From NCBI GenBank assembly GCA_030684405.1, contig JAUXYA010000032.1, positions 238,764 through 302,763 of the forward strand: 64,000 nucleotides of DNA, given 5' to 3'. The notes beneath the pieces were generated by a model. It was not told the origin of the DNA. It worked only from the letters and a program-made list of their open reading frames with translations, and did not search any database. Source of the DNA: Burkholderiales bacterium. GTDB lineage: Bacteria; Pseudomonadota; Gammaproteobacteria; Burkholderiales; SG8-41. The position numbers and the translations under genes are program-made. Numbering within the stretch: position 1 is the stretch's first letter; each line of letters begins with the position of its first letter. Below are positions 1-64,000 of the stretch, piece after piece.

Positions 1-20
1 TGCAGAAACAGCTCTGATCC

Positions 21-557
21 ATGGCTGAACCCGTCACCATTGCCCGCCCCTACGCTGAAGCCGCGTTCAGGCTCGCCTGCGAGCAGAACACCCTGCCGGC
101 CTGGACGGACGCGCTGGATCTGATTGCCGCAGTGGTCGCCGACCCGCAGGTCGCCGCGCTGATCGGCGCGCCGCAGGTGAGCACAGCGCAGCTTGAAGGC
201 ATCATCATTGGCGCGATCGGCAAGCAGCTCTCCGGTGAAGCGCGCAATTTGGTGCAGGTGCTGGCGCAGAACCGCCGGCTTGTCCTGATGCCGCAGATCG
301 TCGAGCTGTTCGGGGCGCTGCGCCGCGAGCATGAAGGCGCGATGGAAGCGACTGTAGTGTCAGCACTCCCGGTGGACGATGCACAGCTGAAGTCGCTGGT
401 CGCCGCACTGGAAAAGAAATACGGCCGCAAGATCACGGCCAGAGTCGAACTCGACCCGCAACTCATCGGCGGCCTGAAGATCATGGTCGGCGACAAAGTC
501 ATCGATGCAACGGTGCGCGGCAGGCTGGATGCCATGGCCGCCGCGCTGACCCACTAG
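21..557 (+). CDS. atpH: F0F1 ATP synthase subunit delta
   Basis: 178-aa ORF directly upstream of atpA in the canonical atpH-A-G-D-C order, with an OSCP/delta-like sequence. Confidence 0.9.
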
Positions 558-567
558 GAGCAACACC

Positions 568-2109
568 ATGCAACTGAATCCTTCCGAGATCAGTGAACTC
601 ATCAAGAGCCGGATCCAGAATCTGGCAGGAACCACCGAAGCGCGCACCCAGGGCACGGTGATTTCGGTGACCGAAGGCATCTGCCGCATCCACGGCCTTG
701 CCGATGTGATGCAGGGCGAGATGCTGGAATTTCCGAAAAACACCTTCGGTCTCGCGCTGAACCTCGAGCGCGACTCGGTCGGCGCGGTGATTCTGGGCGA
801 GTACGAGCACATCTCCGAGGGCGATATCGTCAAGACCACGGGCCGTATTCTTGAAGTGCCGGTGGGTCCCGAACTGATCGGCCGCGTCGTCAACTCGCTG
901 GGCCAGCCGATCGACGGCAAGGGTCCTGTCAACGCCAAGATGACGGACGTGATCGAGAAGGTCGCGCCGGGCGTAATCGCGCGGAAATCCGTGTCGCAGC
1001 CGGTGCAGACCGGCTTGAAATCGATTGACTCGATGGTGCCTGTCGGCCGTGGCCAGCGCGAACTGATCATCGGTGATCGTCAGACCGGCAAAACCGCGGT
1101 AGCGATCGACGCGATCATCAACCAGAAGGGCAAGGACCTGATCTGCATCTACGTCGCGATCGGGCAGAAAGCCTCTTCGATCAAGAATGTGGTACGCAAG
1201 CTTGAAGAACACGGCGCGATGGACTACACCATCGTTGTTGCCGCTTCGGCTTCGGAATCTGCCGCAATGCAGTTCATCGCCCCCTACTCCGGCTGCACGA
1301 TGGGCGAATACTTCCGTGACCGTGGCGAGGACGCGCTGATTATCTATGACGATCTGACCAAACAGGCTTGGGCCTATCGCCAGGTATCGCTGCTGCTGCG
1401 CCGCCCCCCCGGCCGCGAAGCCTATCCCGGTGACGTGTTCTACCTGCACTCGCGTCTGCTCGAGCGCGCTGCACGCGTCAACGAGGAGTATGTCGAAGCC
1501 TTCACCAAGGGTGCGGTCAAGGGCAAGACCGGTTCGCTGACAGCGCTGCCTGTGATTGAAACCCAGGCCGGCGACGTCACTGCCTTCGTGCCGACCAACG
1601 TGATTTCGATTACCGACGGTCAGATTTTCCTTGAGACCGACCTGTTCAATGCCGGTATCCGTCCCGCGATCAACGCCGGTATTTCGGTATCGCGCGTCGG
1701 TGGTGCTGCGCAGACCAAGATCATCAAGAAGCTCGGTGGCGGCGTGCGCCTGGCGTTGGCGCAGTATCGCGAACTGGCGGCTTTCGCGCAGTTCGCATCC
1801 GACCTTGACGAGGCCACCCGCAAGCAGCTCGAGCGCGGCCGCCTGGTCACTGAACTGATGAAACAGCCGCAGTACGAACCGCTGCAGGTTTGGGAAATGG
1901 CGCTGACGCTGTTTGCGGTCAACGGCAGTCACCTCGACGACGTCGATGTCAAAAAAGCCCTGGCGGCCGAGCGTTCGATGCGTGATTACATCAAGGCCAA
2001 ATACGGCGACTTGGTGCAACGCATTGAGGACAGCAAGGATCTCTCCAAGGACGATGAAGAGAAGCTGACCGCGGCAATCAAGGACTGGAAACAGAACGGT
2101 TCTTACTAG
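568..2109 (+). CDS. atpA: F0F1 ATP synthase subunit alpha
   Basis: 513 aa with Walker A GDRQTGKT and full-length F1-alpha-like sequence. Confidence 0.97.
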
Positions 2110-2130
2110 CGCGACCACAATTAATTAACG

Positions 2131-2148
2131 TTTAAAAACAAATACTTA
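2131..2148 (+). repeat. AT-rich 18-mer motif copy f (TTTAAAAACAAATACTTA)
   Basis: Member of the WWTAAAAWCAA-N4-TTA family. Its first 14 nt are an exact inverted copy of 41841-41854. It ends 5 nt before the atpG ATG, which has no obvious SD. Confidence 0.7.
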
Positions 2149-2152
2149 AGAT

Positions 2153-3016
2153 ATGGCTGGTTCGAAGGAAATCCGCACCAAGATCAAGAGCGTGCAGAAC
2201 ACGCGCAAGATCACCAAGGCGATGGAAATGGTCGCGGCCTCGAAAATGCGCCGCGCGCAGGAACGCATGCGCACGTCGCGTCCGTACAGCGAGAGGATCC
2301 GCAACGTCGCCGCGCACATCAGCCATGCCAATCCGGAGTATCGCCATCCCTTCCTGGTGGACCGCAATTCGGGCAATCGCATCGGCCTGATCGTGGTCAC
2401 CACCGACAAGGGCCTCTGCGGCGGCTTGAATACCAATGCCCTGCGCCTGGCCTTGAACAAGATCAAGGAATGGGAAGCCCAGGGTGAAGAAATCGAAGTC
2501 TGCGCGCTGGGCAACAAGGGTCTGGGTTTCATGCAACGCCTCGGCGCCACAGTCACCTCGCAGGTGATTGGTCTCGGCGACAAGCCGCACATGGATAAAC
2601 TGATCGGCGCGGTGAAGATCATGCTCGACGGTTATACCCAGGACCGATTTGATCGGCTGATGATCATCTACACCCGTTTCATCAATACGATGAAGCAGGA
2701 AGCAGTGGTGGAACAACTGCTGCCGCTGTCGGGTGACGCGCTGGGCGCACCGGAAGGTTCCTGGGATTACATCTACGAGCCGGATCCCAAGGTTGTGCTC
2801 GACCAGGTGCTGACGCGTTATGTCGAGACCCTGATTTACCAGGGTGTGGCCGAGAACATGGCTTCCGAGCAGTCGGCGCGGATGGTGGCAATGAAAGCCG
2901 CCTCGGACAATGCCGGCAAGGTCATTGAAGAATTGACACTGATTTACAACAAGACTCGACAGGCCTCGATTACCAAGGAGCTGTCGGAGATCGTCGCCGG
3001 CGCGGCAGCGGTCTGA
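2153..3016 (+). CDS. atpG: F0F1 ATP synthase subunit gamma
   Basis: 287-aa ORF between the alpha and beta subunits, with typical gamma N- and C-terminal helices (…[15 protein letters not shown]). Confidence 0.95.
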
Positions 3017-3040
3017 TTGTTTGACGACATTTTGATTTAG

Positions 3041-4450
<1,410 letters not shown>

Positions 4451-4468
4451 CGGGCAAGGAAACCGGCA

Positions 4469-4900
4469 ATGGCTGAAGCAGTTCATACCATGCACGTTGA
4501 TGTCGTCAGCGCGGAAGAGCAGATCTATTCCGGCGAGGCGGAGTTCGTCGTGCTGCCGGGCGAAGCCGGCGAACTCGGCATCTATCCGCGGCATACCCCG
4601 CTGATCACTCGCATCCGCCCTGGCGAAGTGCGTATCAAGCCGGCGGGCGGCGGTGCCGAAGAGTTAATTTTCGTCGCCGGGGGCATACTTGAGGTGCAGC
4701 CAAAGGTAGTCACTGTGCTGGCTGACACCGCAATCCGCGGTGCCGACCTCGACGAAGCCAAGGCCACTGAGGCGCTGAAGCAGGCGGAAGAGGCGCGCAA
4801 GAATGCCCAGGGCAAGCAGGAAGTCGCTACCGTCGAAGCCGAACTGGCGATGCTGGCGGCTCAGCTGGCTGCCATTCGCAAGCTGCGCGGCAAACGCTGA
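4469..4900 (+). CDS. atpC: F0F1 ATP synthase subunit epsilon
   Basis: 143-aa ORF, last gene of the F1 block, with an epsilon-like sequence. Confidence 0.93.
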
Positions 4901-4920
4901 GAGCGGATAGCGGAACGGCA

Positions 4921-4948
4921 AGGGCGGCTGCGGCCGCTCTTTTGTTTT
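4921..4948 (+). terminator. Rho-independent terminator after atpC
   Basis: GC stem AGGGCGGC/GCCGCTCT with loop TGCG, followed by TTTGTTTT. A second hairpin GAAGGCAGG…CCTGCCTTC follows at about 4952-4987. Confidence 0.6.
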
Positions 4949-5002
4949 GCAGGAAGGCAGGCCGCGCCGGTTGCCGCCCTGCCTTCATGCGATAATTTTC
5001 GA

Positions 5003-6373
5003 ATGCGATTCCAGGTCGTCATACTCGCGGCAGGCAAGGGCAAGCGGATGAATTCCGAGCTGCCCAAGGTGCTGCATCCGTTGGCGGGCAAACCGCTGCT
5101 GGCGCATGTCATCGCAGCCGCGCGCGAGTTGGCAGCAGAACGCATCTGCATCGTGCATGGTCATGGTGGCGAACAGGTGCGCAAGGCAGTGAGCGGCGAT
5201 GATCTGGTGTTTGCGCTGCAGGAACCCCAGCTTGGCACCGGACACGCCGTGCAGCAGGCCCTGCCGCAGCTGACACCGGCGCCGCTGACGCTGGTGCTCT
5301 ACGGCGATGTGCCGCTGGTGCGCGCGGACACGCTGCGCGGCCTGCTCGAGGCTGCCGGTAAGGGAGTCGCGATCCTGACCGCAGAACTGGTCGATCCCAC
5401 TGGCTACGGCCGCATCCTGCGCAACAAGGCGAAGCGAGTCACCGCCATTGTCGAGCAGAAGGACGCCACCGCCGCGCAGCGCAAAATCCGCGAAATCAAC
5501 ACCGGTATCATGGTGCTGCCTACGGCGAAGCTGAGGCAGTGGCTGCCGAAGCTGCGTAACAAGAATTCCCAGAACGAGTACTACCTGACCGATATTGTCG
5601 CGCTGGCGGTGAAGGACCGCGTACCGGTCAACGGCGTGAAGGCGGCAGATGCCGGCGAGACCGAGGGTGTCAACAGCCGCGTGCAGCTTGCGCAGCTGGA
5701 ACGCCAATACCAGAAACACCAGGCAATGCGGCTGCTCGAAACCGGCGTCACGCTGGCTGACCCCGCGCGCTTCGATCTGCGTGGCACGCTCAACTGTGGC
5801 CGTGATGTCTTCATCGATGTCAACTGCGTATTCGAGGGGAATGTGGAATTGGCCGACGGCGCCAGCATCGGCGCCAACTGCGTGCTGAAGGATGTCACCA
5901 TCGGCCCCGGCACCCGAGTTGAACCCTTCTGCCACTTAGACGGGGCGCGTATCGGCGCCGGCTGCCGCATCGGGCCTTATGCGCGCATCCGTCCCGGCAC
6001 GCAGCTCGCTGCCGAAGTACACATCGGCAATTTCGTCGAGATCAAGGCCAGCGAGATGGGTGACGGCTCCAAAGCCAACCATCTGGCCTATGTTGGCGAT
6101 TCGACGGTCGGCCGCAACGTCAACATCGGCGCCGGCACAATTACCTGCAACTACGACGGAGCCAATAAACACCGCACGGTGATCGAGGACGATGTGCACA
6201 TCGGCTCCGACGTGCAGCTGGTGGCGCCGGTGCGCGTGGCTCGCGGCTGCACGGTGGGCGCCGGCACGACAGTGTGGAAGGACACGCCGCCCGGCAGCCT
6301 GGTGCTGAATCCGAAAAACCAGGAACACCGCGCCGGCTGGCAGCGGCCGCGCAAGGCGCCAAAATCATCCTGA
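5003..6373 (+). CDS. glmU: Bifunctional UDP-N-acetylglucosamine pyrophosphorylase / glucosamine-1-phosphate N-acetyltransferase
   Basis: N-terminal LAAGKGKRM nucleotidyltransferase motif and C-terminal hexapeptide-repeat (left-handed beta-helix) region; 456 aa. Confidence 0.95.
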
Positions 6374-6389
6374 ACGGGGGCTCCTGAAC

Positions 6390-8216
6390 ATGTGCGGCAT
6401 CGTCGGTGCCATCGCCCAGCGCGATGTTGTGCCTATCCTGATCGAAGGTCTGAAGCGTCTGGAATACCGCGGCTATGATTCAGCCGGCATTGCGATCAAC
6501 GATGGTTCGCTCAAGCGGCTGCGCAGCACCGGCCGCGTCGTCGAACTCGAGCGTATGGCGCAGACCGTCGGGGTTGGCGGTCCGCTGGGCATTGCCCATA
6601 CGCGCTGGGCAACTCATGGCGTGCCTTCGGAACGCAATGCCCATCCCCATGTGTCGGGGACGATTTCGGTGGTCCACAACGGCATCATCGAAAACCACGA
6701 CGAACTCCGCGCCAGATTGCGAGCAGCGGGTTACGGGTTCCTCTCGGACACCGATACCGAGGTCATTGCTCACCTGGTGCACGAAAACCGCAAGTCTTCG
6801 GCGAGCCTGTTCGAGGCCGTGCAGAAGAGCCTGCACGAGTTGGTCGGCGCTTATGCGATCGCGGTGATCGACGAGGCAGACGGAGAGCATATCGTTGTCG
6901 CGCGCATGGGGGCACCGCTGCTGCTGGGTTTGGGTGACGGCGAAAATTTTGCAGCCTCCGACGCGTCCGCGCTGGTGCAAGTGACTCCGCGCATCGTCTA
7001 CCTTGAGGAAGGCGATTGTGCTGAGCTGTCCCGCGATCGCATCCGCATCGTCGATGTCGCCGGGCATCCGGCGATCCGGCCCGAGCAGCAGTCACAGTTG
7101 ACGGCGGAAGCGGTCGAACTCGGTCCCTACAGGCACTACATGCAGAAGGAAATCTTCGAGCAGCCGATGGCGGTGGCCAACACGCTGGAGATGGTGACTA
7201 ATGCGAGTGCTGTTGCGCCTCAGCTTTTTGGTGCCGGTGCTGAAAATATATTCAATAAAATCAATGGGTTAGTGATACTGGCTTGCGGCACGAGTTATCA
7301 CGCAGGGATGGTGGCGCGTTACTGGATCGAAGCCCTAGCCGGACTGCCCTGTGCGGTCGAGATCGCCAGCGAGTATCGATATCGCGAACCGTACAACGAT
7401 CCCGATTCGCTTGTGGTCACCATTTCCCAGTCGGGTGAAACCGCCGACACGCTGGCGGCGCTGCAGTACGCGAAGTTGCGCGGCCACCGGCACAGCTTGT
7501 CGATCTGCAATGTTCCGGAGTCGGCGCTGGTGCGTGCCTCCGACCTGCGTTTCCTGACCCGTGCTGGTCCGGAGATTGGCGTCGCATCGACCAAAGCGTT
7601 CACAACCCAGCTCGCCGCACTGGTGCTGCTGGCGATGGCATTGGCCAAGCAGCGCGGACGGCTGCCGCCAACGCGTGAAGGTGAGCTGCTGCATGCCTTG
7701 CGGCATCTGCCCTCGGCGTTGAGCCACGTGTTGCAGGTGGAGCCGGCGATCGCGGCATGGGCGGAACTGTTCGCGCGCAAGGAACACATGCTTTTCCTCG
7801 GCCGCGGCATCCATTATCCGATTGCCATGGAAGGCGCGCTGAAGCTGAAGGAGATTTCCTACATTCATGCCGAAGCCTATGCCGCCGGCGAACTGAAACA
7901 CGGCCCGCTGGCGCTGGTAGACCGTAACATGCCGGTGGTCGCCGTGGCGCCGCGCGATGCGCTGCTTGAAAAATTGAAGTCCAACCTGCAGGAGGTGCGT
8001 GCCCGCGGTGGCGAACTGTATGTGCTGGCAGATCAGGATACCCGCTTGCAAAGCGGCGATGGCGTCCACGTCATCCAAATGCCCGACCACGCCGGCCTGC
8101 TGTCGCCGATCCTGCATACCGTGCCCTTGCAGCTGCTGGCCTATCACACGGCCCTGAAGCGCGGCACCGACGTCGACAAGCCGCGCAATCTCGCGAAGTC
8201 GGTAACGGTCGAATAA
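6390..8216 (+). CDS. glmS: Glutamine--fructose-6-phosphate aminotransferase
   Basis: Starts MCGIVG (catalytic Cys2), has two SIS domains, and ends in the conserved …AKSVTVE; 608 aa. Confidence 0.97.
7254..7271 (+). repeat. AT-rich 18-mer motif copy a (AATAAAATCAATGGGTTA), inside glmS CDS
   Basis: Full match to WATCAANNNNTTR plus an upstream A-tract. Its 15-mer AAAATCAATGGGTTA is identical to 21776-21790. It encodes …FNKINGL… using rare ATA/AAT/AAA/TTA codons. Confidence 0.75.
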
Positions 8217-8284
8217 TCCTGCCTGCCGCAGGGTTGCAGGTGATTGACGCTCTTCCCTGCGGTGGGGCGAAGCGTGTTCCGGCG

Positions 8285-8932
8285 TCAGCGCGTCCCGGCT
8301 TCGCTGCGCACCTTGTGCACCAGTCCGTCGATGATGGAGACAAGACTGTCCAGCGATTCGGCCAGGTTGCCGGAAGTCAGGTAACGGCCGTTGACGACCA
8401 ACGAAGGGGTGCCGGTGATCTGATATGCCCGTGTCAGCTTTGCAGCCTCTTCCACCTTGCGCTGTACTTCCGGCGAGTTGTAGGCCTGTTCCCAGCGTTC
8501 ACGGTCGATGCCGTTGCGTACCGCCCAGGTCGCCATCACTTCCGGCTTGCTCATGTGCAGCTCTTCAACATGGTAGCTGTGATAGACGCGCTGATGCAGG
8601 CGCTCGGCTTCTCCCAGCGCTTCCAGCGTGTAATAGATCCGCGCATGCGGTGCCCAGCTGTCGCGCAATATCGCCGGGATGCGTCGGATAGCGACGTCGG
8701 CGGGCTTGCTTCCGATCCAGCGCTCCAACCCGGGCTGCAGGTTGTTGCAGTGGGGGCAGCCGTACCAGAAAAAATCGATGACCTCGATGCGGTTGGCAAT
8801 CGCCACCGGCTGGGGCTTGATGACCCGGTAATCGATATTGGCTCGTACCGGCTGCTGTGCGGACGCGGGCAGCGGCACAGTCGACAGCAAAAGCACGCAG
8901 CAGGCAACCAGCAGCGCTGGCGCCCGCCGCAT
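8285..8932 (-). CDS. dsbA: Thiol:disulfide interchange protein DsbA (paralog 1)
   Basis: Signal peptide and thioredoxin fold with the WYGCPHC active site; 215 aa. Confidence 0.85.
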   Translation of the reverse strand: MRRAPALLVACCVLLLSTVPLPASAQQPVRANIDYRVIKPQPVAIANRIEVIDFFWYGCPHCNNLQPGLERWIGSKPADVAIRRIPAILRDSWAPHARIYYTLEALGEAERLHQRVYHSYHVEELHMSKPEVMATWAVRNGIDRERWEQAYNSPEVQRKVEEAAKLTRAYQITGTPSLVVNGRYLTSGNLAESLDSLVSIIDGLVHKVRSEAGTR

Positions 8933-8934
8933 GG

Positions 8935-9597
8935 CTATTTTCCGCCCTTGCTCTTGCGGGCTTCTGCGATCAGCCCGTCGACCACCTGGAAGAAGCGGTC
9001 ATAGTCGACGCTGCGGTCGGCCTTGAGGCTCATCGATGGTGCAGTCAGGTAACGTCCGTCCACCACGACCGCCGGTGTACCGGGAATGTCGTACTTGCGG
9101 GTCAGTTCAATGGAACGCTGGGCTTTGCCATTCACACCGAAGGAGTTGTAGGTATCGGCAAACTTCTTGCGATCGACGCCCTTGCTCGCCGCCCAGTCGA
9201 AGATGGCATTGGCGTCGCGCAGCTGCACGCGCTGCTTGTGCAGGGTAACAAACATTTCGTGATGCAGTTTGTCGATCATGCCGAGAGCTTCAAAGGTGTA
9301 GTAAGCGCGGGTCATCGGCAGCCAGGATTCCTGGAATACCGCAGGTACGCGTCGGAACTCGACATCCGCCGGTTTGCGCTTGAGCCAGGTTTCCAGCGAC
9401 GGCTGCAGGTTGTTGCAATGCGGGCAGCCGTACCAGAAGAACTCGATTACCTCAATCTTACTGCCGCTGTCGGTCGGTTGCGGCGGCTGCACCAGAGCGT
9501 AATCCTTGCCGGCGGTCAGCTGGGCATGGGCAGAAGCGAAAAAGAGGCTGAGGGCGGCAGCAATGAACGTGCGCCAGGAAAAAAGGGTGAATGGCAT
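8935..9597 (-). CDS. dsbA: Thiol:disulfide interchange protein DsbA (paralog 2)
   Basis: Signal peptide and WYGCPHC active site; 220 aa. It lies 2 nt from paralog 1. Confidence 0.85.
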   Translation of the reverse strand: MPFTLFSWRTFIAAALSLFFASAHAQLTAGKDYALVQPPQPTDSGSKIEVIEFFWYGCPHCNNLQPSLETWLKRKPADVEFRRVPAVFQESWLPMTRAYYTFEALGMIDKLHHEMFVTLHKQRVQLRDANAIFDWAASKGVDRKKFADTYNSFGVNGKAQRSIELTRKYDIPGTPAVVVDGRYLTAPSMSLKADRSVDYDRFFQVVDGLIAEARKSKGGK

Positions 9598-9617
9598 GGC
9601 TGCTCCGGTGGAGGAAG

Positions 9618-10202
9618 TTACTTGTCGGCGTCGCGTACCTTGATCAGCGTGGTATCGATGCCGTTTTTCTTCAGAGTATCCCGGGTGCGATTCAGTTCCT
9701 CGACGCTGCCGTAGGGCCCCAGACGTACGCGGTGCCAGACGCCGCGATCAGGCAGCGTCGTGGTCTGGATCGAAGCCTGCACCCCAAGCAGCGCCAGCCG
9801 CGCCTTCAGATTGTCGGCATCGGGTGCGTTCTGGAAGGCGCCGGCCTGCAGGTAGAAGGACTCACGGGCCGCTGCCTTGTTTTCCCGCAGCTGCTGGTCC
9901 GTGGCAGGCTCCTCGACGCCGGGCAGGATCTTGTAGAAATCGAAGCGAGGCTTGATCTCTTCCGCCGGCTTGGCTGTCTTGTCCGTTGTCTTGGCCGGCT
10001 CGGACCCCACCGGCTTTGCAGGCTCCGGCTTCGTCGCCGGGGCTTTGGACTGGAAAGGCGTGGGCATTTTGTTGATGTACCAGGCAACGCCAAGCGCGAT
10101 GGCCAGACCCAGCACCAGTCCAATGAGGATGCCGATAAATAGCGATCCGCCGCCGCTGCGGGAACCGCCCTTGCGCTCACTGCCTTTGTAATCCCTGCTC
10201 AC
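9618..10202 (-). CDS. SPOR domain-containing cell-division/peptidoglycan-binding protein
   Basis: N-terminal TM helix, a Pro/Lys/Ala-rich linker, and a C-terminal SPOR-like domain (FYLQAGAF…WHRVRLGPY…). Confidence 0.75.
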   Translation of the reverse strand: MSRDYKGSERKGGSRSGGGSLFIGILIGLVLGLAIALGVAWYINKMPTPFQSKAPATKPEPAKPVGSEPAKTTDKTAKPAEEIKPRFDFYKILPGVEEPATDQQLRENKAAARESFYLQAGAFQNAPDADNLKARLALLGVQASIQTTTLPDRGVWHRVRLGPYGSVEELNRTRDTLKKNGIDTTLIKVRDADK

Positions 10203-10211
10203 GCGCGCATC

Positions 10212-11951
10212 TTACATTTTTTCGGGAGCACCCACACCCAGCAGTGCAAGCCCGTTGCGCAGCACTTGCCGCACGGCCAGAGCGAGCGCCAGGCGCGCAT
10301 GCTTCTGCTCTGCATCTTCGACCAGAAAGCGTTCCGCGTTGTAATAGCTGTGAAACTCTCCGGCGAAGTCTTTCAGGTAGAACGCGATCATGTGGGGCGC
10401 CAGTTCGCGCGCGGCGCCTTCTATAACGTCCGGATAATCCATCAGGCTTTTGAGCAATGCGGTCTCGTGCGCGGCGACGAGCGGTGAAAGATCCGCGTTC
10501 CTGACGCTGTCCGGGTCACCGCCCCACTGTTCAAGCACGCTGCAGACGCGTGCATGTGCATACTGGATGTAATAGACCGGATTGTCGTTGCTTTGCGACT
10601 TTGCAAGATCGAGGTCGAAGTCGAGGTGCTGGTCGCTTTTGCGCAAAACATAGAAAAACCGCGCGGCGTCGTTGCCCACTTCCCGGCGCAGTTCGCGCAG
10701 CGTCACAAACTCCCCGGAGCGAGTCGACATCGAAACTTTTTCGCCCTTGCGGTAGAGCACGGCGAACTGCACCAGCGCGATGTCGAGCCGGGAGGGGTCC
10801 TGGCCGAGCGCCTGCAGGGCACCCTTGACCCGGGCGATATAGCCATGATGATCAGCGCCCCAGACGTCGATGACCCGGTCAAAGCCCCGGCCGAATTTCT
10901 CGAGATGATAGGCGATGTCGCTGGCGAAATAGGTGTACTGGCCGTTTTCGCGCTGCACGACCCGGTCCTTCTCGTCGCCGAAACTGCTGGATCGGAACCA
11001 CTTTGCGCCGTCCTGCAGGTAAACATGTCCGCGCGACTCCAGCTCGCGCATGGCGCGTTCGACCTGCCCCGAGTCGTAAAGAGACTGCTCCGAGAACCAC
11101 TGGTCGAAAGTGACACCGAACTCCTCAAGGTCGTCCCGGCAGTCATCGAGCTGCTGTTTCAGTGCGTGTCTGTGCACGGGGCCGTAATCGGCTCCCAACA
11201 GGCGCTTGGCATTGGCGATCAGATCATCGAGGCGTGCCTCGGGATCGGATTCGGCGTCGGCAGCTGTGGCTGAGGCCTCGGCCCAGGAATGCTGAAAACG
11301 ACCGCCTTCGGCTTGCCGCAACTGGTCGGCCATGGCGCGTACGTAATCCCCCTGGTAGGCGTTGCCGGGAAACTGCACCGGTTCGCCGCCCTGCTCCAGG
11401 TATCGCAACCAGGTCGAAAGCGCGAGGATGTCCATCTGACGGCCGGCGTCATTGACGTAATACTCGCGCGACACCTCGAAGCCGGCTGCCTCCAGGATGG
11501 AGGCAACGCTGGCACCGTAGGCAGCCCCCCGCCCGTGGCCGACATGCAGCGGTCCGGTCGGATTGGCGGAGACGAATTCGATCTGCACTTTTCGTCCGCT
11601 GCCAAGCTGGCTGCTGCCGTAGCGGTCTGCGGTATCCAGTACGCGGTGCACGACCCGCTGCTTGTAGGAGCGGGCGAGAAACAGGTTGATGAATCCGGCG
11701 CCGGCGATCTCGGCCTTTTCGAGATGGGGCGATGCCGGCAGCGCGTCAACAAGCTGCTGGGCAATGGCCCTGGGATTGCCGCGCAACTCTTTGGCCAGTT
11801 GAAGGGCGATGTTGCAGGCAAAGTCGCCATGTTGCGACTGTTTCGGCCGATCAAGGACGATGGCGGCAGTCGCTGAGGGTGCAACCTCTGCCAGTGCTTC
11901 ACGCAGCAGTTTACTGAGCAAGGCTCGGGCGTCGGTGGGCGGGGTGTTCAT
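10212..11951 (-). CDS. argS: Arginine--tRNA ligase
   Basis: Class I HIGH-type motif PTGPLHVGHGRG, an MSTRSG (KMSKS-like) loop, and a DALR anticodon-binding C-terminus. ATG at 11951 is chosen; the ORF is open to 12032. Confidence 0.93.
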   Translation of the reverse strand: MNTPPTDARALLSKLLREALAEVAPSATAAIVLDRPKQSQHGDFACNIALQLAKELRGNPRAIAQQLVDALPASPHLEKAEIAGAGFINLFLARSYKQRVVHRVLDTADRYGSSQLGSGRKVQIEFVSANPTGPLHVGHGRGAAYGASVASILEAAGFEVSREYYVNDAGRQMDILALSTWLRYLEQGGEPVQFPGNAYQGDYVRAMADQLRQAEGGRFQHSWAEASATAADAESDPEARLDDLIANAKRLLGADYGPVHRHALKQQLDDCRDDLEEFGVTFDQWFSEQSLYDSGQVERAMRELESRGHVYLQDGAKWFRSSSFGDEKDRVVQRENGQYTYFASDIAYHLEKFGRGFDRVIDVWGADHHGYIARVKGALQALGQDPSRLDIALVQFAVLYRKGEKVSMSTRSGEFVTLRELRREVGNDAARFFYVLRKSDQHLDFDLDLAKSQSNDNPVYYIQYAHARVCSVLEQWGGDPDSVRNADLSPLVAAHETALLKSLMDYPDVIEGAARELAPHMIAFYLKDFAGEFHSYYNAERFLVEDAEQKHARLALALAVRQVLRNGLALLGVGAPEKM

Positions 11952-12067
11952 TTGCTTGTTATGGAATATCGCGGGCGGAGCCCGCTGCCAGCTGTCAACT
12001 GACTGTTTTGGTGAAAGTTTTTGCCACTGCAAAAGTGTCGGATTTTAGCATGTCGGGTGGCCCCGAA

Positions 12068-14257
12068 TTACAGTTCGGCGGGGTCGACATCCAGGGACCA
12101 GCGTGTCGCGGAGTTGCTTGTTTCAGCCAGCCACTGGTGCCAGATTTTCAAAAATGAGCGCAGTTCGGTGCGCGAGCCGGATTGCACCAGCAGGTGGGCG
12201 CGTTCACGCCCGGCCCTGCGCATCATGCCGGCAGGCACCGGATCGTAGACGGATACGGTGGGCGAAATGCCTCGCGCGGTACGCGCTGCCTTTGCGAGAA
12301 ATTGCAGTGCAGTGTCGATGCTGCGCGCTTCCGATCGGAGCAGGGCCTGATGAACATAAGGTGGAAATCCTGCCTGACGCCGCTCGGCCAGCAACGTCTG
12401 CGCAAAAGTGTCGAAGTCCTGGTGGCGAAGAGCGGCATACAGCGGATGGTCCGCGAACCGGGTCTGCACCAGCACCTGGCCGCGGATATCCGCGCGACCG
12501 GCGCGTCCGGCGACCTGGGAGAGCAGGGCGTAAAGGCGCTCGGGTGCCCGGAAATCGTTGCTGTAGAGCATGCTGTCCGCATTGACGATGCCCACCAGAT
12601 TGAGGCGCGGGAAGTCATGGCCCTTGGCAAGGATCTGGGTGCCGACGAGGATATCGACCGTCCCCTCGCGGATGCGTTCGCGCATGTCCGGCCAGGCATC
12701 CCTGCGCCGCGTGGTGTCACGGTCGATGCGCAGGATGCGTGCCTCGGGAAAGTGGTGAGCCAGCGCAGCTTCGATGCGTTGTGTACCCTGTCCTACCGGC
12801 GCCAGATCGGTATTGCCGCAATCCGGGCAGCTTGCCGGCACGGCACTGTCGTGGCCGCAATGATGGCAGCGCAGACGTCGCTCGGGCAGATGCAATACCA
12901 GCTTTGCCGAGCAGCGCTTGCAGTCGGAAGTCCATCCGCAGCTGCCGCAGATCAGCACCGGCGCATAACCGCGGCGGTTGATGAACACCATGCTCTGCTC
13001 GCCGCGCTCGATCCGCGACGCGATGGCGGTGATCAGTCTGTCGGACAGGCCATCGGCCGTCATGCCCTGCCTCAGGTCGATGCAGTCGATGAGCGGCGGG
13101 CGGGCATTGATGCGTTGTGAAATTCGCAGCAGCTGATAGCGGCCGTCCATGGCATTGCGGTAGGTCTCCAGCGCAGGAGTTGCCGAACCGAGGATGATCG
13201 GCACGCCGGCCTGACGCGCACGGACCACGGCAAGGTCCCGCGCCGAGTAACGGAAACCCTCGCCCTGCTTGAACGAGCCGTCATGCTCCTCATCGACGAT
13301 GATCAGCCCCAGGGCGGGGATCGGCGCGAAGACGGCCAGTCGCGTGCCAAGCACGATGCGCGCCTTTCCGCTGCGCGCAGCTTCCCAGTGGGCGGCGCGT
13401 TCACCATCGGCGAGCCCGCTGTGCAGGGTGGCAACGGGCGTTCCCGGGAACCGCGCAACAATCAGCGACTGCAGTTGCGGAGTGAGCGCGATTTCCGGCA
13501 CCAGCAGCAGCGCCTGGGCATTGCGTGCGAGAGTGGCGGCAATCGCGTGCAAATAGACTTCTGTCTTGCCGCTGCCGGTGATGCCCAGCAGCAGCATCGG
13601 CTGGAATCGTCCCAATGCTGATGCAACTGCCTGGAGCGCCGCAGCTTGCTCGGGATTGAGTGGGGGACCGGCTGCAGCCGCGGGCGCATCCTGCGCAAGG
13701 ACTGGGTCCGGAATGGTGGTTCGGACCCAGCCTTTCTCGAGGAATGTCTGCAAGGCCTTGCGTGTGGCTGCACCTAGTGCGGCAACTGCAGCATGGTCGA
13801 CGACGGGAGCAGATTGCAGCAAGGCCAGCAACCGGTGTGATGCGCGGGCACGCGGGGGCAGGGTTGCCGCGTCGATCGCAGCGCCGGCTGGAGTCAGAGC
13901 GTAGGCTGCGGGTGCCTGATCGCGAAGGCGCACCCGTCGCAAGGTGGCGGGCACCGCCATCATGATGGCGGCACCCAGAGGGTGTACGTAATACCCTGCC
14001 GCGAACTCGAGTAGCCTGAGGTCGGCCTTGCCCAGCAGTGGCTGTTCGTCAAGCACACGGATGGCGTGTTTCAGGCTGGCTTCCGGAACTTCGCTGTGTT
14101 CAGGCTTCGCGACGACGATGCCGATCAGGCGGCGGCGTCCAAACGGTACCAGTACGCGGGTTCCGATTCTGGCGTTGCGGTCGCCACATCGATAATCGAA
14201 CAGGCGGTCGACAGGAACATCGAGTGCGACCCGTATCAGCGTCATGGCAGTCTTCAA
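12068..14257 (-). CDS. priA: Primosomal replication restart helicase PriA
   Basis: Walker A GITGSGKT, a DEEH box, and a Cys-rich zinc-binding insertion; 729 aa. Confidence 0.93.
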   Translation of the reverse strand: MKTAMTLIRVALDVPVDRLFDYRCGDRNARIGTRVLVPFGRRRLIGIVVAKPEHSEVPEASLKHAIRVLDEQPLLGKADLRLLEFAAGYYVHPLGAAIMMAVPATLRRVRLRDQAPAAYALTPAGAAIDAATLPPRARASHRLLALLQSAPVVDHAAVAALGAATRKALQTFLEKGWVRTTIPDPVLAQDAPAAAAGPPLNPEQAAALQAVASALGRFQPMLLLGITGSGKTEVYLHAIAATLARNAQALLLVPEIALTPQLQSLIVARFPGTPVATLHSGLADGERAAHWEAARSGKARIVLGTRLAVFAPIPALGLIIVDEEHDGSFKQGEGFRYSARDLAVVRARQAGVPIILGSATPALETYRNAMDGRYQLLRISQRINARPPLIDCIDLRQGMTADGLSDRLITAIASRIERGEQSMVFINRRGYAPVLICGSCGWTSDCKRCSAKLVLHLPERRLRCHHCGHDSAVPASCPDCGNTDLAPVGQGTQRIEAALAHHFPEARILRIDRDTTRRRDAWPDMRERIREGTVDILVGTQILAKGHDFPRLNLVGIVNADSMLYSNDFRAPERLYALLSQVAGRAGRADIRGQVLVQTRFADHPLYAALRHQDFDTFAQTLLAERRQAGFPPYVHQALLRSEARSIDTALQFLAKAARTARGISPTVSVYDPVPAGMMRRAGRERAHLLVQSGSRTELRSFLKIWHQWLAETSNSATRWSLDVDPAEL

Positions 14258-14418
14258 CCCTCTGCTGCTCCGTGTTCAGCCGGAGATTCGAAATGCAGTC
14301 CAACTGCTTTACAGACAAGGATTTTTTGTCTCACTGTGCTGTGGATAAGTCTGTTGACTAAATCCCTGCCCTGACAGCCGGTCAGTCGTCAGCCAAAATT
14401 CGGGGTCAAACGTAATTC

Positions 14419-14436
14419 AATAAAAACAATGAGTTA
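14419..14436 (+). repeat. AT-rich 18-mer motif copy b (AATAAAAACAATGAGTTA), priA-hemE intergenic
   Basis: Same family. It is preceded by TTC, as in copy a (TTCAATAAAA). Confidence 0.7.
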
Positions 14437-14535
14437 TATAAAATCTTGGTGTGCGCAGTTGCAATCAGGGCGGTAACGGCCCCTAAGTCCTTGTGTGCAT
14501 AAGCGTTTTATCGTGCCGTGAGCTTGGCGGCGCAA

Positions 14536-15597
14536 TCAATGATAGGCGCAACTGAGATCGTGCACCGCATCGACCAGCACACCCACGTGGTCGGGCGGTG
14601 TGAATTGCGAAATGCCGTGGCCGAGGTTGAATACATGGCCGTTGCCATGGCCAAAATCGCGCAATACCTTGCCGGCTTCGGCGCGGATCGTTGCAGGATC
14701 GCTGAACAGCACCGCAGGATCGAGATTGCCCTGAAGCGCTGCCTGATTGCCAATCCGCCGCCGTGCAGCGCCGATGTTGACGGTCCAGTCCAGTCCCACG
14801 GCATTGCAGCCGATTGCAGCGATGTCTTCAAGCCAGAGTCCGCCACCCTTGGTGAACACGATACTCGGCACTGGTTCGCCATTCCATTCGCGGTGCAGGC
14901 CGCTGATCACGCGACGCAGGTATTCGAGGGAAAACTGGTGGTAGGCCGCGTCGGACAGCGCGCCGCCCCAAGTGTCGAACACCATGACCGCCTGCGCGCC
15001 GGCCTCGATCTGTGCATTGAGGTAGGCGATGACGGCCCGTGCATTGATATCGAGCATGTGGTGGAGCAGGTCCGGCCGCGCGTAGAGCATGCTCTTGATG
15101 TTGCGGAAATCATCGCTGCCACCGCCTTCGATCATGTAACAGGCCAGCGTGTAAGGGCTGCCGGAAAATCCGATCAGGGGCACGCTGCCGCCGAGGGCGC
15201 CGCGGATCTGTTTCACGGCATCCAGCACATAGCCCAGGCTTTCTCGCGGCTCCGGTACGCGCAGCGCGTGGATCGCGGTTTCATCACGCAGGGGCCTCTC
15301 AAACTTGGGTCCTTCCCCTTCGGCGAAATAGAGGCCGAGGCCCATCGCGTCGGGCACGGTCAGGATGTCGGAGAACAGGATGGCCGCATCAAGCGGAAAA
15401 CGCGCCAGCGGCTGCAGGGTGACTTCGGTAGCGAAATCGGGGTTCTTGGCGAGGCCGAGGAAACTGCCGGCGCGTTTGCGGGTGGCGTTATATTCCGGTA
15501 GGTAGCGTCCGGCCTGGCGCATGATCCACACGGGCGTGTAGGGCACCGGCTGGCGCAGCAGCGCGCGGATGAAGGTGTTGTTCTTCAGTGCCGCCAT
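14536..15597 (-). CDS. hemE: Uroporphyrinogen decarboxylase
   Basis: [15 protein letters not shown] motif and full-length URO-D similarity; 353 aa. Confidence 0.95.
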
Positions 15598-17019
<1,422 letters not shown>

Positions 17020-17091
17020 AGCTGTATTGCCCCTGAAACATCAGGCCCATGAAGGGCCGAAAGTCGTGGTTCCGTGAGTTCTGAAGCGGCG

Positions 17092-21750
<4,659 letters not shown>

Positions 21751-21772
21751 CGGGCGCCTCGTCAAAAACACA

Positions 21773-21790
21773 TTTAAAATCAATGGGTTA
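21773..21790 (+). repeat. AT-rich 18-mer motif copy d (TTTAAAATCAATGGGTTA), upstream of gltB
   Basis: Full WATCAANNNNTTR match, and its 15-mer is identical to copy a. It lies 23 nt from the gltB start, on the opposite strand to the gene. Confidence 0.7.
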
Positions 21791-21918
21791 TGCGCGATAT
21801 TGTTGCGGCGCGCCAGAGCCCGGAAATCAATGTGCGAAAAACGGAGTGAAACCCGATAAGTCTACCTGCATCAAAGGCTTGGTTCAACCGTCGAAAGCGG
21901 CAAATTGAGGAGAAAATC

Positions 21919-23040
21919 TCAACTGATGTCGATGGCAAACAGGCGTCGATGTTCGACGATGGCATAACGGTCGGTCATGCCGGCAATGTAGTCGGCAATC
22001 GCGCGCGGGGTATCTGCCTGCGCCCGCGACTGGAATTCCGGGGGCAGCAGCCCGGGTTCGGAAAAAAACGCCTCGAAAAGCTCGCTAACGATCCGGCGCG
22101 CCTTGCTGCTCATGCGGGATACCTGGTAGTGCCGGTAGAGGTTGGATCGCAGGAATTGCTTCAGCTCGGACTGCTCTTCGCGAATGCGTTCGGAAAAGCA
22201 GATCATGGGCGGTCCTCGCCGCACATCGTCCAGGGATTCCGGACCGTGTTCCCGGATGGTTTTGGCACTTTGCCGTACGAGGTCGGTGACCAGAGTATCG
22301 ATCATGCGCCTGACGGTCTCGTGCACCAGGCGCCTGCCTTCGATCCGGGGAAATTCGCTCAACGCGGCACGCATGTGGCGGCGGAAAATGCCGACCGTGG
22401 ACAGCTGCTCCATTTGGAGTAGGCCCGACCGGAGACCGTCATCTACATCATGGTTGTTGTAGGCGATTTCGTCGGCGAGGTTCGCGACCTGTGCCTCAAG
22501 ACCCGGGCGCTGTCGCCGGATGAAGCGTTCGCCGACATCGCCGAGCGCGCGCGCGTTCTTAAGGGAGCAGTGTTTGAGGATGCCTTCACGGGTTTCAAAG
22601 GTCAGATTAAGCCCGTCGAACGCGCCATAACGCTGCTCCAGCACATCGACCACGCGCAGGGATTGCAGATTGTGCTCGAACCCCCCATACGGTTTCATGC
22701 AGGCGTTGAGCGCATCCTGTCCGCTATGACCGAAGGGGGTATGCCCGAGATCATGTGCCAGCGTGATGGCTTCGGTGAGGTCCTCGTCCAGCCTGAGGTG
22801 TCGTGCCACCGAGCGCCCGATCTGCGCCACCTCCAGGCTGTGGGTCAGGCGGGTGCGAAAGAGGTCGCCTTCATGGTTCACAAAAACCTGGGTCTTGTAT
22901 TCGAGGCGGCGGAAGGCCGTCGAGTGGATGATGCGATCGCGGTCCCGCTGGTACTCGGTACGTCCTCGCGGTGCCGGCTCGCGCAGCCTGCGGCCGCGGG
23001 ACCTTGCCGCGTCGGATGCGTAGGGCGCCTTGTCAACGGG
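21919..23040 (-). CDS. Deoxyguanosinetriphosphate triphosphohydrolase-like HD-domain protein
   Basis: HD motif …[10 protein letters not shown]…[10 protein letters not shown]. The internal start MPVDKAPY at 23040 overlaps the aroB stop by 8 nt; the ORF is open to 23097. Confidence 0.85.
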
Positions 23041-24148
23041 CATCGACACCGTCACCACCCAGCACCGAACGCAGTGCATTGCCCGGGACTGCATCACTGA
23101 TAAAGGCGTCCCCTATGCCACGCAGCAGAATAAAGCGCATCCTGCCACCTTCGACCTTCTTGTCATGCCCCATCAACTCGAGATAGCGGTCCTCTCCAAG
23201 CGCCGGACCCCGAACCGGAAGCCTTGCTTTTCGCAGCAGTTCGTCGATGCGCCCTACGCAACCACTGTCAAGAAGTCCCATTTGCCGGGAAACACGCGCG
23301 GCGATGGCCATTCCTGCGCCGACAGCTTCACCATGCAACCACTCGCCATAACCCAGTCCGGACTCGATTGCGTGCCCGAAGGTGTGGCCAAAGTTCAGCA
23401 GAGCCCGCACGCCTTCTTCGCGTTCGTCCATGGTCACGATCCGAGCCTTGTTACGGCAGGATACTTCGATGGCGTGCGTCAATGCAGCGGCATCGCGCGC
23501 CAACAGGCGCTCCATGTTCCCTTCCAGCCATTTGAAAAACTCGGCGTCTCCGATCAGTCCGTATTTGATAACTTCGGCCAGACCCGCTGAGAGTTCGCGT
23601 TCCGGCAGGGTGCGCAGCGTGTCTGTGTCGGCAATGACTACTCGCGGCTGGTAAAACGCGCCAATCATGTTTTTGCCCAGCGGGTGGTTGATCGCGGTTT
23701 TCCCGCCCACCGAGGAGTCCACCTGGGATAGCAGGGTGGTTGGCACCTGCACGAAGGGCGTCCCCCGTTGAAAAACCGCTGCAGCGAAGCCCGCAAGGTC
23801 GCCAATGACTCCCCCGCCAAGGGCAATCAGCGTGGTCTTCCGTTCCGCGCGGAATCCCATCAGGGCATCGAAGACGTGGTTCAGGGTTTGCCAGTTCTTG
23901 TGCTCTTCGCCGTCCGGCAATACGATCGATGTGGACGCAATCTGCTGCCGCGACAGGCTTTCCTGCAGTTTATTCAGGTAAAGCGGTGCCACGACGGTAT
24001 TGGTAATGATCACTACAGAGGGTTGCGGCAAGTGCAGCCCGACCAGATCCCCCCTGTCGAGCAGGTCGGGACCGATGTGAATCGGATAGCTCCGGTTGCC
24101 GAGCTCGACGCCAACAGTGCAGGTGGGTTCAGTTGCAGCCATGCTCAT
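23033..24148 (-). CDS. aroB: 3-dehydroquinate synthase
   Basis: Full-length AroB similarity (…[14 protein letters not shown]…). The start at 24148 or 24142 overlaps the aroK 3' end. Confidence 0.92.
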
Positions 24149-24728
24149 GTCCTTGTGCTGCCTGCGGAGCGGATTCATCCAAGCGATCCAGCAAAGCCTG
24201 GATCCTTGAGGTCAGCGTGCCGACGCTCTGCGCCCCGGTATCCACGACGAGGTCGGCCACATCGGTGTAAAGGGGATCACGCTGGGCATGCAGGTCGCGC
24301 AGGCGGGCCAGCGGGTTCGCGGTTTGCAGCAGCGGCCGGTTGCGGTCCCGGCGCGTACGACGCCAGAGATCTTCGGGCGCAGCACGCAGATAAATGACCC
24401 GACCGTTCTGCTTGAGGCGGGCGCGGTTGGTCGGCGAGAGCACCGCGCCCCCCCCGGTTGCCAGCACGATACCCTGCATCGCCGTCAGCTTTTCGATCAT
24501 TTTTTCTTCCCGGGCGCGAAAACCGCTTTCCCCCTCGATATCGAAGATCACGGGGATTTTGACGCCGGTGGCCCTTTCGATCTCTGCGTCGGCATCGTAG
24601 AACTCGCGGTGAATACGTTTTGCGAGCATGCGGCCGACTGAGGTTTTGCCGGCACCCATGAGCCCCACCAGAAATATGTTCTGTGGAGCATCTGAGTTAT
24701 TGGAGAGGGCATCAGCTTCCCGTGACAT
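24129..24728 (-). CDS. aroK: Shikimate kinase
   Basis: Walker [12 protein letters not shown] and conserved aroK-aroB order; 199 aa. Confidence 0.9.
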
Positions 24729-24771
24729 GGCGTGATTTTAGCGGAAGCACAGAGGCAGACGTCTGGAAACC

Positions 24772-24808
24772 GTTGAAAGAAAAAGGGCGGCGCCTTGGCG
24801 CCGCCCTT
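24772..24808 (-). terminator. Rho-independent terminator downstream of pilQ
   Basis: Perfect 10-bp GC stem GGGCGGCGCC/GGCGCCGCCC. On the minus strand it is followed by TTTTTCTTTC. Confidence 0.6.
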
Positions 24809-24824
24809 GCCGGAAACAGGGGGA

Positions 24825-26936
24825 TTAACGCAAGGTCGCGCTATCCTTGAGTATCTTGGGCGAAATGAAAATCAGCAGCTCGCGCCGGTCATCCACACGT
24901 TGGTTGTTCTTGAACAGGAATCCCACATACGGCAGATCGCCCAGCACGGGGACCTTGGTGGTCGTGGAGCGCTCGTCCTGGGTATAAATACCGCCGATGA
25001 CGACGGTGCCGCCGTTTTCGACCAGAACCTCGGTCGAAACCTGTTTGGTGTCAATGGACGGACCGGACAGCGTATTCTGGCCGACGCTGTCCTTGTTGAT
25101 CCGCAGGTTCATAATCACGTTGTCATCCGGGGTGATCTGAGGCTTCACCTTCAGAGAAAGCGTAGCCTTGCGGAAAGACACTGCGGTCGCGCCGCTGGAA
25201 GTGGCCTGCTGATAGGGTATTTCCGTGCCCTGTTCGATCGTCGCCTCAATCTTGTCGGCCGTGATTACGCGCGGGCTGGAAATTATCTTTCCTTTGCCGT
25301 CAGCTTGCAGCGCGGAGAGTTCCAGATTGAGGAACTTGGTGCTGCGGTCATTGAACAGCAGGAAGGAGAATACGCCGGGATTCGCTCCAGAGAGTCCCTG
25401 CGCCGGGAGATTGACGAAGAGGCCGTCATTGAAGGATCCGGCGGTCGCGTTCTGGCCTGATCTGGCGGCGTTGTTTGCAAGACCGCCCCCGACCGAACCT
25501 TGCAGGGCATTACCACTGCCGATCCGGAATCCCTGCCCCGTGGTGTCGTTGAATCCGAGGCGGGCGCCCAGGTTGCGGCTGAAGGTGTCATTCGCTTCCA
25601 CGATGCGCGACTCGATCATGACCTGACGCACCGGAATGTCGATCTGCTTGAGCAGTTTGCGAATTTCCTCAAGCCGGCTTGGCGTGTCCTGCACGAACAC
25701 CGTGTTCGTGCGGACGTCAACCACCGCACTGCCCCGCTTCGACAGGATCTTTTGCGCAGGTTCCGTCAGCAGTTTCTGGAAATCGGCAGCCTTCTGGTAG
25801 TTGACCTGCATGCTCTCGGTGCGCAGCGGCTCGAGGTCGGCAATTTGGGACCGCGCTTCCAGCGCCAGCTTTTCGCGCGTGGCCAGTTCATCGCGCGGGG
25901 CGATCCAGACGACATTGCCGGTCTTGCGCATGTCGAGGCCCTTGCTCTGCAGGATGATGTCAAGCGCCTGATCCCAGGGCACATCTTTCAGTCGCAGCGT
26001 CAGGCTGCCACCAACCGTGTCGCTGGTGATGACATTGAGACCGGTGAAGTCGGCAATGACCTGCAACACGGCGCGCACTTCGACGTTTTGGAAGTTGAGC
26101 GAGAGTTTTTCCCCCGTGAAGCCCGGCTGGACCAGCCGGTTGGCGTCATCGGCGACTTTCTTTACCTCGATGATGAAGCGGTTATCGGTCTGATAGGCGG
26201 AGTGTTCCCAAGCGCCGCGCGGGGTGATGACCATCCGTGTGTTTCCACCCTGCGTGAACGTCTCGATGCTGTCGACCGGCGTGCCGAAATCGACCACGTC
26301 GAGGCGACGCTCCAGATTCTTGGGCACCGCGGTATTGATGAAGTCGATGATCAGTGAGCGGCCCTGGGAGCGCAGGTCGATACCAACCTGATTATCCGAA
26401 AGGTCCACGACGACCCGGCCTTCACCGGTCTTCCCGCGGCGGAAATCAATGTCCCGCAGGCTGTGCCGGCCGTCCCCCGGCTGCGCCTGGGCAAAGGTTT
26501 GCGCTACAGGTGCCGGGGCGCTGGCTGTGGCTGAGCCACCCAAGGTAATCAGGATCGCGTTACCTTCGATCCTGGCGTCATAGCCCAGAGGTCGTGCGGT
26601 TTCGAGAACGAGGCGCGAGCGATTTCCGGCTTGGACGATGTTGATGCGCCGGACATCGCCTTCGCCGATCTCCTGAACATTCTTGCCCGAACCATTGGTG
26701 GTGTTCGGAAAATCGAATGCGATTCGCGGCGGGCTGGTGACGGCAAAGCTCGCGGGGGTTGCTGTGGGCGCATTCCTCAGAACGACACGGATCAGCGTAG
26801 AGCCGCCCTGCTGTCCCGAAACATTGACTGATTCAATGTTGTTGTTCTGGGCATGGACCGTCGTGGCAGACACGGCAATGCCGGTCGCCAGAAGCAACCC
26901 GGAAACATGTTTCAATAAACTGAAAAATCGAATCAT
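24825..26936 (-). CDS. pilQ: Type IV pilus secretin PilQ
   Basis: 703 aa with a signal peptide, N-terminal AMIN-like repeats and a C-terminal secretin domain; last gene of pilMNOPQ. Confidence 0.92.
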   Translation of the reverse strand: MIRFFSLLKHVSGLLLATGIAVSATTVHAQNNNIESVNVSGQQGGSTLIRVVLRNAPTATPASFAVTSPPRIAFDFPNTTNGSGKNVQEIGEGDVRRINIVQAGNRSRLVLETARPLGYDARIEGNAILITLGGSATASAPAPVAQTFAQAQPGDGRHSLRDIDFRRGKTGEGRVVVDLSDNQVGIDLRSQGRSLIIDFINTAVPKNLERRLDVVDFGTPVDSIETFTQGGNTRMVITPRGAWEHSAYQTDNRFIIEVKKVADDANRLVQPGFTGEKLSLNFQNVEVRAVLQVIADFTGLNVITSDTVGGSLTLRLKDVPWDQALDIILQSKGLDMRKTGNVVWIAPRDELATREKLALEARSQIADLEPLRTESMQVNYQKAADFQKLLTEPAQKILSKRGSAVVDVRTNTVFVQDTPSRLEEIRKLLKQIDIPVRQVMIESRIVEANDTFSRNLGARLGFNDTTGQGFRIGSGNALQGSVGGGLANNAARSGQNATAGSFNDGLFVNLPAQGLSGANPGVFSFLLFNDRSTKFLNLELSALQADGKGKIISSPRVITADKIEATIEQGTEIPYQQATSSGATAVSFRKATLSLKVKPQITPDDNVIMNLRINKDSVGQNTLSGPSIDTKQVSTEVLVENGGTVVIGGIYTQDERSTTTKVPVLGDLPYVGFLFKNNQRVDDRRELLIFISPKILKDSATLR

Positions 26937-27463
26937 TTTCTAGCCTCCTGTTCTTGCAGTAGCAGTGCCTGGTCCTTCTCTTCCCAATTGCCGCCACTGT
27001 CCTGAACGATTTCCTTAAGTTTGATGTCTGTTTCCGTGATGCCGACGATGCGGCCGAAATTCTGGCCAAGATAATTTCCCGAGCTCACTCGGTAGAGGCC
27101 CTTGTCGGGTGCACGCACCAGGGCATACATCTGCCCCTTTTGCTGCAGCGTTCCGACCATCGCCAGATTTTCCAGAGGGAAAGCCTCCAGCGCCTCGCGC
27201 TGACGGTTGAGGTCCGGTTGCAGGCCGCCTTTGGCCGCCGATCTCGGGGGTTCGATCTTGCGCGGCTTGAACGGGTCGGTCAGATCGTATGCATTGTAGG
27301 CAAATGGCTCGTAGGGCTTCACTTCCGGCAAGGGGGGGATGCGGCCGCCCTGCATCCTGTCGGATTCCCTGACGAATTCCCGCAGGTCGGAATGTTCCTC
27401 GCTGCCACAGGAGGCCAAGGTCATCGCACCGAGAGCAGCGATCAGAATCAATCTGGATTTCAT
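26933..27463 (-). CDS. pilP: Type IV pilus assembly lipoprotein PilP
   Basis: Lipobox LASC, 176 aa, positioned between pilO and pilQ with 4-nt overlaps. Confidence 0.8.
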   Translation of the reverse strand: MKSRLILIAALGAMTLASCGSEEHSDLREFVRESDRMQGGRIPPLPEVKPYEPFAYNAYDLTDPFKPRKIEPPRSAAKGGLQPDLNRQREALEAFPLENLAMVGTLQQKGQMYALVRAPDKGLYRVSSGNYLGQNFGRIVGITETDIKLKEIVQDSGGNWEEKDQALLLQEQEARK

Positions 27464-28083
27464 CTTTTGCCTCCCGGCGCCGGTTTTTTCCGTGCTGCGG
27501 CAATTTCAGCTTCGTCGAGATAGCGGAAAGTCTTGGCGGTTGCGTCCAGGGTCAGCCCGTCCTTTGCCGCCGCCAGCGAGATGTCGTTCAGCGTCACAAT
27601 CCGGGACAGTCTGCCGATATCGCTCGCGAATGCCCCGAGATCGTGGTAATTGCCTGTGACGCGGATCGTAATCGGGAGTTCGGCGTAAAAATCACGCATC
27701 GTTTCCTGGGCCGCAGGACGGAACAGTTCGAATTGCAGGCCGCGGCCCAGCCCCGCCTGATTGATGTCCGTCAGCAAAGCATCCATTTCCGATTTGCCAG
27801 GCAGTTGCTTGAGCAGCGCTCCGAACTGCGACTCGATGTCCACCAGCTGTTTGCGATACGCAGGGAGATCGATGGCTTGTTTCTTCTTGCTGAGGAAGGT
27901 GCTGCGCAACTGTTCTTCCTTCGCACGCGCCTCGTCGATCTGTGCCATCTGGTTCTGCCAATCGAACCAGTATGCCGCGAACACGAGCAGCAGCAACAAG
28001 CCCAGGAGGACGCCGAATTTCGGCAGGATCGGCCAGCTGCCGATTTTCTTCGGATCCAGGCGTTTGAGTTCGTCGAGGGTCAT
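27460..28083 (-). CDS. pilO: Type IV pilus assembly protein PilO
   Basis: Single N-terminal TM helix plus coiled coil, and operon position. Confidence 0.8.
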   Translation of the reverse strand: MTLDELKRLDPKKIGSWPILPKFGVLLGLLLLLVFAAYWFDWQNQMAQIDEARAKEEQLRSTFLSKKKQAIDLPAYRKQLVDIESQFGALLKQLPGKSEMDALLTDINQAGLGRGLQFELFRPAAQETMRDFYAELPITIRVTGNYHDLGAFASDIGRLSRIVTLNDISLAAAKDGLTLDATAKTFRYLDEAEIAAARKKPAPGGKR

Positions 28084-28086
28084 GAT

Positions 28087-28668
28087 CTAGCCCTTCCTGC
28101 CGCTTTTGCTGGCATCCGAATCGGTGGCGCGTATTACATCGACGTTCATCGTGAACTCGTTGATGCGGGCCCCGCCAACGGTCGCAGCTTTGATTTCGAC
28201 AAGATTGGCGTTCTGGATGTACAGGGAGCCTTCCAGGTTGCGCATCAATGTTGAGACCCGCGCCTGGGACTGGGTATATCCGCTGATGGCGACCTTGGTC
28301 CCGCTCTGCTTGATGGACCTCAGGTACATGCCGTCAGGCAGTTGGCGGATAAGCTGGTCCATCAGGTGCACGACTTCCGCCCGGTTGCTCTGAAGCGTTT
28401 CGACCACCTGTTTGCGCTTGAGCAGGGCCGCGGTCTGCTCCTTGAGTTTGTTGATCTCCGCTATTTCCTTGTCGAGCTTGACGATTTCGTCCGACAGATA
28501 CTTGTTGCGCGCCTCCTGGTTGGTGAACTGGCCATCGAGGTAAGAGTGCACCACGAACCAGATCACCCCGCTCAGGACAACCACCGCGCCAAGCATGAAG
28601 AAGAATTGCTGCTGCTGCTGCTTGCGCCGCATCTCCCGATGCGGCAGCAGATTTATGCGAGTGGTCAT
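28087..28668 (-). CDS. pilN: Type IV pilus assembly protein PilN
   Basis: Conserved INLLPHRE N-terminus plus a TM helix. ATG at 28668 overlaps the pilM stop (ATGA). Confidence 0.8.
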   Translation of the reverse strand: MTTRINLLPHREMRRKQQQQQFFFMLGAVVVLSGVIWFVVHSYLDGQFTNQEARNKYLSDEIVKLDKEIAEINKLKEQTAALLKRKQVVETLQSNRAEVVHLMDQLIRQLPDGMYLRSIKQSGTKVAISGYTQSQARVSTLMRNLEGSLYIQNANLVEIKAATVGGARINEFTMNVDVIRATDSDASKSGRKG

Positions 28669-29771
28669 TTGTCGAACCTCCGCAGGGCAAGGCCGCAAGC
28701 AACCATCAGCGAGGGCGCGTCCTGCTTAAGGCCCTTTTCGCGGATGCGGTTGGATAGGGCCATCCCGGAGAAAGGGTTTGCGACAGACGTTTCCACCTGG
28801 GTTCTCTTGGCGACCGCATCGTCCATGCCGGGGATCGCCGCGCAACCGCCTGACAGAACAATGTAATCGACCTTGTTGAACTGGGTTGATGAAAAGAAGA
28901 ACTGTATGGCTCTCGCGATTTCCTGGCCCAGTGTGTCCATGAACGGAAGCAGTACTTCCGACTCGTAGTTTTCCGGAAGACCGCCGGCGCGTTTTGCCGC
29001 CTCTGCTTCCTCCGCAGAGAGCCCGAACTTGTTCTGGATTTCCTGGGTCAGCTGAGCGCCACCGAAAGGCTGTTCGCGCATGTATACCGACTGGTCGTTG
29101 CGCAGCACGTTCACATTCATGGTCGACGCGCCGATATCAACGACCGCGATATTGAGGTCGCGGCCACGCTCGGGCATGCTGGCCTCGATCAGTTCAAAGG
29201 CGGATTGGGCCGCGAACAGGTCGACGTCCATGACCAGGGCTTTGAGTCCCGCGCCTTCAGCAACGGCAACGCGGTCTTCGATCTTGTCTTTGCGCGAGGC
29301 GGCAATGAGCACTTCGACGTCTTCTGCGCTGTTGGGCGCAGGCCCCAGCACCTGATAGTCGAGGTTCACTTCCTCGATCGCGAACGGAATGTATTCGTTG
29401 GCAGCCCGTTCAACGTCCATTTCAAGGTCGTCCTCGGTTTGCCCGGCCGGAACCAGCACTTTCTTGCTGATAACCGCCGCATTGGGCAGCGCCAACGCCA
29501 GATTTTTCAGGTTGCTGCCCAGACGTTTGTGGCAGCGCTTGACTGCCTCGATCACCGCATCCAGGTTGTTGATGTTGCCTTCCACCACCGACTCACTGGG
29601 CAACGGCTCGATAGCATAGCGCTCCAGACGGTAAACGCCCTTGCCGGCATCGGCGATTTCGACCATCTTGACGGCGGAAGAGCTGATGTCGGCGCCGATC
29701 AATGGCGGCATCTTGGGTTTGAACCAACCCTCGATGGCGTCAAAGTTTATATTAAGTTTTCCTTTGGCCAT
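28665..29771 (-). CDS. pilM: Type IV pilus assembly ATPase-fold protein PilM
   Basis: 368 aa with an actin/FtsA-like fold; first gene of the pil operon. Confidence 0.9.
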   Translation of the reverse strand: MAKGKLNINFDAIEGWFKPKMPPLIGADISSSAVKMVEIADAGKGVYRLERYAIEPLPSESVVEGNINNLDAVIEAVKRCHKRLGSNLKNLALALPNAAVISKKVLVPAGQTEDDLEMDVERAANEYIPFAIEEVNLDYQVLGPAPNSAEDVEVLIAASRKDKIEDRVAVAEGAGLKALVMDVDLFAAQSAFELIEASMPERGRDLNIAVVDIGASTMNVNVLRNDQSVYMREQPFGGAQLTQEIQNKFGLSAEEAEAAKRAGGLPENYESEVLLPFMDTLGQEIARAIQFFFSSTQFNKVDYIVLSGGCAAIPGMDDAVAKRTQVETSVANPFSGMALSNRIREKGLKQDAPSLMVACGLALRRFDK

Positions 29772-30001
29772 ATGTGCTTAGCGCGAATTCCCCACAACTT
29801 ACTTTAGACAGTAGCAGCAACCTTTTATTATGTAAAGGATTTGTGCTGCATTCCCTTTGCGGTTCGATCCACCTATAATGCTGCGGCGACACTTGCTACT
29901 CTGCAGTATTTTCACTGTACTAGCAATAAGATTTTGCATTAGATGTGGCGCGTAACCCACAGATTAATTTGACTTTTTTCACAAAATTAGTTTTCCACTA
30001 G

Positions 30002-32311
30002 ATGGCCGTTCGTTGGTGGGCTTTCCCACTATTACTGGTGTTTTCGCTGGCTGCCGTAGGAAGTTTGATCCTCGGTTTCGCCGCCGTCGTCATCTATCCG
30101 ACGTTGCCAACGCTCGATGTTCTGACCGATTACCAGCCCAAAATCCCGCTGCGCATCTACAGCGCTGATGGCCAGCTGATTGGTGAATACGGGGAAGAGC
30201 GCCGGGCAGTGGTTTCTCTGGACCAGGTGCCCCAAACGCTGGTGAACGCCATCGTCGCCGCTGAGGACGAGCGGTTCTTCCAGCATGGCGGCGTTGATTA
30301 CGTCGGCGTTGCCCGCGCCGCGCTATCGAATTTCGCATCCGGCGGCGTGAGCCAGGGTGCGTCCACGATCACCATGCAGGTTGCGCGAAATTTCTTCCTG
30401 ACCAAGGAAAAAACGCTGACTCGCAAGTTCAACGAGATGCTGCTGGCGTTCAAGATCGAGTCCAGCCTGAGCAAGCAGCAGATTCTCGAGCTTTACATCA
30501 ACCAGATCTATCTTGGGCAACGTGCATACGGTTTTGCCGCGGCGGCACAAATTTACTACGGCAGGCCTCTCGCCGAGTTGACGATCGCTGAGCATGCCAT
30601 GCTCGCCGGCCTGCCCAAGGCGCCTTCACGGTTCAATCCGGTGAGCAATCCAGCGCGCGCGAAGCTTCGCCAGCAGTACGTACTCCGGCGCATGGGCGAA
30701 CTGGGCATGATTACCAAAGAGCAATTGTCGGGTGCCGCCTCTGCCGAGTCCACGGTCCGCCAGTCCCTCGGCAGTTTTCAGGTGCGGGCTGACTTTTTTG
30801 CCGAAATGGTGCGGGCGCAGATGTTCGAACGTTTCGGAGAGGAGGCCTACACCCGGGGCCTTCGCGTCCACACCACGCTGCTGTCAGACCATCAGCGCGC
30901 CGCATACCAGGCCTTGCGCAAAGGCTTGATCGACTACGACCGCAGGCACGGTTACCGCGGTCCCGAGGCTTATGCAGATATCGCCGGCGAACTGACTGAT
31001 GAACGTCTCGAGGACGCACTGCATGATTACTCCGACAGCGATGACCTCCGGGTGGCGATCGTCCTCGATGCCGCACCAAAACAGGTTCGTGTCTATCGTC
31101 CCGGCGGCGAGCGCATCGTAATTGCCGAGGACGGACTGAAATTTGCTGCCCGCATGCTTGGCGAAAAGGCGGCGCCCAACCAGCGAATCCGCCGTGGCGC
31201 CATCGTGCGCATCGCAAAGGATGAAAAAGGGCGCTGGCACCTGACGCAGATTCCGGGGGCTGAATCCGCGCTGGTTTCGGCAGACCCGCGTACCGGCGCC
31301 ATCCGTGCGCTGGTCGGCGGTTTCGATTTCAACCGTAACCAGTTCAATCACGTGACCCAGGCGATGCGCCAGCCGGGATCGAGCTTCAAGCCCTTTGTTT
31401 ATTCCGCAGCGCTGGAGAGGGGGTTCACTGCGGCCACCGTAGTCAATGACGCGCCGCTCACGTTCACTGCGGCACAGACCGGCTCCGAGCCCTGGGAGCC
31501 AAAAAACTATGATGGCAAGTTCGAAGGGCCGATGCGTCTGAGAACCGCGCTCGCCAGGTCCAAGAACCTTGTTTCGGTGCGTATCCTGCAGGCCATCACC
31601 CCCCAGTATGCCCAGGATTACATCGGCCGCTTCGGTTTCGACCCCAAGCTGCATCCGCCTTACCTCACCATGGCCCTGGGCGCCGGCACGGTGACCCCGA
31701 TGCAGATGCTGGGCGCCTACTCTGTGTTTGCCAACGGCGGTTACCGCGTGACCCCGCATTTCATCGAGCGTGTCGAGGACAGCAAGGGCAATGTGCTGAT
31801 GGTCAACCAGCCCCAGGTCGCCGGCGAATCAGCGGAGCGGGTCATCGATGCGCGCAATGCCTTCATCATGTCGAGCCTCATGCGTGACGTCGTGCGTGCC
31901 GGCACAGCGACCCGGGCGCTGCGTCTCAAGCGCGGCGATCTTGCAGGCAAGACCGGAACGACCAACGAGTTTGTCGACGCCTGGTTCAGCGGTTTTCAAC
32001 CCAACCTCGTCGCCGTGGCATGGATGGGCTTCGATCAGCCCAGAACACTCGGGCGAAACGAGACCGGCGGCAACACAGCGCTACCGATATGGATCGACTA
32101 CATGGCGGTGGCGTTGAAGAATGTACCGGAAGAAGGGTTCACTCCGCCGGCGGGGGTGATCGCCTTGCAGGTGGATCCGTTAACCGGTGTACGCAGCGCA
32201 GCGGGCGGCATCAGCGAATATTTCTACCAGGAATATCCTGCGCCGGATCATGCCGAGTCGTTGCCGGGCGCCGAAAAAATTCCGGAAGACGCACGAAACC
32301 AGCTGTTCTAG
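30002..32311 (+). CDS. mrcA: Penicillin-binding protein 1A (bifunctional glycosyltransferase/transpeptidase)
   Basis: GT51 motif EDERFFQHGG, transpeptidase motifs SSFK and KTGTTN, and the conserved divergent arrangement with pilM. Confidence 0.93.
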   Translation: MAVRWWAFPLLLVFSLAAVGSLILGFAAVVIYPTLPTLDVLTDYQPKIPLRIYSADGQLIGEYGEERRAVVSLDQVPQTLVNAIVAAEDERFFQHGGVDYVGVARAALSNFASGGVSQGASTITMQVARNFFLTKEKTLTRKFNEMLLAFKIESSLSKQQILELYINQIYLGQRAYGFAAAAQIYYGRPLAELTIAEHAMLAGLPKAPSRFNPVSNPARAKLRQQYVLRRMGELGMITKEQLSGAASAESTVRQSLGSFQVRADFFAEMVRAQMFERFGEEAYTRGLRVHTTLLSDHQRAAYQALRKGLIDYDRRHGYRGPEAYADIAGELTDERLEDALHDYSDSDDLRVAIVLDAAPKQVRVYRPGGERIVIAEDGLKFAARMLGEKAAPNQRIRRGAIVRIAKDEKGRWHLTQIPGAESALVSADPRTGAIRALVGGFDFNRNQFNHVTQAMRQPGSSFKPFVYSAALERGFTAATVVNDAPLTFTAAQTGSEPWEPKNYDGKFEGPMRLRTALARSKNLVSVRILQAITPQYAQDYIGRFGFDPKLHPPYLTMALGAGTVTPMQMLGAYSVFANGGYRVTPHFIERVEDSKGNVLMVNQPQVAGESAERVIDARNAFIMSSLMRDVVRAGTATRALRLKRGDLAGKTGTTNEFVDAWFSGFQPNLVAVAWMGFDQPRTLGRNETGGNTALPIWIDYMAVALKNVPEEGFTPPAGVIALQVDPLTGVRSAAGGISEYFYQEYPAPDHAESLPGAEKIPEDARNQLF

Positions 32312-32319
32312 GGGTGCCA

Positions 32320-32922
32320 ATGTCGAAAGAGCGGGGCCGTGACGACACACGCCGCGCGATTGCAGTTCATGCGGCGCGGCTGATGGCGCAGGACGGAATA
32401 GATGATCATGGCCTCGCCAAGCGCAAGGCAGCCAGGCTCCTGGGTGTCCCGGATGCGCGGCGGTTGCCCAACAACGAAGAAGTCGACGCGGCGTTGCGCG
32501 AATACCGGGAAATCTATGAGGGTAGCGACCACAAGCAGCTGGTTCGGGAGTTGCGCACGCTCGCGACGAAAGTGATGCGCGAGCTCGCGGCTTTTGATGC
32601 GCATCTGACTGGTGCAGTGCTGGCGGGAATTGCCGGACGCCATGCGCTTATCCACCTCCAGCTCTTCGCCGAGGATCCCAAAGGAGTGGAGCTGTTTCTG
32701 ATCAATCGCGGGATCGTCTACAAGGCGGGCGAGAAGCGCCTCTACGCCGGGCAGGAGTTGCGATTGTTGCCGGCATTTAGCATGGAAGTGGAGGGCCGGG
32801 AAATCGAGTTGACGGTGCTTGATGCCCGTGATTTGCGCGTGCCGCTGCGCGCCAGCGCCGCGGGCCGCATCATCGAGCGCGCGCGGCTGCCCGCGGTGGA
32901 GGCTTTGCTGGAGGAACCGTAA
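32320..32922 (+). CDS. Conserved hypothetical protein
   Basis: 200-aa ORF starting 8 nt after the mrcA stop, with good coding appearance. I recognise no family. Confidence 0.55.
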   Translation: MSKERGRDDTRRAIAVHAARLMAQDGIDDHGLAKRKAARLLGVPDARRLPNNEEVDAALREYREIYEGSDHKQLVRELRTLATKVMRELAAFDAHLTGAVLAGIAGRHALIHLQLFAEDPKGVELFLINRGIVYKAGEKRLYAGQELRLLPAFSMEVEGREIELTVLDARDLRVPLRASAAGRIIERARLPAVEALLEEP

Positions 32923-32946
32923 AAATCGACGCATCCGACGATGCAG

Positions 32947-34023
<1,077 letters not shown>

Positions 34024-34110
34024 TTATAGCCGTCTGATATTCCAGATAGCTTTGGCTGTCTCCCGTTCTCCTCCCTGAGCGGGTGCCTTAATCCTAATTA
34101 AGGCTCTTCG

Positions 34111-34150
34111 CCCCCGGTTTACTCCCCTTAAAACCGGGGGCTTTTTATTT
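34111..34150 (+). terminator. Intrinsic-terminator-like hairpin with its T-tract on the plus strand
   Basis: 10-bp stem CCCCCGGTTT/AAACCGGGGG with a 10-nt loop, followed on the plus strand by CTTTTTATTT. On the minus strand (downstream of engB) no U-tract follows. Confidence 0.45.
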
Positions 34151-34738
34151 CTTCAGCCAGCGTGCGATCACCGCTTGTGCTTCACGTACGCCGGTCTTGT
34201 CTGTACCGGAAAAAATCTGTGCTGTCGCTTCACCCGGATGACGAGCGAGTTCCGCGCGGGTTTGCTTTAGCATGGCTTCTGCATCACGCCGGTTCAGCTT
34301 GTCAGACTTGGTTAACAACACGTGCACGGGTTTGTTAGTAGGTGCCAGCCAGTCCAGTAAATGGTGGTCAAGCTCAATCAACCCACGCCGAATATCGACA
34401 ATAATTATCAATAAAATCAATGAGTTACGATTTGATATGTAAGTGCCAATTAACTCATCCCAGCGTTCCTGCTCGGGACGGGGCACCTTGGCGTATCCAT
34501 ACCCGGGGAGATCCACCAGTGCGCATTGATTACCCATGTCAAAAAAATTGATGGCCTGGGTCCGCCCCGGAGTCTTGCTGACAAAGGCCAGCTTTCTCCG
34601 ATTCGCCAGCGCATTGATGGCGGTCGACTTGCCGGCGTTGGAGCGGCCAGCGAATGCCACCTCGGCTCCGGTATCGGGGGGCATGTCGCCGAGCTGATGC
34701 ACGGCATAGCGGAACTCGAGATGCGAAAACAGGGACAC
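34145..34738 (-). CDS. engB: Ribosome biogenesis GTP-binding protein YihA/EngB
   Basis: G1 motif GRSNAGKSTAIN, a DLPGYG G3 region and TKSDK G4; 197 aa. Confidence 0.9.
   Translation of the reverse strand: MSLFSHLEFRYAVHQLGDMPPDTGAEVAFAGRSNAGKSTAINALANRRKLAFVSKTPGRTQAINFFDMGNQCALVDLPGYGYAKVPRPEQERWDELIGTYISNRNSLILLIIIVDIRRGLIELDHHLLDWLAPTNKPVHVLLTKSDKLNRRDAEAMLKQTRAELARHPGEATAQIFSGTDKTGVREAQAVIARWLKK
34410..34427 (+). repeat. AT-rich 18-mer motif copy c (AATAAAATCAATGAGTTA), inside engB CDS (antisense)
   Basis: Full WATCAANNNNTTR match. It lies within a roughly 60-nt AT-rich patch encoding …YISNRNSLILLIIIVDI… in rare codons. An inverted ATGAGTTA/TAACTCAT pair flanks 34420-34458. Confidence 0.75.
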
Positions 34739-34828
34739 GATTCATTATCTCCCGGCACAGGCGGCCACGGGGCGAAATACTATAAAATACAAACCTTTTT
34801 TACTGATTGTATGAATCAAGGAGTACTC

Positions 34829-35491
34829 ATGGAATACCGCCAACCGACCCGCAGTCCGCATTTCAGGCGAGCATTGCTCGCCACGGTACTGCTGCTGGCG
34901 GCACAGACCGCGGCTGCACAAGGCGTGATCAAGGGAGATCCGGCCAAGGCGCAGCAGATTGTCACCCAGCTCTGCGTGGCCTGTCATGCCGTTGACGGCA
35001 ACAGTCCGGCTTCGGTGAACCCGATTCTCGCTGCGCAGCACCCGGAGTACACCTACAGGCAACTGATGAATTTCAAGCCGCAGGGCGGCAAGCCGGCGGA
35101 GCGCAACAATGCCGTGATGGCCGGCATGGTCGCCAATCTGTCCGAAGACGACATGAAGAATCTTGCGGCGTATTTTGCCGCGCAGAAACTCAAGCCGCGT
35201 GCAGCGCGCGATGCCACGCTGGCCAAGCAGGGTGAGGCCATTTATCGCGGCGGCATCATGGCCAAGGGCGTTGCGGCCTGCGCGTCCTGCCATGCGCCGA
35301 ACGGCGCCGGAATTCCCGCGCAATACCCGCGCCTGGCCGGCCAGCATGCCGAGTACACCGCCGGGCAATTGAAGGCATTCCGCAGCGGGCAGCGCGCCAA
35401 TGATCCCGCGCAGATGATGCGCGGTGTCGCGGCAAAGCTGAACGACCAGGAAATCGCGGCAGTATCCGAATACATCGCGGGCCTGCGCTGA
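34829..35491 (+). CDS. Dihaem cytochrome c4
   Basis: Signal peptide and two CXXCH motifs (CVACH, CASCH). SD AAGGAG lies 5 nt upstream of the ATG at 34829. Confidence 0.85.
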   Translation: MEYRQPTRSPHFRRALLATVLLLAAQTAAAQGVIKGDPAKAQQIVTQLCVACHAVDGNSPASVNPILAAQHPEYTYRQLMNFKPQGGKPAERNNAVMAGMVANLSEDDMKNLAAYFAAQKLKPRAARDATLAKQGEAIYRGGIMAKGVAACASCHAPNGAGIPAQYPRLAGQHAEYTAGQLKAFRSGQRANDPAQMMRGVAAKLNDQEIAAVSEYIAGLR

Positions 35492-35572
35492 CCGCAGTCA
35501 GGCCCCTGTTCCGCTGCATGGGGGAGACTGCGCAGGTCTGCCTTTTTTGTCTGCACTGACTTCACGTCTTTC

Positions 35573-37615
35573 ATGGCCCAGCACACCCGAACCCGCGCCG
35601 TCTACGACCTGCTGTCGTCGATGCGTTTTGCGATCAGCCTGCTGACCGTTCTGGCTGTTGCTTCCGTGGTTGGCACCGTACTCAAGCAGGCCGAGCCGTA
35701 TACCAACTATATCTCGCAGTTCGGCCCCTTCTGGTTCCCGGTGTTCGAGACGCTCGGGCTGTATGACGTGTACCACGCGGCGTGGTTTCTCGCGATCCTC
35801 GGCTTCCTCGTGCTGTCGACCAGCCTGTGTATCTATCGCAATGGTCCCGGGATGCTTCGCGAAATGCGCAATTTCCGCGAACAGGCCACCGAGCGCTCCC
35901 TGCGGCATATTCAGAACCGCGCCGAGTACGAATTCGCGGCTCCCCCGGAAGGTGTGCTGCGGCGTGCGACTGCCTACCTGGCGAACCAGGGCTTTCGTTT
36001 TCGCACCGTGCAGCGCGGCGAGGACACTCTGGTTGCAGCCAAGGCCGGCAGTTACCACCGGACGGGTTATCTGCTGACCCATTGCGGCATTGTCGTGATC
36101 TGCGTCGGCGGTTTGCTCGACGGGAATGTCCCCTTGAAGCTCCGCCAAATCACCGGTCAACTGGTGCTCGAAACACGCGATGTGCCGCAAAGTCAGGTGC
36201 CGCCGCAGAGCCGCCTGTCGCCTTCCAATCCGTCGTTTCGCGGCAACGTCAACATTCCGGAGGGCACCAGCGCGAGCGTGGTGTTCCAGAACGTCGCCGA
36301 CGGTTACCTGGTGCAAGACCTGCCTTTCACCATCGCCCTGAAAAAATTCCACATCGATCACTACTCGACCGGGCAGCCGCGCGACTTTGCCAGCGATATC
36401 GTGGTCCTTGACCATGAAACCGGGGAGCGCTACGAGCGCACCATCCGCGTCAATCATCCCTTCATCCATCGCGGCATTGCCATCTACCAGGCGAGTTTTG
36501 CCGACGGCGGCACCCGCATGCAGCTGAAAGGCTGGCCCCTGCTGTCACCGAAGGTCACGCCCTTCGACGTCGCGGGGGCGGTCAACCAGGCGACCCGCAT
36601 TACCAGCGGAGACACCGAAATTAGCGTAGAACTTTCGGATTTCCGGCCGTTCAACATCGAGGATCTGAGTGCGAATACGGAAAGCTCGCGGATCGAAGTC
36701 GCCAGCGTGTCCAAGAAAGTGCTTGCCCAGCTGGGCTCCGGTGCGGCCGATCTTTCGAAGAAGGACCTGCGCAATGTCGGCCCGAGCTTCCAGTACCGCC
36801 TGCGCGATTCCCAGGGTCAGGCAAAGGAATTCAGCAACTACATGTTGCCCCTGCAGCTCGAAGGTTCCTGGTACCTGATGTCCGGTGTGCGCTCCACCCC
36901 GAACGAGGGATTCCGCTTTCTCCGCCTGCCGCTGGATCCTGATGGTCGCCTCGACGGGCACATGCAGCTGCGCGCCGTGATGCTCGACGACAAGGCTTGG
37001 CCGGAAATTGGCCGCCGTTTCGCGCACAACGCGGTGAGCGGTTCGACGGTGCCGACGGAAATGCGGGAGCGGCTGGCCGAGAGCGCGGAAAAGGTGCTGC
37101 AGTTGTTTGCCGTGCGCGGCTTCGAATCGGTCGGACAGTTCATCGAAAAGGGCATACCTCAGGCCGAACAGGAGAAGGCCGCCGATGTTTACGTGAAAGT
37201 GCTCGAAGGTGCCGCGCTGGAGGCCCTGCAGCTGGCGCGTGAAAGGGCGAAGTTGCCCCCAGCCCCTTTCGACCCCCAGACCCTGCGTTTTGTCCGTGAC
37301 ACCCTGACTTCGGTCAGCGACAGCTTTGCCTACGGTGCGCCGGTATATCTGCAATTGGTCCAGTATGAGGAAGTGAAAGCCTCCGGTCTGCAACTGACCC
37401 GCGCCCCCGGCCAGGATATTGTCTACGGTGGTTCGCTGATGCTGGTACTGGGGATTTTCGCGATGTTGTACATCCGCGAACGGCGGATCTGGTTGCTGGT
37501 CAAACCGGCGCAGGGCAAGATGCTGCTGGCGATGGCGACCAACCGCCAGACTCTGGAAAATGAACGCGAATTCGAACGCCACAAGGCCGCCCTGGCCGAG
37601 ACCGTGAAAGGTTGA
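35573..37615 (+). CDS. resB: Cytochrome c biogenesis protein ResB/Ccs1 (system II)
   Basis: 680 aa with N-terminal TM helices and a large periplasmic domain; directly upstream of ccsA. Confidence 0.88.
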   Translation: MAQHTRTRAVYDLLSSMRFAISLLTVLAVASVVGTVLKQAEPYTNYISQFGPFWFPVFETLGLYDVYHAAWFLAILGFLVLSTSLCIYRNGPGMLREMRNFREQATERSLRHIQNRAEYEFAAPPEGVLRRATAYLANQGFRFRTVQRGEDTLVAAKAGSYHRTGYLLTHCGIVVICVGGLLDGNVPLKLRQITGQLVLETRDVPQSQVPPQSRLSPSNPSFRGNVNIPEGTSASVVFQNVADGYLVQDLPFTIALKKFHIDHYSTGQPRDFASDIVVLDHETGERYERTIRVNHPFIHRGIAIYQASFADGGTRMQLKGWPLLSPKVTPFDVAGAVNQATRITSGDTEISVELSDFRPFNIEDLSANTESSRIEVASVSKKVLAQLGSGAADLSKKDLRNVGPSFQYRLRDSQGQAKEFSNYMLPLQLEGSWYLMSGVRSTPNEGFRFLRLPLDPDGRLDGHMQLRAVMLDDKAWPEIGRRFAHNAVSGSTVPTEMRERLAESAEKVLQLFAVRGFESVGQFIEKGIPQAEQEKAADVYVKVLEGAALEALQLARERAKLPPAPFDPQTLRFVRDTLTSVSDSFAYGAPVYLQLVQYEEVKASGLQLTRAPGQDIVYGGSLMLVLGIFAMLYIRERRIWLLVKPAQGKMLLAMATNRQTLENEREFERHKAALAETVKG

Positions 37616-37617
37616 TC

Positions 37618-38763
37618 ATGGAACTTGCACAGACCCTGCCGCAACAGCAGTCCTGGCTGCGCCGACTGTCATGGTTTGACTGGGCTTATGCTGTCGCGCT
37701 GCTTGCCGGTGCTGTAGTGGCGCTCAAGCTTTACGGCGCCTACATGGATGGTTACGAGCAGGCCATTCTCGTCGGCACCGCCCTCTCGGTGGCCGGGCTC
37801 GGCTGGCACTGGAAGGCCGTGCGCGTGCTGATGATCGTGCTGGTTGCCGTCAGCCTGTGGAGCATTTCGCTGTATCAGGGCGACCTTGCCCGGGCCGAGC
37901 AGGTGTTTTTCCTCAAGTACATGATTTCCAGCCAGACCGCGATCATGTGGATGTGTTTCCTCTACGCGATGTCCGGCGTGGCGTACTGGGCCGGCTTGCT
38001 TTTCCGCGCCGACGGCCTCGCCCGCGCGGGGACCGGCTTCGCCTGGAGCGCCACGGCAATGGGCTTCATCGGACTGCTGGTTCGCTGGTATGAGTCCTAC
38101 CTCATCGGCACGGATGTCGGCCATATCCCGATCAGCAATCTTTACGAAGTGTTCGTGCTGTTCTGCGTCACTACCGCATTGCTTTACCTCTATTACGAGG
38201 GCCGCTATGCCACACGCCGCCTCGGCGCCTTCGTGCTGCTGATCATTCTCGCAGCGGTGTGGTTCATCCTCTGGTACACCTTCGACCGCGGCGCGCATGA
38301 AATCCAGCCGTTGGTGCCGGCCCTGCAGTCCTGGTGGATGAAAATTCACGTGCCCACCAATTTCGTCGGGTACGGTGCGTTTTCGATTGCTGCGATGGTC
38401 GGCATTGCCTATCTGCTCGCGGACAAAGGGTTGCTCAAGCGTGTATTGCCGTCCGCGGAACTGATGGATGACGTGATGTACAAGTGCATTGCCATCGGCT
38501 TTGTGTTTTTCACCATTGCCACCATCCTTGGCGCGATGTGGGCGGCGGAGGCCTGGGGCGGCTACTGGTCCTGGGACCCGAAGGAGACCTGGGCGCTGAT
38601 CGTCTGGCTGAACTACGCGGCTTGGCTGCACATGCGGCTGATCAAGGGCCTGCGCGGGCCGATCCTCGCCTGGTGGGCGATCGTTGGCCTGCTGTTGACG
38701 ACCTTCGCCTTCATCGGCGTCAACATGTTCCTCTCCGGACTGCATTCCTACGGCAGCCTGTAA
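37618..38763 (+). CDS. ccsA: Cytochrome c-type biogenesis protein CcsA/ResC (system II haem handling)
   Basis: Polytopic membrane protein with the WWD-type motif WGGYWSWDPKETWA. ATG at 37618 lies just after the resB stop. Confidence 0.9.
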   Translation: MELAQTLPQQQSWLRRLSWFDWAYAVALLAGAVVALKLYGAYMDGYEQAILVGTALSVAGLGWHWKAVRVLMIVLVAVSLWSISLYQGDLARAEQVFFLKYMISSQTAIMWMCFLYAMSGVAYWAGLLFRADGLARAGTGFAWSATAMGFIGLLVRWYESYLIGTDVGHIPISNLYEVFVLFCVTTALLYLYYEGRYATRRLGAFVLLIILAAVWFILWYTFDRGAHEIQPLVPALQSWWMKIHVPTNFVGYGAFSIAAMVGIAYLLADKGLLKRVLPSAELMDDVMYKCIAIGFVFFTIATILGAMWAAEAWGGYWSWDPKETWALIVWLNYAAWLHMRLIKGLRGPILAWWAIVGLLLTTFAFIGVNMFLSGLHSYGSL

Positions 38764-38768
38764 GCGCT

Positions 38769-39746
38769 TCAGCGCGTGACCGGTGTCGCGGGCGGCAACG
38801 CCAGCCCGCGTTCGGCGGCAAGCTGTCGCAGGCGGTCGGGGTAATCGGAAATGATGCCATCGACACTCCAATCGATCATGCGCGCAATGTCCGCCGGACT
38901 GTTGACGGTCCACACCACCACTTTGAGATCCAACTGCCGTGCTTCCCGCAGCTGCTCGCGGGTCAACTCGGCGAAATGAGGCGACCATACGGCGCCTCCG
39001 GCCGCTTTCACCATTCGCGCCACGGAGCCGCCGTAATCGCCGACATGAAAGCCGGCCGTCCACGGTGATGAACTGTCGTGCGCGCGGATGTTGTCCAGCC
39101 ATGGCTGCTGCACGGTCAGGTATACCGTGGCAATATCCGGGGCTTCGCGCTGCACCACCTGCAGCGTGCGCCAGTCGAAGGACTGTATCGTAACCCGCGA
39201 TTCCAGACCTTCCCGCCGGATCAGCTCGATCAGCGCGCGTGCAAACGCCTCGGGTGACGGCGTCAGCCCCGGCCGCTCCGGAGAAATTTTGGTTTCGATG
39301 TTGAATCGCACCACCGCGTTGCCTGCCTGGCGGGCGAGAGCGAACACGTCCGTGAGCCGGGGAATGCGCGCACCGTCAACTGGCTGTTGTTCGGGAAAGC
39401 GCTGCACATATTGAGTCAGCTGACGGATGCGGCCGACATCATAGGCCTGCAACTCTCCCCAAGTCAGCGCATGGATGGCGAGATCCTGGCGGGAGATCCA
39501 TGCGCCGTCGGGACCGCGGGTGATGTCGGGGTTGAGGGTGGCATCGTGGCTGACCACGACCACACCGTCGCGGGTGACGACGGTATCCAGTTCAAGGGTG
39601 CTGACGCCGAGGGACAGGGCGCGGGCAAAGGCCGGGAGGGTGTTCTCCGGCAGCAGGCCGCGGGCACCGCGATGGCCCTGCAGATCGAGGCCCGCCGCGC
39701 TCCCTGCGACCATCAGCAGTACTGTGGCAAGCAGGGTCTGGCGCAT
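38769..39746 (-). CDS. Glycerophosphodiester phosphodiesterase (secreted)
   Basis: Signal peptide and GDPD motif HRGARGLLPENTLPAF; 325 aa. Confidence 0.85.
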   Translation of the reverse strand: MRQTLLATVLLMVAGSAAGLDLQGHRGARGLLPENTLPAFARALSLGVSTLELDTVVTRDGVVVVSHDATLNPDITRGPDGAWISRQDLAIHALTWGELQAYDVGRIRQLTQYVQRFPEQQPVDGARIPRLTDVFALARQAGNAVVRFNIETKISPERPGLTPSPEAFARALIELIRREGLESRVTIQSFDWRTLQVVQREAPDIATVYLTVQQPWLDNIRAHDSSSPWTAGFHVGDYGGSVARMVKAAGGAVWSPHFAELTREQLREARQLDLKVVVWTVNSPADIARMIDWSVDGIISDYPDRLRQLAAERGLALPPATPVTR

Positions 39747-39758
39747 GCGGCCTTCATG

Positions 39759-40466
39759 TCACTCGCCGGCGGCGAGGAAGGAGGTCAGGCGCCAGCCGCC
39801 CTCGCCTTTGCGGAAGCAGGCCAGATGTTCGAGCGGGCTGCGTATGTGCTCTTCGGGGATGAAGCCCTCGCGCTCCCCGGCACGGATCTTCACCCATTTC
39901 TGCCGGTTGTCGGGGTCGCTGTCAGCTGTTTCCCAGTCAGTGACGCGCACGATGGAGTGGCCGAGGTTCGCCAGAATCTCTAGGCTGCCCGAAGGCCCGG
40001 CGCGCAAAGCGGTTTCCCGCGCGGTGATCGCACCGTATTCGTGGGGATCCACATTCCTGGGCCAGTGTGGCAACACATAGGGTGCGCACAGGCTGCGCGG
40101 CATTTTTTCATGGCTGTACCAGGCCGTGCCGAGGTGCAGCGCGCGAGGCAGTTCGCGCCATAGCGGACTATCCACGGCATCGACGTCCCACTGACGCATG
40201 AATTCCTCGATTCCGGAGGGACGGTCGATGCCGTTGCGCACGTTGCGGGCGACGATGCCGAGCACGAATTTTTGGTCACGTGCCTGCAAGGCCTGCAGCA
40301 ATTGTTCGCGGAAACGCGTCCATGACGGATCTCCCGCCGCCTCATCGCGCGGTGCAAAAACCCCGTCTTGGGGTTTGGCTGGCGGCTTCTTAGGCAGGGC
40401 TTCTGCCGCAATGGCTGGCATCGCGACCAGCAGTAGCGCGCAGATCACGCGGTACAAGATGTGCAT
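39759..40466 (-). CDS. Secreted hypothetical protein with SH3-like C-terminal region
   Basis: Signal peptide; the C-terminal segment resembles bacterial SH3 (…WVKIRAGEREGFIPEEHI…). No confident family assignment. Confidence 0.5.
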   Translation of the reverse strand: MHILYRVICALLLVAMPAIAAEALPKKPPAKPQDGVFAPRDEAAGDPSWTRFREQLLQALQARDQKFVLGIVARNVRNGIDRPSGIEEFMRQWDVDAVDSPLWRELPRALHLGTAWYSHEKMPRSLCAPYVLPHWPRNVDPHEYGAITARETALRAGPSGSLEILANLGHSIVRVTDWETADSDPDNRQKWVKIRAGEREGFIPEEHIRSPLEHLACFRKGEGGWRLTSFLAAGE

Positions 40467-40683
40467 CAGAATTCCTCGAAGCTACCTTAGTAGTAGTCAA
40501 AAACGGGCTCTACCACTTTTGGGTGATTCCCGGTCTTGCGGCAGATTGCCCGAACGGCGATGCAGGTGTCGAATTACCTTAGTGCAGCTTCGGCAACACG
40601 GTCATCGAATTCCCGCAAGCCTATGAAGGGCGCTATCTTAAGCGCCGCTGGAGGGGTGCACAACCGGGAACGCCTGGACGGAC

Positions 40684-41391
40684 TCAGCCTGCCAGAGCGC
40701 GCAGATGTTGGACCGCGGCGTCGCGCGAATCAATGACCCGCTGGCGTGCGATGCGCTCCGCGGCGTCGCCGTCGCCGGCGCGAATCGCCAGCAGCAGACT
40801 TTGCCAGTTTTGCACCGACTGCTGTCGGCGCTGCGGCGTAGAGAGCCCGAGCCTCGTATAACGCACGGTCTGCACCGCGAGCGAGCCGAGGATGGCTTGC
40901 AGGCGATGGTTGCCAGCGGCTTGGGTCAGCAGCCGGTTCAGGCGCAACACGATGTCGATGTATTCGTCGCCAGGGCCGGGTAGAGCAGCGGTTTGGGCCA
41001 GTTTTTCGATGTCCAGCTCCAGTGTGGGGACCAATTCGGCCCGATGCGGCCCCTCAGCAATCAGGCGGTCACGCAGGCCGTTGAGCATGGCGCGGATATC
41101 GAAGATTTCGTTGACCTCTTCAATGCTGGGATTGGTGACCTGCGCGCCGCGCCGCGGCAGGATCATCACCAGCCCGTCTTTTTCAAGCAGCCGCAACGCT
41201 TCGCGTACCGGACCGCGGCTGACTTCGAACTCCTCGGCGACGCTCTGTTCCATGACGCGCTGGCCCGGACTGTAGGTGCCGGACACGATGCGCTCGGACA
41301 GCCGGGCAGCGATCTGCTCGGGCAGCGACTGAGTCAGCGGCGCTGACTGGCGCAGCGGCGGGAACATATCTGCGGCGGGGTTGGCGGGCAT
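40684..41391 (-). CDS. GntR/FadR-family transcriptional regulator (FCD ligand domain)
   Basis: N-terminal winged-HTH …QSVAEEFEVSRGPVREALRLLEKDGLV… and a helical C-terminal domain. It is divergent from the carboxylase operon. Confidence 0.85.
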   Translation of the reverse strand: MPANPAADMFPPLRQSAPLTQSLPEQIAARLSERIVSGTYSPGQRVMEQSVAEEFEVSRGPVREALRLLEKDGLVMILPRRGAQVTNPSIEEVNEIFDIRAMLNGLRDRLIAEGPHRAELVPTLELDIEKLAQTAALPGPGDEYIDIVLRLNRLLTQAAGNHRLQAILGSLAVQTVRYTRLGLSTPQRRQQSVQNWQSLLLAIRAGDGDAAERIARQRVIDSRDAAVQHLRALAG

Positions 41392-41465
41392 GGCAAACCG
41401 ATCTGGGAAAGGAGCAGGTTCAGTGGGGCTAATGCAATATGGACACCCTAGCCCTCATTTGTAGT

Positions 41466-41511
41466 ATTGTCAACAATCTTCTTGACAACAATGTGTGGTC
41501 GAGCATAGCAT
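41466..41511 (+). promoter_or_regulatory. Candidate operator plus sigma70 promoter for the carboxylase operon
   Basis: Inverted repeat ATTGTCAA-N8-TTGACAA(c), also readable as direct repeats TTG[T/A]CAACAAT 15 bp apart. The second half is a perfect -35 TTGACA (41482-41487) with a weak -10 TAGCAT 18 bp downstream. Confidence 0.35.
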
Positions 41512-41548
41512 TCAATCCGACACTTTCCCTATTTCTGAGGAGTTCCAT

Positions 41549-41770
41549 ATGGCCCGCATCGAAGTCAAATCTGAAATTACCGGTACCGTCTGGCAGCTTA
41601 AGTCCAAGCCTGGTGACAAAGTTGAAGGTGGCGATACCCTGATCGTGATCGAGTCCATGAAAATGGAAATCCCGGTGATTACCGAGGACGGCGGCACTGT
41701 TACAGAAATCCTGGTCAAGGAAAAAGACCCCGTATCTGAGGGGCAGGTAGTTGCCATTATCGAAGGGTGA
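41549..41770 (+). CDS. Stand-alone biotinyl/lipoyl carrier domain protein (BCCP-like, 73 aa)
   Basis: Biotinyl-domain sequence with the attachment motif …VIESMKMEIPV…. ATG at 41549 follows GAGGAG. It lacks the N-terminal region and linker of AccB. Confidence 0.8.
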   Translation: MARIEVKSEITGTVWQLKSKPGDKVEGGDTLIVIESMKMEIPVITEDGGTVTEILVKEKDPVSEGQVVAIIEG

Positions 41771-41836
41771 ATCCACCGTAGTTGTTAAAAAGTGAGCGCA
41801 TGCTCTTCTCTCAAGTGTGTGTACACATTGAGAATG

Positions 41837-41854
41837 TAACTATTTGTTTTTAAA
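41837..41854 (-). repeat. AT-rich 18-mer motif copy g (minus strand reads TTTAAAAACAAATAGTTA)
   Basis: Same family. It is an exact 14-nt inverted copy of 2131-2144 and ends 22 nt upstream of the CT-A ATG, which has no obvious SD. Confidence 0.7.
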
Positions 41855-41875
41855 TAATATTTATTAAAACGGGCT

Positions 41876-43444
41876 ATGAGCTGGCAACCTGAAATAGACG
41901 AATTGCACCGCCGGCGCCAATTGGCGGAGGCCTGTGGTGGTCCGGATGCCGTGGCCAAGCATCATGCCCAAGGCAAGTTGACCGTGCGTGAGCGCATTGC
42001 CGGACTCACTGATCACGGCTCATTTCGTGAAATCGGCAAACTCGCTGGCAAAGCCAAATACGATGCCAACGGCCAGCTGACTGGCTTCGAACCCGCGCCT
42101 TATGTGATGGGTGTGGCACGGATTGATGGTCGACCGGTGGCGATAGGCGGCGAGGATTACACGATTCGCGCTGGCACCGGATTCGGTAGCGACCGGCGCA
42201 AGGGTGGGCAGGGTGGTTTCATCGAAGACCTTGCTTACGAATACCGAATTCCGCTGGTCAATCTGATCGACGGCACTGGCGGTACGGTCAATACCGCCAA
42301 GCGCAAGGGCTACACCGTGGTGCCGGGTTATGGCCAAGACGGCATGGAGCGCTCCGCCGATTTGCTGGGCATCGTGCCGGTGGTCAGTGCGGTGATGGGT
42401 ACCACCGCGGGCGGACCGTCGATGCGTGCGATCCTGTCACACTGGTCGATCATGGTCAAAGGCAGCGGGCAGATTTTTGCTGCCGGACCGCCGGTGGTCG
42501 AACGCGCGTTCGGCCACAAATTGCACAAGGATGAACTCGGCGGCACCAAGGTTGCGGTCGACACCGCAGGTACCATCGACAACGTCGCTGAAAACGAGCA
42601 GGACTGCTTTGAACAGATCCGCCGCTTTCTGTCGTACATGCCGCAGAACGTGTGGGAATTGCCCCCGCAGGTGGATTGCGGCGACCCGGTGGATCGCTGC
42701 GAGGACGCGTTGGCCAGCATCGTGCCGCGCTCGAATCGCCAAGCCTACAACATGAAGAAGCTGCTGGGCCTGATCGTCGACCGCGATTCATTGTTCGAGA
42801 TCCAGCCGACTTTCGGCAAGGCCGTGATCACCTCGCTGGCGCGGATGAATGGCAAGGTCGTCGGCATTGTCGCCAGCAACCCGATGGTCGGCGGCATCAT
42901 GGATTTCAAGGCGGCGCGCAAGCAGGGCCACTTCACCGAACTCTGCGACATGTTCAACATTCCGATCATCCTGTTCGCGGATATCCCGGGCCTGATGGTC
43001 GGCGTCGAGTCCGAGTCAGATGCAATCCTGCGTGAAGGAGTGCGTGCCCGCTACATCGGATTCCAGGTCAGTGTGCCGGTGTTTTCAGTGCTGATCCGCA
43101 AATGTTATGGCGTGGCCGGCGGTGGATTCATCGACCGCGGCGGCCTCAATTTCAAGATCGCTTGGCCCTCGGCTGAATGGGGTTCGCTACCGGTCGAAGG
43201 CGGTGTCAAGGCGGCGTACCGCCGCGAAATCGAACGCGCAGCGGATCCAGCCGCACGCGAGCAGGAACTCGAGGCCGAGTTGAAGCAACTCGCTTCGCCA
43301 TTCCGCACCGCCGAAGCTTTTGCCATCGAAGACATCATCGATCCGCGCGAGACGCGACCCTACCTCTGCCAGTTCATTGACACCCTGCAGGGTAGGCTGC
43401 GTTCGCAGCTCGGTCCGAAATTCAAAAGCGGCGTCAGGCCCTGA
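41876..43444 (+). CDS. Acyl-CoA carboxylase carboxyltransferase subunit (paralog A)
   Basis: 522 aa with full-length PccB/AccD5-type two-domain crotonase-fold carboxyltransferase similarity. Confidence 0.88.
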   Translation: MSWQPEIDELHRRRQLAEACGGPDAVAKHHAQGKLTVRERIAGLTDHGSFREIGKLAGKAKYDANGQLTGFEPAPYVMGVARIDGRPVAIGGEDYTIRAGTGFGSDRRKGGQGGFIEDLAYEYRIPLVNLIDGTGGTVNTAKRKGYTVVPGYGQDGMERSADLLGIVPVVSAVMGTTAGGPSMRAILSHWSIMVKGSGQIFAAGPPVVERAFGHKLHKDELGGTKVAVDTAGTIDNVAENEQDCFEQIRRFLSYMPQNVWELPPQVDCGDPVDRCEDALASIVPRSNRQAYNMKKLLGLIVDRDSLFEIQPTFGKAVITSLARMNGKVVGIVASNPMVGGIMDFKAARKQGHFTELCDMFNIPIILFADIPGLMVGVESESDAILREGVRARYIGFQVSVPVFSVLIRKCYGVAGGGFIDRGGLNFKIAWPSAEWGSLPVEGGVKAAYRREIERAADPAAREQELEAELKQLASPFRTAEAFAIEDIIDPRETRPYLCQFIDTLQGRLRSQLGPKFKSGVRP

Positions 43445-43464
43445 TTATCCAAAGGAGAATTGCA

Positions 43465-44448
43465 ATGAAAAAAATCATCTTCAACGTGCTGACCGGCGCC
43501 TGTGTATTGCTGGCGGCAACGGCGGCCCCGGCGCAGACTGCGTGGAAGCCGGAACGCAATGTTGAAATTATTTCCGGCACCGCCGCCGGTGGTGCCGTGG
43601 ACCGTGCCAACCGCGCGGTGCAGCGCATCTGGCAGGAAAAGAAAATCGTCGACGTCAGCACCACAGTGATGAACAAGCCGGGGGGTGGCAACACCATCGC
43701 CTGGAACTACATTAACCAGCATGCCGGCGATGGTCACTATGTTTCGATTGCGCCGTTCACGCTGCTCACCAACAAACTGGTCGGCACCAGCCCAATGACC
43801 TGGAGTGATTTCACGCCGATTTCATTGCTGTTCAACGAGTACATGACGGTGGCGGTGCGGGCGGATTCGCCAATCAAAACCGGTGCCGATCTCATCGAAC
43901 GCCTGAAAAAGGATCCTTCTTCGCTATCGATCGCCGTGGCCAGCACCCTCGGCAACCATATCCACATCGGCATTGCCAAGGCCATGAAGGCCGGCGGCGT
44001 CGACATCCGCAAGATGAAAGTGATTGCCTTCAAATCCTCGGGAGAATCGATGACCAATCTGCTGGGTGGCCATATCGACGTCGTGTCTTCAAGTACGCCG
44101 AATGTCGTCGCACAACTGCAGGCCGGCAAGATCCGTGTCATTGCTATTTCATCGGCGCAACGCATGTCTGGGGTATTCGCGACGGTACCCACCTGGAAAG
44201 AGCAGGGAATCGACGGCGTGTTTTCCGCATCCCAGGGTGCCATTGGACCCAAAGGGCTGAATGCCGGCCAGATTGCCTTCTGGGAAGGGGCATTCCAGAA
44301 ACTGTCTCAATCTGACGAGTGGAAAAAAGAACTGGCCGCGAGTTACTGGGATTCCAATTTCCTGTCAAGCAGGGAGACCGCGAAATTTTATGAAACGCAG
44401 GCAGCCGAACTGCGCAACATACTGATGGACATCGGGCTCATCAAATAA
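43465..44448 (+). CDS. Bug/TctC-family periplasmic substrate-binding protein 1
   Basis: Signal peptide and typical Bug N-terminus (…NVEIISGTAAGGAVDRANR…); 327 aa. Confidence 0.85.
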   Translation: MKKIIFNVLTGACVLLAATAAPAQTAWKPERNVEIISGTAAGGAVDRANRAVQRIWQEKKIVDVSTTVMNKPGGGNTIAWNYINQHAGDGHYVSIAPFTLLTNKLVGTSPMTWSDFTPISLLFNEYMTVAVRADSPIKTGADLIERLKKDPSSLSIAVASTLGNHIHIGIAKAMKAGGVDIRKMKVIAFKSSGESMTNLLGGHIDVVSSSTPNVVAQLQAGKIRVIAISSAQRMSGVFATVPTWKEQGIDGVFSASQGAIGPKGLNAGQIAFWEGAFQKLSQSDEWKKELAASYWDSNFLSSRETAKFYETQAAELRNILMDIGLIK

Positions 44449-44451
44449 GTC

Positions 44452-45675
44452 GTGAGCACAATCCCACAGGGTCCGCTGTCTGGTTATCGCGTGCTGGAAA
44501 TGGGATCCACCATCGCCGGGCCGTTTTGCGGGCGGCTTTTCGCCGATTTCGGAGCCGAGGTCATCAAGATCGAACCACGCGAAGGTGATGGCGTACGTTC
44601 GGCGGGTAAGCGCTACAGGGGCAAGTCGCTGTACGCAGCGAGCATTCTGCGCAACAAAAAACTGATATCCGTCGATCTGCGCCATGCCAAGGGCCAGGAA
44701 TTGGTGCGCAGGCTGGTGCCGCAATGCGATGTGGTGATAGAGAATTTCCGACCCGGCGGGCTGGAGAAATGGGGGCTGGGTTATGCCGATCTGTCCCGCC
44801 TGCGTCCGGACCTGGTGATGGTGCGCATCAGCGGCTTCGGGCAGACCGGCCCATACAGTGCACGCCCCGGCTACGGCATCATCTGCGAAGCGGCAAGCGG
44901 GCTGCGCCATCTGACCGGCGATCCGGACCGGCCACCGGCGCGCGTTGCCGTGGCGCTGACGGATTACATTACCGGATTGTATGCCGCGTTCGGCGCGGTG
45001 ATGGCGCTGCTGCATCGCAATCGTACCGGTGAAGGGCAATATGTCGATGCGGCGTTGGCCGAAGGCGCATTCAGTTTTATAGAACCGCACATACCCGCCT
45101 TCGACAAGCTCGGCGAAATCGCCAACCGTGCCGGTTCCGGGATTGCCGGAAGTGTGCCGAACAATCTGTATGCAACCGCCGATGGACAGTTCGTGCACAT
45201 CCAGGCAGCGCAGAACACGGTATTCCGCCGATTTGCGCCGGCCATTGGTCGACCCGAACTGTCCGCCGACGAGCGTTTTATCAACGCGATTGCGCGCGGC
45301 CGGCATCAGCAGGAACTGGATGACATCGTGGCGGAATGGGCCGGCAAACATACGCTGGCGGATATCCGCAAGGCGCTGGATGCGGTGGATGTTCCGGCGA
45401 TGGGCATCAATAACGTCGCCGACATATTCCTCGACCCGCATTTTCGTGAACGCGGCATGCTCGCTGAAGTGCCCGATGATGATCTCGGCGCGGTGACGTT
45501 GACCGGTGTCGTGCCCAAACTTTCGCGTACCCCCGGGCATATCCGCAAAAGCGGCGGCCGCGTTGGACAGGACACGCGCAGCGTGCTGAAACAGCTGGGT
45601 CTCAGCGCCGCCGAGCTGCAGGCCTTGGAAGCCGAGGGCGTGGTCTACTGCGATTCCGGGTCCGCCGCCGCATGA
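44452..45675 (+). CDS. Family III CoA-transferase (CaiB/BaiF type)
   Basis: N-terminal PLSGYRVLEMGSTIAGPFCGRLFADFGAEVIKIE signature and a GTG start; 407 aa. Confidence 0.88.
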   Translation: MSTIPQGPLSGYRVLEMGSTIAGPFCGRLFADFGAEVIKIEPREGDGVRSAGKRYRGKSLYAASILRNKKLISVDLRHAKGQELVRRLVPQCDVVIENFRPGGLEKWGLGYADLSRLRPDLVMVRISGFGQTGPYSARPGYGIICEAASGLRHLTGDPDRPPARVAVALTDYITGLYAAFGAVMALLHRNRTGEGQYVDAALAEGAFSFIEPHIPAFDKLGEIANRAGSGIAGSVPNNLYATADGQFVHIQAAQNTVFRRFAPAIGRPELSADERFINAIARGRHQQELDDIVAEWAGKHTLADIRKALDAVDVPAMGINNVADIFLDPHFRERGMLAEVPDDDLGAVTLTGVVPKLSRTPGHIRKSGGRVGQDTRSVLKQLGLSAAELQALEAEGVVYCDSGSAAA

Positions 45676-45682
45676 GTTGATA

Positions 45683-45700
45683 TACCTATTTGTTTTAAAA
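45683..45700 (-). repeat. AT-rich motif copy h (minus strand reads TTTTAAAACAAATAGGTA, weaker)
   Basis: Shares CTATTTGTTTT(T/A)AAA with 41840-41854 and has two mismatches to the family consensus. It lies 41 nt upstream of the CT-B ATG. Confidence 0.5.
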
Positions 45701-45741
45701 ATTTTTCATCAGTTTCCAGTTGTTAATCCGGAGCAGTCATC

Positions 45742-47277
45742 ATGGCATTTGAAGCACTGTTGCAGGAGTACGAAGCGCGCCGCGCCAGGGCGTTGGCCGG
45801 CGGCGGCGAAGAGAAATACGCCAGGCGCACGGCCAAGGGTGTGTGGAATGCGCGTCAGCGCATCGACTATCTGATGGATCCAGGCTCGTTCATCGAATCC
45901 GGGCTGTTTGCCTCCTCCGGCGTCTATCCGGAGCAGGAAGCTGAAACCCAGACCGACGGCAAGCTGGCCGGATTCGGCCGCATCCAGGGCCGCGACGTTT
46001 GCGCCGTGATCAACGATTTCACCGTCAAAGGCGCATCCACCTCAGCCACCAACAGCAAGAAAATCGCGCATATGAAGCGCACCGCGATCGAGCGCGGCAT
46101 GCCGCTGGTGCTGATCGGTGAATCCACCGGTGCGCGCTTGCCTGACGCGATGGGCTCTCGCGGCATGGGTCTGCTGCTCGGTAATGACAACACCCAGTTT
46201 CGCCGCCTGCGCGAAGTGCCCACCGCGGCCGCGGCTTTCGGCCCTTCCTTCGGTTCCTCGACCTGGCTGATGTGTCAGTCCGACTTCGCGATCATGCACA
46301 AGAGCGCGATCATGGCGGTGTCCAGTCCCGGACTGGTGTCGATGGCGCTGGGCGAGAAGGTTTCTGCCGAGGAACTTGGCGGGTGGCGCCTGCATGCTGA
46401 AACCACGGGGCTGATTGACCAGTTTGCCGACACCGAGGAAGAGGTGTTCGACCAGATCAAGAAATTCCTGTCGTACATGCCCAACCACCACCGTGAAGCG
46501 CCGGCCGACGCGCCGGTGCCGGCGGGTTCCGGTGCCGACATGGAGAAAGTGTTCGACATCCTGCCCGAGAGCCGCACCCAGGTGTATGACATGAAGCGGG
46601 TGATCAAGTGCATCGTCGACAAGGACTCGCTGTTTGAAATGAAGCCGCGTTTCGGCAAGAGCGCAGTTACCGCGCTGGCTCGTCTCGGCGGCAAATCGGT
46701 GGGCATCATCGCCAACAACCCGTTGCATCGCGGCGGCGCACTCGACGCCGATGCCTGCCGCAAGATCGTCGATTTCATCGTGATGTGCGATTCGTTCAAC
46801 ATCCCCTTCGTGATGCTGGTCGACACCCCGGGCTTCCAGATTGGCACCGAAGCCGAACGCGCCGGTGCACCGGGGAAGATCATGAATTTCATGAACGCGA
46901 TGACCCTGGTTACCGTGCCGCACCTGACGGTGATCGTGCGCAAGAGTTATGGTCGTGCCTACGTCTGTATGGGCGGCGGACGACATTCCGACGAAGTGGC
47001 GGCCTGGCCCAGCGCCGAAGTCAGCTTCATGAGTCCGGATTTTGCGACCAAGATCGTCCACGGCGTCGGCCACGGCGAGCCGGGCTTCGAGGAAGCGCTG
47101 GCCGATATTCGCAAGGGCGCCGATGTCTGGGGCCTGGCCGCGGTGTACGCCACGCAGTCGGTGATCAAGCCGCAGGATACCCGCGACTACCTGGTCCGCA
47201 TGCTCGACATCTACAGGCTGCGCATGACCAAAGGCGTCGGACAGCACCTGATGCGCAGCTGGCCGACGAGTTATTGA
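45742..47277 (+). CDS. Acyl-CoA carboxylase carboxyltransferase subunit (paralog B)
   Basis: 511 aa of the same PccB-type family as 41876-43444 but clearly divergent. SD GGAG lies upstream. Confidence 0.88.
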   Translation: MAFEALLQEYEARRARALAGGGEEKYARRTAKGVWNARQRIDYLMDPGSFIESGLFASSGVYPEQEAETQTDGKLAGFGRIQGRDVCAVINDFTVKGASTSATNSKKIAHMKRTAIERGMPLVLIGESTGARLPDAMGSRGMGLLLGNDNTQFRRLREVPTAAAAFGPSFGSSTWLMCQSDFAIMHKSAIMAVSSPGLVSMALGEKVSAEELGGWRLHAETTGLIDQFADTEEEVFDQIKKFLSYMPNHHREAPADAPVPAGSGADMEKVFDILPESRTQVYDMKRVIKCIVDKDSLFEMKPRFGKSAVTALARLGGKSVGIIANNPLHRGGALDADACRKIVDFIVMCDSFNIPFVMLVDTPGFQIGTEAERAGAPGKIMNFMNAMTLVTVPHLTVIVRKSYGRAYVCMGGGRHSDEVAAWPSAEVSFMSPDFATKIVHGVGHGEPGFEEALADIRKGADVWGLAAVYATQSVIKPQDTRDYLVRMLDIYRLRMTKGVGQHLMRSWPTSY

Positions 47278-47365
47278 GTCTTCGTGAAACGCGGAGCGCG
47301 CACCCAACACCCAATGGCCGCGGTCCACGTTTCTTTTTTCATTCTGTTTCCGGAATCCGCCCCCG

Positions 47366-48715
47366 ATGTTCAATAAAGTACTGGTTGCAAACCGCGGCGC
47401 TGTCGCTGTCCGCGTGCTGCGTGCGCTGAACGAGATGAATATCCACTCGGTTGCAGTGTATTCAGAGGCCGATCGCCACGCCCCTTACCTCGAAATGGCA
47501 AGTCAAACCTTTGCCATCGGAGCCGCTCCCGCGCGCGAGAGTTACCTCAACCAGGACACCATCATCGATGTCCTGAAAAGTTCCGGTGCGGACGGCCTGC
47601 ATCCCGGTTACGGCTTTCTTTCTGAAAACGCTTCCTTCGCACAAAAGGTGATTGACGCTGGCGGGAGTTTCATCGGGCCGTCGCCGAAATGGATAGACGC
47701 GATGGGCCACAAGACGCGCGCCCGGGATATCGCCGCGCAGTACGGCATGCCGATGTCCCAAGGCTCCGGCGTGCTACCCGATGACAACGACGCCATTATC
47801 GCGGCTGCCCGCAAAATCGGCTTCCCTGTGCTGGTGAAGCCGGCGGGCGGCGGTGGCGGTATCGGCATGCTGCCGGCGAAAGACGAGGCGGAACTGCTCA
47901 CAGCGGTGGAGCGCTCGCGCTCGATGGCGGGCCGCGGTTTCGGCACCACCGAAGTCTATCTTGAGAAATTGATCGAGCGGCCGCGCCATGTCGAATTCCA
48001 GATTCTCGGCGATCAGCACGGCGGAGCCATGCACCTGTTTGAACGTGACTGCTCCACCCAGCGCCGCAACCAGAAGGTGATCGAGGAGGCGCCGGGTCCG
48101 GAGATTCCGCGCGACAAGGCGGTTGCCGTCGCCGATCAGATTGCCGGCATCATGCGCAGCATGGGCTACGACAACATCGGCACCGTCGAAATGCTGCTCG
48201 GCGCCGACGGCTCCTTCAACTTCCTCGAAATGAACACGCGGCTGCAGGTCGAGCACGGCGTCACCGAGGAAGTCACCGGCGTTGACCTCGTCCGTGCGCA
48301 AATCCGTTCCGCCGCCGGTGAAAAACTCGCCGACATCCTGCCGGGTAAACCGGAAGTGAAGGGCCATGCGATCCAGGCGCGGGTTTATGCTGAAGACCCG
48401 AAGAATTTTTTCCCGTCGCCGGGCAAGTTGACGGTGTTCCGGCCACCCGAAGGCGAGGGCATCCGTGTCGACACCGGTTATGCCGAAGGCAGGGATGTGA
48501 CGCCGCATTACGACCCGATGATTGCCAAAGTCATCGTGCGCGCGGCGACCCGCGCCGCGGCGATCGACAAGCTGATCGAGGCGCTCAACGGTTTTGACAT
48601 CCAGGGTCTGAAGCACAACATTCCGGCGGTGGTGAACATCCTGAACTCAGCGCAGTTTCGTGAAGGGCGGGTGCACACCGGCATTATTGGCGAAGTGACT
48701 GGTAGAAAAATATGA
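47366..48715 (+). CDS. Biotin carboxylase (AccC-type, no fused BCCP)
   Basis: 449 aa starting MFNKVLVANRG with an ATP-grasp core; full-length AccC similarity. Confidence 0.93.
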   Translation: MFNKVLVANRGAVAVRVLRALNEMNIHSVAVYSEADRHAPYLEMASQTFAIGAAPARESYLNQDTIIDVLKSSGADGLHPGYGFLSENASFAQKVIDAGGSFIGPSPKWIDAMGHKTRARDIAAQYGMPMSQGSGVLPDDNDAIIAAARKIGFPVLVKPAGGGGGIGMLPAKDEAELLTAVERSRSMAGRGFGTTEVYLEKLIERPRHVEFQILGDQHGGAMHLFERDCSTQRRNQKVIEEAPGPEIPRDKAVAVADQIAGIMRSMGYDNIGTVEMLLGADGSFNFLEMNTRLQVEHGVTEEVTGVDLVRAQIRSAAGEKLADILPGKPEVKGHAIQARVYAEDPKNFFPSPGKLTVFRPPEGEGIRVDTGYAEGRDVTPHYDPMIAKVIVRAATRAAAIDKLIEALNGFDIQGLKHNIPAVVNILNSAQFREGRVHTGIIGEVTGRKI

Positions 48716-49419
48716 TTACAAATCAAGAAGATACAATCGTTTCGAAGGCGCGCCGCGCAGGCCGCAATGCACTCGACGAAAACGCGGGCAAGCAGCTGCT
48801 TGCGAGCTATGGCATCCGCGTGCCGCAATCGCGGGTGGCAAAAGGACTTGCCGATGTCGACGCCGTGATGAATGGCCTGCAGCTGCCGGTGGTGGTCAAG
48901 GTGATGTCGCCGGACATCCTGCACAAGAGCGATGCCGGCGGCGTCAAAGTCAATCTGCAGTCTGCCGCCGAAGTGAAATCGGCGATCGAGGGCATGCTCA
49001 ATGCGCCGAAAATCAAGGGTGCGCGCATCGAGGGCTTCCTGGTCGAGGAAATGGCGCCGGCCGGCCATGAACTGGTGATCGGCGGTTTGCGCGATCCGCA
49101 GTTCGGGCCATTGGTGATGGTTGGCCTCGGCGGCATTTTTGTCGAGATCCTCAAGGACGTTTCGTTCCGGCTGTGCCCGATCGCGCGCATCGATGCCGAG
49201 GAGATGCTGGCCGAACTCAAGGGTGTGGCGATACTGAAGGGCGCTCGTGGCAGCAAACCCGCATCGCAGGAAGCGATCATCGACGTGCTGCTCAAGGTGG
49301 GCGGCGAAAACGGTCTCCTGATGCAGCATGCCGCTGACATCAGCGAAGCCGACATCAATCCGCTGATCGTGTCCGACACCGCGGCCGTAGCCGTCGACGC
49401 CCGCTTCATCCTCGGATGA
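48712..49419 (+). CDS. ATP-grasp domain protein (beta-like part of ADP-forming acyl-CoA synthetase)
   Basis: 235 aa resembling the ATP-grasp_5 module of acetate--CoA ligase (ADP-forming). ATGA overlap with the biotin carboxylase stop. Confidence 0.75.
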   Translation: MITNQEDTIVSKARRAGRNALDENAGKQLLASYGIRVPQSRVAKGLADVDAVMNGLQLPVVVKVMSPDILHKSDAGGVKVNLQSAAEVKSAIEGMLNAPKIKGARIEGFLVEEMAPAGHELVIGGLRDPQFGPLVMVGLGGIFVEILKDVSFRLCPIARIDAEEMLAELKGVAILKGARGSKPASQEAIIDVLLKVGGENGLLMQHAADISEADINPLIVSDTAAVAVDARFILG

Positions 49420-49435
49420 TCACAGGAAATTAAGC

Positions 49436-50872
49436 ATGAACATCATCGAACAATTCACCCCCCTGTTTGCACCGAAAACGGTCGCAGTGATCGGCGCATC
49501 GACCAAGGGCAATGCGTTGCCCAACGTGTTCATTCGCCGCATTCGTGAGTTCGGATTCAGCGGCGACATCTACCCGATCCATCCCGGCGCCGCCGAAATC
49601 GACGGACTGACCGCCTACAAGTCGCTGGCGGACACGCCCAAGCCGGTGGACTACGCCTACATCGCGGTGTCCGGCGCGCAAATTCCGGGCATGCTTGCCG
49701 CGGCTAAGGGCCATGTACGTTTTGCGCAAGTCATCTCCAGCGGCTTCGGAGAGGTTGACGAGGGCAAGGGTCTGCAGGACGAACTGGTGCAGGCGGCAAA
49801 GGCCGGCGGCATGCGCCTGCTGGGGCCGAACTGCCTCGGCATCTACACGCCGCGCGGCCGTGTCACCTTCGCCGAAATCGGTCCGAAAGAGGTCGGCCAT
49901 GTCGGCATCGTGTCGCAAAGCGGCGGATTGGGTACCGACATCATCCGCCGCGGCCTGTCGCGCGGCGTAAAGTTTTCAGGACTGGTTACCGTCGGCAACT
50001 GTGCCGATGTCACGCCCTCTGATCTGCTCGAGTTCTACCTTGCCGATCCGCAAACGAAAGTGATCGGCATGTACATCGAAACCGCCAAGGACGGACGCCG
50101 GCTGTTCGACATCCTGCGCAATGCCGGGGCTTCGAAGCCGGTGGTGATTCTCAAGGGCGGCCGCACCCAGCAGGGCCTTGCCGCCGCCGCGTCGCACACC
50201 GGTTCGCTTGCCGGTGATGACCGCGTGTGGGTAGCGCTGGCGCGGCAAACCGGCTGTATGCTGGCTGACACGCTCGACCACTTCATCGACACGCTGCTGA
50301 TTTTCCAAACCCTGACGCCGCGGCCGCAGAGGCCGACGCGTAAGGTCGTGCTGTTCGGTAACGGCGGCGGTACCAGCGTTCTCGCCACCGACTATTTCGC
50401 GCGTCTCGGACTCGACGTGCTGCCTTTCGAACAGGGCACTATCGACGCGCTGGCGGCGCTGAAGCTGCCGCCGGGTACCAGCATCACCAATCCGGTCGAC
50501 TGTCCGGTGGGTACGCTGCAGCAGGATGACGGCCGTGTCGCCGAAAAGATCCTCGACATCATTTGCGGCCAGGGCAAACCCGAGGCGCTGGTGATGCACC
50601 TCAACCTGTCGGCCTTTGTCGGCCGCACCAAGCCGGAAGTTCTCGACAACCTGATCGCCGCTGCGATGCGGGTGCAGGAAAAATATCCGGAGCAATCGCA
50701 CTTCATCCTGGTGCTGCGCTCCGACGGCGAGCCGGCTCTGGAGGCGCGCAAGCGCGAGTTCCGCGACAAGGCGGTGGCACTGGGTGTGCCGGTGTACGAC
50801 GAGATGGCCAACGCCGGCCATCCGCTCGAGGCGCTGGCGAGTTTCGAGCGCTACAAGGCGGCCCGCGCCTGA
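49436..50872 (+). CDS. CoA-binding / succinyl-CoA-synthetase-like alpha part of ADP-forming acyl-CoA synthetase
   Basis: N-terminal CoA-binding Rossmann fold (…KTVAVIGAS…), an SQSGGLG motif, and a phosphohistidine-loop-like AASHTGSLAG; 478 aa. Confidence 0.8.
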   Translation: MNIIEQFTPLFAPKTVAVIGASTKGNALPNVFIRRIREFGFSGDIYPIHPGAAEIDGLTAYKSLADTPKPVDYAYIAVSGAQIPGMLAAAKGHVRFAQVISSGFGEVDEGKGLQDELVQAAKAGGMRLLGPNCLGIYTPRGRVTFAEIGPKEVGHVGIVSQSGGLGTDIIRRGLSRGVKFSGLVTVGNCADVTPSDLLEFYLADPQTKVIGMYIETAKDGRRLFDILRNAGASKPVVILKGGRTQQGLAAAASHTGSLAGDDRVWVALARQTGCMLADTLDHFIDTLLIFQTLTPRPQRPTRKVVLFGNGGGTSVLATDYFARLGLDVLPFEQGTIDALAALKLPPGTSITNPVDCPVGTLQQDDGRVAEKILDIICGQGKPEALVMHLNLSAFVGRTKPEVLDNLIAAAMRVQEKYPEQSHFILVLRSDGEPALEARKREFRDKAVALGVPVYDEMANAGHPLEALASFERYKAARA

Positions 50873-52071
50873 TGGCTTACCAGCACGGATTTCGCGCCAC
50901 GGGCTATCCTCTGCGTCTGTACAGCGGCAGGGACGCGCTGGAGAACCTGCCGGCAGAACTGAAACGTCATCGTTCGCAGCGGGCTTTTGTGATCTGCGGC
51001 CGCAGCGTGTCGCGCAAAACCGGGCTCGTTGACCGCATCGCGGCGATTCTCGGGCCGGCCTATGCCGGTCGTTATGACGAAATCGAGAAGGACACGACGC
51101 TTGCCTCGGTGCAGGCGGCGACGGCGGCGGCGCGGGCGGCGGATGCCGATCTGCTGATCGGCGTTGGCGCCGGCAGCGTGCTCCAGGGCACGCGCGTGGT
51201 GGCGATACTGCTCGCCGAGCAGGCACCGGTGGAGCGGTTGATCACGCAGTATCCCGACAACGCGCCGGCGATCAGTCCCAAGCTGCTGGCGCCGAAGCTG
51301 CCGATCATCAATGTGCTGACCGCGGCGACTACCGCACAGAACCGCGCGGGCTCGGCGGTGAAGGATCCCGCGCGGCCGAACCGCATGGAATTCTTTGATC
51401 CCAAGACGCGGCCTGTCGCGCTGTTCTGGGATGAAGAAGCGCTGTTGACCGCGCCGGTGTCACTGGCGTGCACCACCGGCACCTCGGTGTTCTGGCGCGC
51501 GATCATGAATCTCGGCGCGCCGCGCATGGCACCGTTGTCGGAGGGCGACCGCCTGCAGGCTTTCCGTCTGGCGCGCGGCGCCTATCCACGCATGGCTGAC
51601 CCGGCAGATGCCGCAGCGCGGCTAGAAATGTGTGCCGCTGCATTTTTGCAGAACCGCGATGCCGACGACGGTGGTGCACTGACCGAGAAACACTGGCCGG
51701 CGCGGGTCACCTATGCGCTGGCAACCGCGCTGTTCAACCGCCATGCCCACGTCGGACAGGGTGAAGCCAACTCGGCGCTGACCGCGACCGTGATCCGCCA
51801 CTTCGGCATGCGCGATCCTGAAGCGATGGCGCTGATTGCCGAGGCATTTGAAGCCACCGACTCGCGTTCACCGCATGAGCGTGCTGCGGATGCCGTGGAG
51901 CGCGCCTTTGCGCAGGCCGGCATGCCCGTGCGGCTGGGTGAACTGGGCATACCGCGGGACAGCCTGGGTGACGTGCTGGAAGCTTCGCTGAAAAACTTCA
52001 ATGCCGATCCGAAACGCGAATTCCTGCGCGAGAGTGATGTACTGATGGCCACCCTGCAGGCCGCCTGGTAG
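50872..52071 (+). CDS. Iron-containing alcohol dehydrogenase family protein
   Basis: 399 aa with Fe-ADH-like sequence (…AFVICGRSV…GVGAGSVLQG…). Its start overlaps the upstream stop by 1 nt (TGATG). Confidence 0.7.
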   Translation: MAYQHGFRATGYPLRLYSGRDALENLPAELKRHRSQRAFVICGRSVSRKTGLVDRIAAILGPAYAGRYDEIEKDTTLASVQAATAAARAADADLLIGVGAGSVLQGTRVVAILLAEQAPVERLITQYPDNAPAISPKLLAPKLPIINVLTAATTAQNRAGSAVKDPARPNRMEFFDPKTRPVALFWDEEALLTAPVSLACTTGTSVFWRAIMNLGAPRMAPLSEGDRLQAFRLARGAYPRMADPADAAARLEMCAAAFLQNRDADDGGALTEKHWPARVTYALATALFNRHAHVGQGEANSALTATVIRHFGMRDPEAMALIAEAFEATDSRSPHERAADAVERAFAQAGMPVRLGELGIPRDSLGDVLEASLKNFNADPKREFLRESDVLMATLQAAW

Positions 52072-52192
52072 GACAGTCCTCCACAGTGCGGTCTGGTACT
52101 TGACGCTACCGGACATGCCGCAGAAACTTGATCGAACAAAAACAGCGACATCAGTCGCAGTTCAGTCAGATTTATCCGAGAGGAGCATACCC

Positions 52193-53212
52193 ATGCATGC
52201 GCTAAGTGTTTCAGGCAGTCTGTCCCTGCGGTCCTTGCTTACCCCATCACGGTTGCTGTGTTGTGGTTTCGCGCTGTTCGCCGCAATGTTGATTCCGGCT
52301 GCCTCGGCACAGCAGTTTCCGCAGCGCCCTGTTCGTTTCATCGTTCCGCTCGCGCCGGGCGGCGGCGTGGACATTACTGCGCGAACCGTCGCACCGCGAC
52401 TCAGCGCGTTGTGGGGGTACACCGTCGTCGTCGACAACAGGCCCGGCGGTACCGGGGCCATCGGGCTGGAAACGGCCGCCCGCGCCCAGCCGGATGGACA
52501 CACCATTGTGCTGATTACCGGGACCCATACCGCACGCCGTGCCACGCATCATGGGCGTCTGTCGTATGACCTGCTGAAGGATTTCAGGGCGGTAACCCAG
52601 ATGACCCGTCAATCGTACGTGCTGGTTCTGCATCCCGGTGTCGCGGCAAAATCGATTCCTGAACTGCTGGCGCTGGCAAAAGCCAAACCCGGCGGTCTGA
52701 CCTATGGTTCTGCCGGACAGGGAAGCCTGCAGCACCTGTCCGGAGCACTGCTGGGTGCGCTGACGAATACCAACTTGCTGCATGTGGCCTACAAAGGTGG
52801 CGGTCCCGCGCTCGCCGATGTGCTCGGTGGACAGATCAGCATGGTGTTTGCCACGCCTCTCGAATCGGTTCCTCATATCAAAAGCGGACGCCTTCGCGCC
52901 CTCGCGGTCACCAGCCCCAAACGCTCCCCTGCATTGCCTGAGTTGCCGTCAATCGCGGAAACCGGCGTCACGGGATACGAGGTGACCAATTGGTACGGCG
53001 TGCTTGCCCCCGTGGCGACTCCGGGGGCCGTCGTCAACATTCTTAACCGGGGAATTATTGATGTCCTGCGCACGCCGGAAATGCAGGAGCGTTTCAAGGC
53101 TGACGGTGTGGAACTGGTGGGGTCGACGCCCGGGGAGTATCAGAAACATATTTCCGCTGAAATCGTGAAGTGGGAAGGGGTCGTGAAAAAAGCGGGAATC
53201 CAGGTGGATTGA
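52193..53212 (+). CDS. Bug/TctC-family periplasmic substrate-binding protein 2
   Basis: Signal peptide and PVRFIVPLAPGGGVDITAR signature. ATG at 52193 follows GAGGAG. Confidence 0.85.
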   Translation: MHALSVSGSLSLRSLLTPSRLLCCGFALFAAMLIPAASAQQFPQRPVRFIVPLAPGGGVDITARTVAPRLSALWGYTVVVDNRPGGTGAIGLETAARAQPDGHTIVLITGTHTARRATHHGRLSYDLLKDFRAVTQMTRQSYVLVLHPGVAAKSIPELLALAKAKPGGLTYGSAGQGSLQHLSGALLGALTNTNLLHVAYKGGGPALADVLGGQISMVFATPLESVPHIKSGRLRALAVTSPKRSPALPELPSIAETGVTGYEVTNWYGVLAPVATPGAVVNILNRGIIDVLRTPEMQERFKADGVELVGSTPGEYQKHISAEIVKWEGVVKKAGIQVD

Positions 53213-53247
53213 TGATGACAATGCCAGATCGGACAAAGGAGCAGAAG

Positions 53248-54168
53248 ATGCGAGTAGGATTCATAGGACTGGGCACGATGGGCGCTTCGATTGCACTGAA
53301 CGCCATGAAGGGCGGATTCGCGCTGACCGTGCACGATGTGCGTAAGGAGGCTGCGGCGCCCCATCTCAAGGCGGGTGCGGTATGGGCAGACAGCGTTGAG
53401 GATACCGGCCGCGATGCCGATGTCGTGCTGACTTCGCTGCCGGGACCGAAGGAAGTAAAAGCCGTGGCCGAGGGGCTGATCAAGGTCATGCGTCCCGGCA
53501 AGGTGTGGTTTGACCTGTCGACCAACTCGCCGACGGTGATACGCGAACTGCATGCGCGTCTTGCCGAAAAGAAAATATCCTTGCTCGACGCGCCGGTCAG
53601 CGGCGGACCATCCGGTGCGAAGTCCGGGAAAATGGCCTTGTGGGTCGGCGGCGACAAGACCGAGTTCGAACGTTGCCGCAAGGTGCTTGATGCCGTCGGC
53701 GACCAGGTGATCCACATCGGTCCTATCGGGGCCGGTTCGGTGGCGAAGCTGGTACACAACTGCGCCGGCTATGCGATGCAACTCGCCCTGGTCGAGTTGT
53801 TCACGATGGGCGTCAAGGCCGGCGTCGAGCCCCTGCCGCTGTGGGCTGCGATCCGTCAGGGCGCACTCGGTCGCAAGCGATCCTTCGACCGCATTGGCGA
53901 CCAGTTCCTCCAGGGTAAATTTGATCCGCCGAATTTCGCGCTGGCACTGGCGCACAAGGATGTCACGCTGGCGACCGAGCTGGCACGCGAGATCGGGGTG
54001 CCGATGCGGTTGGCGAATCTGACCTACGCCGAAATGACCGATGCGTTGAACCGCGGCTGGGAGAAACGCGATTCGCGTTCGTACCTGATCCTGCAGCAAG
54101 AGCGTGCCGGCGTCAGTATCAAGGTGCCGGCCGAGGACATCGAGGCGGTGTTGAAGCGCGACGGCTGA
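53248..54168 (+). CDS. NAD(P)-dependent beta-hydroxyacid dehydrogenase (3-hydroxyisobutyrate / tartronate-semialdehyde reductase family)
   Basis: N-terminal MRVGFIGLGTMG dinucleotide fold and a 6PGDH-like C-terminal domain. SD AAGGAG precedes the ATG at 53248. Confidence 0.85.
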   Translation: MRVGFIGLGTMGASIALNAMKGGFALTVHDVRKEAAAPHLKAGAVWADSVEDTGRDADVVLTSLPGPKEVKAVAEGLIKVMRPGKVWFDLSTNSPTVIRELHARLAEKKISLLDAPVSGGPSGAKSGKMALWVGGDKTEFERCRKVLDAVGDQVIHIGPIGAGSVAKLVHNCAGYAMQLALVELFTMGVKAGVEPLPLWAAIRQGALGRKRSFDRIGDQFLQGKFDPPNFALALAHKDVTLATELAREIGVPMRLANLTYAEMTDALNRGWEKRDSRSYLILQQERAGVSIKVPAEDIEAVLKRDG

Positions 54169-54425
54169 TAAATCTGCCGGGATGTGTTTCCGGCTGGCCA
54201 GGCTTAAAGTGCGGCTTCGATCGGGTGCGCACGGCCATGCCTGATCGCCGAAGAAGACAGATGTTCCGCGCCCTGCTGCTGTGGAGCGAGCCAACGCGAG
54301 AAACGCAGGGTGCGCCGACGCTCAAAGACTATGGGAAAATCGATTTCAAGGCCTACAAACCGCCAGTAGACTGAAGACGCCCGAGGCAATCGGGCGTGGT
54401 CGACAAACAGCAGGAGGGATCCAGC

Positions 54426-54665
54426 ATGTTTGCAATTGTCAGCAAATCCGATGGTTTCCCGGTCAGCCGCAGCGTCGGCGGAGGGCAACCCGACCTCGTG
54501 GTGACCTGGACTTCGGGCGACAAGGCGAAAGCCTTCCTCGCCACCAAAGGCATCGAAGCCGAGTATTCAGTGGTGCCTCTCACCGAGGGTGCGTTGGCCG
54601 GCATGGCGAAGGCGTTGGGCTGTGATGCCGATGCCATCGCCTTTGATGCTTATCCCGAAAAATAA
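54426..54665 (+). CDS. Small hypothetical protein (79 aa)
   Basis: ORF with strong SD AGGAGGG upstream of the ATG at 54426. I recognise no family, and 167-257-nt non-coding gaps lie on both sides. Confidence 0.4.
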   Translation: MFAIVSKSDGFPVSRSVGGGQPDLVVTWTSGDKAKAFLATKGIEAEYSVVPLTEGALAGMAKALGCDADAIAFDAYPEK

Positions 54666-54832
54666 CCGTCCATGTCGCGCACGTCGGCGCCTTGACGTAC
54701 CCACCGGCTTCCGCGCGCTGCGTGTCAATCGCTCGTTCTTTGCCTGGCCTGATCCTGCCGGGCTTTCTGGCACGCCGGTGACCGGCCGTCGGCTACAATG
54801 CCAGTGACTCAATCAGGCAAGGATGGATGTGA

Positions 54833-55228
54833 ATGGAAACGCTGCATACCGGCATGACACTCACCGTTGAACGCGAGGTCACCGAGGCGATGACCACGCA
54901 GCGTGGCGAATACAAGATTTTTTCCACGCCGAACATGGTGCAGTTCTGCGAAAGTGCCGCCGGACAACTGGTGGCGCCGCATCTCAAGCCGGATCAGGGA
55001 CAGGTCGGCATGGTGGTGACCATCCGCCACATGGGGCCGACCCCGATGGGCAAACGTGTGCGCGCCGAAGTGGAACTCACCGGCATTGACCGGCGCCGCC
55101 TGAGTTTCAAGATCAGGGTTTTCGATGACGTGGAGCAGGTCGGTGAATGCGATCACGACCGTTTCGTCGTCGATCTCGACAAGTATCAGGCGAAGCTCAA
55201 ACGGAAAATTGAGAGCTCAAGCAATTAA
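54833..55228 (+). CDS. Hot-dog fold thioesterase (FlK / fluoroacetyl-CoA-thioesterase-like family)
   Basis: 131 aa. The pattern …FSTPNMVQFCESAA…GMVVTIRHMGPTP…RRRLSFKIRVFD…G…HDRFVV… resembles FlK-type thioesterases. Confidence 0.65.
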   Translation: METLHTGMTLTVEREVTEAMTTQRGEYKIFSTPNMVQFCESAAGQLVAPHLKPDQGQVGMVVTIRHMGPTPMGKRVRAEVELTGIDRRRLSFKIRVFDDVEQVGECDHDRFVVDLDKYQAKLKRKIESSSN

Positions 55229-55230
55229 TA

Positions 55231-55248
55231 TAAGTACTTGATTTTATT
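55231..55248 (-). repeat. AT-rich 18-mer motif copy e (minus strand reads AATAAAATCAAGTACTTA)
   Basis: Full WATCAANNNNTTR match in the 22-nt convergent gap between the thioesterase and the DMT transporter. Confidence 0.7.
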
Positions 55249-55250
55249 GA

Positions 55251-56030
55251 CTATTTTTGTAAAGTGCTGCGCCGCGCGAGGGCAATGCCGATGAGTACCA
55301 GCGCAGCACCGGAGAACTGTAGCCAGCCCAGGGTTTCGCCCAGCAGCACCCAGGCAAACAGCGTCGCCATCACCGGTTGCAGCAGCAGGCCTACCGAGGA
55401 AAACACCGCCGGAAGATGGGCCATTGCCCAGGCGATCAGACTCTGACCGATGACCTGTGCGCACAAGGCGATGCCGATCAGCATTACCCATCCCGTGCTG
55501 CTGTCCGGCAGCAGCTGTTCACCCGATAGCCAGGCAATCGGCAGCAGCAGCAACGCCATGATCGTGCTGCTCCAGGCCATCAGGCTTGCTGTCGGCATGT
55601 ATGCACGTAGCCGGGTCACGGCAATCTGGTAGGCGGCGTAGAACATCGCGGTAATGACGCCGAGGCCGTCGCCGAGCAGTGCCGTGCCGCCCTGGCCGAA
55701 GCTGGCGCCGATCAGCAGCAGCGTGCCGGACATGGCGGCAGCGAGTCCGGTGACGAACAGTTTTCGCGGTACCTGCCCGTAGAGCAGCCAGACCGCTGCC
55801 GCGACGAAAATCGGCGCGAGGTTGGCGAGCAGCGTGGTGTTGGCAACCGAAGTCAGCAGGATCGACCAGTGCCATACGGCGAGATCGCCGGCAAAAAAGG
55901 CGCCGACGGCGAAGAGTTTGCCGCGATGTGCGCGCAAATGCCCGGCCTGCCGCGCCACACCCTCGCTCGCCAGCGTCCACAACCACAGCAGCGGCAGCGC
56001 CAGGAACACGCGCCAGAAAGCGGTTGCCAC
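55251..56030 (-). CDS. EamA/DMT-family transporter (N-terminus unresolved)
   Basis: Polytopic EamA-like sequence. The same frame stays open and hydrophobic (…EWLALTALFAGATAIATAPLFVKVSETGP) upstream to 56165, but contains no ATG, GTG or TTG there. Confidence 0.8.
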   Translation of the reverse strand: MATAFWRVFLALPLLWLWTLASEGVARQAGHLRAHRGKLFAVGAFFAGDLAVWHWSILLTSVANTTLLANLAPIFVAAAVWLLYGQVPRKLFVTGLAAAMSGTLLLIGASFGQGGTALLGDGLGVITAMFYAAYQIAVTRLRAYMPTASLMAWSSTIMALLLLPIAWLSGEQLLPDSSTGWVMLIGIALCAQVIGQSLIAWAMAHLPAVFSSVGLLLQPVMATLFAWVLLGETLGWLQFSGAALVLIGIALARRSTLQK

Positions 56031-56136
56031 CGGACCGGTTTCGCTGACCTTGACGAACAGCGGTGCAGTGGCAATGGCAGTCGCGCCGGCGAACAGCGCG
56101 GTGAGCGCGAGCCATTCCCGCGCGGGGGTTGCCAGA

Positions 56137-56601
56137 TCAGCCCCCAGTGGCGGGAGTGCGCCGCCTCAGGCCGCGGTAGAGGCCGAACAGGATCAGCGCA
56201 TCCAGTGCCCCGGCGAATAGTCCGAACACCAGCCGTCCTTCGGTTTCAGATACCGCCACCTGCCGGCTTGACGTAGTGGCGCCGCCGGAAGTCGTGACGC
56301 TGCGCCGGAAATCACGGTCGCCGGGGCCGAAGGCGATCCAGTTGAAAAGGATCAGGAACGCGCAGAATGCGATCACAGCACAGTACGCAGCGAATTTCGG
56401 TATCAGGCGCGAACACAGCAGGCCGAGCCCGGCGCCTGTGAACACCGCGCCCGCCAGCCACAACATGACCGGCTGGCGCAGCGCACCGGGATCGGAGGGC
56501 AGCAGGCCGAGCTGCAGGCCGAAGATTGCCAGGCCTGCTGCGGTGAAGGGCGTACCGAACAACAGGGCTATCACCAGCGGAATCTGCCGGCGCGCCGGCA
56601 T
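56137..56601 (-). CDS. Hypothetical integral membrane protein
   Basis: About 154 aa with four predicted hydrophobic helices. ATG at 56601 lies 4 nt after the enoyl-CoA hydratase stop. Confidence 0.5.
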   Translation of the reverse strand: MPARRQIPLVIALLFGTPFTAAGLAIFGLQLGLLPSDPGALRQPVMLWLAGAVFTGAGLGLLCSRLIPKFAAYCAVIAFCAFLILFNWIAFGPGDRDFRRSVTTSGGATTSSRQVAVSETEGRLVFGLFAGALDALILFGLYRGLRRRTPATGG

Positions 56602-56605
56602 CGGC

Positions 56606-57382
56606 TCAGCGCCCGGTGAACTTGGGTTTGCGCTTTTCAATGAATGCCGCCATGCCTTCCTTCTGGTCTTGCGAGGCGAACAGCATCTGCAGCGTGCGCG
56701 TTTCCAGCGTGAGTCCGGTTTCCAGCGACGCGTCCATGCCGCGGATCACGGACTCCTTGGTCTGCTGGATGGCCAGCGGCGGCAGTTCAGCGATCTGCGC
56801 GGCCATAACCACGGCACGTTTCTCGACTTCTGCGTCGGGCACGATCTCGCTGACAAGGCCCATGTCAAAGGCCTCCTTTGCGCCGAATAGGTCGCCGGTA
56901 AGCACATAGCGCATCGCCTTGTATTTACCTACAGTGCGCGGGAAACGCTGGGTGCCGCCGCCGCCGGGGATGATGCCGATCTTCACTTCCGGCTGGCCGA
57001 ACTTCGCTGACTCGCCGGCGATGATGATGTCGCAGGTCATCGCCAGTTCACAACCGCCGCCCAGCGCGAAGCCATTGACTGCCGCGATCACCGGTTTCGG
57101 GCAAGCGTAAATGGTGCGCCACATTTTCTGGGTACCACGCAGTAACATTTCGATAGTCGAAGCGTTCGCCATTTCCTTGATATCGGCGCCCGCAGCGAAG
57201 GCCTTATCGTTGCCGGTGAGCACGATGCAGCGCACCGAGTCGTCATCGGTCATTTCAGTCAGGTAGTGGCCGATCAGCCGCCGCACCTCAAGGTTGAGCG
57301 CGTTGCGCGCTTCAGGCCGGTTGATGCGGATCAGGCCCACGCCTTCGGCGGGGCGCTCGGTGATGACGGCGGGTGCATTCAT
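56606..57382 (-). CDS. Enoyl-CoA hydratase/isomerase (crotonase family)
   Basis: 258 aa with typical crotonase sequence (…INRPEARNALN…GGGCELAM…). Confidence 0.9.
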   Translation of the reverse strand: MNAPAVITERPAEGVGLIRINRPEARNALNLEVRRLIGHYLTEMTDDDSVRCIVLTGNDKAFAAGADIKEMANASTIEMLLRGTQKMWRTIYACPKPVIAAVNGFALGGGCELAMTCDIIIAGESAKFGQPEVKIGIIPGGGGTQRFPRTVGKYKAMRYVLTGDLFGAKEAFDMGLVSEIVPDAEVEKRAVVMAAQIAELPPLAIQQTKESVIRGMDASLETGLTLETRTLQMLFASQDQKEGMAAFIEKRKPKFTGR

Positions 57383-57427
57383 GAATGGACTCCTGGTTTC
57401 ATTTACGGGGGGCGGTGTGAGGGGCCA

Positions 57428-57459
57428 AACGGAAACGGGCTCCTACGGAGCCCGTTTCC
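57428..57459 (-). terminator. Strong hairpin between Bug-3 and the enoyl-CoA hydratase gene
   Basis: Perfect 13-bp stem GGAAACGGGCTCC/GGAGCCCGTTTCC with a 3-nt loop. Only a weak GTTTGG follows on the minus strand. Confidence 0.4.
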
Positions 57460-57472
57460 GCAGAGCGGTTGT

Positions 57473-58453
57473 TTACTGCTTGGCGAGGCCGATATCGACC
57501 AGCACAGCCTTGATGTCGTTGTAATCCTTGGCGATGTCCTTGCTGAACTGGGCATGTCCGACGAAGTCGTCCGACCAGTAGTTCTTCTCGAGGTCAGCCT
57601 TCCAGTCCGGGTTGGAGGCTACCTTGCGCAGCACGCCTTCCCAGTAGGCGATCTGCGCAGGTGTAATATCCTTCGGCGCCATGATCGCGCGCCAGCCACC
57701 ATAGACCAGATTTGCACCCTGCTCCTTCCAGGTGGGCACTTGGGCGAAGGCGCCGGGGAAGCGCTTTTCCGCAGACACACCGATCACGCGCAGCCGTCCC
57801 TCGGCGACATGCCCGGCGACGTTGCCCGCCGCAGTGGTGACCAGGTCGATGTGGCCGCCCAGCACCGAGGTGATGGCTTCCGCCGAACCCTTGAAGGCAA
57901 TGGCTTTCAGATTGCGCGCGTTGACGCCGACGCTTTTTGCGAGCAAGCCGGCAGCGATATGGTTATGGCTGCCCAGCGTAGTGGCAAAGCCGATGGACAC
58001 CGACTGGGGATTTTCCTTCAGCTTCGCGATCAGGTCCTTGCCGGTCTTGATCGGAGAGTTCGGGTTTACCGCGAACACCACGTAGTCGTTGAACAGAGAG
58101 GCCACCGGCGTGAAGTCCATATAGCTGAGCTGACTGGTGCCGACGATGTGATTGGTCAGCAGCGCGGTGGTGCCGATCAGCAGCGTGTGCGGATCGCCCT
58201 TTTTCTGGTTGACGTAATTGAAGGCGATCGTGCTGCCGCCTCCGGGACGGTTGACCACGGTCAGCGAAACCGGGATCAGCTTGCCCTCGACAATGGCTCG
58301 TTCGACGGTACGCGCAGTCCGGTCGTTGCTGCCGCCGGGGGCGGAGCCGACGACGATTTCGACATTGCGGCTCGGTGACCAGCTTTGCTGGGCTTGGGCT
58401 GCGGGTACCGCGGCGACGATAGCGGTGACACAAAGTGCAATTAGTGATTTCAT
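57473..58453 (-). CDS. Bug/TctC-family periplasmic substrate-binding protein 3
   Basis: Signal peptide and NVEIVVGSAPGGSNDRTAR signature. It is most similar to Bug-1 (43465-44448). Confidence 0.85.
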   Translation of the reverse strand: MKSLIALCVTAIVAAVPAAQAQQSWSPSRNVEIVVGSAPGGSNDRTARTVERAIVEGKLIPVSLTVVNRPGGGSTIAFNYVNQKKGDPHTLLIGTTALLTNHIVGTSQLSYMDFTPVASLFNDYVVFAVNPNSPIKTGKDLIAKLKENPQSVSIGFATTLGSHNHIAAGLLAKSVGVNARNLKAIAFKGSAEAITSVLGGHIDLVTTAAGNVAGHVAEGRLRVIGVSAEKRFPGAFAQVPTWKEQGANLVYGGWRAIMAPKDITPAQIAYWEGVLRKVASNPDWKADLEKNYWSDDFVGHAQFSKDIAKDYNDIKAVLVDIGLAKQ

Positions 58454-58482
58454 GCTTGGGTTCTCCTCGTTTTAAGTGCGGA

Positions 58483-59448
58483 TTAAAGCTGCTTGATGCC
58501 GGCTTTTTTGATGACGTTGGCGTACTTTTCGGTTTCGGCGCGGATGAACTTGCCGAACTCCTCGATGGTGCCTCCCTTGGTGATCAGCCCGTCGCGGTCG
58601 AAGCGCTCGCGGACGTCCTTCATGTCCAGCGCCTTGTTCACGTCGGCATTGATCTTATTGACGATGTCGCGTGAAACCTTGCTCGGCGCCATCAGGCCAA
58701 ACCAGTTGCTGGCCTCATAGCCCTTGACGCCCGACTCGTGGAAAGTGGGAATCTCGGGCACCGCCGGAAAACGCTCAAGGCTGCTGATCGCGATCGGGCG
58801 CAGACGCCCGGACTTGATGTGCGGCACCAGCGCCGGCACGCCGCTGAACACCATTTCGACATTGCCCGAAATGGCGTCCGTGATGGAGGGCGTGTTGCCC
58901 TTGTACGGAACATGCACGATGTTAATACCGGCCATGTACTTCAGCAGCTCGCCTGCCATGTGGTTGGAACTGCCCAGTCCGGCATGGCCGTAGTTGAGTT
59001 GGCCCGGACGCGACTTGGCCAATGCGATCAGTTCCTTTACGTTTTTTGCCGGCAAAGAGGGATGCGCGGCGAGCAGTGCGGCCCCCTGTACACACCAGAT
59101 CACCGGCTGGAAGTCACGCGCGGTGATGTAAGGCGGTTTGGCATAGAGCGTCATGTTGATCGCGTTGGAGGCGCCGCCCATGAACAGCGTGTAACCGTCA
59201 GGTGCGGCGGTGGCCGCGAGTTCCGAGCCGATGTTGGTGGCGCCGCCAGGCCGATTGTCGACGATCACCTGCTGACCCCACATTTCCGAAACCTTGGCGG
59301 CGACGGTGCGCGCCGTGTAATCGGTGTTGCCGCCGGCGGCATAGGGTACGATGATGCGCACCGTGCGCGCGGGCCAGTTCTGGGCCAGCACAGGCGCTGC
59401 TGCCACCAGCAGCCCGAGACCCACGATCAAACCATTGAATTTTTTCAT
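58483..59448 (-). CDS. Bug/TctC-family periplasmic substrate-binding protein 4
   Basis: Start MKKFNGL… at 59448 follows GGAGGAA. Signal peptide and TVRIIVPYAAGGNTDYTAR signature; same subfamily as Bug-2. Confidence 0.85.
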   Translation of the reverse strand: MKKFNGLIVGLGLLVAAAPVLAQNWPARTVRIIVPYAAGGNTDYTARTVAAKVSEMWGQQVIVDNRPGGATNIGSELAATAAPDGYTLFMGGASNAINMTLYAKPPYITARDFQPVIWCVQGAALLAAHPSLPAKNVKELIALAKSRPGQLNYGHAGLGSSNHMAGELLKYMAGINIVHVPYKGNTPSITDAISGNVEMVFSGVPALVPHIKSGRLRPIAISSLERFPAVPEIPTFHESGVKGYEASNWFGLMAPSKVSRDIVNKINADVNKALDMKDVRERFDRDGLITKGGTIEEFGKFIRAETEKYANVIKKAGIKQL

Positions 59449-60458
59449 ATTTCCTCCTTCGTTGTGGCGGTTACCCGCACTTCGTTGTTGATTGGCTTGC
59501 CCCGGTGCCAGCATTCGAGGTTGGCCAGGAACATCTCATACACCCGGTCATCGTTGCCCAGCGCTGCGGCCGAATTGTGCGGGGAAACCAGCACATTGGG
59601 CAGGGTCCACAGCGGCGAATCCGCCGGCAGGGGTTCCTTTTCGAACACGTCGAGATAGGCGCCGCCGAGCCGGCCGTCGCGCAAAGCGGCAACCAGTGCA
59701 GTTTCGTCGATGATCTCGCCGCGCGCAACATTGATGATGTGCGCCCCTGCGGGCAGGTGCGCAAGCATCTTCGCGTTGATCAGGCCGCGGGTGTCAGCAG
59801 TCAGTGGCGCAGCCAGTACCAGCCAGTCGGCGCGCCGCAGCAGGGTTGCCAGTTGCGGCGGCGGGTGCAGTTCGTCAACCGGATCGCCCGGTTGCGGCGG
59901 GCTGCGGCGGATGCCGATCACCTTGAGCCCCAGCGCCTGTGCCAGGCGGGCGATTTCGCGGCCAATGCTGCCCAGGCCGTAGACCAGCACAATCTGGCCG
60001 GCGAGATCGCGCGGGACGTTGGGTACCCGCATCGGATCCCAGCGATGTTCATGCTGCGCGCGGATCCAGCGCGGGACATTGCGGGCCAGCATCAGCAGCC
60101 CGGCGATCGCCGTCTGTGCGATAGGCACTGCCGTAGTACCCGCGGAAGTGCTCAGGCGCGCGCCACGCTCGAGCATTTCACTGAAGATCGGATGGTCGAC
60201 GCCGGCGTTGAACACATGCAGCCATTTCAATGCGGGCGCCTTGCGCACCGTCGAAAAAAACTGGCGCCCGTGCTGCGGAATCACGTCCGACGAGAAAAAA
60301 GCGAGATCGATCCGCGCGCATTCGGCGGCCTCGAGCCGGCTTTCCGGATCAGCGGGCAACACGACCAGCTCCAGTTCAATGTCAAGCTGCCGCGCTCGCA
60401 CAGCGAGGTCCGCGCCGCGTTCGGCATGCAGTCGGTGGGAGACGAGCAGGGTGGTCAT
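59445..60458 (-). CDS. D-isomer-specific 2-hydroxyacid dehydrogenase
   Basis: NAD fold GLGSIGREIA and catalytic Arg/Glu/His region (…INVARGEIIDE…VSPHNS…). Start MTTLLVSH at 60458; ATGA overlap with Bug-4. Confidence 0.85.
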   Translation of the reverse strand: MTTLLVSHRLHAERGADLAVRARQLDIELELVVLPADPESRLEAAECARIDLAFFSSDVIPQHGRQFFSTVRKAPALKWLHVFNAGVDHPIFSEMLERGARLSTSAGTTAVPIAQTAIAGLLMLARNVPRWIRAQHEHRWDPMRVPNVPRDLAGQIVLVYGLGSIGREIARLAQALGLKVIGIRRSPPQPGDPVDELHPPPQLATLLRRADWLVLAAPLTADTRGLINAKMLAHLPAGAHIINVARGEIIDETALVAALRDGRLGGAYLDVFEKEPLPADSPLWTLPNVLVSPHNSAAALGNDDRVYEMFLANLECWHRGKPINNEVRVTATTKEEI

Positions 60459-60566
60459 TGCGGAGGGGCGCTGCCGGAAACGACGGAAGAGCGGAGATTC
60501 TAACCGCTCTTTGCTAACATGCACGATACGAACAACATTGCCATATCTTCTCGAAAAGTCCATTCA

Positions 60567-61700
60567 ATGGAAATCAATACCCTGGAACTGACACAGCAGC
60601 TGATCGCGCGTCCTTCGGTCTCGCCCGAAGATGCCGGTTGTCTTGATCTGGTCATCGCGCAGTTGAAGCCGCTGGGCTTTGACTGCGAGATCATCGCCAG
60701 CAACGGCACCACCAACCTGTGGGCGCGCCGCGGCCGCACTGCGCCGCTGGTCTGTTTTGCCGGGCACACCGACGTCGTGCCCACCGGACCCGTCGAAAAC
60801 TGGGGCATCGATCCTTTCACGCCGACAATCCGCGATGGCGTGTTGTACGGCCGCGGTGCTTCCGATATGAAAACCTCGATTGCCGCATTTGTGGTGGCCA
60901 TCCGCGGGTTTGTCGAAGCGAACCCCGAACACCCCGGCTCGCTGGCGGTGATGTTTACCTCCGACGAGGAAGGGCCCGCCACCGACGGCACGGTGCGAGT
61001 AGTCGAGGCGCTGGCACGGCGCGGCGAAAAACTCGATTACTGCATCGTCGGCGAACCGACCTCGGTCAAACAGCTCGGCGACACCATCAAGAACGGCCGC
61101 CGCGGTTCGCTGACCGGCATTCTTGCCGTGGAAGGTGTGCAGGGCCATGTTGCCTATCCGCACATGGCGCGCAACCCGATTCATGAGGTCGCGCCGGCGA
61201 TTGCCGAGCTTGCCGCCGCCGAGTGGGATCGCGGAAATGAATATTTTCCGCCGACGACCTGGCAGATCTCGAATTTCAATGCCGGAACCGGTGCCAATAA
61301 CGTCATTCCCGGCAGCGCCCGCGTACAGTTCAACTTCCGCTTCTCCACGGCCAGCACGGTCGAATCGCTGCAGACCCGGGTCCACGGTATCCTCGACAAG
61401 CATGACCTGAAGTACGACCTCGAATGGCGGCTCGACGGACGCCCTTTCCTTACGCCCAAAGGCGATCTCGTCGCGGCGGTGGCGCAGGCAATCAAGGAGA
61501 TCACCGGTGTCGATACCGAGCTGTCGACTACCGGCGGCACGTCCGACGGGCGCTTCATCGCCGACATCTGCCCGCAGGTCGTTGAGTTTGGGCCGACAAA
61601 TGCCACCATCCACAAGGTCAACGAATGCCTGCCGGTGGCGGAGATCGAACCGCTGGAGAAGATCTACCGGCGCATCCTGGAGATTCTGCTGCGGCGCTAA
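60567..61700 (+). CDS. dapE: Succinyl-diaminopimelate desuccinylase
   Basis: M20 peptidase with typical DapE N-terminus (…[20 protein letters not shown]…GHTDVVP…); 377 aa. Confidence 0.92.
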
Positions 61701-61719
61701 GCGCTGCCGGCACGTCGCC

Positions 61720-62157
61720 ATGGATGCCTTCATGCAGGCCGCGATCGACGAAGCCCGGTGCGGGCTGGCAGAGGGCGGCATCCCCATCGGTTCGGTGCTC
61801 GTGCACCAGGGGCGCATCATTGGACGCGGCCACAACCGCCGCGTGCAGTGCGGCAGCGCCATCCTGCACGGCGAAATGGATGCCTTTGAAAGTGCCGGTC
61901 GCCAGCCGGCACAGGTCTACCGCGAGTCCGTGCTCTATACCACGCTGTCGCCCTGCGCAATGTGCAGCGGTGCGATCCTGCTCTACGGCATTCCTCGGGT
62001 GGTCGTAGGCGAAAACCGCACGTTCATGGGTGAAGAAGCGCTGCTGGGTGCACGTGGCGTCTCGGTCGAAGTGCTGCAGGATGAAACCTGCATCGTGCTG
62101 ATGCGGGAGTTCATTTCCGCTCAGCCGCAGCTGTGGAACGAGGATATCGGCGTCTAG
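61720..62157 (+). CDS. Cytosine deaminase, FCY1/CDA-fold type (CMP/dCMP deaminase zinc-binding family)
   Basis: HGEM…PCAMC zinc motifs and end-to-end resemblance to the yeast FCY1-type enzyme (…LYTTLSPCAMCSGAILLYGIPRVVVGEN…WNEDIGV). Confidence 0.85.
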   Translation: MDAFMQAAIDEARCGLAEGGIPIGSVLVHQGRIIGRGHNRRVQCGSAILHGEMDAFESAGRQPAQVYRESVLYTTLSPCAMCSGAILLYGIPRVVVGENRTFMGEEALLGARGVSVEVLQDETCIVLMREFISAQPQLWNEDIGV

Positions 62158-63398
62158 CTGCCTTTCCGAGAATTTAGCCAGTTGAGCACGCCCAGCCCCG
62201 CTGCCCTGCCGGTTCCAAAACACGCCGTCAGCAGATAACCCCCGGTCGGCGCTTCCCAGTCGAGCATTTCCCCTGCGCAGAATACGCCGGGCATTTCGCG
62301 CAGCATCAGATGTTCATCCAGTGCTTCGAAGGGCACGCCGCCGGCGCTGCTGATGGCCTCGTCGATCGGACGCGGCGCAGTCAGTTTCAGCGGCAGTGCC
62401 TTGATGGTCGCGGCGAGTCGCTGCGGATCGTGCATCGCTTCGGAGGTCAGGGCTTCTCGCAGCAAGCCGGCCTTGACGCCTTTCAGACCGAGGCGACTCT
62501 GCAGATGTGTGGTCAGTGAACGCGAACCGCGGGGATGTGACACCTCCGTTATTACCCGTGCGGCATCGTGGTCGGGCAGCAGATCGAGATACAGCGTTGC
62601 GTGACCCTGTGCCGCGATGGTGTCACGCAACGGTGCCGACAGCGCGTAAATGAGGCTGCCTTCGACCCCATAGTCACTGACCACGAATTCGCCATTGCGG
62701 TGATGAATCATCCCGGCTGCATCAGTCACCGATACGACCACGGCTTTTACCGGCTGCCCGGCGTAACGAACCCGTAGGTGTGTGCTCCACGACACTTCAA
62801 ATCCGCAATTCGCCGGTTTCAGGGGCGCGACAGCAATGCCGTGTGCTTCGAGCAGCGACACCCAGGCGCCGTCGGAACCCAGCCGTGCCCAGCTGCCGCC
62901 GCCGAGGGCGAGTATGGTGCAGCGGGGACGCACCGTTTGTTCGCCTTGTGGCGTGGCGAAACGCAGGCCGCCATCTTCGTTCCAGCCGGTCCAGCGATGG
63001 CGCACGTGGATGCGCAGGCCAGCCGCGCGCAGACGATGCAGCCAGGCACGCAGCAGTGGTGCGGCCTTCATCTCTTTGGGAAACACCCGCTGCGAAGTGC
63101 CGACGAAGGTCGCAACGCCGAGCCCGTGCACCCAGTCGCGCAGCTGTGTGGCACCGAAACCGGCCAGCATGTTTTCGAGTTGCGCTGTGCGCACGCCGTA
63201 ACGCGTCAGGAATTTTTCAGTCGCTTCGGCATGGGTGAGGTTCAGCCCGCCTTTCCCGGCAAGCAGGAATTTTCGCCCTACAGAAGGCATCGCATCGTAG
63301 AGATCAACCGTGATGCCTCCGGCGAGCAGCGTTTCTGCAGCCATCAGTCCCGCGGGGCCACCGCCGATCACGACGGCGGAGGCGGAGGTTACAGCCAC
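62154..63398 (-). CDS. HI0933/BaiN-like NAD(P)/FAD-dependent oxidoreductase
   Basis: N-terminal VVIGGGPAGLMAAE dinucleotide fold. The GTG at 63398 is the likely start, and the long upstream extension looks like a GC-shadow. 4-nt convergent overlap with the deaminase gene. Confidence 0.8.
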   Translation of the reverse strand: MAVTSASAVVIGGGPAGLMAAETLLAGGITVDLYDAMPSVGRKFLLAGKGGLNLTHAEATEKFLTRYGVRTAQLENMLAGFGATQLRDWVHGLGVATFVGTSQRVFPKEMKAAPLLRAWLHRLRAAGLRIHVRHRWTGWNEDGGLRFATPQGEQTVRPRCTILALGGGSWARLGSDGAWVSLLEAHGIAVAPLKPANCGFEVSWSTHLRVRYAGQPVKAVVVSVTDAAGMIHHRNGEFVVSDYGVEGSLIYALSAPLRDTIAAQGHATLYLDLLPDHDAARVITEVSHPRGSRSLTTHLQSRLGLKGVKAGLLREALTSEAMHDPQRLAATIKALPLKLTAPRPIDEAISSAGGVPFEALDEHLMLREMPGVFCAGEMLDWEAPTGGYLLTACFGTGRAAGLGVLNWLNSRKGS

Positions 63399-64000
63399 TT
63401 CGCCTTGCGGAAGCGCCAGAACAGGTAGCCGTCGATCGTTGCCATCACGCCCAGCACCAGCGGATAACCCCATGGCCATTTCAGTTCCGGCATGTACTCG
63501 AAGTTCATGCCGTAGATGCCCGCGATCATCGTCGGCACCGCAACCAGCGCCGCGTAGCTGGCGAGGCGTTTGGTGACTTCGGTTTCCTGTACCGTGATCA
63601 TGGCAAGAGTGACCGACATGGCCGTGGTCACCATGTCGCGGGCGGCGTCGATGCTCTGGTTGATTCGGCCGAGGTGGTCGGCGACGTCCCGGTAATAGTC
63701 GCCCAAGCCCGAACAAATCTGCGGCACTCGCCCGCCATAGAGTTTGCCGACAGCCTCATGCAGAGGGGCGGTGGCGTGTTTCAGCGTCATCAACTTTTGC
63801 TTGAGGTCATAGAGGGCCTCGATATTGGCGCGCGGCGACTTGCCGGCGAATATCTGCTCCTCGATGAGCTCGAGCCGGGTTTCGATGTCATCGAGAATCG
63901 GGAAATAGCGGTCAACCACCGCGTCCATCAGCGCGTAGAGGATGTAGCCGGTGCCGTACTGCATCAGTTCAGGTTCGCGTTCGCAGCGTGTGCGCACGTC
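63389..64000 (-). CDS. corA: Magnesium/cobalt transporter CorA (3' part; 5' end outside the window)
   Basis: C-terminal TM helices with the GMN signature (YGMNFEYMPEL). The ORF runs off the window edge. Confidence 0.85.
   Translation of the reverse strand, partial: DVRTRCEREPELMQYGTGYILYALMDAVVDRYFPILDDIETRLELIEEQIFAGKSPRANIEALYDLKQKLMTLKHATAPLHEAVGKLYGGRVPQICSGLGDYYRDVADHLGRINQSIDAARDMVTTAMSVTLAMITVQETEVTKRLASYAALVAVPTMIAGIYGMNFEYMPELKWPWGYPLVLGVMATIDGYLFWRFRKAKWL

Follow-up and report, generated by a model that had tools for sequence, protein, structure and literature searches.

A conserved GntR-flanked biotin carboxylase operon in Burkholderiales with a putative role in the carboxylation of short acyl-CoA esters

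The window, i.e. the whole stretch of 64,000 nucleotides analysed here (contig JAUXYA010000032.1 of a Burkholderiales bacterium), carries a gene-dense block of about 20 kb (Table 1). The initial annotation had described it as an island between the core genes ccsA and dapE and had inferred from it a complete route for an imported organic acid. The ORF list and Pfam profiles recovered all of its gene types at the same positions and added two ORFs, for a 79-aa protein (sm79) and a 167-aa membrane protein. A dapE-like ORF indeed borders the block; ccsA is not the immediate neighbour on the other side, as a GDPD gene and a hypothetical gene intervene before the GntR gene. G+C in the block (0.59-0.66) does not set it apart from the rest of the window, and its position is syntenic in relatives; it is not a compositional island.

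The block consists of two units, not one. Unit 1 (40684-55228) occupies approximately the left 14.5 kb in the order GntR (divergent), BCCP-CTA-Bug-CaiB-CTB-BC-ACDβ-ACDα-FeADH-like-Bug-HIBADH-79aa-FlK, with junctions that are mostly overlaps or gaps of 2-20 nt; BC overlaps the ACD beta gene by 4 nt. Unit 2 (55251-60563, minus strand; approximately the right 5 kb) reads 2HADH-Bug-Bug-ECH-membrane protein-EamA.

Table 1. Features of the two units and of the dapE flank (positions in the window).
Feature	Position	Strand	Basis
GntR/FCD transcriptional regulator, divergent from operon	40684..41391	-	Pfam GntR 7e-20, FCD 3e-15
Operator-promoter	41466..41511	+	two TTGT-NN-ACAA-type sites (ATTGTCAACAAT, CTTGACAACAAT) overlapping -35 TTGACA; -10 TAGCAT
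BCCP, free 73-aa biotinyl domain only	41549..41770	+	Pfam Biotin_lipoyl 1.7e-15
CTA carboxyltransferase	41876..43444	+	Pfam Carboxyl_trans 3e-89
Bug1, TTT-family periplasmic binding protein	43465..44448	+	Pfam TctC 2e-29
CaiB, family III CoA-transferase	44452..45675	+	Pfam CoA_transf_3 4e-117
CTB carboxyltransferase	45742..47277	+	Pfam Carboxyl_trans 2e-97
BC, biotin carboxylase (ATP-grasp)	47366..48715	+	Pfam Biotin_carb_N, CPSase_L_D2, Biotin_carb_C
ACD, ADP-forming acyl-CoA synthetase, beta subunit	48712-49419	+	Pfam ATP-grasp_5 3e-69
ACD, alpha subunit	49436-50872	+	Pfam CoA_binding_2 + Succ_CoA_lig
Fe-ADH-fold protein	50875..52071	+	Pfam Fe-ADH 5e-29
Bug2, TTT binding protein, accessory	52190..53212	+	Pfam TctC 4e-57
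HIBADH-type beta-hydroxyacid dehydrogenase, accessory	53212..54168 (start 53212 or 53248)	+	Pfam NAD_binding_2, NAD_binding_11
sm79, conserved 79-aa cytosolic protein	54426..54665	+	kept in operon in related loci
FlK-like hot-dog thioesterase, last gene of unit 1	54833..55228	+	Pfam FlK 8e-29
EamA (DMT exporter)	55251-56030	-	Pfam
167-aa membrane protein	56137-56640	-	ORF in unit 2
ECH	56606-57382	-	Pfam ECH_1; NF006007
Bug3	57473-58453	-	Pfam TctC
Bug4	58483-59514	-	Pfam TctC
2HADH	59445-60458/60563	-	Pfam 2-Hacid_dh_C
dapE-like ORF	60519-61700		73-96% identical copies flanking unit 2 in related loci

The regulator reached no NCBIfam equivalog (best, phnR_burk, 115 bits; cutoff 271). Its gene adjoins the operon in 18 of 23 close loci, defined by full flanks and a CTA at least 75% identical to that of the window. 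Most of 40 aligned orthologous intergenic regions show no change in the operator-promoter segment, and an AGGAG site 5' of the BCCP ATG is likewise conserved. The promoter was the top sigma-70-like site in the 20 kb (10/12 matches). Copies of the operator were absent from the other intergenic DNA of the region, including that of unit 2. We infer that GntR binds at the TTGT-NN-ACAA-type candidate operator.

The catalytic motifs of BCCP (biotinylation motif SMKM), CaiB (Asp motif D-x-x-T-G), ACD (histidine motifs LHKSD and SHTGS) and the thioesterase are intact, as read from the sequences. BCCP passed the NCBIfam model NF004547, 'biotin/lipoyl-binding carrier protein' (84.3 bits, cutoff 75), and BC stayed below the AccC-type cutoff (517 vs 597 bits). 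CTA and CTB are 32% identical (BLASTP). Both scored 260-287 bits with ACC/PCC/12S/MmdA-type carboxyltransferases, as compared with 125-172 bits for MCC/GCC beta subunits and 80-95 for GcdA; with the solved structures CTA reached 264-287 (ACC/PCC beta), 125-172 (MCC beta) and 80 bits (GcdA). Judged by these scores, both are clearly nearer in sequence to the alpha-carboxylating ACC/PCC-type enzymes. Both deviate from PccB in the catalytic loops. CTA retains the G182-G183 pair and has G(M/V)AG(G/M) in place of GGAYD; CTB has FGSS in the N-domain (G183 to S) and a PccB-like G(R/Q)AY(V/L) in the C-domain. G419 is thus replaced by M/V or R/Q, respectively. The position of D422, which has a known role in PccB and is V/L in carboxyltransferases accepting acetyl- or propionyl-CoA, is V/L in CTB and G/M in CTA. 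CTA forms a distinct PccB-like clade, usually linked to a CaiB gene (181 relatives in GTDB genomes). The CTB clade is sharply bounded: orthologues from plasmid records are 54-62% identical, the next matches at most 36%.

The initial annotation had proposed two parallel routes of CoA activation, and gene distribution bears this out. Close relatives mostly have ACD without CaiB (CaiB in 3 of the 23 loci), and in distant lineages CaiB is present and ACD often missing. ACD and CaiB are interchangeable across lineages. In the wide set a CaiB-like gene, 28-63% identical to that of the window, lies near the carboxyltransferase in 41 of 62 loci. The nearest named NCBIfam families of CaiB are succinate-glutarate (260 bits, cutoff 750) and succinyl-CoA:mesaconate CoA-transferases; it matched the SUGCT structure 9br6 with 212 bits. 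The best families for ACD, ADP-forming 3-hydroxypropionate-, 4-hydroxybutyrate- and acetate-CoA ligases, all remained far below cutoff.

Bug1, which has a signal-peptide-like N-terminus and the TTT binding proteins 25hk and BugD as best solved matches, forms with CaiB a cassette inserted between CTA and CTB; it occupies this position in only 4 of the 23 close loci. Bug2 is found in a subset of operons and the HIBADH-type gene, at 87% identity or more, in 27 related loci; like Bug1-CaiB, both are accessory insertions. Variovorax and MAGs carry repeated [Bug-CaiB-CT] cassettes alongside a single set of CTB, BC and BCCP. The transporter type varies by lineage (TTT, TAXI-TRAP, DctP-TRAP, NMT1-ABC) while CaiB and CT persist.

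The gene annotated as Fe-ADH, directly 3' of ACD alpha in nearly all betaproteobacterial operons, does not encode an iron enzyme. All four metal ligands of FucO, D196/H200/H263/H277, are replaced by S(T/A)/R/Y/Q; the R, Y and Q are invariant in 52 orthologues and the NAD motif GxGS is retained. For HIBADH the best NCBIfam model was 2-hydroxy-3-oxopropionate reductase (196 bits, cutoff 397). sm79 matched neither Pfam nor NCBIfam, had only 246 homologues among 5.8 billion proteins, and its AF2 model (pLDDT 88) found no significant PDB match. The thioesterase matched FlK structures at 1e-17. Its T32/E40/G59/H66/R110 align with T42/E50/G69/H76/R120 of FlK, which include the catalytic residues and the substituent-binding Arg (PMC2903362). 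In two loci (L114, L129) the FlK-like gene adjoins unit 2 without the operon; thus its link with the carboxylase is not exclusive.

Wherever the flank is visible, unit 2 adjoins dapE; this holds for relatives whose ECH is as little as 66% identical, whether the operon is next to it or not. In three sister MAGs unit 2 and the operon share a contig, about 80-100 kb apart. ECH itself passed the generic crotonase model NF006007 (382 bits, cutoff 355). ECH, 2HADH, the DMT exporter and two of the four Bug proteins consequently drop out as pathway members, which places hydration and one of the 'three oxidoreductases' outside the route in the window. The GntR-to-FlK genes stand as a real unit; to see all 20 kb as a single complete pathway goes too far.

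Despite rearrangements, the core genes of unit 1 are co-conserved in more than 100 loci. Carriers are mostly uncultured Burkholderiales known from MAGs; cultured ones include Cupriavidus necator N-1, Variovorax, Roseovarius and Sulfitobacter. In the close set BCCP was present in 21, CTB, BC and ACD beta each in 20 and ACD alpha in 21 of 23 loci. BC is found in nearly all operons. Rhodospirillales have the order CaiB-CTA-BC-CTB-ACDb-ACDa, and the genes are also reordered in the Alphaproteobacteria Roseovarius and Bradyrhizobium, on pBB2 of C. necator N-1 and in Variovorax. CTA-only loci occur in Latescibacterota and Gemmatimonadota and CTB-only loci in L142 and Sulfitobacter, which argues against an obligate CTA-CTB pair.

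Profile and structure-database comparisons gave no one-to-one match of unit 1 to liu/atu, pcc, gcd, LCC or Xcc/Hpe. Each of these schemes, as well as mmd and the transcarboxylase, fails on a defining feature. In MCC/GCC the alpha subunit is fused, whereas BC and BCCP are separate proteins here; canonical PccB is only about 40% identical; and the transcarboxylase 5S subunit and the membrane decarboxylase beta subunit were both absent in the Pfam scans. We found no NCBIfam equivalog, solved structure or paper that puts a name to the pathway of unit 1.

We propose, with an about even chance of being right, that unit 1 is one GntR-repressed operon for uptake of a short organic acid, its conversion to a CoA thioester and carboxylation at the expense of ATP, bicarbonate and biotin. 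A small di- or hydroxycarboxylate is the putative substrate suggested by the transporter types and by the resemblance of CaiB to SUGCT. The orphan binding proteins Bug1 and Bug2 would hand the acid over to a TctAB permease whose genes lie elsewhere. ACD would make or prime the acyl-CoA; CaiB would form it by transferring CoA, with the carboxylated product or succinyl-CoA as a plausible donor, and CoA would thus be recycled. BC would carboxylate the free BCCP, and CTA and/or CTB would move the carboxyl to C-2 of the acyl-CoA. Alpha-carboxylation to a 2-substituted malonyl-CoA is our preferred reading. CaiB or the thioesterase may release the free acid, Arg110 possibly pairing with the new alpha-carboxylate in place of fluorine. 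The metal-free Fe-ADH-fold protein and HIBADH may catalyse NAD(P)-dependent steps at a hydroxy or oxo group, either in the substrate or in the product. Product fate is guesswork because no enzyme using a malonyl-type product (mutase, epimerase, reductase) is encoded in the window.

Of the alternatives, an MCC/GCC-like carboxylase fares best, although we consider it unlikely. It would act at the gamma-carbon (beta-methyl) of a 2-enoyl-CoA from a beta-branched acid, followed by hydratase and lyase cleavage, i.e. a way around a beta-oxidation block similar to liu/atu but with PccB-like CTs. Hydratases recur with the system: ECH12 adjoins GntR in 32 loci, a FadB-like protein is inside the operon in 5 and MaoC is nearby in C. 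necator N-1 and Sulfitobacter. In several loci ETF alpha/beta is encoded between CTA and CTB, implying a step catalysed by an acyl-CoA dehydrogenase. Lyases occur twice, as a CoA ester lyase in Sulfitobacter and in L073, where ECH-HMGL-acetoacetyl-CoA-synthetase lies immediately 5' of CaiB-CTA. The hydratases and two lyases fit this logic better than alpha-carboxylation. However, the sister locus L151 lacks the HMGL insertion, ECH12 is not in the window, unit 1 there has neither hydratase, dehydrogenase nor lyase, and both the CT similarities and the separate BC and BCCP speak against it.

Still less probable is an ordinary acetyl-/propionyl-CoA carboxylase set for C3 assimilation (3-hydroxypropionate, acrylate, propionate) with the other steps in housekeeping genes elsewhere. 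ACD would be a 3-hydroxypropionate-CoA ligase, its best beta-subunit model (193 bits), and HIBADH, whose family includes such enzymes, a 3-hydroxypropionate or malonate-semialdehyde dehydrogenase; the V/L of CTB agrees, and the ECH of relatives could dehydrate 3-hydroxypropionyl-CoA. Yet every NCBIfam score is far under the equivalog cutoff, CTA has G/M at 422 and an altered C-domain loop, canonical PccB is distant, and the reiterated cassettes imply several different acids. None of more than 200 loci examined had an acryloyl-CoA reductase, epimerase or mutase.

We regard a reverse or transfer reaction as improbable. An imported substituted malonate or tricarboxylate would be activated by CaiB and decarboxylated onto biotin by one CT, the second passing the carboxyl to another acyl-CoA (a two-12S-type transcarboxylase) unless it is lost. 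Two different 12S/PccB-type CTs with a free minimal 1.3S-like carrier would suit this, and the tight CoA-transferase-CT pairing resembles Frc-Oxc logic, i.e. decarboxylation with CoA recycling; JGI homologue names, which are automatic, include 'methylmalonyl-CoA decarboxylase subunit alpha'. But BC is conserved almost everywhere, and the known biotin decarboxylases and transcarboxylase lack it; the missing beta and 5S subunits and the CTA-only and CTB-only loci also argue against it. That unrelated Bug/CaiB modules came together by chance over the whole 20 kb is highly improbable: it holds at the boundary of the units and for the accessory insertions, but for unit 1 it is ruled out by synteny, since BCCP, CTA, CTB, BC, ACD and the FeADH-like gene are co-conserved across distant, rearranged loci, and the core genes stand under one conserved operator-promoter.

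Returning to alpha-carboxylation of an imported acid, CTA looks like the component of a [binding protein-CaiB-CT] cassette that confers substrate specificity, and CTB, BC and BCCP like components used in common.

The region was re-annotated by ORF calling and Pfam searches, and all functions which the initial annotation had listed were found where it had placed them. The genes fall into two units. Unit 1, a carboxylase operon, extends from a GntR/FCD regulator to a thioesterase of the FlK family. Unit 2 is a minus-strand series which begins back to back with a dapE-like ORF and converges on unit 1. Junctions in unit 1 are mostly overlaps or gaps of 2-20 nt.

Genes of the carboxylase operon (unit 1, 40684-55228) and of the dapE-linked block (unit 2, 55251-60563) in window coordinates
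Feature	Coordinates	Strand	Remarks
GntR/FCD regulator	40684-41391		divergent from the plus-strand run
BCCP	41549-41770	+	biotinyl carrier, 73 aa; ESMKME motif
CTA	41876-43444	+	carboxyltransferase
Bug1	43465-44448	+	binding protein
CaiB	44452-45675	+	family III CoA-transferase
CTB	45742-47277	+	carboxyltransferase
BC	47366-48715	+	biotin carboxylase
ACD beta	48712-49419	+	ADP-forming acyl-CoA synthetase
ACD alpha	49436-50872	+	ADP-forming acyl-CoA synthetase
Fe-ADH-fold protein	50875-52071	+
Bug2	52190-53212	+	binding protein
HIBADH-type dehydrogenase	ends 54168	+
sm79	54426-54665	+	79-aa ORF
FlK-family thioesterase	54833-55228	+
Unit 2	60563 down to 55251	-	2-hydroxyacid dehydrogenase, two Bug, enoyl-CoA hydratase (ECH), 167-aa membrane protein, EamA

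The designation as an island was not borne out by composition. The G+C content of the region is that of the remaining window, and the rest of the window resembles core genes by N-terminal sequence (ATP synthase, glmUS, gltBD, pilMNOPQ, hemB, resB/ccsA); Pfam confirmation is limited to ResB, CcsA and GDPD, with ResB and CcsA confirmed via orthologues in related loci. The unchanged G+C and the core-gene-like surroundings thus indicate a chromosomal locus. Rfam and tRNA scans of the region yielded no matches and a terminator scan gave counts no higher than in shuffles. Elsewhere in the window an anti-hemB sRNA (Rfam RF02837; 66 bits vs a gathering score of 49.5) was located at 34059-34148 on the plus strand, adjoining a hemB-like ORF at 32947-33960 on the minus strand; this fits an origin of the window from Burkholderiales.

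Conservation of the region was examined in three anchored neighbourhood scans with one genome per GTDB species and CTA, the FlK-like protein and ECH as queries. The close CTA set comprised 23 loci in which CTA identity was 75% or more and both flanks extended for 9 kb or more. BCCP and ACD alpha were each present in 21 of these, CTB, BC and ACD beta each in 20, and GntR in 18; the Fe-ADH-like gene was seen in 16/23, a count limited by flank length. The same genes were encountered in other orders, i.e. CaiB-CTA-BC-CTB-ACDb-ACDa in Rhodospirillales, CaiB-CTB-BCCP-CTA together with BC and a transporter in Roseovarius pacificus and Bradyrhizobium, and GntR-Bug-CaiB-BCCP-CT-MaoC-Bug-CT-BC on Cupriavidus necator N-1 pBB2. 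This excluded a chance juxtaposition for unit 1.

The right part of the region behaved differently. The block DapE-2HADH-Bug4-Bug3-ECH-(membrane protein)-EamA is fixed in relatives down to 66% ECH identity wherever the flank permits viewing, and it is kept next to dapE with or without the carboxylase operon alongside. In three MAGs the two units are on the same contig about 80-100 kb apart (L218 vs L010/L091, L224 vs L025/L104 and L223 vs L076; L-numbers denote related loci in other genomes). Among 22 FlK-anchored loci with full flanks both units were present in nine, the operon alone in nine and the right block alone in three. Therefore, the finding was split into units 1 and 2. The initial view of a single 20-kb unit serving an imported organic acid holds in spirit for the left 14.5 kb; inclusion of the right 5 kb had to be abandoned. 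That the whole is a pure juxtaposition of unrelated modules deserves hardly any credence because the unit 1 core recurs in rearranged orders across lineages; such a reading holds solely at the unit 1/unit 2 boundary.

Unit 2 may be a separate module for CoA-dependent acid utilisation since some relatives possess an ACD-like alpha/beta pair of its own, located between the Bug4 and Bug3 homologues (L229, L234, L255, L258 and L268) and 31-44% identical to the ACD of the operon. Its 167-aa predicted membrane protein (56137-56640, minus strand), located between ECH and EamA, has no Pfam family and is 45-61% identical in some relatives. In genomes in which unit 2 is far from the operon, two CTB-like CT paralogues (52-59% identical) alternate with Bug genes on the minus strand after EamA (L218 14646-19054, L223, L230). 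A further crotonase-family gene, coding for 268 aa, is located directly downstream of GntR in 32 related loci (e.g. L035 7799-8605). At this position the window lacks it and has a gap (40467-40683); identity to the ECH of the window is 31-35%.

The intergenic region between GntR and BCCP was aligned over 40 loci. A segment at 41466-41492, ATTGTCAACAAT-CTTC-TTGACAACAAT, was nearly invariant. Two adjacent sites of the TTGT-NN-ACAA type, ATTGTCAACAAT and CTTGACAACAAT, overlap the promoter (41466-41511); such sites are of the sort bound by GntR-family proteins. The promoter, TTGACA-18-TAGCAT, is the best sigma-70-like site of the 20 kb. The conserved segment is likely the GntR operator, and no additional copy was present in the intergenic DNA of unit 2. 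From the conserved operator-promoter, the tight junctions and the lack of a copy in unit 2 we infer that unit 1 is repressed by GntR and co-transcribed.

Next, the components of the carboxylase were compared with known families. BC carries the domains Biotin_carb_N, CPSase_L_D2 and Biotin_carb_C (Pfam E-values 1e-37 to 1e-60). BCCP is a Pfam Biotin_lipoyl domain in which the sequence ESMKME satisfies the (A/S)MKM lysine motif, and it reached NCBIfam NF004547 with 84.3 bits at a cutoff of 75. NCBIfam equivalog models were run on 20 proteins; cutoffs were reached by this BCCP model and by a generic crotonase model with the ECH of unit 2 alone. As no enzyme was identified at the equivalog level, no pathway name is available.

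CTA and CTB share 32% identity, and the carboxyltransferase family PF01039 matches both over the full length. They are closest to CTs of the ACC/PCC/12S/MmdA type (260-287 bits), compared to 125-172 bits for MCC/GCC beta subunits and 80-95 bits for the glutaconyl-CoA decarboxylase GcdA. Plasmid-borne PccB-type CTs are just about 40% identical to CTA. The CTB orthologues form a sharply bounded clade at 54-62% identity, after which values fall to 36% or less. Of the NCBIfam models only the mmdA subfamily matched the two CTs, with 334 and 315 bits vs a cutoff of 999. In an alignment of 91 CTA-type and 48 CTB-type sequences to Streptomyces coelicolor PccB, CTA kept the G182-G183 pair of the N-domain and replaced GGAYD in the C-domain by G(M/V)AG(G/M). 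CTB has F-G-S-S in the N-domain, i.e. G182-S183, and a PccB-like C-domain motif, G(R/Q)AY(V/L)(C/N)MG. Position 419 is M/V in CTA and R/Q in CTB; A420 is kept in both. Position 422, where PccB has an Asp as specificity residue, is never Asp (G/M in CTA, V/L in CTB). Because the contacts in the oxyanion hole are made by backbone amides, the catalytic loops may have retained their function despite the changes at 182-183 and 419. The motif losses are complementary, with an intact N-loop in CTA and a PccB-like C-loop in CTB. An obligate CTA/CTB hetero-site, to which this would correspond, is weakened by phyla with CTA alone and identical CTA motifs; CTA-only and CTB-only loci both exist. When positions of the engineered glycolyl-CoA carboxylase were compared with CTB the loop alignment proved too gapped to be relied on.

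Two routes of CoA activation had been proposed, and both are encoded in the window. CaiB matches PF02515 (CoA_transf_3) over the whole profile (4e-117), and the catalytic Asp can be read as the D of a DYITG motif. Its nearest relatives are CoA-transferases for succinate-glutarate, mesaconate and hydroxymethylglutarate, and transferases rank ahead of racemases among the PDB matches. The ACD consists of CoA_binding and Succ_CoA_lig domains in alpha and ATP-grasp_5 in beta. Both histidine motifs are present, SHTGS in alpha and LHKSD in beta, the roles of which are known from ACD structures. In the clade of the window ACD is found in most operons and CaiB in only 3/23. Since these operons mostly have ACD and lack CaiB, the two look like alternative routes to one acyl-CoA.

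The protein with the Fe-ADH fold had been annotated as an iron-containing alcohol dehydrogenase. This identity has to be dismissed. All four metal ligands of FucO, D196, H200, H263 and H277, are replaced by S, R, Y and Q, and the metal site is equally missing in 52 orthologues: the first position is S/T/A, whereas R, Y and Q are invariant. The NAD motif GxGS is kept. The protein may therefore belong to a subfamily of the fold that works without metal and has an Arg/Tyr/Gln site; the AF2 model had a pLDDT of 67.

The thioesterase belongs to the same Pfam family as FlK from Streptomyces cattleya (PDB 3KV7; alignment E-value 1e-17). T32, E40, G59, H66 and R110 align with Thr42, Glu50, Gly69, His76 and Arg120 of FlK. 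In the latter, Thr42 and His76 are a catalytic pair and Arg120 binds the alpha-substituent (PMC2903362). Fluorinase-type or fluorometabolite gene context was absent from all loci examined. The window enzyme would, we propose, act on a carboxylated or otherwise alpha-polar acyl-CoA. Distant homologues (33% identical) occur in Paraburkholderia and Pandoraea within ECH-CaiB-TRAP-FlK-Amidohydro_2 x2 clusters (L144-L146, approximately 5000-12400). These CaiB clusters suggest that thioesterases of the FlK family generally accompany CoA-transferase pathways and are not restricted to fluoroacetate resistance.

The small protein sm79 is conserved, cytosolic and part of the operon. It has 246 homologues, every one from this lineage. 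No Pfam family was assigned, and its AF2 model (pLDDT 88) had no significant fold match in the PDB. As neither family nor fold matched, sm79 was dropped as a known subunit. In many relatives two small secreted proteins, absent from the window, are encoded inside the operon (L023 20208-20540; L086 9564-9896). One is of the glutaredoxin fold and combines a WCPYC motif with a signal peptide; the second, of 110 aa, is rich in Lys, Arg and Gln.

Across lineages the CoA-transferase and the CT remain constant while the transporter varies: TTT, TAXI-TRAP, DctP-TRAP and NMT1-type ABC systems were all encountered. Such swaps of a transporter around a constant CaiB/CT pair are the pattern expected for uptake of one class of organic acids. 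The most constant neighbour of CTA-type genes is a CaiB-like gene (41 of 62 loci in the wide set; 28-63% identical to that of the window), and in Latescibacterota and Gemmatimonadota the clustered genes are limited to CaiB-CTA and a TAXI-TRAP system. Cassettes of Bug, CaiB and CT are reiterated across loci. In several MAGs (L082 698-5700, L087, L119, L070) an extra cassette is inserted between ACD alpha and the Fe-ADH-like gene; the CT gene in it is a third paralogue with about 63% identity to CTA. Plasmid 3 of Variovorax PBL-E5 (L209 2580-14728) carries several cassettes in tandem with one CTB-type gene and BC/BCCP nearby.

The slot between CTA and CTB, which accommodates Bug1-CaiB in the window, is variable; most close relatives have no gene in it. 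A molybdoenzyme with a SUOX fold is located in or beside it in 13 related loci (e.g. L047 11647-14759, L038, L054, L058, L122, L125 and L131). It is cytoplasmic without a signal peptide, has kept a CAGN motif and is best matched, below cutoff, by the sulfite dehydrogenases SoxC and SorA. ETF beta/alpha genes are beside it in most of the 13 loci. This variant hints at a release of sulfite or an unusual Mo-ETF redox step. An organosulfur substrate was set aside: the molybdoenzyme is absent from the window and a C-S-cleaving enzyme was not found.

The CT clades are abundant in Burkholderiales from lakes, groundwater and soil and are found in Alphaproteobacteria, Latescibacterota and Gemmatimonadota as well. 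Cultured carriers are C. necator N-1 (pBB2, CNE_RS37200-37235), Variovorax PBL-E5 and SRS16, and R. pacificus DSM 29589; Sulfitobacter is a cultured carrier of the CTB-type CT only. In the literature searched no description of this cluster was found. A paper on arylmalonate decarboxylase neighbourhoods contained no link to a carboxylase or to CoA, and a proteome study of Variovorax on thiodipropionate mentioned no carboxylase.

The absence of a one-to-one counterpart, as claimed initially, was confirmed: pcc, liu/atu, gcd/mmd, LCC and Xcc/Hpe/Acv each fail in at least one defining feature. The closest are PCC/ACC of the PccB/AccD5 type (S. coelicolor PccB, 1XNY; Thermotoga, 1VRG). They have the same CT fold, PF01039 (E about 1e-77 to 1e-84), and the operon likewise encodes BC, BCCP and CT; G182-G183 is preserved in CTA and a GxAY-type C-loop in CTB. 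In the operon, however, BCCP is a free 73-aa domain instead of being fused into an alpha subunit, CT is present as two paralogues with D422 and G419 replaced in both, and CaiB, ACD, FlK and binding proteins take the place of epimerase and mutase as partners. Methylmalonyl-CoA epimerase or mutase genes were not present in the window or in the related loci examined, and may be located elsewhere in the genome. Lacking equivalog-level similarity, D422 and an epimerase/mutase link, the operon is not a PCC. The mycobacterial LCC (AccA3-AccD4-AccD5-AccE5; PDB 9T97) likewise combines two PccB-type CT paralogues with a single BC/BCCP function, and in both systems a small additional protein is encoded nearby, the epsilon subunit in LCC and sm79 here. 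Sequence and fold lent no support to sm79 as an epsilon subunit. Further, BC and BCCP are fused in AccA3 and separate in the operon, which is devoid of mycolate and FAS/PKS genes; its CT pair appears not to be obligate and its context points to short imported acids. Only the idea of two CTs is shared.

MCC/GCC of the liu/atu systems are similar as catabolic biotin carboxylases in acid-degradation clusters, and hydratase, ETF and lyase genes adjoin the system in some relatives. The type of CT is wrong, as seen from the bit scores, and a fused alpha subunit is absent; Pfam revealed no isovaleryl-CoA/acyl-CoA dehydrogenase, methylglutaconyl-CoA hydratase or HMG-CoA lyase in unit 1 of the window. 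The Na+-translocating decarboxylases Gcd/Mmd/Oad were discarded since there is no membrane beta subunit, BC is present and the GcdA score is low. The 12S/5S/1.3S transcarboxylase was discarded because unit 1 has no HMGL-like 5S subunit. XccBCA, HpeCBA and AcvCDE are also three-part biotin carboxylases in catabolic clusters, in Betaproteobacteria or Actinobacteria, with separate BC, BCCP and a single CT; they carboxylate a phosphorylated aryl ketone, not a CoA ester, and their clusters include a kinase of the HpeHI/CreHI type and a phosphatase, HpeD (PMC9618137). The operon with two CTs, CoA-activating enzymes and neither kinase nor phosphatase is none of these. Of the general class of biotin-dependent acyl-CoA carboxylases it has the BC and BCCP, and the CT loops appear to conform in part. 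A functional analogy only is offered by the Frc-Oxc pair. There, a family III CoA-transferase works with a ThDP decarboxylase and the CoA ester of the product can re-activate the next substrate. CaiB is likewise paired with an enzyme which alters the carboxylation state of an acyl-CoA; yet the reaction would be a carboxylation, by a biotin-dependent instead of a ThDP-dependent partner, with putative recycling of CoA.

Taken together, unit 1 is very probably a GntR-controlled operon for uptake, CoA activation and biotin-dependent carboxylation. We propose that a short acid, probably a small dicarboxylate or hydroxy-carboxylate, would be bound by the orphan Bug proteins for import and activated by ACD with ATP and/or by CoA transfer via CaiB. 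BC/BCCP with CTA and/or CTB would then carboxylate C-2 to yield a 2-substituted malonyl-CoA. CoA would be handed on via CaiB or removed by the FlK-like thioesterase, the conserved Arg of which would suit an alpha-carboxylate. Finally, the HIBADH-type enzyme and the metal-free Fe-ADH-fold protein would act on a hydroxy or oxo group. As a whole, this course of uptake, activation, C-2 carboxylation, CoA release and redox steps may equally well be right or wrong; the regiochemistry and the fate of the product are proposed somewhat more tentatively.

Gamma-carboxylation as in MCC/GCC, followed by hydration and cleavage, is unlikely. Hydratase, ETF and lyase genes do recur in relatives, but they are missing in unit 1 of the window and the phylogenetic signal of the CTs is contrary. 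An HMGL was seen in one distant locus only, L073. The HMG-CoA lyase and acetoacetyl-CoA synthetase of this locus are a weak clue to the pathway as both are missing in its sister L151. A specialised C3 route for 3-hydroxypropionate, acrylate or propionate has an even lower probability. A decarboxylase or transcarboxylase is highly improbable, BC being near-universal.

Beyond C-2 carboxylation of a single acid, a bolder, rather improbable extension would see in the operon the first representative of a modular 'acid carboxylase' system which recycles its CoA. Each interchangeable cassette of binding protein, CaiB and CTA-type CT would recognise one imported acid and plug into a common BC, mini-BCCP and CTB-type subunit. 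The carboxylated product would hand its CoA to the following substrate molecule, the net reaction being acid + HCO3- + ATP to a substituted malonate. The members might include a natural equivalent of the engineered glycolyl-CoA carboxylase/tartronyl-CoA route; in that case the metal-free Fe-ADH-fold protein would be a new NAD-dependent enzyme for the dicarboxylate product.

To our knowledge, there are only a few kinds of biotin-dependent acyl-CoA carboxylase, and each of those known is the anchor of a pathway with a name, namely those for fatty acid synthesis, propionate, leucine, terpenes, mycolates or aryl ketones. To this known kind of enzyme the operon adds a variant that is widespread and uncharacterised. 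New are the two CT clades, the cassette architecture, the metal-free Fe-ADH-fold partner and a FlK homologue unrelated to fluorine. Both CT clades are associated with high-affinity binding proteins as well as with CoA-transferases and ADP-forming synthetases. Because cultured carriers exist, the system is directly testable. If the substrate is found, the known routes for dissolved organic acids would gain a carboxylation step, the engineering of CO2-fixing carboxylases could draw on natural templates, and the metal-free branch of the Fe-ADH fold and the non-fluorine FlK homologues would acquire a function. If the modular system is true it would represent a catabolic or assimilatory logic so far undescribed.

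Follow-up and report, generated by a model that had tools for sequence, protein, structure and literature searches.

A conserved Burkholderiales operon for a predicted split acyl-CoA carboxylase with two old, divergent carboxyltransferase paralogs

Introduction

The Yng operon of Bacillus subtilis, which we take to be an acyl-CoA catabolic operon, presumably encodes the biotin carboxylase (BC) YngH and the PccB-type carboxyltransferase (CT) YngE as separate polypeptides, together with the carrier YngHB/BLAP; it differs from the locus described here, we assume, in having one CT only. A mixed CT hexamer has a precedent in the mycobacterial long-chain carboxylase (LCC), whose core has the composition AccD4(2)AccD5(4) (PMC13012033, PMC13612425). 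The phospho-acetophenone carboxylase XccABC/HpeCBA, named as a second hetero-CT precedent in a preliminary description of this DNA, does not provide one, as it contains one BC, one biotin carboxyl carrier protein (BCCP) of 17 kDa, and a single CT, and acts on a phosphorylated aryl ketone instead of a CoA ester (PMC9618137).

Here, we describe an operon found in a 64,000-nucleotide stretch of genomic DNA (the window). The host is a Burkholderiales bacterium of groundwater and lake. The operon is conserved but unstudied, and a search of the full-text literature found no characterised homologue of the system. Its novelty is a split carboxylase of a well-known enzyme type with two old, very different CT paralogs.

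Results

A tightly packed run of 12 genes (41549–54168) lies behind a divergent GntR regulator gene (Table 1), and neighbouring genes in it overlap by 1–4 nt or stand no more than 105 nt apart. The first part of the run (41549–48715) encodes a 73-aa carrier, CT-A, a Bug protein, a family-III CoA-transferase (CoAT), CT-B, and a stand-alone BC, with one BCCP gene and one BC gene alongside two CT genes. Past 48715, genes for an ADP-forming acyl-CoA synthetase (ACS; beta and alpha subunits), a Fe-ADH-like protein, a second Bug protein, and a HIBADH-like enzyme extend to 54168. The GntR/FCD gene keeps its position in 54 related loci, and its product is likely a repressor or sensor of the operon. 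The promoter candidate upstream of the carrier gene, TTGACA-18-TAGCAT, is weak, as a consensus scan finds promoter-like sites in the region at the count expected from shuffling. Short metatranscriptome contigs matching CT-A, Bug, CoAT, CT-B, BC, and downstream genes add weak evidence. We saw no gene for an AccE-like tethering subunit and no BC-BCCP fusion in the operon, and the operon in the window has no hydratase or lyase gene.

Table 1 Features of the operon and its regulator, in window coordinates.
Feature	Position	Strand	Evidence
GntR/FCD-family transcriptional regulator	40684..41391	-	Pfam GntR E=7.4e-20, FCD E=2.6e-15
Sigma-70-like promoter candidate	41482..41511	+	Consensus scan, 10/12 matches
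Minimal biotin carboxyl carrier, 73 aa	41549..41770	+	Pfam Biotin_lipoyl E=1.5e-15
CT-A, full-length PccB/12S-type carboxyltransferase, N and C domains, 522 aa	41876..43444	+	Pfam Carboxyl_trans E=2.9e-89
Bug/TctC periplasmic solute-binding protein, tripartite tricarboxylate transporter (TTT)	43465..44448	+	Pfam TctC E=1.9e-29
Family-III (CaiB/BaiF) CoA-transferase	44452..45675	+	Pfam CoA_transf_3 E=3.8e-117
CT-B, second full-length carboxyltransferase, 511 aa	45742..47277	+	Pfam Carboxyl_trans E=1.9e-97, ACCA E=2.5e-8
Stand-alone biotin carboxylase, AccC type, unfused to BCCP	47366..48715	+	Pfam Biotin_carb_N, CPSase_L_D2, Biotin_carb_C
ADP-forming acyl-CoA synthetase, beta (ATP-grasp) subunit	48712..49419	+	Pfam ATP-grasp_5 E=3.2e-69
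ADP-forming acyl-CoA synthetase, alpha subunit	49436..50872	+	Pfam CoA_binding_2, Succ_CoA_lig; TIGR02717 317 bits (cut-off 567)
Fe-ADH-superfamily protein	50872..52071	+	Pfam Fe-ADH E=9.2e-29
Second Bug/TctC solute-binding protein	52190..53212	+	Pfam TctC E=4.5e-57
Beta-hydroxyacid dehydrogenase, HIBADH or tartronate-semialdehyde-reductase-like	53212..54168	+	Pfam NAD_binding_2 E=3.1e-43, NAD_binding_11

The carrier consists of the biotinyl domain alone with its ESMKME motif, as the preliminary description had stated, and scores 83.3 bits against the NCBIfam model NF004547 'biotin/lipoyl-binding carrier protein' (cut-off 75). We favour the start at the ATG at 41549 over a GTG at 41495 because of a GAGGAG Shine-Dalgarno sequence 6 nt upstream of the ATG and the promoter-like site. 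The top PDB match is B. subtilis BLAP (1Z6H, 72 aa), followed by the 1.3S subunit of Propionibacterium transcarboxylase; free 72–73-aa carriers are an already known kind (B. subtilis BLAP, NF004547). The BC matches E. coli AccC with an E-value of about 1e-116 and presents all catalytic motifs, FLEMNTRLQVEH among these. In E. coli numbering, we take these motifs to be those around K116, K159 with the Gly-rich loop, H209, K238, E276, E288/N290/R292, and R338. The BC had been described as unfused and distant: it is indeed unfused and of AccC type, but distant by position alone, with a normal sequence and a gene directly after CT-B.

CT-A and CT-B are 32% identical over their full length and both are full-length proteins matching Carboxyl_trans, bearing out the earlier view of two clearly divergent PccB-type CTs. 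Compared with two canonical PccB-type references, which are ~60% identical to each other, the two CTs show 30–36% identity (30–34% per domain for CT-A, whose best PDB score is 287 bits). No NCBIfam equivalog is matched, with scores of 334 bits (CT-A) and 315 bits (CT-B) against the closest model, whose cut-off is 998.8. A neighbour-joining tree places CT-A and CT-B in separate deep clades outside the canonical PCC/ACC clade, and in this tree the subtypes of CT-A co-diverge with those of CT-B. CT-A has a canonical A-G-G N-site and an RKCYG-V-A-G-G-G C-site, both conserved in 80 orthologs. CT-B has an F-G-S-S-x-W N-site, in which Ser replaces PccB G183 in all 56 orthologs, and an RKSYG-R-A-Y-V C-site. 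The specificity position corresponding to PccB D422 is Val, Ile, or Leu in CT-B and Gly, Met, or Ala in CT-A. Median dN/dS values (n = 38) of 0.075 for CT-A and 0.053 for CT-B reveal strong purifying selection and, with the invariant motifs, speak against one CT being a decayed duplicate, a case raised in the preliminary description. Every component of the system is intact and conserved, and all are co-inherited and evolve under purifying selection.

Among 39 CT-A loci with enough flanking sequence, a CT-B-clade gene is present in 34 (35 if a copy truncated at the edge of locus L070 is included), a BCCP gene in 34, a BC gene in 32, and an acyl-CoA synthetase gene in 31. The order BCCP-CTA-CTB-BC-ACSb-ACSa-FeADH behind a divergent GntR gene is kept in dozens of Burkholderiales MAGs, and CT-A and CT-B are neighbours in most relatives, with a 34-nt spacing. 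The pairing also occurs in rearranged form, as CoAT-CTB-BCCP-CTA in Alphaproteobacteria including Roseovarius pacificus DSM 29589, as CoAT-CTA-BC-CTB-ACS in Rhodospirillaceae, and as Bug-CoAT-BCCP-CTA-MaoC-Bug-CTB-BC on plasmid pBB2 of Cupriavidus necator N-1; R. pacificus and C. necator N-1 are cultured strains. The CT-A/CT-B pairing is old. Loci with a single CT exist in the CT-A clade (L033, with the order BCCP-CTA-BC-ACS-FeADH; L081, on a Variovorax plasmid; and L086, from Rhodococcus) and in the CT-B clade (L083, on a Sulfitobacter plasmid). Because they exist in both clades, each CT may be competent alone, and homomeric enzymes, CT-A6 or CT-B6, are probably able to function.

The Bug gene lies between CT-A and CT-B only in L001, L002, L003, L005, L063, L068, and a few variants, and its region has a mosaic identity profile. 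The CoAT finds its top NCBIfam match in succinate--glutarate CoA-transferase, at 260 bits far under the cut-off of 750, and in C. necator N-1 and the alphaproteobacterial loci its orthologs (55–63% identity) are neighbours of the CT genes. From these comparisons, we interpret the Bug and CoAT genes as a lineage-specific recombined cassette and BCCP-CTA-CTB-BC as the ancestral order. The interleaving noted in the preliminary description, which sets the BC 5.6 kb from the carrier, is present in this locus but confined to the nearest relatives and a few variants.

Downstream, the start of the synthetase beta gene overlaps the BC stop by 4 nt; its product has 3-hydroxypropionate--CoA ligase as top NCBIfam match (193 bits, under the 1300 cut-off). 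The gene for the Fe-ADH-like protein overlaps the preceding stop by 1 nt. The GGGSxxD motif is missing from this protein, as are three of the four canonical metal ligands: alignments with FucO, methanol dehydrogenase, and an AdhE-like chain show Ser in place of Asp, and Trp and Gln in place of two His residues. The ligand changes are conserved in 23 orthologs. The second Bug gene, which follows the Fe-ADH-like gene in about 10 related loci, sits in an open reading frame that opens with TTG at 52100, with a likely start at Met 52190. The beta-hydroxyacid dehydrogenase has an uncertain start, at 53212 or 53248, and scores 196 bits against NF008592 (cut-off 397).

Discussion

In our reading, the region forms the front half of a catabolic operon under GntR control, which encodes a split biotin-dependent acyl-CoA carboxylase along with the enzymes that activate its substrate; CT-A and CT-B would most likely form a mixed hexamer. 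We assign this reading a probability of roughly 0.6. In the proposed mechanism, the orphan Bug/TTT binding proteins would capture a small organic acid, which the ADP-forming acyl-CoA synthetase would activate to the CoA thioester; in the present lineage, the CoAT of the cassette could do so instead. The stand-alone BC would carboxylate biotin on the free carrier, using ATP and bicarbonate, and the carboxy-biotinyl carrier would hand CO2 to a CT core built of the two ancient paralogs. By analogy with mycobacterial AccD4/AccD5, this core most likely shares the carrier and BC as one mixed particle. Such a hexamer would have two kinds of site, N(A)/C(B) and N(B)/C(A), and therefore two acyl-CoA specificities or one specialised site. 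Accessory genes across relatives encode enoyl-CoA hydratase, MaoC, FadB-like, HMG-CoA-lyase-like, and CoA-ester lyase proteins, and they point to a short (about C3–C6) hydroxy, unsaturated, or dicarboxylic acyl-CoA, not a long-chain or aromatic acceptor. Points that weigh against the reading are the single-CT loci of both clades, the missing AccE-like tether for a free 73-aa carrier, and, for the pathway around the carboxylase, the lack of a hydratase or lyase gene and of canonical metal ligands in the Fe-ADH-like protein.

A possible, though unlikely, arrangement is that of two independent homohexamers, CT-A6 and CT-B6, sharing one BC and the free carrier, much as mycobacterial AccA3 works with several AccD proteins, and catalysing two separate carboxylations of a pathway, for example of a pathway-specific acyl-CoA and of the propionyl- or acetyl-CoA that it yields. 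The single-CT loci of both clades, which have their own BC and BCCP, agree with this, as do the different residues at the D422 position of the two pockets. The CT-B-like gene of L083, beside genes for a MaoC dehydratase and a CoA-ester lyase, would also fit a simple carboxylation of propionyl-CoA or another cleavage product. However, the tight and ancient co-inheritance, the adjacency of the genes, and the alphaproteobacterial CTB-BCCP-CTA sandwich are more characteristic of subunits that share a particle.

We consider it improbable that the pair is an acyl-CoA:acyl-CoA transcarboxylase or is coupled to decarboxylation, in which one CT would move CO2 from a malonyl- or methylmalonyl-type acyl-CoA to the carrier and the other from the carrier to a second acyl-CoA, with BC only priming the system or supplying CO2 as an alternative. 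Four alphaproteobacterial CoAT-CTB-BCCP-CTA loci (L064, L066, L067, and L079) have no BC within 10 kb on either side, although one could lie elsewhere in these genomes; the set of two different CTs and a carrier, together with the likeness of the small free carrier to the 1.3S subunit, recalls the Propionibacterium enzyme. Against this stand the BC found in most of the well-flanked loci and, in the window, its place directly after CT-B with a stop that overlaps the next gene. To our knowledge, no transcarboxylase has two 12S-type CTs.

It is likewise improbable that one CT is a non-catalytic scaffold for assembly or carrier docking, leaving one kind of working active site. The second oxyanion-hole glycine (PccB G183) is the position changed to Ser in CT-B, where A181 is also changed to Phe or Tyr, and in CT-A G419 is changed to Val or Met and Y421/D422 to Gly-Gly; in an A:B dimer, N(A)/C(B) would look near-canonical and N(B)/C(A) doubly deviant. 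Yet the deviant motifs stay unchanged across more than 45% sequence divergence, dN/dS is very low, and the single-CT systems of both clades imply that sites of the N(A)/C(A) kind and of the N(B)/C(B) kind work. Moreover, the oxyanion holes of PccB reportedly form through backbone amides (Diacovich et al. in 2004), and side-chain changes need not inactivate them. A chance neighbourhood of an ordinary propionyl-CoA and an ordinary acetyl-CoA carboxylase is barely credible, since the public names of homologues ('propionyl-CoA carboxylase', 'methylmalonyl-CoA carboxyltransferase', 'acetyl-CoA carboxylase carboxyltransferase component') are automatic, the sub-cut-off scores, identities of at most 36%, and clades of their own set both CTs apart from the characterised PCC, ACC, and MCC families considered in the preliminary description, and, unlike in bacterial PCC, BC and a 73-aa carrier stand as separate polypeptides in place of one alpha subunit.

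The locus shares traits with several known systems. It resembles XccABC/HpeCBA in its split BC, BCCP, and CT polypeptides and its catabolic cluster (PMC9618137). Propionibacterium transcarboxylase (12S, 5S, 1.3S) likewise joins two different CTs to a small free carrier, but its 5S subunit is a CT of the pyruvate-carboxylase family and not of the 12S family, and the enzyme has no BC, which is present and conserved here. The E. coli-type acetyl-CoA carboxylase (AccA, AccB, AccC, AccD) also comprises four polypeptides, a BC, a BCCP, and a pair of different CT polypeptides jointly forming the active site; however, each of AccD and AccA matches a single half (the N or the C domain) of a PccB-type CT, whereas CT-A and CT-B carry both, and the 73-aa carrier has no counterpart of the N-terminal region of AccB. 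The B. subtilis Yng system shares the free, biotinyl-only carrier of 72–73 aa with ESMKME (PDB 1Z6H, the top PDB match). As in LCC, two paralogous full-length PccB-type CTs are served by one BC and BCCP. In LCC, the CTs have been shown to form a mixed hexamer of two layers with two substrate specificities; for CT-A and CT-B, a mixed hexamer is inferred from the genes. AccD4 and AccD5 are 49% identical, CT-A and CT-B 32%; BC and BCCP are fused in LCC (AccA3) and tethered by the epsilon subunit AccE, but separate here; and LCC is biosynthetic (mycolic acids), whereas the present enzyme would belong to a GntR-regulated catabolic operon of Proteobacteria.

Organization of the carboxylase operon

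Few CO2-fixing enzymes are as well studied as the biotin-dependent acyl-CoA carboxylases. The operon analyzed here is a widespread uncharacterised variant of this class: its predicted enzyme combines two ancient carboxyltransferase (CT) paralogs, a minimal carrier and a split biotin carboxylase (BC), and is no ordinary PCC or ACC. ORF listing and profile searches confirmed the carboxylase components where the preliminary description had placed them, within a unit that proved longer than described there. Operon junctions are tight, with overlaps of 4 nt and 1 nt and gaps of 3–105 nt, and the carrier ATG at 41549 has GAGGAG upstream, together with a promoter-like TTGACA-18-TAGCAT.

Features of the operon and its divergent regulator (window positions)
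Feature	Position	Strand	Evidence
GntR/FCD regulator, divergent	40684-41391	-	ORF listing and profile searches
73-aa biotinyl-domain protein (carrier, BCCP)	41549-41770	+	ORF listing and profile searches
CT-A, 522 aa	41876-43444	+	Carboxyl_trans E=2.9e-89
Bug/TctC binding protein	43465-44448	+	Profile searches
CoA-transferase, family III (CoAT)	44452-45675	+	Profile searches
CT-B, 511 aa	45742-47277	+	Carboxyl_trans E=1.9e-97
Biotin carboxylase, stand-alone (BC)	47366-48715	+	Profile searches
ADP-forming acyl-CoA synthetase (ACS), beta subunit	48712-49419	+	Profile searches
ADP-forming acyl-CoA synthetase (ACS), alpha subunit	49436-50872	+	Profile searches
Fe-ADH-superfamily protein	50872-52071	+	Profile searches
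Second Bug protein	about 52190-53212	+	Profile searches
HIBADH / tartronate-semialdehyde-reductase-like dehydrogenase	about 53212-54168	+	Profile searches

Next to the GntR gene lies a gene for a 235-aa protein (39759–40466, minus strand) whose N-terminal segment resembles a signal peptide. It has no match in Pfam or NCBIfam and keeps its position in 51 related loci, which may merely mirror chromosomal synteny. Downstream of the operon (54833–55228, plus strand; 56606–57382 and 57473–59514, minus strand) lie an FlK-like hot-dog thioesterase, an enoyl-CoA hydratase and two further Bug/TctC genes. This brings the Bug genes of the window to at least four, as is typical for Bug-rich Burkholderiales.

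Biotin carboxylase and minimal carrier

The BC contains three BC Pfam domains, adopts an ATP-grasp fold and matches E. coli BC with E about 1e-116. Its catalytic motifs are VKPAGGGGGIGM, HVEFQ, RRNQKVIEEAP, FLEMNTRLQVEH and ARVYAED. It had been called distant, which holds for its position but not for its sequence, a normal AccC type. The protein measures 449 aa without a biotinyl domain, and the carrier is encoded by a separate 73-aa gene 5.6 kb upstream; the pair is thus not of the fused BC-BCCP type seen in the mycobacterial long-chain carboxylase (LCC).

The carrier consists of a biotinyl/lipoyl domain alone (Biotin_lipoyl E=1.5e-15), and its ESMKME motif matches the (A/S)MKM biotinyl-lysine pattern, predicting biotinylation. 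It scores 83.3 bits against profile NF004547 (cut-off 75), aligned over positions 4–71 of 71, and its 73 aa place it in the single-domain class of B. subtilis BLAP and M. tuberculosis TB7.3. The top PDB match is 1Z6H, the 72-aa B. subtilis biotin/lipoyl attachment protein (E=1.4e-12), followed by the transcarboxylase 1.3S subunit. Given the NF004547 score and these two matches, minimal carriers are an already known kind.

Two divergent carboxyltransferases

CT-A and CT-B are full-length Carboxyl_trans proteins that share 32% identity. Each is 30–36% identical to S. coelicolor PccB and to T. maritima 1VRG, two canonical PccB-type references that are themselves about 60% identical. Against the nearest NCBIfam model, TIGR01117 (PCC beta / methylmalonyl-CoA decarboxylase alpha), CT-A scores 334 and CT-B 315 bits, with a cut-off of 998.8. 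In a neighbour-joining tree rooted on an MCC beta subunit and built without bootstrap, canonical PCC/ACC, the CT-A clade and the CT-B clade form three deep separate branches. Both proteins fall outside TIGR01117 and the canonical PccB clade, by score and by tree position. The preliminary description had considered that the two might belong to well-characterised families, as an ordinary PCC plus an ordinary ACC; the cut-offs, identities and tree led us to reject this. Should the two turn out to be separate ordinary short-chain carboxylases, the finding would be of routine annotation value only.

The deviations from PccB lie in the active-site motifs. PccB oxyanion holes are built from backbone amides, at positions G182-G183 and G419-A420 (S. 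coelicolor PccB numbering, taken from the PDB alignment); CT-A deviates at 419 (Val/Met), and CT-B at 183 (Ser) and 419 (Arg/Gln/Leu). Specifically, CT-A orthologs keep the N-domain motif A181-G182-G183 (G182 in 80/80, G183 in 76/80) and carry an invariant C-domain motif, R-K-C-Y-G-[V/M]-A-G, in which Val or Met stands for G419, Gly for Y421 and Gly, Met or Ala for D422, with A420 kept. CT-B orthologs carry an invariant N-domain motif, [F/Y]-G-S-S-x-W, with G182 kept and G183 replaced by Ser in 56/56. Their C-domain motif is near-canonical, R-K-S-Y-G-[R/Q/L]-A-[Y/V], again with A420 kept; position 422 is Val, Ile or Leu, and Ser in 3/56 orthologs. Both family signatures hold down to about 50% identity. 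Compared pairwise with 38 loci, the window gives a median dN/dS of 0.075 for CT-A and 0.053 for CT-B. These low values, together with family-invariant motifs in both proteins, indicate that neither is a decaying duplicate, the other deflating possibility raised beforehand, and we rejected that reading as well.

Conservation of the CT-A/CT-B pairing

We scanned species-representative genomes with CT-A, which gave 80 loci, and used tblastn to place every window protein on these loci. A CT-B-clade gene is present in 34 of the 39 well-flanked loci, or 35 if an edge-cut copy in locus L070 is counted; the other partners are BCCP (34), BC (32), synthetase (31) and CoA-transferase (13). Uncultured Burkholderiales of lake, groundwater and soil origin most often show the order GntR<-/BCCP-CTA-CTB-BC-ACSbeta-ACSalpha-FeADH(-Bug-HIBADH), in which CT-A adjoins CT-B. 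Rearranged versions are CoAT-CTB-BCCP-CTA in Alphaproteobacteria, including Roseovarius pacificus DSM 29589, and CoAT-CTA-BC-CTB-ACS in Rhodospirillaceae. Plasmid pBB2 of Cupriavidus necator N-1 carries GntR-Bug-CoAT-BCCP-CT(A-like, 62%)-MaoC-Bug-CT(B-like, 55%)-BC. In the neighbour-joining tree the A and B members of the rearranged subtypes co-diverge, which makes the partnership older than the subtype split.

Some loci hold a second two-CT module immediately upstream of the CT-A operon's GntR gene, with two different CT-B-clade paralogs, Bug proteins, enoyl-CoA hydratases, a CoA-transferase and a BCCP, without a BC of its own (L065, 96–8756; also L052, L045 and L058; divergent in L042, 136–3205). 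Several of these loci have no BCCP gene other than that of the upstream module. Paired CTs are thus a recurring theme in the lineage.

The preliminary description had noted the interleaved Bug and CoA-transferase genes. Between CT-A and CT-B they occur in the window and otherwise only in its nearest relatives. In a 400-bp sliding comparison, window positions 42.0–45.6 kb (CT-A, Bug, CoA-transferase) are closest to the insert-bearing loci L001, L068 and L003, and the flanks (38800–41600 and 45600–54000) are closest to the insert-free loci L026 and L077, where CT-B directly follows CT-A. This mosaic profile suggests that the CT-A-Bug-CoAT block is a secondary cassette swapped through recombination.

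Seven other loci (L047, 11647–14759; L034, L037, L038, L054, L058 and L061) carry at the CT-A/CT-B junction a sulfite-oxidase-family molybdopterin oxidoreductase followed by EtfB and EtfA. The oxidoreductase is SoxC/SorA-like, with scores under the cut-offs, and is cytoplasmic, having no signal peptide. We know of no description of a sulfite-oxidase-family enzyme paired with an Etf electron acceptor; the insert hints that some pathway variants include a sulfite or other oxidation step.

Proposed pathway and the Fe-ADH-like protein

In the best-supported reading, uptake is followed by CoA activation and carboxylation. An organic acid would enter through Bug/TTT proteins, would be converted to its CoA thioester by the ADP-forming synthetase and, in the window's lineage, also by the CoA-transferase, and would then be carboxylated by the BC, the free carrier and a CT-A/CT-B core. 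That the operon encodes a functional two-CT carboxylase system is likely; for the full scenario we estimate a probability of about 0.6.

Accessory genes of relatives include hydratases (ECH, MaoC and FadB-like; L065, L070, L073, L082 and L083) and lyases (HMG-CoA-lyase-like and CoA-ester-lyase; L073 and L083), a hint of short unsaturated, hydroxy or dicarboxylic acyl-CoAs. Neither a hydratase nor a lyase gene is part of the window operon. Several substrate assignments found no support, as the reductase, hydratase or lyase genes that each needs are absent from it: 3-hydroxypropionate or malonate semialdehyde, glycolyl-CoA to tartronyl-CoA, mesaconate or itaconate, and sulfonates, the last prompted by the sulfite-oxidase-family/ETF cassette of relatives. 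A leucine-like route of gamma-carboxylation, hydration and lyase cleavage, prompted by the ECH, MaoC and lyase neighbours in the same five relatives, was set aside on the same ground.

The Fe-ADH-like protein, whose gene is translationally coupled to the synthetase alpha subunit, has GVGAGSVLQ in place of the GGGSxxD nucleotide motif. Three of its four canonical metal ligands are replaced, Asp by Ser and His by Trp (DAxxH to SVFW) and a late His by Gln. These substitutions are kept in 23 orthologs of 60–96% identity, and the protein is probably not a metal-dependent alcohol dehydrogenase.

One mixed particle or two

Co-occurrence in 34–35 of 39 loci, adjacency and co-diverging subtypes are indirect evidence that CT-A and CT-B may share one mixed particle, for which we see an even chance. 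The counter-indication is that single-CT loci are known in both clades. Locus L033 reads BCCP-CTA-BC-ACS-FeADH without CT-B; a Variovorax plasmid (L081) has Bug-CoAT and a CT-A-like gene, with BC and BCCP 6 kb off; and a Rhodococcus plasmid (L086) combines a CT-A-clade CT with a 72-aa carrier and a BC. For the other clade, a Sulfitobacter plasmid (L083) carries a lone CT-B-clade CT with a fused ADP-forming synthetase, a BC, a 74-aa carrier, MaoC and a CoA-ester lyase. Judged from this gene content, each CT is probably competent without the other. The same loci leave room for two separate homohexamers that draw on a common BC and carrier, an arrangement that we regard as unlikely in view of the tight pairing elsewhere.

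The Sulfitobacter cluster (sp. LC.270.F.C4, plasmid positions 7650–22074) also holds TctCBA, an enolase-superfamily protein and BioY; its CT is 62% identical to CT-B, and the fused synthetase measures 723 aa. The strain is cultured, and a CT-B-type enzyme could be studied there alone.

A stricter version of the mixed particle, which we consider rather improbable, is an obligate CT-A/CT-B hexamer with two chemically different interface sites, each pairing the N-domain of one CT with the C-domain of the other. N_A/C_B would be near-canonical and N_B/C_A would combine Ser183/Trp186 with Val419/Gly421/Gly422. Each particle would perform two different carboxyl transfers, either two successive pathway carboxylations or the relay of a carboxyl group from one acyl-CoA to another (transcarboxylation), served by a freely diffusing 73-aa carrier and with the metal-ligand-less Fe-ADH-like protein as dedicated partner. 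If true, both architecture and reaction would be undescribed so far for proteobacterial organic-acid catabolism.

The remaining rivals are each very improbable. Complementary half-site degeneration, with N_A/C_B alone functional and the heteromer obligate, fits the motif pattern, but the single-CT loci in both clades (L033, L081, L086 and L083) weaken the idea of one active site, and whole-domain identities lack an N/C asymmetry; we demoted it to a minor rival. A transcarboxylase stays alive at low probability through four alphaproteobacterial loci (L064, L066, L067 and L079) with no BC gene within 10 kb on either side, where BC may act in trans or the system may work without it. These four, all MAGs, share a CoAT-CTB-BCCP-CTA cluster followed by an ABC or TRAP-type transporter.

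Occurrence and significance

Many Burkholderiales MAGs from freshwater, groundwater and soil have the system, as do some Alphaproteobacteria and cultured strains, C. necator N-1 among them. Near-identical DNA occurs in metagenomes from groundwater, lake water and oil sands. In one freshwater metatranscriptome, short patchy contigs cover CT-A, Bug, CoA-transferase, CT-B, BC and downstream genes; DNA carry-over is possible, and the contigs are weak evidence of transcription. Among the matches listed at E<=1e-20, more than 7,000 database proteins are related to CT-A and more than 5,000 to CT-B, totals that include other PccB-type carboxyltransferases.

The two-CT layout with a fully split BC and a minimal carrier is ancient and widespread. 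Its elucidation would extend the carbon metabolism of abundant uncultured freshwater bacteria by a catabolic carboxylation step, test mixed CT hexamers as a general route to two specificities per BC and carrier, and supply new CT pockets for carboxylase engineering.

Comparison with known systems

To our knowledge, the mycobacterial mycolic-acid carboxylase is the only structurally established mixed-CT enzyme. A full-text literature search found no paper on the CT-A/CT-B cluster, and the databases give nothing but generic names to homologues of CT-A, CT-B and the Fe-ADH-like protein. XccABC, which the preliminary description had offered as a second hetero-CT precedent, is withdrawn: XccABC and its characterised homologue HpeCBA, which acts on phosphorylated acetophenones, each have a single BC, a single BCCP and a single CT (PMC9618137).

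The LCC core is AccD4(2)AccD5(4), to which two AccE tether eight fused BC-BCCP AccA3 subunits, and AccD4 and AccD5 are 49% identical (PMC13012033, PMC13612425). No epsilon (AccE)-like protein was found among the 12 operon proteins with Pfam and NCBIfam, and the intergenic gaps of at most 105 nt are too small for one. The window system differs from LCC in lacking a visible epsilon-like gene in the operon, in CTs that are 32% rather than 49% identical, in a BC and carrier that are fully split rather than fused, and in its setting, a catabolic operon of Proteobacteria.
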